Positions 1-64,000 of a DNA stretch of 64,000 nucleotides are shown here, piece by piece; within the stretch, counting starts at the first letter, position 1, and every line of letters begins with the position of its first letter. A program made the translations under genes and the position numbers. The DNA is from a virus (Duplodnaviria > Heunggongvirae > Uroviricota > Caudoviricetes): IMG/VR virus record IMGVR_UViG_3300022601_000011, one strand, 5' to 3'. The notes under the pieces were generated by a model. It worked only from the letters and a program-made list of their open reading frames with translations, did no database searches and was not told the origin of the DNA.

Positions 1-1
1 G

Positions 2-316
2 ACTTTCAAAAGTAATAGTAAACAAAACAGTTCGCTTGCCTTTTTCGTTAATTGAATCAGTCAAATTACTAATATAACCATTTTCAAAAACTAAAAATGC
101 AATTAACATGTCTTTATCACTAAATACCTGAATTTGCTCAATCTATTTACTCTAACCATATAATGCTTGCAAAAACTATATATTTTTTTCAAGTTCATTA
201 TCTATTTCTAATTCAAAATTAACTGCGCCTGCATAAGTATGTACTTTCATAAAATTACGATGATATTTATTAATTTTAATTGGATATTGCTCTTGTCCTT
301 GAATAATTAATTTCAT
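2..316 (-). CDS. hypothetical protein, 3'-partial (code 15)
   Basis: ATG at 316 with SD AAAGGAGG; the frame stays open to the window edge if three TAGs are read through (MKLIIQGQEQYPIK...). Confidence 0.7.
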
Positions 317-330
317 AATAAATACCTCCT

Positions 331-1011
331 TTATTTTATTTTTATCCAAATGCGACCATTAACTTGAATTTTATCATTCCAAATTTCATAAGTAGGAACG
401 CAAGAAACGATACCAATAATACGTTCTGGATACATCATAATTTCTTTTCTAGACATTTTAGAAACAGTACCATAAGGACCAGAACATACTGCGTCGCCCG
501 CTTTATATGTAGAACGATCTTCATTAGGATATGCTAATACTCTACCAGCCACAGCAATTGGAGCAGTAGCTTTTTCTGTCTCTCCTATAGAAAATCCAAA
601 AGTATCGGAAATAATCATAGCTCCTGGTAACATGCGTTCATGAGACCAAATTAAATCATCATTGCCTGTTTCAATTACGCATCTGCCAGCTTCATTTTTA
701 CCATTTAAAATACGATATTCGGCATAATCATTCCATACCGCACCTTTTACACTTGAAGCGCTTAAAGTACCAGAAAAGTCACCGTCAATACCAATTAAAT
801 CAGCTTCTAAAGTAAGCGGTCCTGTCATCGTTCCACCAGCTATTGGTAAAAATTCAGTGGAGGCAAAATCTGAGCCTCCACTGAGTTCGGGAACAACAGT
901 ATAACCAACTACATTTAAATTTTCTCTAGCTTCTGCTGCAGTACTGCCGTCAGTACCACCATCTTGAATACCAACTAAGCTAGAAGTATAAATTTTATAA
1001 GCGTCAGCCAT
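331..1011 (-). CDS. short tail-fibre-type protein with C-terminal intramolecular chaperone (Peptidase G2-like) domain
   Basis: FLPIAGGTMTGPL fibre motif, then GAVWNDYAEY...SDTFGF.IG...PIAVAGRVL...YPERI.G...GRIW; no TAG; ends TAA. Confidence 0.6.
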   Translation of the reverse strand: MADAYKIYTSSLVGIQDGGTDGSTAAEARENLNVVGYTVVPELSGGSDFASTEFLPIAGGTMTGPLTLEADLIGIDGDFSGTLSASSVKGAVWNDYAEYRILNGKNEAGRCVIETGNDDLIWSHERMLPGAMIISDTFGFSIGETEKATAPIAVAGRVLAYPNEDRSTYKAGDAVCSGPYGTVSKMSRKEIMMYPERIIGIVSCVPTYEIWNDKIQVNGRIWIKIK

Positions 1012-2053
1012 CTGTATTTTCCTCCTTTAATTTATCTAAAAACTCATATAAACCTATACAAGGAATAATATTATTTAACTTATCTCCCATATAAGCATTT
1101 TTCATTATATCATTATAATGCTATGCCATAATTTCTTTTGAAATTGTAGGTTCAAGTTCTTTAAAAATTGCATCATAATATTTTTTACATTGTTTTAAAT
1201 TACCTGGAGCATGTTGCGGAGCTCTTGCAGCACATTCAATATAATATTGATATAAATGTATCATACAAGTTACAGCCCACATAGTAATAAAACCATTGTA
1301 AGGATTTTTCTTTTTTGCCTCTTGAATTGCAAAAATCATATTTTCAACATAACCGTAAAAACTATCTCGATCTGAACTACCATAACTATATTGATGATCA
1401 TTAATTCTCGTAATACTATTTAAATTTTCATGCCAATAATAAACATGTGCAGCAATAAAGTTAATCTACTCTTTATCATTCATGCAAAGGCGGCACCAAG
1501 TATTAAATCCATTATCTTCATTGGCTCTTGAAGTCTCATGAAAATGAATACCATATTTGTCAATAAAGCTACGACGATACATTTTACCGAACATCCATAC
1601 TAAATCTTTTTCGTGGCTCATTAACATTGGTCCAGTTCCTTCAGGAATGTCTGTTTCATGTACTTCATCAAAAACTCCAACTGACATTTGATATAAACCA
1701 TTATTCATTTCAATAGCATTGCGCAAAGCTTTAAGAGCAAAAGCACCATTGAAAGTATCATCAGCGTCAATAAAAGTAATATATCCATTAGAAGTGTGAT
1801 CTAAACCATATTGACGAGCTACTCCTGGTCCACCATTAGTTTCGTAGCGTAAAATATTAATTTTTAACATTGAAGAAAACTAATTAATTACATTTTGATA
1901 ATTCTATTCTGTAGAAGCATCATCAACAATAGTAACCTCTAATTCAGAAATAATATCTTGGCAAGCGATACTAGCCAGACATCTAAACAAAATATTATCT
2001 GCTACATTATAAGCAGGAATAATAATATCAATATTACGATTATATTTTTTCAT
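1004..2053 (-). CDS. family 2 glycosyltransferase (349 aa, code 15)
   Basis: IDIIIPAYN, IVDDAS, NGGPGVARQYG, YITFIDADD and NED motifs; joins ORFs 1466..1870 and 1121..1339 across TAGs; ends TGA at 1004, overlapping the next start. Confidence 0.85.
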
Positions 2054-2079
2054 AAAAAATCTCCTTTTTCTCTATTGTC

Positions 2080-4686
2080 TTAAGCTCCGATTAATTTTAA
2101 ATTATAACGAGTATTTGTACAGGTCCAAGTTGTTCCTGTATCATCTTCTGTGTCCCAAACAATTCTACCTTCTCCGCATAAATCTTCATTATAAAAAGAA
2201 TCAAAAGTAGTAGAACCATAAGGCACTCGAATGTTTAATAAGGTTGGAGTAATTTCATCTCCAGCAATATTATATCCTCGACCTTCAAAAATACCATAAG
2301 CATCATATACATATTCAGATGCAATATTTAAATTACCCTTCAAGCTTAGACAATAACCATAAGTATAACTCATATTAGTAACATTTGCGCCTGATACACC
2401 AGTCGTTAAACTTCTACAATTATAATAGGCCCAAGACATATCTTCAACATTTGCACCACATTTTGCGGTACCAATAGGATAACAATCCATATATGCACCT
2501 TGCATATTAACTACATTCGCACCAACAACTGGAGTGTTCAAACCACCATAACCATATGTATCTACGCCAGATTTGCCGTTAAAGAAATAATTTTCTCTTC
2601 CGCAATAAGCATAAGCATAAGACATATCCACTACGTTTGCTCCACAAGCTGCTTTATTTGTAATACCGCTACAATACATATATGCACCATGCATATTTAT
2701 TACATTTGCTCCACATACTGCAGTAGTAATGCCAGAAGAATAATTCAGATAATCCATTGAATAATTATATGTGTCATAATCTGGATCTTCGCCTGAAGCC
2801 CAAGTTGCATTATAATATTCTATCATTTTAGAAATATAATATGCGCATCCAGCATAAGTTTCAATCATATTTACTACATTAGCACCACATACCGCAGAAG
2901 TTAAACTATGTCGGCCTTTATATGTACCTATCATATCTGTAACATTTGCGCCACATACTGGAGTAGTTGGCCCACGTTTTGCACTAACCGATTGTCTCCA
3001 TTTTGCAGTTCTATTTTCAGTTATGGTATATGTTTCATCGCCAAGGAACCAATCAGAGTAGTCTGATTCGGCCAAAGCATAAGTATGATCCATTATTTTT
3101 ACTTCTGCTCCACAAACAAATGATGTTAAAGATTGACAATTAGCATAAGTATATCTCATTTCTTGAACTAATGGTCCACAAATAGGTGTTACTAAACCTA
3201 ATCCATCAGAGTAAAGATTATACGCTGTTAGACTATTATCAGGAACAACTGCGGGAACAAAACAATTAGTATAAGTGTTATCCATTAAAGTAACAACAGG
3301 ACCACTTGCTGCAGTGGTTAAATTAGTACATTCACGATATGTATTAACCATCATTACTACTGAATCTCCACAAACTGCTTCGGTTAAACTTGAACATCCA
3401 TACCAGGTATCACCGATTGTACCAGTTTCTTCTGAATATAAAATTCCTGGAATGCCATTATTATTTTTATAACGGCCACTAGCATAAAAACCATAAGGAA
3501 TAGAATATGTAGAATCCATCAAGGTTACAGATGGTCCACAAGCAGCAGTTGTTAAATTAACACAATTACCATAAGTACCAATCATTTCAGTAACTTGGTC
3601 TCCACAAATTGCTGTTGTAATATTTGCACAACTAGCATATGTATAATACATATTTGTTACTCGTTCACCACATACTGCAGTAGTTAAATTTTTACAACCT
3701 GTACCATGATAATAACGCTTATTTATATATATATATGAACCACTATTCGTCTATAATGAGCTCTAACTCATACTACTATAAGTGTGATCCATTAAAGTTA
3801 CCATTGGTCCACATATAGGAGTAACTAATTTATGACAATTAGCATATGTACCATTCATATAAGTAACCTAATTTCCACATGCGGCTGTAGTTAAATTAGT
3901 GCAGTTTTCATATGTATTAACCATCTCTATAACATTAGGACCGCAAACAGCATCAGTTAATTTAATACAATTTCTATATGTTGATTTTAATTCTGTAACA
4001 TTACGTCCTACGTTAGCTGTAGTAAGATTAGTGCAATAAGCATATGTATAATTCATACTTACAACATTACGATCACATACAGCATCAGTTAATTTAGAAC
4101 ATTTATAATATGTATAATTCATAGTTGGTACATTTAATCCACACACCGCAGTAGTTAAATTAGTACAATTATAATAAGCATAATCCATATTAGTAACATT
4201 TGCGCCACATGCCGCAGCAGTTAATTTAGTACAATTATGATAAGCATAATCAAAATTGCGAACACTATTAGAACAAGCTGCTGGGCCTGAAATATTACTA
4301 CAATTAGTATATGCATGAGACATACTAAAAACTTTAGGACCACATTGAGCATTACCAGTCATAGAATAGCAATTATAATATGCATAAGCCATATTAATAA
4401 CTTCTGCTCCACTCTAAGGAGCACTAGTCATATTAGAACACCCATTAAATGCACGATACATAGATGTAATTTTATTATGTTCTGGAAATGTACATGTTTG
4501 TAATGCTTTGTCATTTTCAAATGCCTAATCTAAAATTGTAATATTAGGATGAGTAATAGTAACTGATTGTAAATTAGCCATATTTCGAAAAGCTTGAGCA
4601 AAATTTGTATCTGATAACTAAATACGATTAGGAATAGTAATCGCTGTAACCTATGGTTCATTTCTAAAATTTAATAGTCTAGCCAC
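2080..4686 (-). CDS. Cys-rich 22-aa repeat (BspA/DUF285-like LRR solenoid) adhesin or receptor-binding protein (868 aa, code 15)
   Basis: GTG start with SD AAGGAGG; many CGxNVxxMxYTYxNCxxLTxAV repeats; ORFs 3868..4392 and 2080..3651 are in frame across TAGs; ends TAA. Confidence 0.75.
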
Positions 4687-4699
4687 TTTTTACCCTCCT

Positions 4700-5230
4700 T
4701 TATAAAATTATAGCATAATTATTTGGAATTGTCAAGGTCGTACTTGTTCCTATGTAATCTTTTAATGTATATGTACCATCTGCATTAGTATTATAAGTAA
4801 AATCTTTTAAAGCGGTAGTAATACTATCCACAAAATTATAAGATGAAAGATTAATGGTATCAGTATAAATTGTACCCATTTCTTCATAAGAGACTGAAAC
4901 AGTACCATTACTTTGAATTGTACTTATATCACATCCTTTAAGAATTTTTTCACTTCCATCTTCACAACGAGCAATAATCTAATAATAAGATGGATCCACT
5001 ATTTCTCCCTTGATAAATAAAACATCGCTAGGTATGGTTAAAGTCACATAAATAGAAACTGCTTTACCACTAGATACTAAATTTCCATTGATAAATTCTA
5101 ATAAATATGTATATCCATTTTCTTGATCTCTAAAATAAATTCCGTCTACAATAGAAGAATTTTTAGATTTATCAATTTCAGCCTAAATTATTTGCCACAA
5201 TAATCTTAAACCATCTTGATTTAAAACCAT
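4700..5230 (-). CDS. hypothetical tail-associated protein ending in an LRR N-cap-like motif (176 aa, code 15)
   Basis: MVLNQDGLRLLWQII*AEI...; C-terminus DFTYITNADGTYTLKDYIGTSTTLTIPN; absent from the ORF track because of TAGs. Confidence 0.7.
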
Positions 5231-5256
5231 ATTGAAGCCTCTTTTCTACCATTATT

Positions 5257-5442
5257 TTAATTTGTAGTTTGCTCTTGAGAAGTAACTACTCCATCAATAA
5301 ACTACATACTATGAATTGCATTATTACCCTAATCTTTAAATAAAATTGTATCATAAGGTTTTAGGGCAGAAGCTTCCAATTCTAATTTAAAAGCATTCCA
5401 AAATTTTTGCAATTCATCTTGTGTGATTGTACTTGCTGCCAT
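5257..5442 (-). CDS. small hypothetical protein, paralogue of the N-terminus of 4700..5230 (61 aa, code 15)
   Basis: MAASTITQDELQKFWNAFK...ILFKD*GNNAIHSM*FIDGVV; ends TAA at 5257. Confidence 0.65.
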
Positions 5443-5445
5443 ATG

Positions 5446-6015
5446 TTATACCACCCTTCGATACATATAAACTGTTTTTGCTGGCATCATATTATTATGA
5501 GGGGTGGAACCACCAGTACCTCCTGTATAAAAAGCTGATACTGCTGAAGTCCGAGAATCTCCTACGTCATAATAATTTTCTCCATCATCAGAACCATCTT
5601 TAGGCAAACCATGATTATGAGAAGGAATTTCATCTACGGTTAATGTATGACGCCATTCACCTGTTAGTGCATTTTCAGTTTCAGTACCAAGAGGATAAAA
5701 AGTCGCTGTTTCGCTGTTACTATCAGTATAAGAACCCTCTCCAACTAAAATATGTCCTGCTTCCAATTGTTCCCAAAACCAATGCACTGACTAATTATCA
5801 AAATTAAAATTATTTAAATCAATTTCTCGAGTAGTTTTATAAATAAAACCAATAGGCAAAATTAAATCAATATAGTCCTAAAATGTTAAAGTCTCATTGC
5901 CATAATACTCTTCTAAAGACATATTTAAACTAGGAATATAAACTTGAGACGCTTTAATTTTAGGATATACTTTTTGATCATTAACATTTAAAATATAATT
6001 TTTTACGGTGGCCAT
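5446..6015 (-). CDS. baseplate/tail-fibre protein with T4 gp10 C-terminal-like motif (189 aa, code 15)
   Basis: LPIGFIY...GEWRHTLTVDEIPSHNH...GGSTPHNNMMP...VYMYRR; TAATG overlap with the upstream gene. Confidence 0.7.
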
Positions 6016-6527
6016 TAAGACACCCTCTTCCAACTAAATGTTACAATGTACGGCTAAACATTATTATGCGCTGCGCCTCCACCAGTAGACATAGTAATAT
6101 AACTTTCATTATAGCCTGAACCCTAGCAAATTTCAGTCCAAGAAGAAGCACGACGCTAACGAGATTCTTCATTATTCCATCCTAATCTATGAGTATGAGA
6201 AGGTATTTGATCTATAGTTAATAAATGCTTAAAAGTTCCAATAGAAGTTTCTAATAATGAATTATCTCCACCAGTGCTAATCATAGTACGGCCTTCTCCA
6301 AATCTTGTCCATACTCCTGGCAATTGTCCATTAGGATCATAATCTGCTTTAAGCACTTCAATAATAGAGCCTACTGGATAATGATAATTTAATAAATTAG
6401 ATGAGTTTGTATATTGTAATAATACATCATCTAACTATTTTAAAATATAATTTTCATAATAGCTAATACTATCTGGTAAAACTGTTAAATCAGTTTGTTC
6501 TAATTCTACTACTGGTACATACTCCAT
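6015..6527 (-). CDS. baseplate/tail-fibre protein with gp10 C-terminal-like motif, paralogue 2 (170 aa, code 15)
   Basis: YPVGSII...PGVWTRFGEGRT...HLLTIDQIPSHTH...GGAAHNNV*PYIV..WKR; ends TAA. Confidence 0.7.
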
Positions 6528-6541
6528 TTAATATACCCCCT

Positions 6542-7654
6542 TTATGATATTCTTTCCCATAAATTTACATAAATTGAAGGCTACATATTATTATGAGCTT
6601 GTGAACCACCACGAGGACCAGTATAATAATTATCAGGAGCCTAATGCTACCCATTATCAGATGCCGAATTAGTAAAATTACCAGTTTTTGTATAATATAA
6701 ACGATGATCGTGATAAGCCATTTCATCTACTGTCAAAAGATGTTGCTCTTCACCATACTCATAACCACCATTTTCTAAATTTGCTAATACCGCATTATCT
6801 TTTCTGACATACAAAGTACAAGCAGTTGCCGTAATGTGTGCAGGTATACCACCTTCATAAGCAGCTTTTGAACCAATAGCATAAAACCATCCAGTCCCAT
6901 AGTGATTACCTGCAAAATATGCATTACTAGGACGAGAAAGACTTAAACCAGTCCAATTATGTGCCGTCCATGGTACATATAAACCAGCATTAATATCGGT
7001 ATTTGTAACAATCGTACCATCTGCCGCCGTAAATGTGGTTGTTGCATTATAACCATCAACAGTAGCAGGTTTATCCCATGCCGCGGACCTATGGGCATTA
7101 CCTGCCGAAAAAGGAGAAGCATGCTGTACCCAACGCCCCATATTAGTTACTGCACCAGAGACTCCGCCTCCATAAGGAACATTATATACCATTAAAAATT
7201 CTAATGTATCATTGGCATTATAATAATTATTTACATATTTCATTTTTCCAAATTTTTGTTTTGTAGCATTTAAATCAAAATCTAAGCAATCGGCAGTGGA
7301 TGCCCAATATCCACCTGCAATTTCATGATGATAAATTAAATCCCATACTGATCCATCAGGAAGAAATAATTCCATAGGACTTTCTTTCTTCCCCTATAAT
7401 GCAATTGAACCCGCACTAATGACAGTATGATTTTTTTCTAATAAACGCCACACACCAGGATAATGCCCATTTGGATTAAAATTTCCTGTGGTTTCAAGAA
7501 TACGACCCACAGGATACATTAAATCATTAATATAAATATTATACACATCCATTTTTTCAGTAAGGCTTTCACCATCATCAAAAAATACAAAATCTGAATG
7601 TGTAACAGGAGACCCGTAAGTTCCATCATTACCTATCAATATTTTATGAGCCAT
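6542..7654 (-). CDS. gp10 C-terminal-like protein with an inserted fibrinogen-C-like domain (370 aa, code 15)
   Basis: YPVGRI...PGVW, then the insert (DGSVWDLIYHH...EFLMVY...WFYAIG...GGIPA), then GEEQHLLTVDEM..HDH...AHNNM*P; ends TAA. Confidence 0.65.
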
Positions 7655-7681
7655 ATAAAAAAACTCCTTTTTCTCTAAAAA

Positions 7682-8308
7682 TTAAACATCTGTCCAATAT
7701 ACATGTCTGGCCATTTCAATACCAGATAAAATAATCTCAAGAGTAGAAGGATCAAAAATATCGGCATATTCTTCTTCCCAGTCTATATGCCCTAAACTTT
7801 TTTTAATTTCACTCTGTGAAGACTAAATATTTAAATTATATTCAAATTTAGCCTCTGTCGGATGAACTAAATAAAAACGTACTGCAAATTTAATCATGCC
7901 AGCCGCTTTTGTAGCTTCATTGCCGATATGCCAGGCAAAAATAATTTTGCCTGGCATAGTAGTAATATCTTTTAACATGACCGGAAATATTCGAGATTCC
8001 GGCTTATCTGCAGCATTAATATATTCTACCACAATAGCAGTTTGAAATAAATCCATATCTTCGTAATAACGATCTACTACAAAATATAAATACTCTGCTA
8101 AATGATCACTTTCTAGGCTTAAAAAACCACCTTGCTCAGGATCATATTCAGGAGGTAAAATAATTAAGCGTTTATTTAGATCAATTTCAATAAGAGGTTT
8201 TATCATATCTTCTTCGTCTGTTAAATCAAACTTTAAAAGCTATGTACCTGAATTATTCTATATATCCAACAGAGCATTATAATAAGAATTAGCGAGATAA
8301 TAACTCAT
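7682..8308 (-). CDS. putative baseplate upper (BppU N-terminal-like) protein (208 aa, code 15)
   Basis: DHLAEYLYFVVDRYYEDMDL...IIFAW...GMIKFAVRFY; ATG with SD AGGAGG; ends TAA. Confidence 0.55.
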
Positions 8309-8337
8309 ATTATACCTCCTGTTTTATGAAACTAATC

Positions 8338-10038
8338 TTAAAGATTAAAACTGGCGCTAGCAGTTGTACTTGCATTTGCTTCATTATTAAAACGAATTTG
8401 ACGCACTGCAACATGTAAAGCTTCTTTAGCTTTTATTTCACGTCCAAGTTTTGCTTCAATAGCTTCTATAGAAATAGTTTTTTCATTTCCCCAACCGGAA
8501 GAAATAGAAATCAAAGTACCTTCAGATTTAGTATAAGACCAAGTATACTGTAAATCATCATTGCCAGGTACAACGCAAGAACATTCAAAAATAGAACGGT
8601 CTTCATTTGCACTAATTACAACTTCTTCTGGTTGTTGTGCGGCAGGACGAATTTCAATCATTTTACTCTCTACCGTAGCAGATTCTGTTTTATTTAATAC
8701 ATGAGTAGCATTTAAAACAAAATTACCATGAGCCATATTTTCAATTGTCAATGGAACTTCCCAATAGAAATCTCCTGCTTTTTCAACTGCACCAGTATTT
8801 ATCTCAATACCATCTTCGGCCCAAGAATAATTAATCTTTCCAAGATTATGATCTGCCTCAAGAGCAGGAACAAATTTAACTTTAATTTCAGAAGTTGCAT
8901 ATTCACCGCTAGAAAATAGCTGTAATGGATAACCTTCATAATCAATAGCAATTTTGCCTGCACTAGGAATTAAACAAGGATTAGTAGCAATACTAGTCGT
9001 ACTGATTTGATTGCCTTCTTCATCCTCTACGGCATTCATAACAACAACATGATACAATCCAGCCTCAGTGGCAACATATGAAGATTGTGTCTCTCCTGAA
9101 AGTGATTTTGAATCTTTAAACCACTGATAAGTTAAAGGATGTTTAGAAGGATCTGGGTCAGTCGCCGTAACACTTAATGTTACTTGACCATTTTCTTCCA
9201 AATTTTCATAAGCTTTTTCAGCCCAGCTATAAGAAGTAATAACAGGTTTAAGACCAGTGCTATTAATTAAACCAGAATATACAGGACGAGAAGCCAAAGT
9301 AGCACTATAATCTACCATTTCTAGCATTTCAGAATCAATAGGAAGTTTTGGAAGAATTTTCACAGTAGCAGGAGAAGTTAAAAGATTGAAAACAATTTCT
9401 TTAGTTCCATCTTTTTCATTGACATCATACTAAACAAAACGAATTGCAAATTTAGCATCGCCAACTTCAGAAGTAAATTGATTATCTAAAGGCCATCCAA
9501 AAATAATTGCACTTCTATCTCCATTTTCACGGTCTTCTTCATTTTCACTATCATCAGCATAAATAATATCGCCATGAGTAGGCTTGGGATTAATGGAAGG
9601 ATCAATTGGAGCTTCAAACACTAAATCAATAGCATGTGCTGGTGTATAAGCCGCCAATGGTTTATTTCCTGCAGTCATCCATTCAATACGACATTCACAT
9701 TCAGATAAATCCATTTGATCAAAATATCTATCAACACGGAAGAATAAGAATTCAGCAAGATGATCTCCATTAACTGCAACACCATATTTTTGGAAATGTG
9801 GAGGAACAGTAATAGAACGATCATTTAAATTTACTAAAAATAAATCTTCATCAAGAGGAATACGAGCAAAACGTCCAATACCACGCAAATTGGCATCTTT
9901 TTGAAGGGCATTAAAATATTCTGGTAAACTAGTAATAGTTGTACCTGGGTCTGTTTTCTTTTCTGCTGCGGCAAATAATTTTTGATATTCACCATGCAAG
10001 ATAGCATCTTCAGTATAAGAAGGAACTCTTACTATCAT
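8338..10038 (-). CDS. BppU-like N-terminal domain plus Ig-like domains (566 aa, code 15)
   Basis: DHLAEFLFFRVDRYFDQMDL...IIFGW...KFAIRF; Ig-type LTYQWFKD...GLYHVVV; the two supplied ORFs are in frame across TAG 9430. Confidence 0.6.
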
Positions 10039-10505
10039 TATATATGTACCCCTTTCATCTATTCATATATTTTTTTATTTTCTTCAGTAAGCTCTACTAT
10101 CTTTTGATAATAAGCCTAAACTTGTGATCCTAATTGCGCCGCTAATTGAATTTGCCGCGCCATAATATATTTATCAGTTGTAAGATTAATTTCAATTTCC
10201 TTACTAAATTCAAATATATTTTTTACTGGATCAAGAATTAAGATTGCCAAAGTCATTAAATCATTAGAAACTCTAAAATTCTAACCTGCGGCAATCTTAC
10301 AAATGATATGGTTTTTTTCTCTTTTGCTTTTTACTAATTCTACTATTTCATATAAATTCTACTTATTCTTGAGCATAAGGAAAATTTGAGAATTATTATA
10401 AATAGTAGGAATGTAAATTTGAAGAGATTCAATACCATATACTTCATCTGCAGAACATTGAGTCGTTCTTAAATGACCGCCATTCTCAAAAATAATGTTT
10501 GGCAT
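10038..10505 (-). CDS. hypothetical protein (155 aa, code 15)
   Basis: ATG at 10505 with SD AAAGGAG; frame checked through TAGs to TAA 10038, which overlaps the next ATG. Confidence 0.7.
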
Positions 10506-10525
10506 AATCAAATCTCCTTTATAAT

Positions 10526-10561
10526 AAAAAAATGGGAGGAGCCCAGAAATAGACTCCTCCC
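10526..10561 (-). terminator. intrinsic terminator-like hairpin
   Basis: GGGAGGAG...CTCCTCCC stem followed by a T-run on the minus strand. Confidence 0.55.
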
Positions 10562-10615
10562 GATGCTCTAAATAATATAGAAAGCAATTTAGATTATTTA
10601 ATTTAGACGGACCAA

Positions 10616-11965
10616 TTAGAAAGTACCCCAAACAATAGAATCATGAGCTTCTGTGAATAGAGCAAAATCAGTTTTTTGTAAATAACCATCTGCGCTAGCT
10701 GTAGCAACACCCAATGCATTTTTCACATTATTTGCGGTAAGGCTGATTACACCACTATCTACAGAAATATTGTTACCAACTTTTACACCACCAAGAGCGC
10801 TAGTAGTTGCTGCTGGTAAGCTATAAACTGTAATATCACCAGAAGCCTCTCCAGTAGCAATTGTAAGTACACCATTAGACTTTTTAGTGATACTACGTAC
10901 GCCAGCATTACTAATAGTTAATCCATTAACACTAATACCGGTACCCGCTACAAGAGAGTGCCAAGTAGCATCGGCGCATAAGAAACGAGTAGTCGCTCCT
11001 GCAGCTGCGGCTGGAACTAAACCAATTGTACTTGCCTTGGAAGAATCTCCTGCAGTCATTACAGGAACATTAAAGCTTTGATTTGCTGAGCCAAATGGAT
11101 CATAAGTAGTTTGAGCAGTGCCATTAATTTTTAAAGCTAAAGTTTTTCTTACGCTAGACCAGCTAGTCTTGGTATATCCTGTAACATGACCATTGGTTTC
11201 AGCAATACTTGACACAAAATCGCCACTGGTTGGATGGGTGCAATTATAAGTAGCGTGAGAAATAGTAAGATTGCCAGATAATGCTCCGCCACCAGTTAAT
11301 CCAGAACCAGCACTAACAGTGCGAGTATTTGGAACCCAAAGATTTTCGTCTCCAAGCTTTTCCCAAGCGGTTCCCGTCCAGATATATTCAACATTGTCTC
11401 TAATTACGATATCACCAGAAACTGCAGTAACAGAAGCGCCACCAATAGTAATAGTCTTGGTGGTACCGTTGTCTACAACATTAGTATCAGTAGTAGTTCC
11501 CAAGAAGTGAAGAACATTGGTAATACCGAAATCTTCTAAAGTAATTTCTTTCGCAGCAGAACCATCATAAGATTTATTTCCCCATGTTAAAGCATAAGGA
11601 TTTTTCAAAGAGGTTGGAATAGACAAAGTATTATTAATTGTAATTGTATTATTATTAGATGGAACAAGCTGCATGTTTGTACCAGCAACAAAATTAACTG
11701 TTTTAGCAGCAGAACCATTAAAGGCAGATCCTAAAGCAGTGCCTCCAACCTTAATAGTAAAAGCATTAGTTACTTTCGCAGCTTCAGGAGATTTAATCGC
11801 AATACGAGTACCATCAACAGTATCAACAAATAATTTATGAGTATCTGTTGTAATGTACATCATACCAGCCTTGGGGGTTAAATAACCCGTAGTGCCAGGC
11901 GTAGTTAATTTCGCCTCTTGGCCCATCGCAAGACCTAATACATGTTCAGAAGCTATAATAGCCAT
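10616..11965 (-). CDS. tail fibre-like protein (449 aa)
   Basis: Gly/Thr/Ser-rich fibre motifs (AGSGLTGGGALSGN, YSLPAATTSALGGVKVG); no TAG; ends TAA. Confidence 0.75.
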   Translation of the reverse strand: MAIIASEHVLGLAMGQEAKLTTPGTTGYLTPKAGMMYITTDTHKLFVDTVDGTRIAIKSPEAAKVTNAFTIKVGGTALGSAFNGSAAKTVNFVAGTNMQLVPSNNNTITINNTLSIPTSLKNPYALTWGNKSYDGSAAKEITLEDFGITNVLHFLGTTTDTNVVDNGTTKTITIGGASVTAVSGDIVIRDNVEYIWTGTAWEKLGDENLWVPNTRTVSAGSGLTGGGALSGNLTISHATYNCTHPTSGDFVSSIAETNGHVTGYTKTSWSSVRKTLALKINGTAQTTYDPFGSANQSFNVPVMTAGDSSKASTIGLVPAAAAGATTRFLCADATWHSLVAGTGISVNGLTISNAGVRSITKKSNGVLTIATGEASGDITVYSLPAATTSALGGVKVGNNISVDSGVISLTANNVKNALGVATASADGYLQKTDFALFTEAHDSIVWGTF

Positions 11966-12189
11966 TACTCATTTCCTTCTTTCTATTTTAATTCTTCCCA
12001 ATTATCTGCAAGATAATCGGAAGTAATTGTAGACTTCCTTTTATGATGTAATTTTTTATTATATAAATAATAACCTTCGTCCGCAGTTAAAAGATAGAAG
12101 ATCTGAGCCGATGTTTCTGACATCGGCTCAGTAGTTACTACCACTTCATTGTTATCATTTACATATTGATATAATATAACTTTTTTCAT
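11965..12189 (-). CDS. small hypothetical protein (74 aa, code 15)
   Basis: Read-through of TAG 11983 gives a TAA at 11965 that overlaps the next ATG (TAATG). Confidence 0.7.
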
Positions 12190-12204
12190 AATAATACCTC
12201 TTCA

Positions 12205-15200
12205 TTAGCCATTAGGATTGTGTTTTATAATAACACCAGGAGAGGATTGAGTACATCCAAAACAAGTTTCAGAATTCCAAGGAGCACTATTTAAATCAAC
12301 AGATTTTGGAACCCAAATTTCCTTTACCCCTGACAAATATGAGAAAGCACTATCTGCTAAAATAATATTTGGATTTTCGATAATAAGGATACCAAGATTT
12401 TCATCTGCCAATTTTCTAAACATAAATGCGCCACCACCGATTGAGGTAACAGTCTTAGGAATTACATTAGCTGTCAACAAGCCTCCAGCACCATTTACAG
12501 AACTCATACCTGAAGTGCCGATAGAAGTAAGATTGCTTGGGAAATTATTGATATTTAACATTGGAGTATGACCGAAGCCAAAATCTTTAATTGTAGATAG
12601 TCTATTAGTAGAATCAATATCAAAATTCAAAACTAAATTACTACAATAATCAAATGAATACTAACCAATTGTAGTAACTAAACAATTGATAGTTTCGCCC
12701 TTGATCTTAAGATTAGTACAACGTTCAAAAGCGTAATCAGGGATTTGTGTGAGCTAAGTATTATTAATTGTAATTTCTCCTAAAGATTCACAAGACCTAA
12801 ATGCATTAGGACCTAATGATTCTAACTTATCAGGTAAAGCAGAAAAATTAATTGAAGAGCAATAAGCAAAAGCATTAGTGTCAATTTTTGTAACGCTATT
12901 CGGCAGTGACTTAAATGTTAAATTAAAACAATTCATAAAAGCTTGAATACCGATAAGTGATAATGAGCCAAGAGCAGACAAATCACAGAATTCAATATTC
13001 TTGTTTTCTGCCATAAAATTATTGCCGATAACCTTAATTGTATTTCCTTCTTCGAAGAAAATACGACGTAAGTTCTTAGGTTGCTAGTCGCCATACTCTA
13101 CTCTAACTAGACCAACAGGTTTTCCGTCATAAGTAGAAGGAATAATAATAGCCTCGTCTGCAAAGTCAGGTTTAATACCAATAGCGATTTCATCACTGGT
13201 AAGATAATCTACACCTTCACTAACACTCGCAGGTTTGAAGTAATCTCGACTAATTTCATCGCCTGTCATTTTGGATAAAGGTTTCTTTGTACCATATTGG
13301 GCGATGGTATTAAGCTCCATAACAATATTGTCGTAAGGAAGATTATAACCAATAAAAGGATAAGAGTAAGCAACTGTCTTATCGTTTTCGGGCAATTCAA
13401 GTTTCTGCGGATTCTGAGGAGGAGTCGCTGACTAACCATATTTTACACGCTCAACCTTTAATGGCTCACTATTTATACCATCGTAGAAACGAACAATATG
13501 AGTGTTCAAATCTGCGGCGTAAACTGGATAAAAATTAATTTCTTGGTCAGTACCAAATGCATCTATGTTCAATTCAAAACCATTAACTTTTTCTGCGGTA
13601 TAGGTATAATTATTATCTTCATCAATAGTATAAGATACTTTAATTGCGAGAGAATCTGCAATAGCTTGTTCTCTCTCGTCAGAAGTATAATCACGTTCAG
13701 AGAAATCTAATGGCTTCTCTAATCCCCAGCCACGGAAATCATAAATATACTGTGCTGTAGATTGTTTTACAAGAGGAGGCAAATGATTTGTTTCGTCATA
13801 ATTTTTTGGAACACGAGAAACTTCACCTGTTACTTCATCTACAATCTCATTATACTCTAAAACAACTGGAGTGAACCAAGATTCTAAATTCTCACTATAT
13901 GTAGCAATATCAGTAGCTTTAATTTTCTTTGAATAAGAATAAAGAATTTGTGATTGAGCATTATTAATATTAATAGAATAGGCTTTTGTACAATAATTAT
14001 TTTCTGTATACTTAAATTGTAAATTAGGGAATAAAATACTATACTTTTCATATAGTGTCAATTCATTAATACCATAATTATTGCCATTAAGAATAGTGAT
14101 AGTTCCTGCCAAATAGTCATTATTCATATCTGCTCTTGTAATATTGTTACCTGCAGTATTTAGACCATTTAAAGTGACCAAAATATCTAATAGTGGAATA
14201 TTAGTTAAAACATTATCTTTAAATACGCATTCATCTACGTCAAAAGTCCAATCTAAATCATCTAAGCGAATATTTAAAAGAGAGCTAACATCATTACCTG
14301 AACTAGCAGTATAAATAGTATTCTTAAACAAAGTCTTAGAATCAACAAGAGGACAATTAGTAATATGCATTTTTGCTAATCTACGATAGCTCTCAATGCT
14401 CAAATTTTCAGGATGATCTTTAGTATTAAAGAACAATTGGCCGTTCAAGGAGAGAGCAGTAGTGGAAGATGGCAATTCTATGTGCTATAAGTTTCCACCG
14501 GGATAGAAATTTACAGTAGTAATTGCTGAGCCTTTTGCATATACTTTTTGTAAATAAGGACAAGCAGACAAATCCAAAGCATCTTTAATACCGGAACAAT
14601 TTTCAATATTAATTTCCTCTAGGAATGGAACATTTGCTCCCTTCTCACCAATATTAAAAATATTTGCCGTACCAAGGTTCGGATTACTGAAATTACCTTC
14701 GTGAGAACCAAGAATTAATTTACGTAATTTTGTTGCCTTATTTAACTGGAACTTATTAAAGTATTTGGTAGAAAGGTCACCCAGTTCAACAATATCATCA
14801 AGACCATAGATATACATTTCTTGGTCAGTCGATGTCTCAAAAGGACTATCAACATGATAAGGCTGATTTGCATAAATTCGAACAGGACCAACAATATTTC
14901 CTTGAGCATAGTCAACAGTTACATATTGGTCTGCTAATGAAATGAAATCAAAGTCACCAGAGAACTTGGGCTTACCTGCGCCTTGTGCTAGGTCAGAATT
15001 CAAACGGAAGTTCAAACCAGAACCTGCAGAAGAGCCTAATACCTCTTGAGAATAATTATATTTAGAATCTAAATAATTAAAGCGCTTTTCTAACCAATAA
15101 TTACGATGCTGCGAACGAGTACCTTGAGCGGCATATAAATAGTTTGCAGCACTCTTCTTCTTAGCGCCTTCAATTTTTGCTGCTTCTTCAGCAGTAATAA

Positions 15201-18200
15201 TATTGCCTTCTGGATCGAACCAAACTTCATATCCGCTAACAAGAGGATCAATGTATTTATAATCGGCGTCTTCGTTAATATAAACTTCTTGCCAAGCGTC
15301 TGCTTGATCAGCGTTATAAGCTCTTAAAAGACGATTATAATTAAATACTCCACCTTTGCGTAATTTTTGATACATAGCTTTAATATCGCCAAAACGAGCA
15401 TCTCGATAATTACACCACAATACACTATATTGAGTAGCATCATAAGTACCTGCGGCATTAAAAGTATCAAGTTGATTATCCTCTTGGCTATATGGGAAAC
15501 GTAAGTTACCAGAGTTATCAACACCAAGCATTGTGTCCATATCATAGAAAATAGGCATCCAATGTCCAGTATTATTTTCTGGATCGGCATCAAAACATGC
15601 CATCATCATGTTCTTAGCACGAGAGTCAATCATAAGAAGAAACTCTGTAATGACATAATAGAAAGCAACAAAATCTGGAACAAAATATTCAGCAAATTCT
15701 AAATTAAATTTATTTAATCTGGCTTCTTGTTCTGCTTTAATAGCTTCAGGAGAAGTATCTTTTCCCTGTTCTGCTAATTCTTTTGCTACAACGTCAGGAT
15801 GTCTATTAGTAGATGCAACCCAGTTTAACATTCTTGCTAAAGTACGTTTATCAGTTGAAGCTTCCTCTTCATGTTCTGGATAACGAGATTCAAAAGCGCC
15901 TGTCCAGTCAGCATAAGGAGCATGATCTACTACAGTTTTTCCGGTATCATCTTTATGAGTTATTTCAACTTTATCTACTTCTTCATCCCAATATTCTCTA
16001 AATCCAACTAATGGACTAGTATTATTTAAGAACTCCCAACATTGAACACAAGTAACGCCTTCTTCTGCGCTCTTATATTCATACATTGGGCCAATAGCAG
16101 CTTGCTTACCAAATGCCTTTTCGCGGTCTTCTTCTGTAGCTTGAGTGAATTCAATTTTAGTGGATTCTAAGTTAGGTTCAGAATAATATACTTTTCCATC
16201 GGTAAATTCAAGAGCTGTATTAAAACCGTCTCTTAAAGAGCCATCCGCATTCTGTAAATAGCCCCAAGGTTTCTTCTGGGAACCATATGCCTCCATTTCG
16301 GATTCAAAACCGAATAATTCATGAGTAGCTTTATCTAAATTAAAATTATAACGACCTATATATTGATAACGATCCGGGAATTCTGCACTTGCTTTATATG
16401 GCTTATAGAAACAAACAATAGGATGTCCCAAAATCGCAGTTACAATTCTATTATCTGGATAAGCTGCCGCAGCAGGACTCTTTAATCCAATTGAATTATA
16501 AAGTTCATCCAAAATATTAGCAGTACCAGTATTATGAGCACTAGCAGATTCCATGTAGTCTGCTTTTAAAGTAAACAAGTTAACAGCGGGAAGTTTATCT
16601 TCTAAAGAATATTTAGCAATTTGATTCGGGTGATTGCCGTCATCCTTCTTGCGGAAATAAATACGCAAGTTCTTGACAGGATATTCCAGAGAGGAAGTAC
16701 CTTGAGCGTAGCAAGTAACAATTACTGGACTATCAGGAGTACCAATATTATATTTTTCACCACGAATTGGGTCAACATAATACATTTCCATGTGACGGAA
16801 GTCCTTTTTACCAGTTGGCAATCTAGATTCATCAGAAGTCGGGAATTCGCCGTCTTCAAAATCAGGGTCTTCCCAGCCTTCATCTTTCTTACTACCGGTA
16901 TCACGACCATCATAAAATACCATATAAGGAATATTGCCAAGCTTTATAACTTCTTCAAGGTCAATACCAGTTGTTCTATCTTCGAAGGTAGTTAAAACAT
17001 CATTCTATTTCCATTCTGCTGCTGCGTCAGTAGCAGAAGATTTATCTGCGATGCAGTTACGAAGAACATCATTTGGTCTCAATGAAGATTGATAAACTCT
17101 AATTGAATAAATATCAATATCCATATATGAAGAATCAAAAATAAATTCAGAATCGAAAATATTTTTATCTTTATCTTCAGATAAGTCAATAAATTGGTCT
17201 GTTTCTGTATAAGCAGATAGAGAAGAAGTAACACCATTTAAGAAAGTATAAAAAATACGAGGAGGAGTATCATTTACACTATTAATAACATAGGTTAAAT
17301 GAATACGTGTTCCTGCTTTGAACATCGTAGTCCATCCACTCATATCAGTAATTTTAGATTTTACCTAAGCAGAGTTCATCTGACTCTTATTACCATAAAT
17401 CTAAAAACCTACTTGGGTAATTTCTTCTTTGGTGCCATCATCTAATTCAGCTGTATAGTAAGAACGGCATTGAATACCAGGAGCCATTTCATCGCGCACA
17501 TTAGAAATCTTGAAATCTAATTCAATAGTACGACCTAAATTTTCTGCACCCAAACCGTTACTATCAGGTTTAAATGGAGAATAAGGAATAACTACTTTTG
17601 CGCCATTGGTAAGATGTAAACCTAAACCGTCTGGGCCTTCAATCCAACCATTAGTGTTCCAGTTAAAGTTAGAAAATTGTGCTTTTACTTCTCCACCATA
17701 ATACTTAGAAACCCAAGTATCTTTATCTTGGCTATTATTAGACTTACCTTTAGAGGTGAAGTATAACATTAATGATGGATCAGCAGTATTGATTACTGGA
17801 ACTTCTTCATCAAAAGATTCAACAATAATTGGAGTAAAGATTTTGGCATAATCGGTTTCATTTTGGTTTGAATCCAAATAAATAATTGATAAATAATAAG
17901 TTGCAGCTTTATCAAAAGTTACATTCCAATTATAGAATTCCTTATTATTGATTTCAACAATCATTTCTTCTCCGACTACGCGAGAGCCAAAGCCTTCATC
18001 ATATTCTGCTAACAATTTAACGTATGAAGTACTTGTTGCTCCATATGTAATCATGTAATCGATTTTAATTTTATCGTACTGTGTGGCAGAAGTAATACCT
18101 GAAGTGGCAGTAATTAGAGGAGAAGAAGCATTCGCATTATAAAATGGAATTTCGATTTGAATAGGAGGAGAAGTTAAATACTCTTCAGATTTAGGAATCT

Positions 18201-19200
18201 AACCTTGTAAATATACAGTTAAAGTATATTCGCCATGCTCTTGCTTTTTAATAGTTTTATTCGCAGAAGAGCCATTGTCAGCAGTGGTATATTCAATTTC
18301 TTTCGCAATAACAGAATCACTACCTGCTTGACGCAATTCATATACTAATGCGCGATTAGATAATTCTTGGCCTCCATATGGACGAACCTGGAAAGTAAAA
18401 TCGTTCTCTTGGGGTAAAATCATGCTACTACCAACAAGAGTAACATACATATCATAAACATATACAGTACAAGATACTGAAATGGAATTTTCATAATCAT
18501 CTTCTAATTGAATGGTAATTGTGTTGGCGGCATTCAATTTTAAAGTAGACATATATTCCGCAATGTTAACGATATTGGGTTCTTCTTGGCTAACTTCTGG
18601 GAAATAATCAACTTGTTTTCTGCCACTGCCCGTACCAACATACACTGTAGCACGAATACTTGCGCCATCTGCAGTAGAATAACAAGTATATTTCATTTGA
18701 ATATTCGCAGAAGTTTTAGTGGCATATAAGGTACGATCAGATAATAGCGTACGTGAAATATATCCACCGCCACCATCGGTTCCACCGCCGCCACCAGAAC
18801 CGGAAATTGTCAATTTAGTAGCTTCTACAGTAAGCTCTGTTTCATCTCGTCTTGTGACACGATAAAATGAGCCATCTTTTACGTTCAAAATTAGATCATC
18901 AATCTCAGGAAGTTCTTCTCCTTCTTGATCGATATGACCATCTAAAATGGAAAAGACATACAAATCAGCTGCAATTTCATCTTCTGTGAAAGTGCGATTT
19001 GCATAGTGAATACCAGTAGACCCACCAAAAGTAATTCTCTTATTATAGTTATTTGCTTCGCTGTCTGTAAAATTACAGTCAAGCATTATCTATTTTGTAT
19101 CTGTCGCAAAAAACAATCTTCCATCTTCAATTCCCTAAAAATTGTCAATGGCAGATTTAGAGCCTTTGAAAAATCTTACTGGAGAATCCATAATGCCCAT
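12205..19200 (-). CDS. giant multidomain virion protein with CotH-like kinase domain and C-terminal BspA-type LRRs (~2,331 aa, code 15)
   Basis: Eight supplied ORFs share one frame separated by TAG; motifs FTLKADYMES, YIGRYNFNLDK, DSRAKNMM, PIFYDMDT; LPNSVTKIDTNAF-type repeats; ends TAA TGA. Confidence 0.75.
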
Positions 19201-19230
19201 TTAGAGTCCTCCTTTTTTTCTTATTTATAT

Positions 19231-19269
19231 AAAAATAAAGGCGGATATTATTAGTTAATATCCGCCTTT
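19231..19269 (-). terminator. intrinsic terminator
   Basis: 14-bp stem AAAGGCGGATATTA/TAATATCCGCCTTT with a T-rich tail. Confidence 0.75.
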
Positions 19270-19277
19270 CTTATTAA

Positions 19278-20951
19278 TTAAAAAGTATCCCAAGTCAAAA
19301 CAGCATTGATAGCTTCAATGTTGGTATTGATAGTATTGATAGAACCAGTGTTAGCCTGGATAGCGTCTTCTGCTTTGCCAAGATCGGTATAAGTGGTGGC
19401 ATCGCCTTTAAGTTCATTCTTAAGTGCAGTATCAGCAGCTGCGAATTCGCCACGGATAGTAGTATCAGCAGCTTCAAGAGCGTCAATATCAGCTTCTGCC
19501 TGAGTCATGCGGGCCTGAAGGTCATCGATATCAGCTTCTGCGCCTTCTACACGACCATTAGTTGCATTTAAATTAGTCTGAACCTGGGCGGCGGCTGCAG
19601 AAGCAGCAGCTGCGTCAGCAACGCCTTTATCAGCCTGAGCCTTAGCTGCGATAATAGCATCTTCAGCCTTGCCAAGATCGGTATAGGTCTCAGCATCACC
19701 AATAAGTGCTTCTTCAAGATCAGAAACGGCCTTTTCGGCAGCCTGTTTGTTAGCATCGATTTCAGCATCTAAGCCTTCAATTAAAGTATCTTGAGAATTG
19801 TTCTTAGATTCAACGGCATCAAGACGGCTTACAAGAGAACCAACACCTGCGGTATCATTCTTAATCCAAGCAGCAATTTCTTCAAGAGTGTCAATATCAG
19901 AAGCGTCGTTATCATTTAAGATTTTAGCAACTTCCTGAGCTACTTTATAATCTACAGAACCTTCAGTCTTGTCATCACCATTTAAGGTATTAACAGCAGC
20001 CTGAAGATCGTCGATATCAGCTTCTGCTCCGTCCATACGAGTCTTAAGACCGCTGATTTCACCTGCGTTAGCATCGGCATCTGCCTGAGCATCATCAGCA
20101 GCTTGTTGTGCAGCATCTGCGGCGGCTTGTGCGGCTGCGGCGGCTTTATTAGCACCAGAAACAGTCGCAGAGCCTGCTGCACTATTAGCATCACCAAGGA
20201 TTTCTTCTTTTAGATCTTCAATCCTCTCGTCAACACTGCCACCTTCGCCAATAGCTGTCTGTAAAGCATCAATATCAGCTTCAGCAGTATCCATGCGAAG
20301 ATTAGTAGCATTTAAGTTGCTCTGAACGCCTTCTGCATAAGTTTTTGCAGCAGCAGCATCTGCGATACCTTGATCAGCAAGAGCATCAACTGCATCAATT
20401 TTTGCCTGAAGGTCTGCCTTAGCATCAGCAACAGCCTTAGCAACAGAACCTTCGCCTGTGCCCTTTAAAGTTGTAATGTCAGCCTGAACGCCTTCCATCT
20501 TGGTTTCAAGAGTGGAAACGCGAGTCTGCATAGTGCCGAGTTCTTCAGAAGTTGCAACATTCTGAGTGGTAAAGGTAAGAACCTTTGCACCAGTTTCAGG
20601 GTCAACAGTTGTAGTGGCACCAGCAAGAACATTGCCACCACCAGTAACATTAACCTTGGTTAAGCCAGCAGCATTAAGCTGAACCCACTTGCTAGAGGCT
20701 TTATCCCAACGAGCAAGAACATTTTCAGCTTTTGCATAGTAAAGAGCAGATTCATAAGCATGACCTGCAGTAGGAAGAGAAGCAACGTTAGCAACAGTTA
20801 CAAAATCACCGAAGCGAACACGGCTACCATTAACGTCTAAATAAATTGCACCTTCGTCAGTGGTGAACCATAAAGAACCATTAACAACAGACTGATTAAC
20901 GAGGGAGGCTAAACTACCCTATCTAAAACGAATGCTATCAGTTAAAGCCAT
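19278..20951 (-). CDS. Ala-rich coiled-coil fibre/whisker protein (557 aa, code 15)
   Basis: MALTDSIRFR*GSL...; one TAG at codon 11; long heptad region with internal duplications; ends LTWDTF TAA. Confidence 0.75.
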
Positions 20952-20981
20952 AGTTAAATATCCCCTTTTTCTTTTTTATTT

Positions 20982-22577
20982 TTAAATTTCTTCCCAAGTT
21001 AATGCCTCATCGATCTTATTATCAATCATAGAAGCGACATCAATCCATGCGCCTTCTGCGGACAAGAAAGAAGTGGCAGTAACAATATCATCACCAACAA
21101 CAGGTACAAGACCAATATTGGAGCCATCAAAAATTGGAAGAGCAACATTTTTTGAACCGTCTGGAGTAAGAGCAGTTCCATTAATGGTAATACCATTAAT
21201 AATATTTAATTCGCCAGCGCCAGAATTAATTTCTAAATCATTAATTCTATTCTGTAAAGATTCAACAGCTGGGAACAATACAGTAATTGTAGAACCTTCA
21301 GAAGGAGCGCCAACTCTAGAATTTATATTACCAAGTGTAGTTTCAAGAGAACCAACTTTAGTATCAAAAGCAATATCTGCAGCTTCAAGAGCCTCAATTT
21401 TACCATTTACAGTTTCAAATTGAGAAGTAAATGTTTCATCCGCAGTTTCAAGGGCTTCAATCTTGCCATTTACGGTTTCAAATTGAGAAGTAAATCCTCT
21501 ATCAGCTTCTTCAAGAACATCAATTTCGCCATCGATACGCTCGATAGCACCATTAATTTCTTCGATATCAGAAGTATGTCCTTCAATAATACCTTCAGCA
21601 ATATCAAGAGCATCTTGAACTTCTTTAACTTCATCATCAACATAAGTCTTAGTCGCATAAGAACTTAAATCAACAACGAAACCAAGTTCAACCCACTCTT
21701 CACCATTGCTAGCATATTCAAGATCACCAACTTGATATACATGACCTACATTTTCAGCAGAAGCAGCAGGAAGTGCATCAACACTTTCGGCTTCGCCCTT
21801 AAAATGGAATACTCCACTTACAAGACCATCAACTTCTTCTTTTGTATAGGTATTTTCAATAGCTCCTTGAACAGCATCCATTTCACTTTCAAGAGTTGCT
21901 ACTTTATCAACAAGACCTTCGACAGCTTCTTCACCGTCGGTGCCATAAAGAGTATCATTGATAGAATCAATTTTCTCTTCAGCTTTTACGAGGTTTTCTT
22001 CAACTGCGTCAATATCTTGTTGAGCCTATTCGACATCGCCTTGAATACCAGTTACCTAATCTTGTACTCCTTCAATAGTAGTAGGATTGGGTTCGTACCA
22101 AGCGATATTACCTTCGGCATCAATGCGAGGTTGTAAACCGGATTTCCAAGGGTTGCTTTCAGAAACTTCAACAAGTTCATATTTAGCTTCTTCAGTTTCT
22201 GTAGCTGCGATGTATTTATAAAAACGCTTGCCGAAATCCTTTACAGAAAGAACGCCTTCGACAAGTTCAATAGATTTACCATCGCCGTCAGTGGCAGAGC
22301 CAACCTCTTGAAGAGTTCCTACAACAGAACCATCTTCTTGAGCTTCAGGAGCGATGATATATAATTTCGCACTCTAAGGTACGTTATCTACCATTTCGGC
22401 AACAGCAATTTCTTGGCCGAAATAATATTTAGTAGTAGTGTCGCCTGCTGGCTTTGCGGTTAACGCAGCAGCAAGAGCGAGGTCATAACTTTCAAAATAG
22501 CTATTCGCGTTAAGCGGGAATGCCGCAGTCGGGGCGAAAGCTATACTTCTATTACCTTTACCAAAGTTTAAAGCCAT
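20982..22577 (-). CDS. coiled-coil fibre-like protein (531 aa, code 15)
   Basis: ORFs 22374..22577 and 20982..21881 are in frame across TAGs; FHFKG...LP...GHVY motif; 21-aa tandem repeat; ends LTWEEI. Confidence 0.7.
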
Positions 22578-22591
22578 AACTCTCTTCCTCC

Positions 22592-23824
22592 TTACGCCTT
22601 AATTTTTACTTTGAAAGTATTTGTTGCGCCATAAGCGCCAGCAAAGTCTGTGCTAAATACTTTATAATCAATAGGATTATATCCATTAGCGCCAGCAACT
22701 TGAATTGTAGCTTTTGCTGTACCATCTTCTTTGGTGAAAGCACTAACGATATTAGCATTAGAGTCATTAACATCTAATACTTGATCTAAGTCTTTCAAGG
22801 TTGCTGGATAAGCAATCACAACACGCTGTGCATCAGCAGGAATTGCGATATCAAAGCTACCGCCATTAGCCAATGCTTTATTACTTGCTTTAAGTGTACG
22901 GATAGAATCAGAAGTGGAACCAGTTTGTACACCATCTACTTCCTTAGATGTATATACACCATAGAAAGAATTGCGGTAAGAACTAACAACAGTTACTTTA
23001 CCTGTTGCTGCACCCTCAGGAATTTGAATTCCCTCTTCCGCTGGATTACCCATATTGGTCACAGGCTCTGCACCAGCATCATATGTAGCAGTTGCGCTAA
23101 TAACATAACTCTTACCATCTTCAGCTGTTACATCAGCAAAAGATCCAGATGCTTCGCTAGAAGCATGAGGAGTACTTGCGTTATCAGTAATAGTCCAAGA
23201 GGTAGCTACAATACCAGTTTCAGGTCCATAAGTATAAGAACCTGGATTTAAAGTTGCGCTCCATTTTGGAGTAATAACACTACCAACTTCATAAGAACCT
23301 CTAGTGGAAGAAGTAACAGATACTGTTGGAGCAGTAGCTTCGGGCTGAAGCTCTTCAGCGAGAATGCTTACAAGAACATCATGAAGGCTCTTGCCTTCAG
23401 CTTTAATAGTAGCACTACCAGTCTCCGGAATGGTTACAACACCAATAGGAGCAGTAGCAGTTAAGTCATTGTGGAAATAAACATTTTTGGCACTATAATT
23501 GCCGTCCATGGCCTTCCAATTTCCATTCTCATCATAGATATAGGAAGTATATGAATACTTACCATCTGCGATAAGAGATTTTACGACAAAAATATCATCT
23601 TGGACTGCGGGTTGACCGTTCAATACACGTGCGATAACGGCCATATCATCTGCGTCATCAACAGTAAGTTCACCTTCAAAGTGACTGCCGCGGGCAAGAT
23701 TAACAGCACCACGATAAATTTCGCCAGTGTCAGTTAAGAAATAAAGAGCATGTTCATCCTTAGTAGCTAAAGCGTCATATTGAGCTCTAGTACCGTACTT
23801 AAATACTACAGGAATTTTAGCCAT
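22592..23824 (-). CDS. putative tail fibre/structural protein (410 aa)
   Basis: N-terminal FKYGTRAQYDAL..KDEHALYFLTD fibre module; beta-rich C-terminus; no TAG. Confidence 0.65.
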   Translation of the reverse strand: MAKIPVVFKYGTRAQYDALATKDEHALYFLTDTGEIYRGAVNLARGSHFEGELTVDDADDMAVIARVLNGQPAVQDDIFVVKSLIADGKYSYTSYIYDENGNWKAMDGNYSAKNVYFHNDLTATAPIGVVTIPETGSATIKAEGKSLHDVLVSILAEELQPEATAPTVSVTSSTRGSYEVGSVITPKWSATLNPGSYTYGPETGIVATSWTITDNASTPHASSEASGSFADVTAEDGKSYVISATATYDAGAEPVTNMGNPAEEGIQIPEGAATGKVTVVSSYRNSFYGVYTSKEVDGVQTGSTSDSIRTLKASNKALANGGSFDIAIPADAQRVVIAYPATLKDLDQVLDVNDSNANIVSAFTKEDGTAKATIQVAGANGYNPIDYKVFSTDFAGAYGATNTFKVKIKA

Positions 23825-23847
23825 TTATTTTTCACCCCTTCAAATAA

Positions 23848-24177
23848 TTATATTGATTCCCAATATTGATTATCATCCGCGGGTTGTTCTGATTCAGAAG
23901 TAACACCTTCCCAGTATTCTCCTCCATCGAGTCCTGCGGTGATATCATATGAATCAGGATTCTCTAAATCCTAATCGTTGGTCCAGGAAATTACTCCGTC
24001 AACCACTTTTGGTGTATAAGTCGCACCATCAATAATACCAAGATTTTTCTTGGTTCCATCAGAAAGATAGATAATTAAGTTGCGATTTTCATCAAATTCA
24101 ATGGTTGCGATTCCAACTCCTGAGGAACCTCCACCGGAGCCACCTGATATGCCAACGCCTCCATAAAAGCTTGCCAT
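23848..24177 (-). CDS. small fibre-associated protein (109 aa, code 15)
   Basis: GVGIATIEFD..NLIIYLSDGT..NLG...TYTPKV.DGVISWTND*DLENP; ends YWESI TAA. Confidence 0.65.
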
Positions 24178-24233
24178 ACTCAACAAACTCCTTCCTGTGG
24201 TCGTCTTATAATTTCAAAAGAAGTTCGAGTAGA

Positions 24234-24518
24234 TTAATAAACATAGTCCACTAAAGCTTCAGTATCTTCAACGAAATAAAGTTCTTTAACGCTAACAGTG
24301 CGGTCTAATTCGTAAATACCGGTTGCGCCAATACGCAAAGTCTGTCCATTGATAACAAACTTTGTGCCGATAGGAGCTTGAATGCCAAGCTTTACCAAAC
24401 CTTTAAAGTCATAAAGCTTATGCTTTTCACGAATTAGTGTAATAAGATCTTGATTAGCAGCAAATTCTGCGTCAAGCTGACCAACATGGCCAGAATAATA
24501 ACCATGACTATTAACCAT
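24234..24518 (-). CDS. small structural protein, paralogue of 29154..29492
   Basis: ATG at 24518 has SD AAAGGAG; KLGIQAPIGTKFVING..IGATGIYEL. Confidence 0.7.
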   Translation of the reverse strand: MVNSHGYYSGHVGQLDAEFAANQDLITLIREKHKLYDFKGLVKLGIQAPIGTKFVINGQTLRIGATGIYELDRTVSVKELYFVEDTEALVDYVY

Positions 24519-24537
24519 TGTTATTTCTCCTTTACTC

Positions 24538-24569
24538 AAAAAATAAAGGGCAGAATAAATCTGCCCTTT
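24538..24569 (-). terminator. intrinsic terminator
   Basis: AAAGGGCAGA/TCTGCCCTTT stem followed by ATTTTTT on the minus strand. Confidence 0.7.
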
Positions 24570-24579
24570 TGTTTATGTA

Positions 24580-27500
24580 TTAAGTTGTAGGAACGGTAAG
24601 TCCATAAGTTTCAGCAAATTCTCTAAGAGCACTTGCGATTTTTTCATCGACTTGTTGTTGTGTATAAACATTACTACTTAATGTTGTTACTGCGGTTGTT
24701 ACAAAAGCTGTAGTAGCAATCTACATTGTATCTGTACCTGCTGCAGCTGTTGGAGCCGTAGGTTCTCCTGTTAAAGCAGCACTTGCAAACATAGTAGCTT
24801 TACTTTCATTAGTAACATTTCCTAAACCAACTTGTTCTGCAGTAACATTATGAGGATTATCAGTATTTGTTTTATGAGCATTAATCTAGGCTTGTAATTT
24901 ACTTAATGCTTTATTTAACTAATCTGTTGCTGCAATAGCACTAACATCAGTACCTAATTCATATTCTGCTAATTTTAAAGTGCCAATATTTACTTTAGTG
25001 CCAGTTAAAGTTCCAGTTGTATCAACAAAAGCGAGAGAAGTAAGCACATTCGCCCCTTCAGTGCCTCCATTTTCACTATAAGAACCTTTGGGTATTGCTA
25101 ATGTATAAGTAGGATAGTCAATAATATGACCGGCCTCATCAATGGCATATCCCTATAAAGTTACTTTACTGCCAAATTCAGAAAATTCTATTTCCGTGTC
25201 TTTCTTCGGATAAGAACCAGCTGTACTTTGAGCAAGATGACCTACTGTAATAGTATTATTAGTATCATTTGCGGTAAGTCTAATCCATTTATTAGAAGCA
25301 TTAAAATTAACTGTATCAAAAGTTGTGTCTGCTTGAACAGTTACTGTAGAATCGTTAACTTCAGCGTTAGAGGAGTTATCAGAATTTATACCAACTGTAA
25401 TATTACGAATACTATTCGGTAGAGTCCAAGTCTTGGTGTCATGTGAAATAATATGTCCAGCATTGTCCCATTCTACAACCTAAGTAGTAAATTGATCTTT
25501 TTTATTAGCTTCTGTATCCATATCTTCTTCGCTAGTAGAAGAGCGGATATTATGTATTTCATGACTAATTGTTATAATATCATCCGTTGCGTTTTCATCT
25601 GTTCCTGCTAAACGAATCCATTTATTCCCAGTATTAAAAGTAAGATTGTCACTTAAACTATCTGCTTTAATAATATTCGCAGTAGCATATTCATCCATCG
25701 TGGCGCCAGCTTTTGTGTTTGTATCTTCAGTGGCATATTCTTCACTTAAATTATCTGATGCTTTTGCTATTGTAATAGTTTCAAAATTTTCTGGTAATGT
25801 TACAGTATTTGTTTCTGCATATACCATATGTCCAGCTTCATCGATTTCAAAATATGGAACATTAAATGTATTTGCAAGCTCTTGTCCATTGTCTTGATCT
25901 AATAATGTAACAGATTTGCTCTAAGGCAAACCATAACGCTGTACATTAGTATATTTACTATGTGCTTTACGAGCGCCATTTAATACACGAGGTGTATCAT
26001 TTTTAATATCTGATAACCTATGACCGAAAGTAAGAATATCGTCATTATTCTGATCAGTTAAACCAATACCAATCCATCTGTTGACAGTTTTTAGTGTTAA
26101 ATTATCTGCTAAAGAATCTGCAGTAATAATAGCATCATTTTCTAAAACATCTGCTTCTGTTGATGTACTTTCATTCTGTTTTATTACTGTAATAGTTTCA
26201 AAATTTTCTGGTAAAGTTACAATATGAGTTTCAGCTGCTACAACGTGTCCTGCTCTATCGACTTCAATATATGGAACATTAAAAGTATTCGCTACTTCAT
26301 TCGCTGCACCACTACCACCATTAAACTCCCCATCAAGATCTGTTACAGTTTTATCCTACGGTAAACCATAACGATAAACTGTAGGAATATCAGAACTTTT
26401 AGTTCTACGTTCACCATTTAAAGTTACAGTAGTATTTAAAGTAGGAATTATGGTATCATCTTCTGGATCAGTTGGAACTAATCTATGGCTAAAAGTAATT
26501 TTATCTTCTGCTGCACCCTCTGCATCATTAGTATTTTCAGTTGCAATATCAATCCATCGATTGCGTGGTGCAATATTTAAAGTATCTACGATAGATTCTG
26601 CAATTGAAATGCCAGCCTAATCAAGAGAAACAGATTCATTAGTATCAAGAATCTCTGTAGTTCTAACCTTCTTAAAACCATGAGGAATATTATAATTCTT
26701 AGTGCTCGCCGCAATTATATGACCAGCGTTATCTACAGTAATATATGGAATGGTTAAACGATTATCATTTTTATCTGCATCGTCTCCATCATAAATAATA
26801 GATGTATCACTATCTGGAATTAATGATAATTCAGTGCCAGAAACTCCTGCTTTAAAATTAGCAGTATTTACAGAACTATTTACATCTGCCTCAGGAGCCG
26901 TAATAACACTCATTGAACCGGGAGTATTTAATACTTCATAACTCAATCTTGTTACAAGAGGAGACTGAGTATGTTCAAATTCAATACTATCATCATTAGC
27001 ATCTGGGTGAAGCTTAATCCATTTATCACGAGTGGCCAATATAAGAGTATTGGGGTCATGATTTTGGTTATAGACAAGATTAGTGCCGTCATTGGTACGT
27101 TGATTATCAGACACCAATTCAGCTTGTAAATTCTTTAAAACCGCCGGCGCGTCACCGGTCGCGGCACCCGTCGTCTGGAATTCAACAACCTTGGGTATTT
27201 TTCTGTTCGCATTTGTAGAATTCTCTCGAACTTTTACAGAAGCAAAACGACTAACCCAAGAACCATCTCCAGCTAATAATTCATCTTTATCCCAATCTGC
27301 ACTTGGGAAATAAGTATCTGTGGTTTCAATTACACCAGTATCAGAGTTGGTATGAAGCATACGGCCAGGAGCTAAACGTAAATTAATATTAGATACAATA
27401 TCTTCAATACGATGCATTGCACCAATTAAAGTATTTTTATCTCTCGTGTCTACATCACCAGTACCAATTAATTTATGCAATTTAAGAATTAAACCATGGA

Positions 27501-29151
27501 TTGTATCTTCTGGGATCCCTTGTTCTAATTCTGTTAACACCCAACGATCTACGCGTCTATAGTAATGATCATAATTTGGCGATACAATTACACCATTCGC
27601 ATCTGTAGAATTATATAATTCTGGATTAGCATAAATATATTCTTCACCCATTTTAAAATAATATTCACCATCTGGGAGTTTTCCATCTTTTAGTTCAATA
27701 TTATCATCTTTAATAGATTTAAAAATAGGACTATAAGCAAAATAATAATAAGATTTAATTGGACCCTTGTCTTCTGCATCATAATATAATACATCTTTTG
27801 CGATATACTATAATTGAGTATCGGTGACTGTATCAACTTTTAACTTAGTATCAATAGCCAAACTACCAACTGTTTCAATATCTGTAACTTGATATTGATT
27901 ATTTGGATTATAAGTAGTATTGCCTTTACCCTCAGCTAAGTAATATATTATTTTACCTTCAACAGTTTCTGATTCTGCTAACTATTGAGCTACTGAAACA
28001 GGTAAAAATTCATGACCCATTAAATCTCTAACTCTATTTAAAGTACCATATAATGTTTCAGTATCATATGTTACTAAATTATTAAGAGAATCACTATCTT
28101 TTTGAGCAAGATTATGATAGCGGATGCCTTTAGGATTATATCCATAAATACTATCCCACAAAGAACAAATAGCATTTCCAATAACTGGTAATCTAAAATA
28201 CCATTCATAAGTATCAGGATAAGTTTTTCCTTCTTGATAAATAGGACCATCTTGATATCCATAACGTTTTTCACTACTAACTCTATCATAATTAATAGTG
28301 TTTAAACTTTTATCTCCTTCAACATAAGTGCGAAGTTTAGGATTAAAACCAGCTTTATTATAATAAATATCTGCATCATACTCATTAGATTTTTCAGACC
28401 AGGTTGGATTAGATTCATCTGTATAATCATAAGAAATATCATAACGAGTCATTTTCTCGTCTGAACGATCTTTTAAATTATTATCTTTAACAGCTTTTAC
28501 TCGATTGCCATAAGAAGAAGATAGATGCAAATAATAATCCATGGTCGTTGAATCTCGATCAAAATATGGTGCCACAGGAGTTTCAGTAGGATGATCGGCA
28601 ATTAATCTAAAGTTAGGTACTTTAGCATTTAATTCTGCTACTAAAACATATTTATATTTTCCATTATCAAATACTTTCTACCATACAGTAGAATCATAAC
28701 CACGACCGAATTCACGTACATCTAATGTATGACTAACAGCATATGGAGAGATAGATACTGCATCTATTGCATCACCTGTGCCGTCGGTAATTTTTATAGA
28801 AATAGGCTCAAATTGAGCAGGAGAATTTTCTTCATAAAATCCTTTTGGACGATAATAGAAAAACCGTGGTTGGTCTACAGGATAATCTTCGTTAGCTACT
28901 TCATAAATAATATTAAATTTTGGGTTTAAAATTTTATGGGGCAGCAATAAACTTTTATCATTGTAAAACCATTTATCTGTACTGTTGTAATAAGCGAGCA
29001 CAGCAGTTTCATCATAATCAACTAAAACATAACGACCTAAAAATACACCATCATCATTTGCATGATTTACCATAGTCAAACGAGAATGATAGATTAAATC
29101 AAAAGTGAAGGCTGTTTTATTAGAGTTCTATATATTACCATAAAATCCCAT
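24580..29151 (-). CDS. long tail fibre protein with internal repeats (~1,523 aa, code 15)
   Basis: MGFYGNI*NS...; four supplied ORFs in frame; repeats FxVPYxExDxAGH...LPENFETI; C-terminal NPHNVTAEQVGLGNV and ALTGEPTAPTAAAG...*IATTAFV motifs. Confidence 0.75.
25771..26292. repeat. coding direct repeat, 417-nt period
   Basis: tgtaatagtttcaaaattttctggtaa...atatggaacattaaa at 25771 and 26188; more degenerate copies flank it. Confidence 0.75.
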
Positions 29152-29153
29152 AA

Positions 29154-29492
29154 TTAGCCCTCCTTATCTGAAATAAAATCAATAATTAAATAAAAATTAT
29201 TGCTTGGGTCTTTAATTAAATTTAAAGTTTCAGCAGCAAAACTAACATCAGTAATTTGAGCTAAACCATCAATATTTAACTCATAAATACCTGTTACTCC
29301 TATGATAACAGGAATTTTATCTTTATTAAGAGTTAATTTTGCTCCTGGCACAGTCTAAATACCTAATTGAGTAATCGGATAATAATCTTTTAGAGCATTA
29401 CCATTATACAAATGCACTGAACCTAACCCAGCAGGAAAATTACGAGGATCTTTTTCTCCATAATATCTAAGCTGTCCTACAGTTTTAGCCAT
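29154..29492 (-). CDS. small structural protein (112 aa, code 15)
   Basis: MAKTVGQLRYYG...QLGI*TVPGAK...IIGVTGIYEL; SD present; ends TAA. Confidence 0.75.
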
Positions 29493-29506
29493 ACTCCTTT
29501 TCCTCC

Positions 29507-31993
29507 TTATAAGATATTTTCTTCTGCTTTCGTCGCATTAATAGACATCATGCCATCATGCGCAAGCTATAAAGAAAATGATTTAATTATATATTCTCCA
29601 TTAATTCCTGATGAAGCATCAAATACACGAATACGTCTATTCGGCTCAAGATAATATACAGGAACTACATTTACAGTAATACTTTCTTGATAGTAAGTAT
29701 GATTATAAATTTTTTCATTCATAGTTTCTTCTGCGCTTTTACCTTGAAAACTCATAACAAAATAATTTGCCATACCAACAGATAAGTTTAATTTTTCATA
29801 ACTCATATTAGTAGGTCTATATGTTTCTTCATCATAAGGATTTGTAAATAACACATTTGGAGTCTCTCTAAAAAATATCGCTTTTATATTGGTATCTTTA
29901 ACGGTATTAGTCCGTCTACCTATTAATTCTACTGAATACTTGCCGAGATAAGACTCTGTATCTTGGAAATCAATCCAAAAAACAATTGCTTCTGGCTAAT
30001 TCATAAATAGATAATAATAAGTATACATAGATTCATCTGCTTTTTTCATAGACTATTCAGCAATAGAAAAATAATCTGGATGCCATCCTACGAAATATTT
30101 TTCTGTCTCGTGATCTATAAACTAACCATAATTACCTAAACTATAAATACGAGGCCAATATTCAAGCATATCATAAAAATAAGTCATATAATTACTAATG
30201 TCAATATGATTATCTTGTTCCCAAATTATATAATTCTACTTAATAATTTCTGTTTCATTTAACCACTATAATTCATTTAATTTATCTTGTTTATATACTG
30301 CAGTATCTGTTAAAGTCTATATCCAATCAGGTAATTTAACACCATTCTATTCACGAATTTTTTCATCGGTAATAGTATCTGCATATATATCACATAAATT
30401 ACTTAAAGCCTATAATTCTTTTTTATAAGCCTCAATATCAGTTTTCTAATCTGTTAATTTTTTTTCAAGAATATCATATTTTTCTATATTTTTTAAATAT
30501 GTATCTCGTTTCATATAATCTAATGCCATTTTATAAATTAATTCACGCCAATCAGTATAAATAGCATCTTTATTATAATCTGACCAAGTAGGGGTACCAA
30601 AAGGATGTGTAGTGTAATAAGAATTATCATACCATTCTTTTTTAACCTATACTTTTTCTCCATTACGAGTTTCTTCATAAGTTAAAGATGGTGCTTTTCC
30701 TTCAGGAAACACAGGTAAAAAATGAGTGTCTTGACATTGCTATTCAGTCATTGCATAATACCATAAACCATCAATTAAAGAAAAATATTTATCAGGTTTT
30801 ACATCAATAGCATAACGCATATGAATAGGTATTGTTACACCGCTGGAAGCAACTCTTTCGCCCCAAATAGTAAAATCATTTTTAATCATATTTACTTGAG
30901 GTTTATTGGCAAAAGATTCAACTAATTGACCACTTGTAAACTCATACATATTTGCAGACGAATTAGCAAGAGTATCATAATAAATTTCAGAATCTGCCGT
31001 TTTCATCTAATTTGTCCAAGTAATATTTGCGTAAATTTTCTTGCGCTAAAAAACAAATCTGCCGTCTAAATCATAAAAATATTCAAATTCACCGAGCATG
31101 CCTGCGACTTTATCTAACATAGAAGTTATAGAACTTCCTGCTGCGCAAATTAAATCACCTGCATATGTAAGATCAGTTAATTGATAACCAGCAGTATCAT
31201 TAAAGCCTACAGTTTTAATTAATTTATACCATTTACCATTATATTCAAAATCTTGTCCATCTAAATATTTCGCTAGTTCAGTCGCCAAACTAGAATGACC
31301 TTCAAATGTCATATTGGTAATATAATCATCTGCACCTTCTGTCTTATAAACATTATAAATAAATAATTTAATATTTTTTGCTTTATATGCTAAAAGCATA
31401 ACGGAACAATCTTCTAAATCATTTATAATAATTTTTTCATAAGGTTCTTTGGCATATACATGTACTGCTTCTCGAACTATATCATAAATTAAAATATCTT
31501 CAGTTTCAATAATTGCATTACCATTTTCATCATAGCCAGTTAACGTATCAATTTTTCCAAAATCGTGGTCGGCAGGAATATTTCCACCGATTGAGCCATC
31601 GAGTAGACACATTTTATCTTTACCCTAAATTTGAATAGTATAACCTTGAGTATTTAAAGTTTGGCTATATGAAGTAATAACATAGATACCTTGAGGAAAC
31701 CAAATAATATCATCGTAATCAGAATTAACAAAATTCTTTAATCCAATAAAAACTTGAAATTTAGTTTCTAATGCCCAATATAATTCATTAATACGAGGAG
31801 TGTCTGTTATCATAGTCAGACTGCAAGTTCGACGTAGAGCGGAGGATCCATCTACATTAATGGATCCTCCTGTAATATAACCTTCAATTTCTTCTCTTGG
31901 ACTTTCATCCCAACTTAAAGAAACAATTTTAGCAAATACTTCACGTTGAGGCCATTCATCAAGTTGTTTTAAGAAATGATTATCATATATCAT
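29507..31993 (-). CDS. putative tail hub/tail-tip protein, DUF5048-like C-terminus (828 aa, code 15)
   Basis: GSINVDGSSALRRTCSL, WFPQGIYVIT, I*GKDKMCLLDG, VPVYYLEPN..I.V.D..SGI.GEY; four ORFs in frame; ATGA overlap with the upstream gene. Confidence 0.65.
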
Positions 31994-34900
31994 ACTAAGT
32001 CAGCCTCCTCATGTTCTTTATATGCTTCAAGTTCTGCAACAAAAATTGCATAAGTTTCATCACGTCTTGCTTTTAAATCAGCAATATTATAATTGGGTTC
32101 TATAATACTATAATTAGGAGCTTCTCCAACTTGAGAAGAATAATAATAAATTGGGACAGAACGATTCTTATATTCGGGTCTGTCTATATCTTCGATTAGT
32201 CTTAAATCAACTTCTTCTGTGTCAAAATAATAACAAGGACTAACGGTTTCTAGAACAGTATTTCGAGATGGTTCAGTCTAATTAGTAGCCTAAATCATTT
32301 TTAATACACCAGTTCTATATGCTTCTTCTGCCTCTAACCATTGCAATTTACTGTCATTAACTTTAGGATCACTAAGATATTGTTCATAATAATAACTAAT
32401 CATTCGATATTGTAAACCAATTTCGGCATATACACCACTGCCAATACTAATATCATCTGGAACATAATCCAAATCTGGAATATAATATTCATCAATATCA
32501 GCAACGTTAATTATAGACTTATGATATTTTACTGTAGTATCATAATTTTCTAATTGAATTAAACTAGTTCCATTTTCGGTCTCACCCAACATATAATATG
32601 TATATTTCCAATCAATTAAGCCGTCAGATAAATTAGGTTCTTTCCCTTCAGGAGAATTATCTTTATTAACTTCTTTCGTATAATATACATAATATGGAGT
32701 TAAAGAATTCCACAAACCTTCCGCATATCTTTCTGCATATTTTGCTTGAGCAGAAGTTAACAAAATTAAATCTTTTCCCGCATAAGTCTGTATAACATTA
32801 CCTTCTTCATCTATCCGGCTACCAAATTCATCAGTAAATTGAGTCTATCCAGGCCCAACAGGAACCAAATAATGGCCATTATAATAATATAAATAATATA
32901 CTTTTAAAGTCTGTGGCTCAACTACAATTGGATCTTTATTTGTATCATATTCTTGAGTAGGTGTTGTTATAATATCTTCAGTATAATAATATACTTTATT
33001 TTTTGCATCAGGTTTTGAAAATAATTCTATTACTGCATTTAAAGTTTCAATAGTAGTATCAAGAGGTAATACTAATTCTTCTAAATGCCGTGCGACGAAA
33101 CGAGCATAATAAACACGCTAAACTTCTAAGCGAATATCGTTCCATTCTGCCAATAGATTTTCTTGCGGGCCAAAGAATTGTCTGCAAGGAACGTCTCTTA
33201 CTTTTACAGAAGTAACTGTATCAAAAGTATTAGTGGCTGTAGACATAGTACCATATGTAATAGTACCATTCATTCCCTCATACACAGATTCAGGAACCGC
33301 CGATTCATTTGACTCATCTACATTAATAGAACTTACTCGCAAATTATACATTGGCTCTTCATAAAAAGCTTCATAATAACCTGTCGCGCCAATTAAAATT
33401 TCTTGATGCCCCAATAAAAGTTTAGTGCCAGACGGAACATCTTCAACTTTAATATAATAAATAGGTTTACCTTCTGCTAAATCATGAGTGCCATTTCGTA
33501 TATCTCTACGAGCCTACTGTACTAATTCATTGCGACCTACACCTTTATAATTAGGATCTTTTGAAAGAAGAGTAATACGTTCATTTAACCACTAAGCAAG
33601 ATTAATAGAACGCCATCTCATTTCAGGTACAGGCTCAAGAACAGTTTGAATTAAATTATATTTAGTCAGATTTTCTGTATTAAAATCTGCAATTTCACTA
33701 GCCTAGCAGGTAAAAGTATGAAGCATACGACTTAAAGAATCATTTGGAGCTAAAGTCGTATTCATTAAACGAACAATATAATTACCTTCTTGCGGGGACC
33801 TAAAAAGTTTTACTTCTCCATTATTAAGCCAATCTAATACTGCTAATTTAAATTGTCGCTCAAGATAAATATTGGCGTCAATAATATCGGTAGTATTTTC
33901 CCAGCCACCAAATCCTATTTCATCTTTCTTAAAAAAGAATTCATCATTATCCATAAAATAAGTAACTAAACCCGAAATAGAAAATTCTTTATATTCAACA
34001 TTACCGTTTCTAAAAAAGGTAGGAAATTTTCCGCCAATTGTATTCTTTTTAGAATCTAATAATGTAGTTTTAAAAGAAGCAATTTTAGGATTATAACGAA
34101 TTCTTAATTGCCGTTTGCCGTCAAATAAAAATGCATCTTCAAAAGCAACATAAATATCTTCTGCTAAAATTCGGCGAGAATAAATACCATAATCATTGTA
34201 TTGCTATAATGAATATCGATAAGTTTCTCCCTACTCAACAGTAAAATCATGAAAGACAAAATTTGAAGGGAATTCACCTGTTAATTTAAAATTTAATACA
34301 TCTACCCAAGATGTAAAATTATCAGAAGAAGATGAACGCTAAATTAAGAAAGTACCTGTTGCTACTTCTTCTTTGCCGTCCTCATCAATTAAATCACCTA
34401 ATAAAGTAATTGTTACTGAACCATTATCATAATCAGTCGTTGTAAAAATTTTAGCTTTAAGCTATGGTTCAATTGAATCTGATTGGCAAATCATATAACG
34501 AGGTGAATGTAATTCTAAATTATTATTTGTAATAATACAATATTGAATTCTGTAAGTTTTAGTTAATTCAAGAGCAGTTTTGAGAACATAAGTATCTCGT
34601 GATTGACCAGCCTGTTCATCTTCATAACTATTATGAATACGCCAACCAGAATTTTCAATAATCGCTCCTGCATCATTATATAATAAAAACTTATATTGAT
34701 ATACAATTTCAGTTGGATCTTCTTGATTAAAATATTCACCAACATACGCCGTCATATCTAAATTAGTATATGAAATAGATAAATCGGCAATACGAACTGT
34801 TGGTTTACCTGTATATTTAATAATACTTAGAGAAGAATAATACCCAATAACTCCTTCACTATCAACATAAGCAATCTATACTTTATAATAATTGCCGACT

Positions 34901-35166
34901 CGTAGTTGAGGAATATATGCAGTTGGTATTTGAGTTGTTAATACTGGATTAATATCATCAAGTGTTGCCGCACCTCTACTTTCAGGCCAATCAGCAATTA
35001 CTCTATCAGTCGAAGTTGTTTTAATTCTTACTCTAAAACTACTAATTGCGCGTGCCGCTACCGTCTTATTCATAGAAAAGGGGATTGTCAAAGTGACAAT
35101 CCCCTCTGGATAATTATAACAAGATGGTAATGTGCCCGCCACGCTAGGTGGATATAAACGAGCCAT
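31990..35166 (-). CDS. putative distal tail/baseplate protein (1,058 aa, code 15)
   Basis: Five ORFs in one frame; FFRNGNVEYKEFSISG and LDWLNNGEVKLFRSPQEGNYIVRL motifs; ends TGA at 31990. Confidence 0.6.
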
Positions 35167-35167
35167 A

Positions 35168-35554
35168 TTATTCCTCCTCGTTAATAATTAAAGTTAATCC
35201 TTTCACTTGAGCAGGAGTAAAATCCATATTCTCAATTAAACTTACTGGAATTAAATGCAAATTTACATCTACTGTAAAACTGTCAAGTTCTTTACGAGCT
35301 TCCATGCATTCATCTAGTAATTCTGGAATAATTTGAAAAGTATTCGCAGAACTTTGAATAAAATTTCCTTGTTCATCTTTCTGCAAATATTTCGTTGCAA
35401 ATTCTTGCTCTTGACGAATATAAAATTCTTCTTCTTTTTCAAGCATTTCAATATTCTTAGCAATAATTAAACTAAGTTTAAATGACATCTTCATTTCTTG
35501 AAGCTCTTTAAGAGCCTCAAGAATAGATGAAAGTTGCATATAAGTTAAAGTCAT
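35168..35554 (-). CDS. small helical phage protein (possibly DUF1617-like)
   Basis: Intact 128-aa ORF with SD; MSFKLSLIIAKN...Y..KDE.G pattern. Confidence 0.6.
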   Translation of the reverse strand: MTLTYMQLSSILEALKELQEMKMSFKLSLIIAKNIEMLEKEEEFYIRQEQEFATKYLQKDEQGNFIQSSANTFQIIPELLDECMEARKELDSFTVDVNLHLIPVSLIENMDFTPAQVKGLTLIINEEE

Positions 35555-35581
35555 ATCCTTTTTCTCCTTTATAATATATTA

Positions 35582-38500
35582 TTAAGCTCCGCGAGCATCA
35601 GCGAGTCCATCGGAATACCCTAAACTATAGCCAGCTTTTTTTCCTGCTTCGTAGCCTGTCTCATAACCTTTATTATATCCATTACCATAATCTGGGCAAT
35701 CATAAGTCTATTTTTCAACCAATGTAGTTCCATCTTCGGCCAGTATCGCAGAAACAGTAATATTACGATATCTTTCAGTATATCCTCCATTGAGACCGCC
35801 TTTATCAAGTTTACCTCCTGAAGCATATGCATGTTTCCTGAAAAAAGCGGTACTGGCCATATTAAAAGAATCAGAGCCCTCACCATTCATTGAAGTATTG
35901 CTTAAAGAAACTTTAATTGTAATCTCGCCATTAGATTCAGAACATGTTACAGTGGGAGTATGTTTATGTATAAGCGATGCGACAGGAGCGAGGGTTAAAG
36001 TCGCTCCATTTTTTCGAATTAATACTAATTGTTTTCCATATCCTCCGCCAGTCATATTAAATTTAGCACTAACAAAAGTCTATTTCAATGCTTCATTTGC
36101 AGTGTTTGCCGCCTAATGAGCTCTGCTCGCAGCGTCTTTTGCTTTCTTATAAGCTGTAGATGCCAAATTGTTTACTGCAACAATTTTATTCCACAAAGGC
36201 TATCTAATATTATCTTCTGCCCATCGCTAAGTTGCAGCTGCATCGCCATTAATAAATATTGAGGTACCAGCATATATATAATCCCATGGATTTGCATATG
36301 TGCCAAGTGAAGCAAATCTATTCGCTAATCGTGCCATTGTTGGAGCAAGGAAAATATAAAATTTAGTTGTATTATATTCTTCCGTAGTGTCGCCAGTGGA
36401 TTCATCAGTTTTAACAATATAAGAATTTCCTTCTCCTGTTTGTAAGGACATTCCTAATGAATAACCTTTTTGTTCTTCAAGAAGAGACCAAGTGTGTAAC
36501 TATTCAAATTTTACTTTACTATTGGCCATAAAATGTCCTATTTGAAAAGTTTGTCCTGTCTCTCCTGATAAAGTTGAAGTGTCACCCTTTATTGCAATAT
36601 CCTCTGTTTTGCCAATATTTCCAGAAGCATTATCAGTATTAAATAATTCAAATGTTGCACTTGTAATGCCAATATTATAAGTAAAATCTAATTTAGATTG
36701 TTCTTTACTAGATTCATCGACAACAGTATGCTCTACAGATGATATAATTAATTTAGTAATAATTTTTGGTGTTGTTTTAGTGATTGCAATTTTCTCATCT
36801 TTATTTTTAAGTTCATCAATTGTTTTCCAAGAAGTAGAATTTACATCAATCGATTCATTTTCTGCAACAATATTATACTACATTTCAATAGCTTTTAATT
36901 TTAAATAACATTGCTCTACTTTCCCATTATAATAAATTTCTTCATTAACTTTTTCTCCAAGACAAATTGCATCAGTTTCTAACGGAAAAGATTTTCCTTC
37001 CATAGGCTATATCGTAAAAATTTGTTTCACCCATAAGAATTTTTTAGGATTTCCTCTTACTGCAATATTATTTAATGAGTTTCCAATATAATCCTAAACC
37101 CAAGCTGTAGGAGAAATAGTTTCGTTATCACTTTCTCCATACTAATATTCTACGGCTGTAACAGCATATTTCTCAGAAATTACAAACTAATCTTCATCTA
37201 CATTACCGTTACTAATTAACGTCATTTTAAAGTTAAAAGAATCTGCTTTGCTATTATCTAAGGTTCTAATAGAGGTAGTACTTAATAAATTAGCATAAGA
37301 AGTATTATCACTCTATCCAATCATCTAATAGCCCGCCAAATTAACTTGACCTTGCATTTGACCTGCAGAGTTAATAACTCCAAATGTCGCGGTTCCTTCA
37401 ACACCATTCAATTCAACCGCAGGAACAGATATAATATTTCCCTAATCATCAACAATTTCACTTGTTTTAGCAGAAGTTAAAGTGTCTGCACCAATAATCC
37501 AACCACCGATGCGACCAGACTGGCTAAATAAATATCCATCTGCAGTTACACCAAAATTCATTACACCTTTATTAGCATAATTAAATCGATTCTAATTTAA
37601 TCGTCCAGCAGACATTAAATATTGTTGATATTTACTCTCTTTAGTAAAAGCTTCTAATGCAGCACTCTACTCATTATTCTCTTCTGTATTTAATTCATCT
37701 AAAGATTTTTTATACTATTTTTCTAGCTCCTAAGCATCTTTAATTGTACCAGTCATTTTAATTTTCTTTAAATCTTCTTCATACTATTTAGTTAATTCTT
37801 CTCGTTTTTTATCATAAGTATTTTTTATTGATTTATAAGTATCTTCTTTTTCTTTTTCGTATTCTTCACGATACATAATACAATAAGGATTTCTAGTCCA
37901 ATTTCCAAAATATATTGTATCATAAAAATTTTCTTTTGTCAAGCCCTATTCTGAATACCATGATAAACCACCTTTATCAATAAGCCAGTCACCAATATAA
38001 CCGTATCTGGCAATAATACCACCAGTAGTTAATACACCACGAGTAGGGTCAACAATGAAATAATCTTTATCATTTTCTTCGTAAACATACTGATCAAATT
38101 CATCTGTAATATAATTACCATCAGCATCGACTTTGCGTTTTTTCTTAAAAAATTTATTAACCCAAGACTAATCTAATCCCACTTCTGCATCTTTTGCTCT
38201 ATCAGTTTCACAATATAAGAAATATTGACTATCACTATTTAAAACAGAATTAGGATTACCAACTCTAGCAGGATTAAGATTAATATAACAAGAGGGAGTT
38301 CCAAATTCATTTTTTAATGCGCTGGCAATCATGGCATTTCGGCCATCAAATCGAATCTAACCTGCGCCAGCAGCACCAATAAATCCAGAACCATCTTTCA
38401 AAAATCCAAAAGTCTCTTGACCATTTTCAAAACCATAAATACCAGCAATATCAACAGACTCATCACCATATGCTGACCAATCACCCATCATAATACCAGT

Positions 38501-41500
38501 AAATCTACCGCTATTATCTTTAGTACCTGTCGCAATACGATTTGCTAAAATAGAGCCAGTAGCTTCATCAACAGAAAGAGCAACTCCATCCCAAGTATTA
38601 ACAAGAGATGAAGGATATACATTCTAATCAAAGACAATTGCTTGCCGTATTACCTATCCTTTACAATTACCTTCTAGCTATAAAACTGTATTTTCAAAAC
38701 GGTTATCCCACAAGAATCCAATACTGCCCCATTCTTGCATTTCAAATTTATAATCATTATGTTCTGCTGAAATTTCAGTATCTTCTTCATTATTTTCAGT
38801 AACTGTTTTTGCAGGAATATGTTTTGGAATTATCGCTCCATCTGGTATAATATCAGTATGAACTACAACTAATTTATCGTCCTTTTGAGTAATATAACTA
38901 TGTGGAGTGCTTAAATCCTTATTGATAGTCCAATCAGTATATAATTGTTTATTGGTTCCTGCTTCATAAACAGTGAACCAGTTATTATAATAATAAGGAT
39001 GACTGCCGTCAGATCGATATTCTACTCGCTCTGGTATAATAGCGACATATGGAACATTATTAAGTTTTTCAGGTCCTGCCAAGAAACCACGTTTTGCATA
39101 AATATCATGCTCTCCTGCTTTCTTAATTGTTACTTTAAAAGCAGGTGCCGCATTTGGTGTTTTTTTGTCTTCTTTAAAATTATACCAAGTACCTGAATAA
39201 ATAGCTCCAGCATTATTATTATCGACTTTAATATAACATTGTTCTTCATTCAATAATTGCCAATCGTATTGTATCTCATGGTCAAATCTAGCTAATTTAT
39301 GATCTTTGTCATAAATCTAACATTCTAAGCTAAATCTTTTTCCAGAAACTAATTGTGTATCAGCACCTTCAATATTGCCGACTTTTTTCAAAACAATTGT
39401 AGCTGTATATTCAGTACCTTGAGAATTTGCTCGACCAAACTGAAAATCTTTATGCGCATAATATTTTTGATGATTTTTGTCTACAATTGCTACTACTTCA
39501 TTATTCTTTTTATAAGAATATAAATGATCTTCAATCGTAAAACTTCGAGTAATTTCTCGTAAAGCTTTAATATCTGGGTCATCAAAATCTATTATTAATT
39601 CAGTACCGTTTTCAGTGGTAACTTCTTTCTTTACAACATTTGGCATTCCGAGCAATTCAACAAAAGCCTAAACTTCTTCGTCGGTAAGATTAGGAGTATT
39701 GCTACTGCGCAACATTGTACTATTATCAAAGAAAGACCATTTTGTAGTAAAATTAATATTAGTAATTTGATGTCCATCTTCAGCATCTTCAGAATTATCA
39801 TATTTTTCATACATTAATGGAATATAATTCTGCGGATAATCTGGATCTCTATGCCAAAGTTGCATATAATAAGTAATGTCAGAAAAACGTCTTCCATCAC
39901 TGTCCATTAAAATATTGTCATTTTCGTCATAAACATAAAAACGACCAATAGAAGAATTATCGTCCCATTCAATTGTATATTTACCATCTTCAGAGCGTCT
40001 ACCAGAAAAACATCTAAAAATAATATCGGCATTTTCAGTATGCCCCTCTTCAACCGTTCCATTTAAAGATGCAAAATTTTTGAAAGTTAATTCAGATGAA
40101 AAATATTTATTAGTACCAAAAATAACTGCTACTTTATATTTACATCTTGCATATGTATAAATCGTGGGATTTTTTTCGTCGCGATTAAAATTATTAAAAT
40201 TAATACTATATTCAAAGACTGAAGAATTAGAGCCTTTAGGGAAACCACTATCATAATAATAACCAACTTTTGGATTGCCATATTCATCTAAAGCTTCAGC
40301 CTTATTATCAGTAATTACTTTCCATCTATTGCCAGCATATAAAGAACCTAAACTCTCAGCTATTTCATCCGCTGAAGCAATTTCATCTAAATCTTCAATA
40401 TACCAACAAATCTATAATTTTCTATTCTCATAAGCAATTAATTGCTCATTAGTTGGATGATCATTATTTTCACCGAAAATTTCTTTTCTTAATGCATTAT
40501 TAAAAGTATCAATATCTTCTGGTTTACTAAACAATATAGTGCCGCTCTTATCGTCTTTAATATGAACCCACTGAAAACGTAAAGTTTTTTCATTATATCC
40601 TTCACTATCTTTATTAAACCATAATGGATCATAAGTATAAAGATATAATTTTTCTTCATTAAGTTCTGAACCAGCTAAACCAAAATAAGCCTTAAAATTA
40701 GTTAAGAAAATATTTTTCGGTAAGAAACCTCTCTCATGTTCTCCTGTAACTTCATCAATTTCATCTTTTTCATAAGGGATTAATTTACCTTCTTCATCAT
40801 AAAACATGCAATCCTATACAAAGAAAATATTTACAGAATGAACTTCTTTAAAATTAGAAATATCTAATACTTTCTACTGAATATAAGGATTATAATATGC
40901 ATATGAATTACCATACATATCTTTATTAGAAAATAAAAAAGATTCAGTAAGTTCATAAGATTCCACTTCTTCTGTAGGACCTATAATACCATGTACATCA
41001 ATCTATAATCCATATAAACCATTAATAGGATGGAAATCTCCTAACAATGTCTATACTTCTAATTCAATACCAAGTTTAGACATTCCTACAATAGGTTGTA
41101 CAAAATTTACTCCATAAATATGAATATTATTATCTTGACTATAATTCGCCAAAAAACCAGTATCTACAGGAGATTGTACTTCATACGTTTTATCAATATA
41201 TTCTAGCTAAGCCTTATAGTCTTCTTCTGCTTTTTTTAATGCTTCTTGAGCCTAGCCAAAATCCATAATATGAGATTTACTATTAATATTATCAACAGTA
41301 TTATTATAATTTAATTCTGCTAAAGCTTTCGCTTCTTCAATAGTAGTTAAATCAATTTGTGTTAGTTTAATAAAATCATCAAATGGAAATTTCAAATTAT
41401 AAACTGAACTTGCATCATTTTCATCAGTTTTACGACCTATAATAAATTTTTGTCGTTTAAAATCTCCACCTGGAATTGTGACATAAACTATATCATTTGC

Positions 41501-41698
41501 ATAATAAGTATTAGTGCCAGTTGCATATGCTTCGAATTTAGCTTCATCAGATTCAACCATGTAAATGCCAAATTCTTTTTTTTCGACACTAACTACTCTG
41601 CATTCTATTGTTTTATCAAAAGCAAGATTAGATGCCGTTTTATTGGCAACTAATGCTATACTATCTAAAACTGCAGATTTTATAGTATCTTTATTCAC
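35582..41698 (-). CDS. large tail tip/central fibre protein (~2,038 aa, code 15)
   Basis: GTG with SD; seven ORFs in one frame; lies directly after the tape measure; GTKDNSGRFTGIMMGDW and SGRIGGWII motifs; ends TAA. Confidence 0.65.
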
Positions 41699-41774
41699 AA
41701 TTTCATCTCCTTTTACTCAATAACTCTAATTTTCGTAAAGATTATCTAAAATAAATTATAGGTTATTACCCAAT

Positions 41775-41802
41775 AAAAAAAAGGAGGGCTTAATGCCCTC
41801 CT
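41775..41802 (-). terminator. intrinsic terminator overlapping the tape measure stop codon
   Basis: AGGAGGGC/GCCCTCCT stem with TAA in the loop, then a T-run. Confidence 0.7.
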
Positions 41803-44800
41803 CCTCCACCTCCGCCACTAGCAGAAGTTTTTTTAGCTTTATCGCTATCAACATACTAAGAAGCATATAAGAATAATTCTTCAAATGCCTATTTAATATC
41901 TTCTATACTTTCAACGTTCGGGAATTCATTTGTCATTGTAATATTCTAAGTAGTATTATAATTAACTGTAGAATCTTTAATCAAAGTCTATGCCATAGCC
42001 CAAGAAGACATACTCGCCATTTCAGCCTACGTTTGCGCTTCAAGCTATGCCCAAATTTCTTCTAAATTCAATCCAGTGGCATCAATTAATTCTTTTGCTT
42101 TTTTATATTCTTCATTAGTTTCATCTTTATCTTTGTCTAATTGATATTCCCACAATACCTACATGGCATCTTCTAAATCATCCCATTGAACTTGCGTTTT
42201 ATCTACTGTGCCAATAATTTCTGCAAGTAACTAATCCTAAGTAATTTTGCCTTCAGTATATTGAGAAGCAAGTTCTTCTCCAAATACTGCTGCAAGAATT
42301 TCAGGATCAGCGAAAGAAACATCTTTACCATCATCAGAAGTATTACTAGAAGCATCTCCTAATGCAGGCCCTTTAGCCTCTTCCAATTCAGCAAGCATGC
42401 GCATAACATCATTCATCTTTGCGGCCAAAGTTTCATAACGTTTAATTGCTTCGTCCATCGCAGCAGCCTAGTCTTTCCAAGCTTGTGTTACAGCATTAAT
42501 ATCTGTTAATTCATCACCAAGCATAGTTACTACATCCGCGGCAGCTTGACCTGCAGCCTCTGCGGCAGCTTGATAATTATTCATACCTTCTTCTGTTAAG
42601 GCAGTTTCCATAAATTCAGACATTGTAGCAATAGCATCAGCATAATCTTTCCAAGTGCTTAGAACAGAACCATTTTCACCAGTTAACATATTAGCATATT
42701 CTTGTGCCCAAGTTTCAGCATTTTTAATCATATCTGCTACTTGTTCTTGCGCAGCATTACTGTCTTCTATCAGAGTAGTATTATACCAATCTGAAGTAGT
42801 TGCCAAATTATTCTTTAAATCGCTCGTAGCGTAGCCATATTCTTCTTGGATATAAAGTAAAGTTTCTTCATATCTCTTAGCCAATTCTTCTAATTTTGCT
42901 TGACGCTCGGTTTCAGTTAAAGTCATATCCAAAGCAATTTCTTTTGCGGCATCAGCATATTCTTGCTGTGCATCCAACATTGCCTATTCAAGTTCTCCAA
43001 CTCGTCCAGAAGCAAGATCATTAATTTGTTGTAATACATCTTCATATTCTTGATATGCAGAAGCAACTTTTTCATCATCAGCAGTATACTGATAAGCATA
43101 ATTACCATCATTATCGCGAGTAAGTCTTACTACACTCTTTGCATTTTGAGCATCTTCAAGAGCCATTTGTTTTAATACTAATTGATATTGTAAGTTCATC
43201 ATTTCAATATCATATTCAGTCATATCTTTCAATTCTGCTCTTGCATTAATTTGAGCTTGTAAATCTTTAAGGATCTATTTATTAGCTTTGGTGGTACTAT
43301 CTTCAATAGATTGCTCTATCTAACGATTTAATTTAGACATTTCATAAAGTTCTTGCGCCGCACTTAATTGACGATTTTGAGTTTCTTGATAGTATTCATA
43401 CTTATCTGCCACATCAGCTATTGACTGATTGGCACCAAGCATTCTTTCTTCAAAATCTTCAAAAATCTTTTCAATAGTATTTTCATATTTTGCAGCAAGA
43501 AGATCCATGCCTTCTGCAACAGCATCCATCATATTGCCATGAACTTCTGTTAAGGTTTCAAGTAATGCTTCATATTGTTGCTATTCAAGTTCTGTGGAGA
43601 AATTACCATTTTCATCTATATTTGCTTCAAATTCTTTTTTGCGTTCAAGTAATTCATTAAACAAATCTGACTATGCAGTTAATGATTCTTTATTCGCGGC
43701 AATCTAAATATCCATCAAAGAATTCTTATAAGCTCGACCTGTACCTTGACCCATTAAATCGAAAATTTCTGCATAATGCTCCATAACATCTGCAATATGA
43801 TCTAAATGGTCTAAATGAGCATCCATTTCATCTTGAGCCATATCCAGAGTATCAGCATACAATTCTGCAATTTCATCTTGAATATCATGCAATTCACTTA
43901 ACTAATCTATCATTTGACTATTAATATCTGCAATACCTTCTTGATAATCTGCTGCATTAATTTCACCAGCTGCATAAGCCGCATTAAGCTCGTTTAATCC
44001 AGTTTCCAAAATGCTTAAATTACTTTGAGCAATTCCTGCCTAATTAGAAAGATTGGCCATTAATTCACTTGCGCTTCCTAAGTCATCTTCAAAAACTTCC
44101 TGATAATATTCAAGAAGTTCTAAATCTGCGTCATTTAATTCAACTTGATATTCAACTTTATAAGTAATTTCTTCAAGAGCAAGCTCGGACATTTGATTTA
44201 AAAGATCTTCAATAGTTAAACCGTTCTCAGCAAGAAGAGCAACAGTCTCTTCGTATTGATCTCTCATTTCTTCATATTTTTCTAATTGCTCTGTAATTTT
44301 TTCCCATTCTTCATCAGACATTTTTAAATCAGCTTTTTTATTATATAATTCAGTAATTTTAGCTTCAATTTCTTCCCAGTTATTAATATTTAAAGTATTA
44401 GGATCAATATCTAATGCAATATTTTCTCCACCTAATACACCCATTAAAGCATTAAGTTCATTTTGAAGATTAGTTAAATCTTCATCATAATAATTTTGAA
44501 TTTCATCTTCTTTTTGTTTAAGGAGGTTTACTTGAGCATTTAATAATTCTCTTTCTTTCTCGAGATTTTTAAGATAAGATTTACCAAAAGCTCTATCTTT
44601 AGCTTTATTTACTTTTTCAAGTGCTTCAGAAATTCGATCATAATTTTTAGTATTTTCATGATACCGTTCTGGAGCTTTACGTTTATCATGAGTGGACTTT
44701 TTGGAGCCTCCTCCTCCACCTCCACCTCCTCCTCCACCGCCGCCTCTGACATTTCCGCCAAAGCCTGCGCCATTTGGGGTAATAGATTTAATAGCTAAAA

Positions 44801-47800
44801 CATTTTGCGTATAACCAGGAACGTCAATAGTAGCAGTAGAAGCTTCAACCGTAGCCATAGTTTGCCCAGGACCACCAACATCAACAGAAGGACCTTGTGT
44901 AAATACTGGATAAGAAATAGAATATCCAGGAGTTTCTTGTGGAACAACTTCTACTTCTGCGTCATATCCCAGAGAAGCAAAAGCCTATTCTGCTTGCGCT
45001 GCACCCGCTGCAGTTGCTGCAAAACCTTGTAAAATTTGTTCGCACGCTGCCCAGAAAGCAGGGCTTACATTAGTGTTTTCACCAAGTGTAATTGGTTCTC
45101 CAATTGGCAAATCATCATAAGCAGTTGCCAATTCCATGGCCGCAGCATCAAATGATTCTTGATCAAATTCTGTTTGAACTTGTCCTTCAATAATAAAATC
45201 TGCCGCTGCTTTTGCTTGCAACTAATCAAAAGCTTCTTCATTGCCTTCTGCAGCTTCTTTCATTAATTCTAGATTTTCTGCATTTTGGACAAAATCATCT
45301 GATAAGCTATCATAATCTAAATCAAGCATATCTGAAAAAGCTTTATCCATTTCTTTTAATGCTTTAGCCTATTCATCAATATTATTACCTTTTAAAGCCT
45401 TCTTCCAATCATCATAACTATCTGCAACTTGATCAACAGCTTTATTATAACGCTTAAAAGTTTTTGCGACTTTATCCGCTGCTTCAGCATCAGTCTCTAA
45501 ATTATCTCCAAGCAATTCAGATTCTTTAGCCATTTTTTGAATTGAATCACCCAGTTCATCTACTTCTTTAGCATCTAAACCAAAATGTCCCATTTCAGTT
45601 TCCCAATCTTCTCTAGGATCAACTGTTGAAATTCCTTCTGCTAAAACAGTTTGTGCTTCAGTATTTTCGGTAACAGTTTCCATCATTGGCTATACTGCAT
45701 CACTAGTTTCAGCGAATCCAGCACCTTCTGTAAAAGTTGTATCGCCAAGAGTAATACCAGTACCATCTTCACCTAATGCTCCCTCTCCGGTTACAATTGC
45801 TTTAAAAGCTTCGCCAGCAGAAATAATAATAGCACCTGCTTCAGTAGCATCAGTCTAAAAAGCATCTTCCGCACCTAATAATGCATCATTACTCAATCCT
45901 GCGATATCTTCTAAACTAGAAACATCATAACCTTTTTCTTGAAGAGCAGCAATATAATCATCCTAAGTAATACCTTGCTATTCTAAAATAGATGCAATAC
46001 TAGCCGCATCACGATCCTCTGGAGCTAAAGCATGAATAGCTTCTGTTGCATCTGCAAAGCCAAGAGCTTCATCTTGAATTTTTTGTTGTTCTTCAACCTC
46101 TGTCTAATATGCTGCTTCTGCTTCTCTTAAAATATTTTCCTTTTCAAGATATTCACCATAAGCTTCTGAATTTTCATAAGTTTTATTCGCAGCATCATTT
46201 AATATAGCAATTGCTTCTGGCGCTCCTGCAAAATATCCTAAAATAACATCACCAATAGTCTCAAAATCTGTACCAGTTAAATCATAACCTTTAAGTAAAG
46301 TCTCTAACTATGGAGTGATTCTTTCTTGTACTGCCTTTACGTATTCCGCATCACCGTCTGCACCTTCTGCATACATGGCCGTACCATCTGCTTTGGTTGC
46401 ATTACGGTCCATACCCATTCGTGCACCAATATCTTCCCACCAAGTAGATGCATGTTTTGTGCCATAAGAATCTGTAGTAAAAATAGTATCATTTTTACCA
46501 AGACCGCGAGCATCACGAATACCTTCAACCATTTTATCTGGATCGGGAAGAGTTAATTTAGCTAAATCTAAATTACCACTTAATTGGTCTGCTACAAGAG
46601 CCGCACCACCGCCCGAATATTGATTTGCAATTTGATTAAAATTATCAAAGCTAGAAGTTAAATCATCACTAATATCTTCACCCATTAAAATAGATTTACG
46701 CATATCAGCGACAGTCTAAAATGCATTCATCCAATCTTCAACAAATTGATTTGCCAAATCTGCTTCATGCTATCCTAATTCACTATATAAAGAAACAATA
46801 CTGTCTTTACCTTCAGCCATAATTAAAGCTAAAGCTTCTGCTCCTTCTTGGTCCATAATCTTAAGCTAATCTTGCATCGCTTTCCAATATTGTCCTGTAG
46901 TCGCTGTATTTACATCTAAAGTCTATCGAACAATTTTATCTGCTTCAATAATCGCATTTTTTGCTCCATCGCTTAAACCTGATGCATCAAATTGAGGATC
47001 CATTAACCAAGAAATAAGACTATCAGAAGAATCAAATAATGAACTATCTTTTAAAGTTATGTTTCCACTAGTTAAATTAGTATAAATATTAAATAATGAT
47101 TCAGCCTAATCAATAGCAGTATTTAAATCTAATTGATTTGTCATCGCCTAATTAGTTGCTTTTGCAGCACCAAATGCAGCAGCTTCAATCCTTTCAGCAT
47201 AAGTAGCGCCTTCTTCCCATGCAGCAATTCCAGCTGCATCTAATTTAACCTAATCAGCAAAAGACAAAGAACCATCTTCAATAGCACCCGATAAAATATC
47301 CGCAGCTTCTTTCATCGCTTCTGCAGTTTTTTGTAATTCATCTCTAGACTATTGTAAAGATGCCATCTATGCATCAAATAAATCAATTTGCTATTGTGTT
47401 ATTTGAGCATTAGCATTATTAATTTCAGCATCTATACCTTCTACTTGAGTCATTAAATCCATAATTTTTGCCCAAGCATCATAACGTGCTTTATAGTTTG
47501 CATTTGTCTCAACTAAAGACATATCCCAAGTCTAATTTACATTAAAAGCACCATATTGCTATGCATAAGATTTATTATATTCAGCAATTTGACTATCAAC
47601 AGCCTATTGACCTTTCTAACGCGCCTGATTCATCAATTTAATAAAATCTTGAATATTTTTTATATCATCTTTATTAACCTGAATTCCCAGTTTGCCTAAT
47701 GTTTTAAATACTTCAACACTAATTTGACCTGTCTCATTAAAATGTTCTAAGCCTTTGGATAAAGCTGCAACTGCGTCAGAAGCTGCAGTCATTTTTTCCT

Positions 47801-50800
47801 CCGCAGTAAGAACACCATCAGAAACTAATTTTAAAGCTTCAACTGTCGCTATAGCATTATCTTCCTCAAGATAAACTTGACTACCTGCAGCAATTAAAGA
47901 AGAAGCTCCCTAATATTGAATTGCATCACTAAAAGTATATCCAGTATTTTGACGGAAGGTATCTTCATCAATAATATGACCATCTGTATCTTTTACTACT
48001 GCAACAGTATTTCCATCAACAGTATCATATGTTACATTATAGCCATCTTCAGCTACTGCTGCGGCATATTGATTATATCCTGTGCGAAATGTTTCAAATG
48101 AATCTCTATTATATCCATGTTCCGCTTCCCACGCCGCACGAACATCGCTAGCAGAAGCTAATGCTATTTCTGCTAATCGCTCAGCATTATCTTCAGATTG
48201 TTCTGCTAATGTTGCTAAATATGCGGCTCGTTCGGTATAATCCATCGCAACAAATTCATCCCAAGATTTAATTACACCTAAGTCGTGTTCCTCAAATTCT
48301 TTTTGATATTCAGCATACTATTTGTACATATCTGTTGCTTCATCAATTGACATTTCTCCGTCGTTGTCTTTAAACTCTTTAGCCCAAGTTTGTGCAGAAT
48401 TGCTCATTTTATTTGCTGCATTAAAAGCGGCTGTGTCTTGATTTGCTATTATCATTTTACCTAATACTTCTTCACCAATATCATCAAACCACTATTGTGT
48501 TTTTTCCTAAATTTCGTCATTATTAAAACCCTAATTAAGCCATATCTATCTTTGATTTTGATATGCTGTCAACATACCCTTTGCCATTTCTGCATCTCTC
48601 TGAATGAATTGCTATAATTCATAATAAAAAGCAGTGTCAACTTCTTCTACTGAATTAATATCAAAAATATCTAAAAAATTCGCCGCAATATCAATTTCAT
48701 TTTGATTATCAAATAAAGATATCAAATCTTGATACATATAAACATAATCATCAAATGCAGTGTAATCTAATAATAACTATGATGCTAATTTGCTTCGTGC
48801 TGCAGCATACTCTTTTTCCATTCCAGCCTATATTTTATAATTACCTTCAGCATCTTTGACAAATTGTCCGTTTTCTTGTTCTAAATACTATTGTAATTCT
48901 TCATATGACGCCGCTGTTGAATCAATAGCATCTTCCATTCTATTTACCCCATCAAAAAATGCATTAAATCCCATGGTGTCTTCTGATTGACCCATAAACT
49001 GTCCCATAGAAGCTTTTAATGCTATAATTTTTGCTTCCATTGATTCAACTTCTTCGATCTCGGCAATAGCTTCTGCTACTGTCGAACCGTCAGCTATATA
49101 ATCATCATAATTAATAATATCTTTAAAAGTAGTCTATACACCTTGCAAATAATTATAATAATCTTCAAGCATCATATACTCAGGACTGTTTTCGTCATAT
49201 TCACTCATTTTAAGCTTTACGTCTTCCAGTTCAACATCAATAGCATCAATTGAATCCGCGATTTGTGTAAATTTTTTAACTTTTTCTTCTCCAGTTAAAG
49301 AAGACCAATCTAACGACAAATCTTCTCCTAGAACTTCGTGCAAATAATCTGTTTGTCCGAATAAACCATTTTCACCAAAAAAAGCGTCAGTAAATTTAGT
49401 ATTCCATTTATTTACTACATCAGCTAATTCTGTATTAACGCTTCCATAAGATAATCCATCATCAACATACTCAAAAGCGCTTAGCTATATTACACTTTCC
49501 CAATCAGGATTTTGTTCTATTAATGCTGCTGTGATAGCTTCTCCTATATCTTGATCATTATTCCATGCTGTATCAATAATACTCTACCAGTCTATATTAA
49601 GCGGATTTCCTTCTTTGTCTCGCGCTTGATTCATTACAGCGATAAAAGCTTCATCAGCATAATCTTTATTGCCTGCAAACATTGTATCATAATAGCCATA
49701 AATATTTCCTGCCTGTTCAGCACTTACACGTCTTCCTGTGGGATTTTTATTTCTCGCCGACCAGCCCAAAGGAGAATAATATTGTTTAACTTGTGAAGTA
49801 GGACCTTCATATGTTAAAAATAAAGATGGATCAAGAGCCAAAGCCTATTGCGCAGCATCATAATATGAAGTAACTCCCGTAGCTACAGTACGTTCTACCT
49901 ATGGATCTGTTTCACTCGGCACGCTAGTATATAAAGAACTACCAACCATTGGTCCTGAATATGTTGGACTTAGTTCTCCTTCAAATTCCATGATATTAGA
50001 ATCATTCATCTAATAAACTGAATTTTTACTATTATCAGCAAAAGCACCGATTAAAGTATTTTTTTGTCTACGATAATAACTTAATTCTTGATCAAAACCC
50101 ATATGCTAAGCAAGCTAATTATTAAACTCTTTAAAATTACCGCTTGCGATTAATACATTCGCGCCAACTAATCCATAAGCATCCGCTAATGCTCTTGCGC
50201 TCGCAGCAAGTTCTTCTTGTCCTTCGCCAGTTTCTAAATAAGTTGCGTATAAATCATTATAACTTTTAATTAAATTATGATTATTATTTACTTCTTCATT
50301 TTGTATTTCATTTTCTTCCTAAATTTTTTCTAATTTAGATTCTTGTTTAGCTTGATACGCTTCTTTTCTAGCTTTACTAATACCAACAGTAACTGCCGCA
50401 ACTGCAACACCAATCGCCGCAATTGCACCAATAATCCAACCGATTGGGCCCATCGCAGTAGTCAATGCTGTACCAATAGCAGGTGCAATGGAAATAATCA
50501 TCATTAAACCACTCAACAATGTCGCGATATTACTACTTAAATTATCGCTACCAGAGGCTAATTGCTAAGTACTCTAAGATAGCATATTAAATCCAGATAC
50601 TGCACTCATTGCAGTACCAACACCTTTGCTAATCGCACCAAAGGCTTGATTCATTTTTCCATTTAGTTTATCTAACGCAGATTCAGTACCACTCAAACTA
50701 CCCATTACTGCCTCAGCTTGTAACCTAAAGCGCTAGAGTGCTTCTGCACCATGATCAGAATCTTTCAAAAATTCATCAAATAAAGTACTTAATCTAGTTT

Positions 50801-53177
50801 TCAAGGCACCATCAGGCATAGCGTTCAATGCCGCCCTAAAAGCCGTAGTAAATCCATTAAAATCAGTTTGAGATTTTTCATTTAATAAAGTAATTGCGTC
50901 ACTTAACTATTTAATACCTTCTTTTGTTCTTAATGTTTCTGCTGTAATTCCATCTAAAGCATTTGCTCGAGCGGTACCTTTTAAAGCAGCTTTCATCTGC
51001 TCAACCTATTGTGTAATTTTGGCAAATTCCTATTCAGTCAATTTTGCTGGATTCTAAATCTACTCTAAAGCTCTGGCAGTTTGTTGTCCAATAGACGAAA
51101 TTTGATTTAACTAATTAATTTGTGGCAACATATTCGCAGCAGTCGCCCCATTATTAGCCTTAAGTATTGCATTCTCAGAAAAGAATCCTCCTGCAGACAT
51201 TCTATTGTCGCCTGATCCCTTCATAAAATGCTAACTACTCATTTGTGCTGCAAGCTATTTGTTAAATGTCATGTTTACCGTATTATGTTTCTATTTAACC
51301 TAATAAGTTTGCGCTGCCCAACCAGCCATACTGCTAGTACCAGATTCAATTGCTCTTTTGACATCTAAGTATTCTTGTTCTAACTAATTTAAAGTACCAA
51401 TTTGTTCGCTTGCTCCACTTAAAGCTAACTGCATTTGCTGAGCTTGTGCTGTTGTTAAAGAATTTTCCATATTAAGCAATTTGCTTTTTAAGTCAATTAA
51501 TTTGCTAGTAGCCTATAAAGAAGCTGTATCTCCCCAACTGCGACTATTTGATAATTCACTATTAGTCCTCTCTAAAGTCTGTAAATACTACTATTTATAT
51601 GAACCATTTGTCATAAAAGTAGCTATACCAGCACCCATTGATTTAATAGTAGAAGCAATTTTTCCACTAAATGTACGCATTAAAATCGCACCAACTGCTC
51701 CTACTATGCCTTTAAGACCACCTAATGATTTAGCTAAATTAGTAACATTATCAACAATACCTTTAATTGTTTTCTAAAAACCAATCAAAGCTTTATCATT
51801 TAAAAGCGTACTATATAAAGTCTAAATAGATTCTTTCGTGCGCGCAGCTGCAGCTTCAGCACTTTCAGCATGAATATCTTGCATTCCTTGCAGTGCACCA
51901 TCAGAATTCTCTGCTAAACTTTTATTTTTTTTATACGCTTCATCATTTTCCATTAAAGCAATTAATTGAGTATATTGACGCTTACCAGCTACAACCTATG
52001 CCACAGCAGTTTGCTCTGCTCGAGTCATAGTCTGCCATTTTCCCATTAAATCTTCAACGATTGCGCCCATGTCTCGCATTTGCCCATTGGCATCTAAAAT
52101 AGAAACTCCAATTTTATCTAAAACAGAAGATACTTGTCCAAGATCTACACCGTCTTCAAGAGTCTCTCCTAATTTTAAGTCACCAATACGAGCAAAAATT
52201 GTTTTAAAAGAAGTACCAATTGATTCTGCAGATTCGCGAGTAACAGAAGATACCGTGGCAATAATCGAAGAAACTTGTTCCATAGAAACGCCAACAGTAT
52301 TCGCAGTAGCAGCAACTTTTTGCATTGAAGTAGCAATTTCTTCCATACTGGTTGCAGTGTTCGCACCAAGCTTCGCCATTATATCAACATAATGTTCTAA
52401 CTCTTCTGCGCCAACTTGATAAGAATTCCAAACAGCAGTTAAATGTTCTGCCATTTCAGAAGCCGTAGATCCAAAAGAGGCATTTGCTGCTTTAATAGTA
52501 ATCGCCGCTTTCTTAGCAGCCATTTCCATCGAGTCACCCTATTGGAAATAAATCAAAGAAGCGTCAGTGAATGCTTTAGTTGTGGTTGATAATTCCCTCG
52601 CCGCAGCACGCGCCTGATCAGTAAAACGAGCCATTTCTTCAACACTTTTACCTGTAACAATACGGATATCATTTAAAGCACCATTTAAATCTTTAACATA
52701 TCCAATAGCGCCAGTGATTGAAGTGCGTAAACCACGAATAAACATAGATGACAATTCCCACTTAACAGTATTTTTAAGAGTTGTCATCATATTAGATAAT
52801 AATTTATTTGTTTGTTTTATCGGCACCTAAGTATTTGCAATAGTAGTTGCCATCTATTGGAATGCCTGTTGACCAGTCTAACCACCTTGAGCCAAAGTAG
52901 CCATAAGCGATGCCATTGACTATCCTGATTGCTAAATACTTTTATTAAATTCTACAAGATTTAATTGACCAGTATTGACATTAGTTGCTGCCTATAAATG
53001 CAATTTTAACTATTGCGCAGCAGTCGCAGCCTCACGAATTTGTGTGGACATACCGAGCTAATCTAAATTTAGTGTATTAACTTTATTTAAGCTCTATACT
53101 AAATTATTAATATCTTTTTTAGCTCGACTAGTGTCAGCACTAATCTACAAAGTCCACTAAGTAGTTCCTTGAGCCAT
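41790..53177 (-). CDS. tail tape measure protein (~3,795 aa, code 15)
   Basis: Fifteen supplied ORFs share one frame; TP901-type core (LNDIRIVTG, IGTSFKTIFARI), a hydrophobic segment near 50400-50520, long helical stretches, C-terminal FPNV...AS*Y; spot-checked lines contain only TAG. Confidence 0.85.
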
Positions 53178-53200
53178 ACTGTAAACTCCTTTCTCTCTAT

Positions 53201-53238
53201 AAAAAAAGGAAAGATGTATTCACTTACATCTTTCCTTT
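53201..53238 (-). terminator. intrinsic terminator
   Basis: 14-bp stem AAAGGAAAGATGTA/TACATCTTTCCTTT plus a T-run. Confidence 0.75.
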
Positions 53239-53274
53239 GGGATTCTATAATTCTTAATTTTTATAATAAATCAC

Positions 53275-53799
53275 TTAACCAATTTTTTCAAGAACATCTT
53301 TAACTAAACTATCTTTTCCAAGTTCTCCTAGATCATTCATTAAACCTTCTACATTCATTTTTTCTGCATCATAATTATCAGTGACTGTTTTCATCATACC
53401 GGCAAAAGAATTTAAATAAGATACAATATTTTCAGCACATTCTTCGATAGCGTCAAAAATAGCATTATATTCATCTTCTGGAATATTTTCAATAATTTTA
53501 TCAATTACGCCATTAATCATTAAACTATCATAAGTTTTTGGAGCATTCTCCATCATCTTATCAGTAATATTAATATTTGTATAAGTAGAAATGATTTCTA
53601 ATACTGAATATACTTCTAATTTTACCGGATTTAACACTCCAGTAGTGTCAATACTCCAATTTAGAATGCGTTCAATCATTGCCAATTTTTCTTGTACGGG
53701 TAAATATTGTATAATTTCTACATCTTGTTCACAAATCTATACCAATACGGGCGCAACAATTTTAATTGGAGTAATTTTACTTAATGAAATTTTAGCCAA
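53275..53799 (-). CDS. hypothetical protein, possible tail assembly chaperone (174 aa, code 15)
   Basis: TTG start after SD AAAAGGAG; TAG at codon 21; lies directly upstream of the tape measure. Confidence 0.6.
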
Positions 53800-53831
53800 A
53801 ATTTTCACTCCTTTTTCTCTTCAATGATTAT

Positions 53832-53860
53832 ATTATAACAAAAAATTTTTTATCTGTCAA
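53832..53860 (-). promoter_or_regulatory. consensus sigma70/sigmaA promoter with extended -10
   Basis: TTGACA-gataaaaaattttttgt(17 nt)-TATAAT, including TGn before the -10. Confidence 0.85.
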
Positions 53861-55098
53861 GATTGTTTTAAATTATTTTTCATCATAGTCTCAATTTCTT
53901 TTCTGGTGCATTGCTCTAATACTTTATTTGCTTTATTAAAATTTGATTGCTATTTTAATAATATTCTTTCTGTTCCTGCGGTAGCAATTTCTTGCAAAGC
54001 ATTAACAGTATTTTTCACAACTTGCACCAAAGTTTTTCCTAAAGATATAATACTTGTATAACTAGCGATATGACGATCATTATTGTCAAAAAAAGCTTTA
54101 ACCTATACATTGCCTACGTCACCACCGATATACCATGGATCATCGCCCAATGAACGTTGTAATGCTTCATAAGCTGATGGTACTTCACGACCCGCCAATC
54201 TTGCTTGATAAATATGTTCATAAGCTTCTGCCAAATGACCTCTGTTTAAGCGACCTGCAGGTTTTTTCCCCTAATCATAGAATAAATAATTATACATTGC
54301 AGCCTATTTTTCTTCAATTAATGACATAATGGCATTTGATTCTTCTGAAAATTTTCGAGTTACATCATGTAATGCATCTAATTCATTACCTAAATGCTTT
54401 TTAGATGCAGTATCTTTTATTTCTTGATATTTATTCTATACGTCTTTTAAAAAACTATATGTTTCATCTACTAATGCCTCTAAATCTGCTGCTAACATCT
54501 CATCCCAAACTACATCAGAAATTGCTCCATTTACAGAGCGAGAAGATGTTATTTTTGAAAATAATCCTTCTGCCTAAATAACTTTAGCAGATAATTTAAT
54601 GTTACCAGCATTATCAATATATAAATATTTTGAATTATATAAATCTGAAGTTTTAATTTCTCCACGCATAATCTCTTGTGGATTTTCACCATAAAAATAT
54701 ATTGAAAATAAAGCAGTCTATGTCTAATTGTTTGATAAAATATCTAAAATTTTATGTTCTAATTTAAATGCATAAATAATTTTTTGATTTAATTTAGCTT
54801 TATGACTTTTTGTTAAAAGTAATAATTCTGATAACTTTCTTCCATATTCTACTTTTGTCGAATCTTTTTTACGAGTTGCTATTCTTCTAGAATATTCTTT
54901 AGATAAACGATTTTCCCCTATAAACTATTCTTTAAGTATAGTAATTTCATTTAAAGTATTATCTAAAATAGTACAACTATTATTTAATATTCTTCTATTT
55001 ACTTCATTCATTGAAGTAAGGTTATCTTTTATAGCTTCTGCAGTACCACTTCTTACAAATGCTTCTTCAACAGAAACTCCAAATACACTACCTGCCAT
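53857..55098 (-). CDS. hypothetical protein with possible C-terminal PD-(D/E)XK-like motif (413 aa, code 15)
   Basis: Whole frame read by hand with only TAG interruptions; SD AAGGAGG; NRGHLAEAYE...PWYIGGDVGNV*VK; ends TGA. Confidence 0.7.
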
Positions 55099-55113
55099 TT
55101 TTATGGCACCTCC

Positions 55114-55647
55114 TTACGACAATGGATTAATCTAATCTTCAACACCCTAAACTGTACGATAAATTAATGTAAGTCCACACAACTATTCATTTAATAATAA
55201 ATCGTCTGCACCTTGAAACTCTACTTCACCGATACCCGTTAATTTAGTTTTATTTAACATAGCATCAATTTCACCAGCTATTTTATATGGGCGCAAAGCA
55301 AAATTACCTAAATGCCAATGATCAGGATGACAAATAATATCAATTTTTATATTAAAATCACGGAACTCAGGATTTTTATAATTTGGTAAAAATCTATTAA
55401 AAGTTATTACAACATATATAGGACAATCTGAATCAATAGGTAAATATGGAGTAATTTTAATCTAATTATCAATTAAACTTAATTTTTCTTTGGGCGTTAA
55501 ATTTTCCGCTTTTAAACAGTCTCGCTACGTATAATATAATAATTTACATAATCTTTGATTTTCTAGCATTTTATTAACAATTAATGCTAAATTTTTATCA
55601 ATTGATAAAAAACTAGATTTTGGAAAATAATTTTGTCCTACTCGCAT
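55114..55647 (-). CDS. putative tail completion protein (177 aa, code 15)
   Basis: MRVGQNYFPKSSF...NPEFRD...DIICH...LRPYKIAGEIDAML; SD; adjacent to the tail tube gene; ends TAA. Confidence 0.6.
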
Positions 55648-55675
55648 ATAAGCATCTCCTTTTTATCTATATAAT

Positions 55676-55714
55676 AAAAAAAAGGGAGATACTAACGAAA
55701 GTTAGTATCTCCCT
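55676..55714 (-). terminator. intrinsic terminator after the tail tube gene
   Basis: Perfect 14-bp stem AGGGAGATACTAAC/GTTAGTATCTCCCT, 4-nt loop, T-run. Confidence 0.85.
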
Positions 55715-55731
55715 ATATTGACGTTTAAAAA

Positions 55732-56793
55732 TTAAGCTTTGGCAGTAAGAGCGCCGAAGCCAGCCTTGTCTTCAACAATCTGAAGTGCGGCAAGAACCTT
55801 CTTAGTGCGATCAAACTTAGTATAGTCCGGGAAAGCGTCCATTGTGAAGGTGAAAGTAGAAGGATCTCCGGAAGGAGCCATGGTGAAGGTAAAGTTAGAC
55901 TGAACCTTGCAGTTCGGGATAACGAACTCTGCAGGATGGTCTTCACCAGTACCCTGATCACGGAACAAGGTAGAAGCTTCAAGATAGTAAGATCCACCAA
56001 ACTTATCAGCTTCGATATCAATCTGCTTAACACCAGTGTCAGCCTTTACATAATAGTCAACAAAAACTACAGTACCAGGTCCAATAACGATGTTATTAGC
56101 TTTAGCCTTATTGTAAGCAGCAATTTCTTCAACAGAGGCATCTTCAGTAGGCTTGATAAGAGTTTCATTAACAGTATACTCTAATGGCTTAAAACCATTT
56201 ACAGTTTTATTACGTTCATTATAATCTACAATGAAAGCCTTAATCTTATTAACAAGACTTTCGCCTTCGCCATTTACAGGATAAGATTCTGCATAAACAC
56301 CAGGTTCATTATCACTACGGCCTTCAGGCTTAATCATAATAGGCATGAAGTTAGTATTAATATTACCATATTCATCCAAAAGCATCAAATACATATCTGC
56401 AAACTTACCAGCTTCACCAGCAGAAGGCTTGGTTTCAAAATTCAAATTGCCATCAGTACTAATTTCAAGCTGACCGGTCTGGTGAACATAGATAGCTTTT
56501 TCACTAGAAGCATCCATGAAACCAGCACCAGAAAGAATAGAGAAGCTCTGAGGACTAATCAATGCGTCTTCCATAGTGAAAGTAACGGTACGGTCACCTT
56601 CCCAAGCAACAAGACGAGGATTACCTTTACCACCCTGAGCATAAACAGTAGTAGCTGCGCCTTCAAGGTTAGAGGTCTTCAAAGTATCAAAGAAAAGAAC
56701 AGGCATGTCCTTTTCCAAATAAAGCTTACCGAACCAACCAGCGGCCTTACGACGTAATACTACGTCACAAATTTCGCGTACGCCAAATTTCAT
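55732..56793 (-). CDS. major tail (tube) protein
   Basis: MKFGVREICDV, YAQGGKGNPRLVAW, NFTFTMAPSGDPSTFTFTMD; high-expression codon bias; no TAG; followed by a strong terminator. Confidence 0.75.
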   Translation of the reverse strand: MKFGVREICDVVLRRKAAGWFGKLYLEKDMPVLFFDTLKTSNLEGAATTVYAQGGKGNPRLVAWEGDRTVTFTMEDALISPQSFSILSGAGFMDASSEKAIYVHQTGQLEISTDGNLNFETKPSAGEAGKFADMYLMLLDEYGNINTNFMPIMIKPEGRSDNEPGVYAESYPVNGEGESLVNKIKAFIVDYNERNKTVNGFKPLEYTVNETLIKPTEDASVEEIAAYNKAKANNIVIGPGTVVFVDYYVKADTGVKQIDIEADKFGGSYYLEASTLFRDQGTGEDHPAEFVIPNCKVQSNFTFTMAPSGDPSTFTFTMDAFPDYTKFDRTKKVLAALQIVEDKAGFGALTAKA

Positions 56794-56815
56794 TGGTTGT
56801 TTCCTCCTTTAATAA

Positions 56816-57559
56816 TCAATGTATATTTTTCATCCAGTCATCGGGTTTATCCTCTGGCTTGCCACCAGCTAACCGAGACTTTATATCTAAATCCCACGAG
56901 ACATATAGGCCGTATCTTTCAACCAGATCAAACATTTGATAGACAGTCAAATTCAAACAGTCCTAAAATGACATGGTATTTAGACCTATTGTGAGAATAG
57001 AAACATATCTAGACAAAATGCCACCTTGATTACGAGTTTCACCTTTCAATTCAGCAACCTTTTGTTTACCCTTCATTAACTTATTCGCAATTTCCTATGC
57101 TTTTCTACCAACGGGATTATAACCACCATCAGCACCTTTAAAAATAGAAACTTGCGGTTTAAGTATTTCTTGAAATTTCTCAAAAGTTACATCATCAAGA
57201 GTGAAAGACGAACCTTGGCCATTATTAAAAAATAGGCATCTTGGAGTAAACTGAACACGATAGCCTGGGAAGAGTAATTCAAAAACCTAAATAACTTGTG
57301 CCTTTTTGTCCTCCATGCCAGGTTGTTGTTCAGTCATCATTGTCATAAATATCTAAAAATTACTCATAGAACCTAATCTAGAATTGTCCTCTGCAGAACT
57401 TAACACTAATGTATTTTTATCAATACATAATAATTGAAGGCCCGCAAAATAATTCAATTCTCCAATATATGAGATTTCTAGAATTGTTGGCTAATGAACA
57501 GCCATCTAAATTTCTGGAAATGGAATATCAACACCAGTCATTAACATTAGAGGGTTCAT
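56816..57559 (-). CDS. hypothetical tail morphogenesis protein (247 aa, code 15)
   Basis: MNPLMLMTGVDIPFPEI*MAVH*PTI...LTVYQMFDLVERY...WMKNIH TGA; SD AAGGAGG; absent from the ORF track. Confidence 0.7.
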
Positions 57560-57570
57560 TTTATCCCTCC

Positions 57571-58515
57571 TTAGAACAGTGACTATACAATAATGGTCTT
57601 TTCAAGATCTCCATATTTTAATACATAAGATCCACTAACCATTGAAATCCAAGTAACAGCAATTGAACCATCTTCTCGAATTTCCCATTCAACTGTATCT
57701 TCAACATCTTTATTGTCTGATGCTAAAGTTACAACCCAATTAAGATTAGGATTATAAGATGTTACAGTATAAATAGATTGCTCTAAAGGCTTTACAAAAG
57801 TTTCGCCTTCAATAGTATCTTCATATTCTTCAACTGGAGGATTAGGATCTACCACTTCCACCAATAAATCGCTGTGATGACATTCATAGTCTTCAACAGC
57901 AGGAATTTCGATGATTCCTGGAGTACTAATAGTATCAGGAGCAACAATCTGCCAAAAACGTCCACCAAATTCAAAAGTAACATATCGTTCAAATAAACGC
58001 ATATTCTATTCCGTTTTCGGAATATACAATTGTAGTGTCATATTCGGCACATTGGCTACTAATCCCGCTTTTTGAATTGTATTTAATTTAGTTTCAACAG
58101 GACCACGCACTGCTGCCCAAATGCTAACTTTATCACCAGTTTCAGGATCAGTAATTAAAAGTTCTTGACATCTACGGACATTACCACGGAAGTAAGCAAC
58201 TTCAGTCATCTCTTGTTTAAGAATAATCCAGTGCGTTCCAGTATTTTTCCATTCAAAAGTGTCTCCAGGTCCAAAGCCATGTTCGTATTCGACTGATACA
58301 ATTTTTTCATCATAATCGAATTTTACTTTATCAGGATTGATTAAAGCACGAACATAGTCTGCGTCTTCTACTCCATCTTTTTTAATCCACGCTGTTTGAT
58401 AAGAATATAATAAAGCGCGATGAAGAGAACGCAATTTATCTTTAACCATGCGATCATGCTGGCGATCATTATTGGCATGCTTCGCACGCAATTTTAACAG
58501 ATTCAAATTTTCCAT
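57571..58515 (-). CDS. putative head-closure/neck protein (314 aa, code 15)
   Basis: Two ORFs in frame across TAG 58006; ends IIV*SLF TAA; position in the neck gene block. Confidence 0.6.
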
Positions 58516-58817
58516 TAATTCAATCCGTTCATCAGTTCAGTAAGCAAAGAAATTGCTCCGAACACGATTACTCTATAAGACATAAAATTATCGATTTGCG
58601 GCAATCCCTCAAGCTTAGAAAGCAAGACGAGAAAGTTGAGTTGACCGCCAAAGATCTCATGCAAACCATATAATTCATTTAAGACTGTATCTAACTATTT
58701 TTGCCAGTCCTCATTATTTTCTTTCATTGGAAGTAACTTCCAAGTCTGATTAATGAGTCTGCGTAAATCCACTCGAATTAGTTCCTCTTGAAAATTGCCA
58801 CCATAAGTAGTAATCAT
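58515..58817 (-). CDS. hypothetical protein (100 aa, code 15)
   Basis: ATGA overlap at the start, TAATG overlap at the end, one internal TAG. Confidence 0.7.
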
Positions 58818-59284
58818 TCAATAGCGCTGGTATCCAACAAACATGACCAGTTTGAAGAAACCGTTCCGTCTTCATTAAACTTACGTCTTTTGTAAAGACG
58901 CTGTGCGTGAGTAGACTCACGAACATTCTCTGATTTCAACTGCAAAAGCTTCGACAAATGGTTGGCTTGAGAGGTCATTTTAAAATCAGAGCCGGAATAT
59001 TTCATTCGAGTGTGTTCAACAGAATTTATCTAACGTTCAAGCCATGCTGTTTTCATCAACAAAGCAAGAATGTTAATTTCCTCGTCGGTTAAATCTATAT
59101 TATATTCTTCCAACTCTACGTTGTAATCATACAAAGCAAAACGAGGAAATTCAAAATAAGGAATGGCATCCAATAGAAATGATTTAGCGTCTCTCAAAGT
59201 ATCTTCTGGGGTGAGTTCTAAATACATATCATCGGTAATTTTACCGAGAAACTTATTTGTAATAGTTTCAAAGGATGTCGCCAT
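58814..59284 (-). CDS. putative head-tail adaptor (156 aa, code 15)
   Basis: ...WLER*INSVEHTRMKYSGSDFKMTSQANHL; two ORFs in frame; ends TGA. Confidence 0.6.
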
Positions 59285-59289
59285 ATTGA

Positions 59290-59859
59290 TTACTCTCCTT
59301 CTGGCTTTTGTACTGATACAACCTTGTATTGGGGAGTTGTTCTACGGCCTTCTGTTGCCGCAGGCTTTACGCGACGCTGTGGAGCGGCGGGTTCAATCTT
59401 GCTATCTTCTTCTTCAGCCAACTGCTTATTGCGCAGAATGGTATCTACATCGAAGCCAGTAGCTTTCTTTAAAGCCTTACGCTTTTCTACATCGTTAAGA
59501 GGTAGCGCAACAGCATGCTTCTTAACAAGGTCAATTACACCGGCAGGTGCAAAATCCAAACAATCCAAGAAAGCATCAAGAGAACCTTCAGTAAGAAGTT
59601 TCTTTACGCCTTCATCATCAAGCCAATATTCAGGCTCAACATTCATAGAGATATCATTAAGTGTCTCTTGGTCTACAACCAAAAAGCGTTGAATTAAATT
59701 CGCACCACCAGAACGATAAGTAAGTGCCTCAATTTCTTCTTTGGCGATTTTCTTAGTCTCGCCGGGTGCGTACTCACGACGGATATTCATCTCAGGGATA
59801 GAATATACGACAGTAGAATTACTGCGGTTTTTTACCGCAACCTTGTTAATATTTTCCAT
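59290..59859 (-). CDS. conserved hypothetical protein after the capsid gene
   Basis: Intact 189-aa ORF with SD; no TAG. Confidence 0.75.
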   Translation of the reverse strand: MENINKVAVKNRSNSTVVYSIPEMNIRREYAPGETKKIAKEEIEALTYRSGGANLIQRFLVVDQETLNDISMNVEPEYWLDDEGVKKLLTEGSLDAFLDCLDFAPAGVIDLVKKHAVALPLNDVEKRKALKKATGFDVDTILRNKQLAEEEDSKIEPAAPQRRVKPAATEGRRTTPQYKVVSVQKPEGE

Positions 59860-59879
59860 AGTACAAACTCCTTTTTCTC

Positions 59880-59910
59880 AAAAAATAAGGGTGGGTGCTA
59901 GACCCACCCT
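59880..59910 (-). terminator. intrinsic terminator after the capsid gene
   Basis: AGGGTGGGT/ACCCACCCT stem then TATTTTTT. Confidence 0.75.
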
Positions 59911-59933
59911 CAGTATTTATAAACCTCTATTCA

Positions 59934-60977
59934 TTAGATAGCGCGAACAACGTCCATCTGACCAAGAAGCTCGGTATCCTGATATACGCAAATGTCAGGG
60001 CTGGTAATTACGCCAACGCCAACTTTCTTGTAAACCTGGATTTCACGGCTACGGTCATGGGTATGCATTTCCTGAACCAAAGTATCGCCTTCGAAAGCAA
60101 CCTTAACGGGCTTGTCGTGGCCGGTAGGAAGAATCCAAACATAACCAGGATCAACCATCTTCTTCTCGTTGGTTTCATCCTCGAAAGCCTGAGGAAGAAT
60201 TACAACGCGATAGCCCTTGTAGTTTGCGAAGTAGCCCTTTGCCCACTTCTCATCACGCATAGCGTCAGAGATCCAGCCTTCAGCAGGAATCATCTTAACA
60301 GCAAACTCATAGGTACAATAGATGGAAGGAGTGCCGTATGCGGAAGCAACGCTCAACAAACGGTCGAAAGCAGCCTCATCAAAGCCAGCTGCGGCAACCT
60401 GATTTGCACGAGGAAGCTGATTGATAGAGCTCATAAGAGCCTTAGCAATCTCACGATAGATAAGTTCATCCATACCTTCCATAACGATCTTGGTAACTTC
60501 TGCAAAGTCAACACGACCATCAAGGAACTCTTCGAAACCAATTGCTGCGGCTCCGCCGATAGCGCTGGTCTGAAGTTCGAAAGGACGCTCTTTACCAAGC
60601 TTGAAGACTTCGTAAATACCATTCAAGCCAACCTTGGTAATGAACTGCTTGGCACGATTGTGGTAGTTGCCCTTCACGGTAAAGATAGGCTTGTCGCCCT
60701 GCTTGTAAACTTTGGTTTCTGCAAACTGACCATAGTTTTCCATAACCTTCTTGGGAAGAACAAGGTCAATAGTCTCCTCGATAAGGGAGAAAATCATATT
60801 CTTATTTTCACGATAAAGTGCATAAGTACCAGCGTACTCATTCAATTCCTTACGAAGAGTCTCATTAAGAGCCTCGTAAGAAAGGTTCTCACCGTTAAAG
60901 CTGTAAGCAACAGGATTGGAGCGATCAGCTTTAGCAGTAGCCTGCATCAATTTCAAAAGTTCATTTCTTTCTAACAT
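59934..60977 (-). CDS. major capsid protein
   Basis: 347 aa; position after portal, protease and head protein; strong codon bias; tandem TAA TGA plus terminator; no TAG. Confidence 0.8.
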   Translation of the reverse strand: MLERNELLKLMQATAKADRSNPVAYSFNGENLSYEALNETLRKELNEYAGTYALYRENKNMIFSLIEETIDLVLPKKVMENYGQFAETKVYKQGDKPIFTVKGNYHNRAKQFITKVGLNGIYEVFKLGKERPFELQTSAIGGAAAIGFEEFLDGRVDFAEVTKIVMEGMDELIYREIAKALMSSINQLPRANQVAAAGFDEAAFDRLLSVASAYGTPSIYCTYEFAVKMIPAEGWISDAMRDEKWAKGYFANYKGYRVVILPQAFEDETNEKKMVDPGYVWILPTGHDKPVKVAFEGDTLVQEMHTHDRSREIQVYKKVGVGVITSPDICVYQDTELLGQMDVVRAI

Positions 60978-61001
60978 AGCTATATACTCTCCTTTCCTAA
61001 A

Positions 61002-61691
61002 TTACTTAACGCGCATTACCTTAACAGCAGGCTGAAGGTCAGGAAGGGTGTACTTCTTAACAATCTGCCATACCATCTTGTCAGCCTCAATATCGCCGCC
61101 AGGAGTCAAAATGCCCTGTTCGCCAATCTTAAGGAAATCGCCAACTTTAACTTCATCAAAAGTAGCCTGAACCATGTTAGTGGTAAAGATATCGCCTTCA
61201 TGGGTCTTCCATACACGTGGAACCATGACTTCGCCAGCCTTCATGTAAGCGGGAACTTCAAGAACTTCGCGCTCGTAGGAAGGACCAATTGGGAGACGTG
61301 GAAGATCGCCGTCATAAGGATACTTCTCTTGAGAGAAATTCTTAGTAAGATCGGCTTCTGCCATAGAACCGTCAGAATTCTGACCGATTGGGCTATAAAC
61401 ATAAGCATTATAATCGCGCTTAATCATAGCGAAATCTTCATCAGTCTGATGATCACGATAAATCTTAATTTCGTTGTTAACAAGCATCCACTCACCGGGA
61501 CCCTCGAAATCAACAACACCAGCAGCATAATTATACTTTACGAACTGACCCTGCTCAAGGACTTCGATATCAGCCTTTGCTGGGAGCTGGCCGTAAATTT
61601 CACCAGTAAAGCGTGCGCTAAGGTGATTGGGTTCAACCTGGCCAAAACCACGCTTAACCATCTTGGCCTGTGATAAACTCTTAAAAGCCAT
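61002..61691 (-). CDS. putative head decoration/cement protein
   Basis: Between scaffold and capsid; GFGQVEPNHLSA...YTLPDLQPAVK; no TAG. Confidence 0.55.
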   Translation of the reverse strand: MAFKSLSQAKMVKRGFGQVEPNHLSARFTGEIYGQLPAKADIEVLEQGQFVKYNYAAGVVDFEGPGEWMLVNNEIKIYRDHQTDEDFAMIKRDYNAYVYSPIGQNSDGSMAEADLTKNFSQEKYPYDGDLPRLPIGPSYEREVLEVPAYMKAGEVMVPRVWKTHEGDIFTTNMVQATFDEVKVGDFLKIGEQGILTPGGDIEADKMVWQIVKKYTLPDLQPAVKVMRVK

Positions 61692-61709
61692 TTTAAGCTT
61701 CCTCCTTAA

Positions 61710-62435
61710 TTAAATCATGTTTTTGGCAGTATCACGCACAGCTTTAATCCAAGCTGGTGCATTGTCATTGCCGTCTTCAGCAGTCACATTATAAATAAGA
61801 CTTGCTTCAGCTTCTTCTTTATTATCTTCGTCAAGGCTAAAGCTTACCTTGTTACGAACACATAGAATTGCCAACTTTGCTTCAATATCATCCAAGCTGT
61901 ATGTATCAATGTTGGCCAAAACATCTGCCTTATCTTCATCAGAAAGCATATAGAAACTATTAATCATATTTTCCTTTTCTTTCTTATCAGCGGCAGTTTT
62001 GAACTCACGCAAAGGAGCAATTTCAGCTTCAAGCTCTGCTACACGAGCAGTTGCGAGTGCATATTCCTTAGCGAGTTCTACATACTCAGGAATCTCTTCA
62101 AGGTTGTACTTCTTTTTCTTATCTTCTTCACAAGTACATTCAGACTTTGGCTTGCCACAATCAGGGCACTTTTCCTCGTCTTCCTCTTCATTTTCCTTAG
62201 CATGATTCATCTTTTTCTTCTTTTTCTTATCCTCGTCATCATCTTCATCGTCTTCTTTAGACTCTTCAGACTTGCCTTCGGATTCATCGTCCTTCTTTGG
62301 AGGGAAAGGAGGTTTCTTTTCTTCTTCTTCTTCCTCTTCCTCTTTGGACTTTTTCTTGAATTCATCCTGATTATCAAGGACGATTTCAGTTTCCTGATTT
62401 TCGTTCTCAATCATGATGTTCTCATTCTTTTCCAT
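61710..62435 (-). CDS. nested in-frame scaffold protein from an internal start (241 aa)
   Basis: GAAGGAGGAG-CTACTCAT-ATG inside the protease gene, at the domain boundary. Confidence 0.55.
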   Translation of the reverse strand: MEKNENIMIENENQETEIVLDNQDEFKKKSKEEEEEEEEKKPPFPPKKDDESEGKSEESKEDDEDDDEDKKKKKKMNHAKENEEEDEEKCPDCGKPKSECTCEEDKKKKYNLEEIPEYVELAKEYALATARVAELEAEIAPLREFKTAADKKEKENMINSFYMLSDEDKADVLANIDTYSLDDIEAKLAILCVRNKVSFSLDEDNKEEAEASLIYNVTAEDGNDNAPAWIKAVRDTAKNMI

Positions 62436-63110
62436 ATGAGTAGCTCCTCCTTCTTGTAAAGCTGTCTTCAATTCCTCAATCATGGAGAAAAGCTTAGCTT
62501 TAAAGTCCCCATCAATGGAGAATTGTGCGGCAATACCAGCACCCTCGAAACAAGGTTCGACGTCTTCTCCAAGAATACAAAGTTTTGAGATAATTGCTTC
62601 GTTGATAATGAAAAACTTTGGCATTCCATTATCATCAGTCGTCCAAGTTCCTTTGGTTAGTTTATTATGAAGTTCCATAGACTGGTTATTTCCTTTTTCA
62701 ACTATCCGCTTAGATTCTGGATAAATATCAGACCAAATATAACCTTCGGTCATAAGATACTCATGCTCTATTCCATCATCCAAGGATTTTTGGAACCAGA
62801 CTTTAGCCCCTAAATCAACAAAACCATATGGGCGGGTAGTATCGATAATATTAAATTTTCCATTAGAAACATCAATCATACGATTGTGTTCCTCGAAGTC
62901 ACCTTTCGCCTCATTATAGTAACCTACAATTGGCGAACCCGGCAAGGTCTTAGCCATATCTGTGGCTACCGCCTTAGTAATAATACTACGGTTTCTATTA
63001 GGGTCTTCTCCCACATAACACACCTTAATTTCGCACTTGGAAATAAGGGGGTTTATGGGAGTGAAGTTAAGCAATTCAATAGTATGTTCGACTGGAATAC
63101 TAATATGCAT
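61710..63110 (-). CDS. prohead protease-scaffold fusion
   Basis: N-domain VCYVG..PNRN.S, LPGSPIVG, NQSMEL, LCILG.DVEPCFEGA; charged linker and coiled-coil C-terminus. Confidence 0.7.
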   Translation of the reverse strand: MHISIPVEHTIELLNFTPINPLISKCEIKVCYVGEDPNRNRSIITKAVATDMAKTLPGSPIVGYYNEAKGDFEEHNRMIDVSNGKFNIIDTTRPYGFVDLGAKVWFQKSLDDGIEHEYLMTEGYIWSDIYPESKRIVEKGNNQSMELHNKLTKGTWTTDDNGMPKFFIINEAIISKLCILGEDVEPCFEGAGIAAQFSIDGDFKAKLFSMIEELKTALQEGGATHMEKNENIMIENENQETEIVLDNQDEFKKKSKEEEEEEEEKKPPFPPKKDDESEGKSEESKEDDEDDDEDKKKKKKMNHAKENEEEDEEKCPDCGKPKSECTCEEDKKKKYNLEEIPEYVELAKEYALATARVAELEAEIAPLREFKTAADKKEKENMINSFYMLSDEDKADVLANIDTYSLDDIEAKLAILCVRNKVSFSLDEDNKEEAEASLIYNVTAEDGNDNAPAWIKAVRDTAKNMI

Positions 63111-63133
63111 TATCTAACTTCCTCCCTCAGCCA

Positions 63134-64000
63134 TCAGCTGGCTGACTCCTTATTTTGAATGGTCTTTTCAGATTTTTGACCATCCGGCTTTTCAGGACGT
63201 CCACCTTTTGATTGTTCAGTAGACTGTGCCTAATTTACCTAATTTTTCCCCTGACCTTTTTGCCCTAAAATGTCCTCACCTTTCATAGTGGAAGACATCA
63301 TAGGAGGAATCATAATTTCATAAAGATGTAGAATTTCATTTTCAAAATGAGCATTAGCAATAACTGCACTCTGGGAATGTCCCATAGCAATTTGTGGCAA
63401 CATCTTGGAATAACCAATAGTAACCTGCTCTTTATACATCTTCGCAAGCTCGATGTAGTTGTAGACTGTCGTCTCCAACATAAAGACGCGGAAATTATAT
63501 TTCTTCTTCCCAGGGAATTTATGTCTAACAATCTTATTTAAAAGATTCTAGAACTGTAAAATAAGACTTCTCATAGATGCTTCGTCGTTAAGAATAGACT
63601 TTTCAAGAGCGATATTACCATCAGTATTGAAAAGATTCTGTGAAACGCCAAGAGCATTATAAACAGTACGTTCAACCTTATTCAAATCGTCAGTTGAAGT
63701 TGTAGTATTCTTATCAGCCAAATCGGCAACTTCTACATCAGCAAAAGTAGTAAGAACGTCAACACCAACTGCCTTCTTTAACATTTGAACGGCATTATTA
63801 TGAATGTCTTTTGCTTCATCAACGTCGAAAATCAAATCGCCATTCTTGTCAAGCGGCAATTTTTGAATAATAATTTTGAGAAGTTTCTGCATTGTCTTAC
63901 GACGATCTAAATCCTGCGCGGCATCCAAATCCAAAAGAGATGGAATCGCATTAACCAACATAGGATAGTCAGTGCCGCAAATATTTAACTTAATCGCACA
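63134..64000 (-). CDS. portal protein, 5'-partial (code 15)
   Basis: ORFs 63548..63961 and 63239..63481 are in frame across TAG; C-terminal GGRPEK...KTIQN; ends TGA just before the SD of the protease gene. Confidence 0.7.

Follow-up and report, generated by a model that had tools for sequence, protein, structure and literature searches.

Under the standard code the minus-strand genes of this phage appear fragmented, with one fragment after another ending in TAG and the next lying in the same frame, which raises the question of whether TAG is read as an amino acid here and, if so, as which one and by what means. The window (the whole 64,000-nucleotide stretch analysed, from the Caudoviricetes record IMGVR_UViG_3300022601_000011) had been described in a first-pass annotation as using TAG as a sense codon across the whole late region. 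A comparison of codes 11, 15 and 4, suggested there as a check, finds a gain in coding density that is specific to TAG: minus-strand cover by open reading frames (ORFs) of at least 100 aa rises from 0.518 under code 11 to 0.974 (approximately 0.97 to 0.98) with TAG as sense, while there is no comparable gain with TGA as sense (code 4, 0.519) or in a TAA-sense control (0.565). A density gain of more than 5 to 10% with TAG read through, and none with code 4, is the mark of a code-15 phage. Annotation of the window under code 11 loses nearly half of its coding sequence, a loss that the present gene map (Table 1) corrects.

The counts of TAG-ended fragments reported earlier, 15 in the tape measure gene and 8 in 12205..19200, are exact when code-11 ORFs are counted from 60 aa upward. 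The merged genes contain no in-frame TAA or TGA, which would have spoken against recoding, and no frameshift; a frame of 3,795 codons without TAA or TGA has a chance probability of about 1e-101. There are 243 in-frame TAG codons in 38 genes, 29 of which have at least one, and the 61-aa gene and the gene cut by the window start bring the total to the approximately 40 genes with Shine-Dalgarno (SD) sites that had been proposed to tile the window. An SD-like motif is present at 33 of 37 merged-gene starts; of the 132 ATGs that come first behind a TAG in frame, 15 have one. The gene couplings noted earlier are all present (TAATG at 6015, 10038, 11965 and 58515; ATGA at 31990), but the claim that they appear only after read-through fits 6015, 10038 and 11965, where the last TAG lies 5 to 12 codons before the end, and is loose for 31990 and 58515, at 95 and 59 codons from the last TAG. 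It is true that no reconstructed gene ends in TAG, yet this is true by construction. Matches to PHROG and Pfam profiles run across TAG sites, and the merged genes match those of relatives at full length. As far as sequence can establish it, the use of TAG as a sense codon in the virion genes of the window is confirmed. TAG is widespread, but "the whole late region" is an overstatement because 9 of the 38 genes are free of TAG and PHROG and Pfam profile searches identified no terminase or lysis gene in the 64-kb window.

The fragmented appearance under code 11 might also reflect a prophage that is decaying through nonsense mutations, or sequencing errors. This explanation, to which we assign a negligible probability, is refuted by the location of TAGs at Gln columns, by their recurrence in other assemblies and by the same pattern in 61 of 80 relatives, as well as by the uninterrupted merged frames. 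The portal, tape measure, capsid and tube genes are phage hallmarks, and the window is the virion-gene block of what is likely a large Bacillota siphovirus from the gut. The block runs from portal to tape measure to tail fibres. No solved structure resembling the capsid protein was matched by sequence. The TAG of the putative protease/scaffold gene is at codon 7 and may precede the true start (Met9); the last TAG of 57571..58515 is 3 codons from the end and aligns with Glu or Gln in relatives.

Table 1. Reconstructed genes of the window, all on the minus strand, with TAG read as sense.
Product or predicted role	Position	Match	In-frame TAG
C-terminal part of portal protein, truncated at window end	63134..64000	PHROG 2739, E 1.7e-47	3
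Likely prohead protease/scaffold (role from position)	61710..63134	PHROG 3313 (unknown function)	1
Head-associated protein (role inferred)	61002..61691		0; 11/12 Gln = CAG
Major capsid protein	59934..60977	Annotated MCP of Bacillus phage PJN02, E 2e-14	0; 12/12 Gln = CAG
Conserved protein following capsid gene	59290..59859		0
Conserved likely neck protein	58814..59284		1; column Gln in 19/19 standard-code loci
Conserved 100-aa protein	58515..58817		1; column Gln in 19/19 standard-code loci
Conserved likely neck protein	57571..58515		2
Conserved 247-aa protein	56816..57559		6; four at columns Gln in 19/19 standard-code loci
Tail tube protein (YomU/Tube family)	55732..56793	PHROG 2729	0; 8/8 Gln = CAG
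Virion structural protein	55114..55647	PHROG 6123	5
413-aa protein	53857..55098	Closest relative only	9
Conserved ~175-aa protein, own predicted sigma70-type promoter upstream	53275..53808		1
Tape measure protein, 3795 aa	41790..53177	PHROG 34405, PF10145	92 of 261 Gln codons
Large likely tail protein, 2038 aa	35582..41698		34
128-aa protein	35168..35554		0 of 9 Gln
Conserved likely tail protein, 1058 aa	31990..35166		12
Tail protein, 828 aa	29507..31993	PHROG 1887	15
Conserved 112-aa protein	29154..29492		1
Tail fibre-like protein, 1523 aa	24580..29151	PHROG 7032, 25620	12
Likely fibre/accessory gene	24234..24539		0
Likely fibre/accessory gene	23848..24186		1
Likely fibre/accessory gene	22592..23824		0
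Likely fibre/accessory gene	20982..22577		3
Likely fibre/accessory gene	19278..20951		1
2331-aa protein, C-terminal BspA leucine-rich repeats	12205..19200	PF13306, PHROG 14959	11
Gene	11965..12189		1
Gene	10616..11965		0
Gene	10038..10505		4
Ig-like gene	8338..10038		1
Gene	7682..8308		3
Gp10_C-type baseplate/tail paralogue 1 of 3	6542..7654	PF21939	4
Gp10_C-type baseplate/tail paralogue 2 of 3	6015..6527	PF21939	4
Gp10_C-type baseplate/tail paralogue 3 of 3	5446..6015	PF21939	2
Small gene, 61 aa	5257..5442		2
Small gene	4700..5230		2
868-aa BspA leucine-rich-repeat protein	2080..4686	PF13306	7
Family 2 glycosyltransferase	1004..2053	PF00535, E 6.7e-19	4
226-aa protein	331..1011		0
Gene cut by window start	2..349		3

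Code 15, in which TAG stands for Gln, is the most likely assignment because TAG aligns with Gln in homologues. In homologue alignments, in which only 16 to 89 of the 243 TAG sites (depending on the analysis) aligned well enough to vote, Gln was the best residue by at least 26 lnL over all others in 4 of 4 settings, and it was the majority residue at approximately 30 to 60% of voting sites, a level comparable to that for CAA. Conserved columns at TAG sites had Gln in 10 of 16 cases and Leu, Trp or Tyr in none; the Gln:Glu ratio at such columns was 10:2 for TAG versus 3:91 for GAA (p 6e-10). Of 51 alignable sites in one relative (G001), 13 were also TAG and 12 were Gln, while a locus with 94% nucleotide identity shared 3 of 3 TAGs. 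A different residue (Glu, Trp, Leu, Tyr or Ser) or an ambiguous reading is highly improbable. Glu is the second commonest residue aligned to TAG (10 of 63 sites), and a long-armed, partly Trp-like suppressor tRNA might point elsewhere, Trp ranking first for 4 of 10 suppressors, including that of G001, on a rough profile score without a working control. However, Gln leads Glu by 27 to 64 lnL and Trp, Leu and Tyr by at least 60, and an E. coli tRNA-Trp whose anticodon is changed to CUA accepts Gln (PMC2965240, citing Yaniv 1974). A minor second residue besides Gln is possible.

TAG is not evenly spread among genes. The capsid and tail tube genes of the window and two of their neighbours avoid it, and TAG accounts for 0 of 38 Gln codons in high-copy genes versus 243 of 782 elsewhere. 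Among recoded relatives, the figures are 5 of 733 for capsid and 7 of 490 for tube genes, with TAG shares of 36 to 49% in portal, neck and tape measure genes. The genomes of relatives are split into TAG-rich late blocks and TAG-poor replication blocks; the replication block of G001 has 9 TAGs in 398 Gln codons, confined to 3 of 37 genes, and its terminase has 5 in 505 codons. A literature search of limited scope, which does not imply absence from print, found nothing on TAG avoidance in capsid genes.

One model, proposed by Borges et al. (10.1101/2021.08.26.457843), is that positive selection keeps TAG as a timer of late or lysis gene expression, as opposed to TAG drifting in once a suppressor is present. 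The contrast in G001 between nearly TAG-free replication genes and TAG-bearing structural and terminase genes agrees with a timer, as does a single TAG near the start of several genes. However, the TAG share of no window gene exceeds the expectation from its own third-position bias (a crude neutral model), and that of many falls short of it. Capsid and tube genes escape such gating, and on the capsid tree lineages that have this gene set but use the standard code are interleaved with recoded ones, with at least three code changes. We consider selection for timing somewhat unlikely. The timer model is strongest for lysis genes, and the tests made here covered other genes. Under the drift that we favour, TAG would most likely enter low-copy late genes through AT-biased mutation, and early and high-copy genes would be cleared of it; late-gene gating would thus be a consequence and not a selected purpose. 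The 80 relatives, of which 61 are recoded, 19 standard and none TGA-recoded, mix recoded and standard lineages over one gene set and are therefore a good system for testing drift against regulation and for seeking a neutraliser of release factor 1 (RF1). The nearest near-complete relative has a capsid identity of 83%, and near-complete genomes are 156 to 201 kb. Bacillota or Mollicutes appear in 27 of 35 metagenome-assembled genome (MAG) labels, although these MAG entries are probably co-binned phage contigs; we infer a Bacillota host.

How TAG is decoded has to be approached through these relatives, as searches of the 64-kb window found no tRNA genes or Rfam families; 60 loci of relatives (L001 to L060) likewise had no tRNA. 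A tRNA(CUA) is encoded by 10 of 10 recoded genomes examined versus 0 of 4 standard genomes, the latter representing two lineages only. The suppressor tRNA postulated in the first-pass annotation is thus probably encoded by this phage outside the window. The release-factor function postulated there is weakly supported, as RF2 was found in 2 of 49 phage records of relatives and not in the closest relative. The lack of a tRNA in the window would also suit a host in which TAG is already a sense codon, making a switch by the phage unnecessary, but this is barely credible given that relatives carry their own tRNA(CUA), that their genomes are split into TAG-rich and TAG-poor blocks and that phages with the standard code lie among recoded ones on the tree. 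No glutaminyl-tRNA synthetase (GlnRS) scored above the cut-off in the 49 phage records, where two weak PF00749 matches fell below it and contained stops; all 4 clostridial MAGs tested carried glnS, and the Erysipelotrichaceae MAG did not.

The window has TAG-interrupted frames in which TAG aligns with Gln; in relatives, a tRNA(CUA) is encoded and the replication block is almost devoid of TAG. We hold it very probable that the approximately 250 in-frame TAGs are read as Gln, probably through a phage tRNA(CUA) encoded outside the window and charged by host GlnRS; TAG has most likely drifted into low-copy late genes. Early genes would use the host code, the tRNA array would be expressed afterwards, and the suppressor, charged by the host synthetase, would then outcompete RF1, allowing late proteins to be made in full. 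With 92 TAGs, full-length tape measure protein would amount to 0.9% at 95% read-through per codon and 16% at 98%, and hence read-through must be approximately 98% or better per codon. The host should keep RF1 and most relatives have neither RF2 nor a synthetase, which sharpens the question of how near-complete read-through beats host RF1. A natural amber suppressor of such efficiency would be useful for genetic code expansion.

The structure of the suppressors offers one conceivable answer. Of 11 tRNA(CUA) sequences, 10 have G73 (one was not parsed) and 8 have U1. That of the closest relative has an extra arm with a stretch resembling a Gln anticodon, and a Y-U-Y-U-G-R-R stretch occurs in the arm of all 11 long-armed suppressors seen (five lineages). 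Judged from these sequences, the arm might act as a second, Gln-type anticodon loop, a handle for host GlnRS that, with some way of silencing RF1, could give near-complete read-through to a phage without its own synthetase or release factor; we regard this as unlikely. Of the 11 arms, RNAfold shows the stretch as a clean 7-nt loop for just one, and therefore a mimic structure is not established. Isotype profile scores (Trp, Tyr or Gln ancestry; rough, without a working control) were scattered, and an initial idea that the arm was Tyr-derived was dropped. Nothing on a variable arm in code-15 suppressors emerged from our literature search, whose limited scope does not imply absence from print. 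A comparison with the full set of 14 genomes, starting from genes of less than 1,000 aa in 3 of the 10 recoded ones, gave no protein that every recoded genome encodes and all 4 standard genomes lack. An RNA ligase was found in 10 of 10 recoded versus 1 of 4 standard genomes, and two small proteins, absent from G001, in 7 of 10 versus 0 of 4; as the standard set comprises two lineages, we claim no recoding-specific candidate.

Recoding of this kind is already described, including for a relative (phAss-1, PMC10607447; Borges 2021), and the window mainly adds a clean member to the known code-15 phages. The earlier statement that code 15 occurs in Lak and crAss-like phages agrees with PMC7886860 and PMC9523058; the latter reports proteomic confirmation of TAG as Gln in crAss-like phages. 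Late-gene recoding of TAG to Gln is common to those phages and ours, but their virion genes are unrelated and their hosts are Bacteroidetes, so that the window represents a separate lineage. The gut phages with code 15 that Borges et al. surveyed, which include the Agate, Jade and Sapphire clades among others, share TAG at Gln positions, recoding of structural genes, more than one code within groups of close relatives, a suppressor tRNA and absence of GlnRS, and the host GlnRS hypothesis was already put forward there. RF2 is rare in both, being reported for two TAG-recoded Agate phages; the suppressor rate is 40% in that survey versus all recoded genomes examined here. Agate phages have large genomes and mixed codes, sometimes encode RF2 when TAG-recoded, and include TGA-recoded members; our relatives reach 201 kb and comprise 61 recoded and 19 standard phages, with RF2 in 2 of 49 and no TGA recoding.

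The closest parallel with a named phage is phAss-1 of the proposed Phassvirus group (PMC10607447; OQ749652), whose portal, capsid (51%), neck and tube genes are homologous to those of the window and which has the same gene order from protease to neck, a TAG-free capsid gene and, likewise, TAG read as Gln, a tRNA-Sup-CTA, no synthetase and a predicted Clostridia host. However, blastn over 41 kb gave no more than three short matches, the tail genes have another arrangement and phAss-1 is smaller (136 kb) than our near-complete relatives. Phassvirus is defined by approximately 80% nucleotide identity and synteny with phAss-1, which the window does not show, and its phage is not of the same genus. 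An unusual Ig/Hoc-like capsid protein of approximately 1,700 aa is a Phassvirus feature, and phAss-1 and EF1 belong to a wider monophyletic group recognised from trees of TerL, capsid, tape measure and PolIII (PMC10607447). Among named phages, phAss-1 and EF1-like phages match the window's capsid protein best, and they are also among the best matches of the G001 terminase. More broadly, Enterococcus phage EF1-like phages, phiCD211, Sundance and SPbeta-like large siphoviruses have capsid proteins 25 to 39% identical to that of the window, terminases 31 to 50% identical to that of G001 and the same YomU-type tail tube. EF1, unlike the phage studied here, is reported not to be recoded (PMC10607447).

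Reading TAG as sense fills the window, which has a GC content of 34% and carries nearly all of its coding sequence on the minus strand. With ORFs of at least 100 amino acids, cover of this strand is 0.518 under the standard code (code 11) and 0.974 with TAG as sense, against 0.519 with TGA and 0.565 with TAA as sense; the gain expected by the first-pass annotation, which had claimed that TAG is reassigned across the whole late region, is therefore found for TAG and not for TGA. Together, 38 merged genes and a gene cut by the window start cover 0.98 of the window. The merged genes contain 243 TAG, 452 CAA and 125 CAG codons in frame, with TAG present in 29 of the 38; one further small gene outside this set has two TAG. 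An SD-like motif lies upstream of 33 of 37 gene starts versus 15 of 132 first ATGs following a TAG. The fragment counts of the annotation (15 in the tape measure, 8 in 12205..19200) were reproduced with a 60-amino-acid limit. Its five start/stop junctions, described as appearing only after read-through, are all present, but two could be reached without it, and its observation that no gene ends in TAG is a circular argument. The window tests positive in the sequence tests for code 15, and its recoding is a well-supported, real case of a known kind, to which it adds a new member.

Alignment with relatives supports well the assignment of Gln to TAG (code 15). Among 80 loci, Gln occupies 10 of 23 alignable TAG sites in standard-code relatives, a share similar to that for CAA (16 of 36), and in the 14 fetched records conserved columns at TAG sites are Gln in 10 of 16, Glu in 2 and Leu, Trp or Tyr in 0; these votes rest on a minority of sites, as most window TAGs are unalignable. 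In an empirical likelihood test Gln ranked first in four of four settings (36-89 sites), leading by 26.6 to 63.6 log units. A relative's locus with 94% nucleotide identity (L115) has the same TAGs at 3 of 3 sites, and the closest near-complete relative genome, G001, has TAG at 13 of 51.

Borges et al. (bioRxiv 10.1101/2021.08.26.457843) reported that several gut phage clades recode TAG to Gln in structural genes, that codes are mixed among relatives and that two Agate phages encode RF2. The study of phAss-1 by Babkin et al. (PMC10607447) also covers a wider group of mixed code whose predicted hosts are Clostridia, and Peters et al. (PMC9523058) established code 15 in crAss-like phages by proteomics. 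The window falls outside the proposed phAss-1 genus (Phassvirus), with three short blastn matches in the 41 kb compared and differently arranged tail genes. A capsid search gave 303 viral relatives; among the best 80 of these, code 15 raises the coding density of 61 but not of the other 19, and the capsid tree (48 distinct rows) requires at least three code changes. The named phages matching by capsid are phAss-1 (51% identity), EF1-like phages of Enterococcus (38%) and phages of Bacillus, Clostridioides and Brevibacillus. Of 35 MAG labels, which probably arise through co-binning, 27 are Bacillota or Mollicutes. Since both lines point there, we infer a Bacillota host, likely clostridial.

Evidence on the translation machinery comes from relatives, 14 records chosen from 49. 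ARAGORN found tRNA(CUA) in 10 of 10 recoded versus 0 of 4 standard records, the latter representing two lineages and including one only 77% complete. Gln identity elements are G73, a weak first pair and U35. The suppressors have G73 in 10 of 11 (one unparsed) and U as first base in 8 of 11. Suppressors were also treated by Yutin et al. (PMC7886860), and Kienbeck et al. (PMC10879173) scored 19.4% of the suppressors in their own study as Trp type. GlnRS charges the E. coli tRNA-Trp when this bears a CUA anticodon (PMC2965240). No GlnRS scored above cut-off among the 49 records. Host GlnRS was already suggested by Borges et al., and glnS is present in four clostridial MAGs holding relatives and missing from one Erysipelotrichaceae MAG. 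Two of the 49 records encode RF2; their capsid sequences are identical, and G001 is not among them. Comparison of genes below 1000 amino acids from three recoded genomes with all 14 found no proteins specific to recoded genomes. The G001 suppressor has a 23-nt extra arm, and 4 of 11 suppressors in the 14 records have a long one. All 11 long arms of a wider set contain a Gln-anticodon-like stretch, with a clean 7-nt loop on folding in only 1 of 11. The arm may aid charging.

The use of TAG is uneven. In the window, TAG makes up 0 of 38 Gln codons in the genes for capsid and tube and in two neighbours of the capsid gene, versus 243 of 782 elsewhere; in recoded relatives its share is 5/733 in capsid and 7/490 in tube, compared with 36-49% in the genes for portal, neck protein and tape measure. 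TAG is present in the terminase and structural genes of G001 and makes up 9 of 398 Gln codons in its replication block. Set against each gene's own third-position bias, a crude model, no TAG share is above expectation and many are below. By calculation, a tape measure with 92 TAGs would yield 0.9%, 16% or 40% full-length product at 95%, 98% or 99% read-through. Our reading is that TAG carries a cost and enters by drift in genes of low expression.

Profile searches identified genes for portal, tape measure, tail, baseplate-type and BspA-repeat proteins and for a glycosyltransferase. The product of the capsid gene matches a phage protein annotated as major capsid, and the tail tube is a YomU family member. 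Profile, tRNA and RNA-family searches within the 64 kb found no terminase, lysis gene or tRNA. Homologues of the glycosyltransferase occur in 7 of 14 relatives, all seven recoded. Within the late block, the promoter before gene 53275-53808 matches at 11 or 12 of 12 positions across both recoded and standard-code relatives (61 of 67); because of this conservation and the terminator-like hairpin that follows the gene, the latter may be transcribed separately by the host polymerase.

Features of the window and of relatives' genomes (positions in loci labelled L are those of the locus)
Feature	Location	Strand	Remarks
Family 2 glycosyltransferase	1004-2053	minus	4 TAG; sits among tail-fibre genes
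Sigma70-type promoter, 12/12	about 4735-4705	minus	ahead of BspA-repeat gene 2080-4686 and glycosyltransferase
Three tandem Gp10_C-type paralogues	5446-7654	minus	mostly unmatched in 14 relatives
Terminator-like hairpin	53238-53205		downstream of gene 53275-53808
Sigma70-type promoter, perfect (12/12)	53860-53832	minus	extended -10; upstream of gene 53275-53808
Strong terminator-like hairpins	55714-55683 and 59912-59886	minus	immediately 3' of TAG-free tube and capsid genes
Release factor genes	L262 865-1929 (G042); L261 (G045)		G042 copy is RF2 (TIGR00020 above cut-off), without TAG
RNA ligase gene	L195 14743-16209 (G001)		in 10/10 recoded and 1/4 standard relatives; kinship confounds
Two adjacent, related tRNA(CUA) genes	L278 (G003 155824-156182)		within one genome
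Unusual tRNA calls	L283 (G049), L284 (G047), L196 14640-14821 (G001)		Arg(GCG), Ser(AGA), degenerate tRNA with anticodon TCA
Split tRNA gene	L196 17351-17877 (G001)	minus	split at anticodon loop by insert of ~450 nt encoding PD-(D/E)XK endonuclease (PF11645, E 2e-25)
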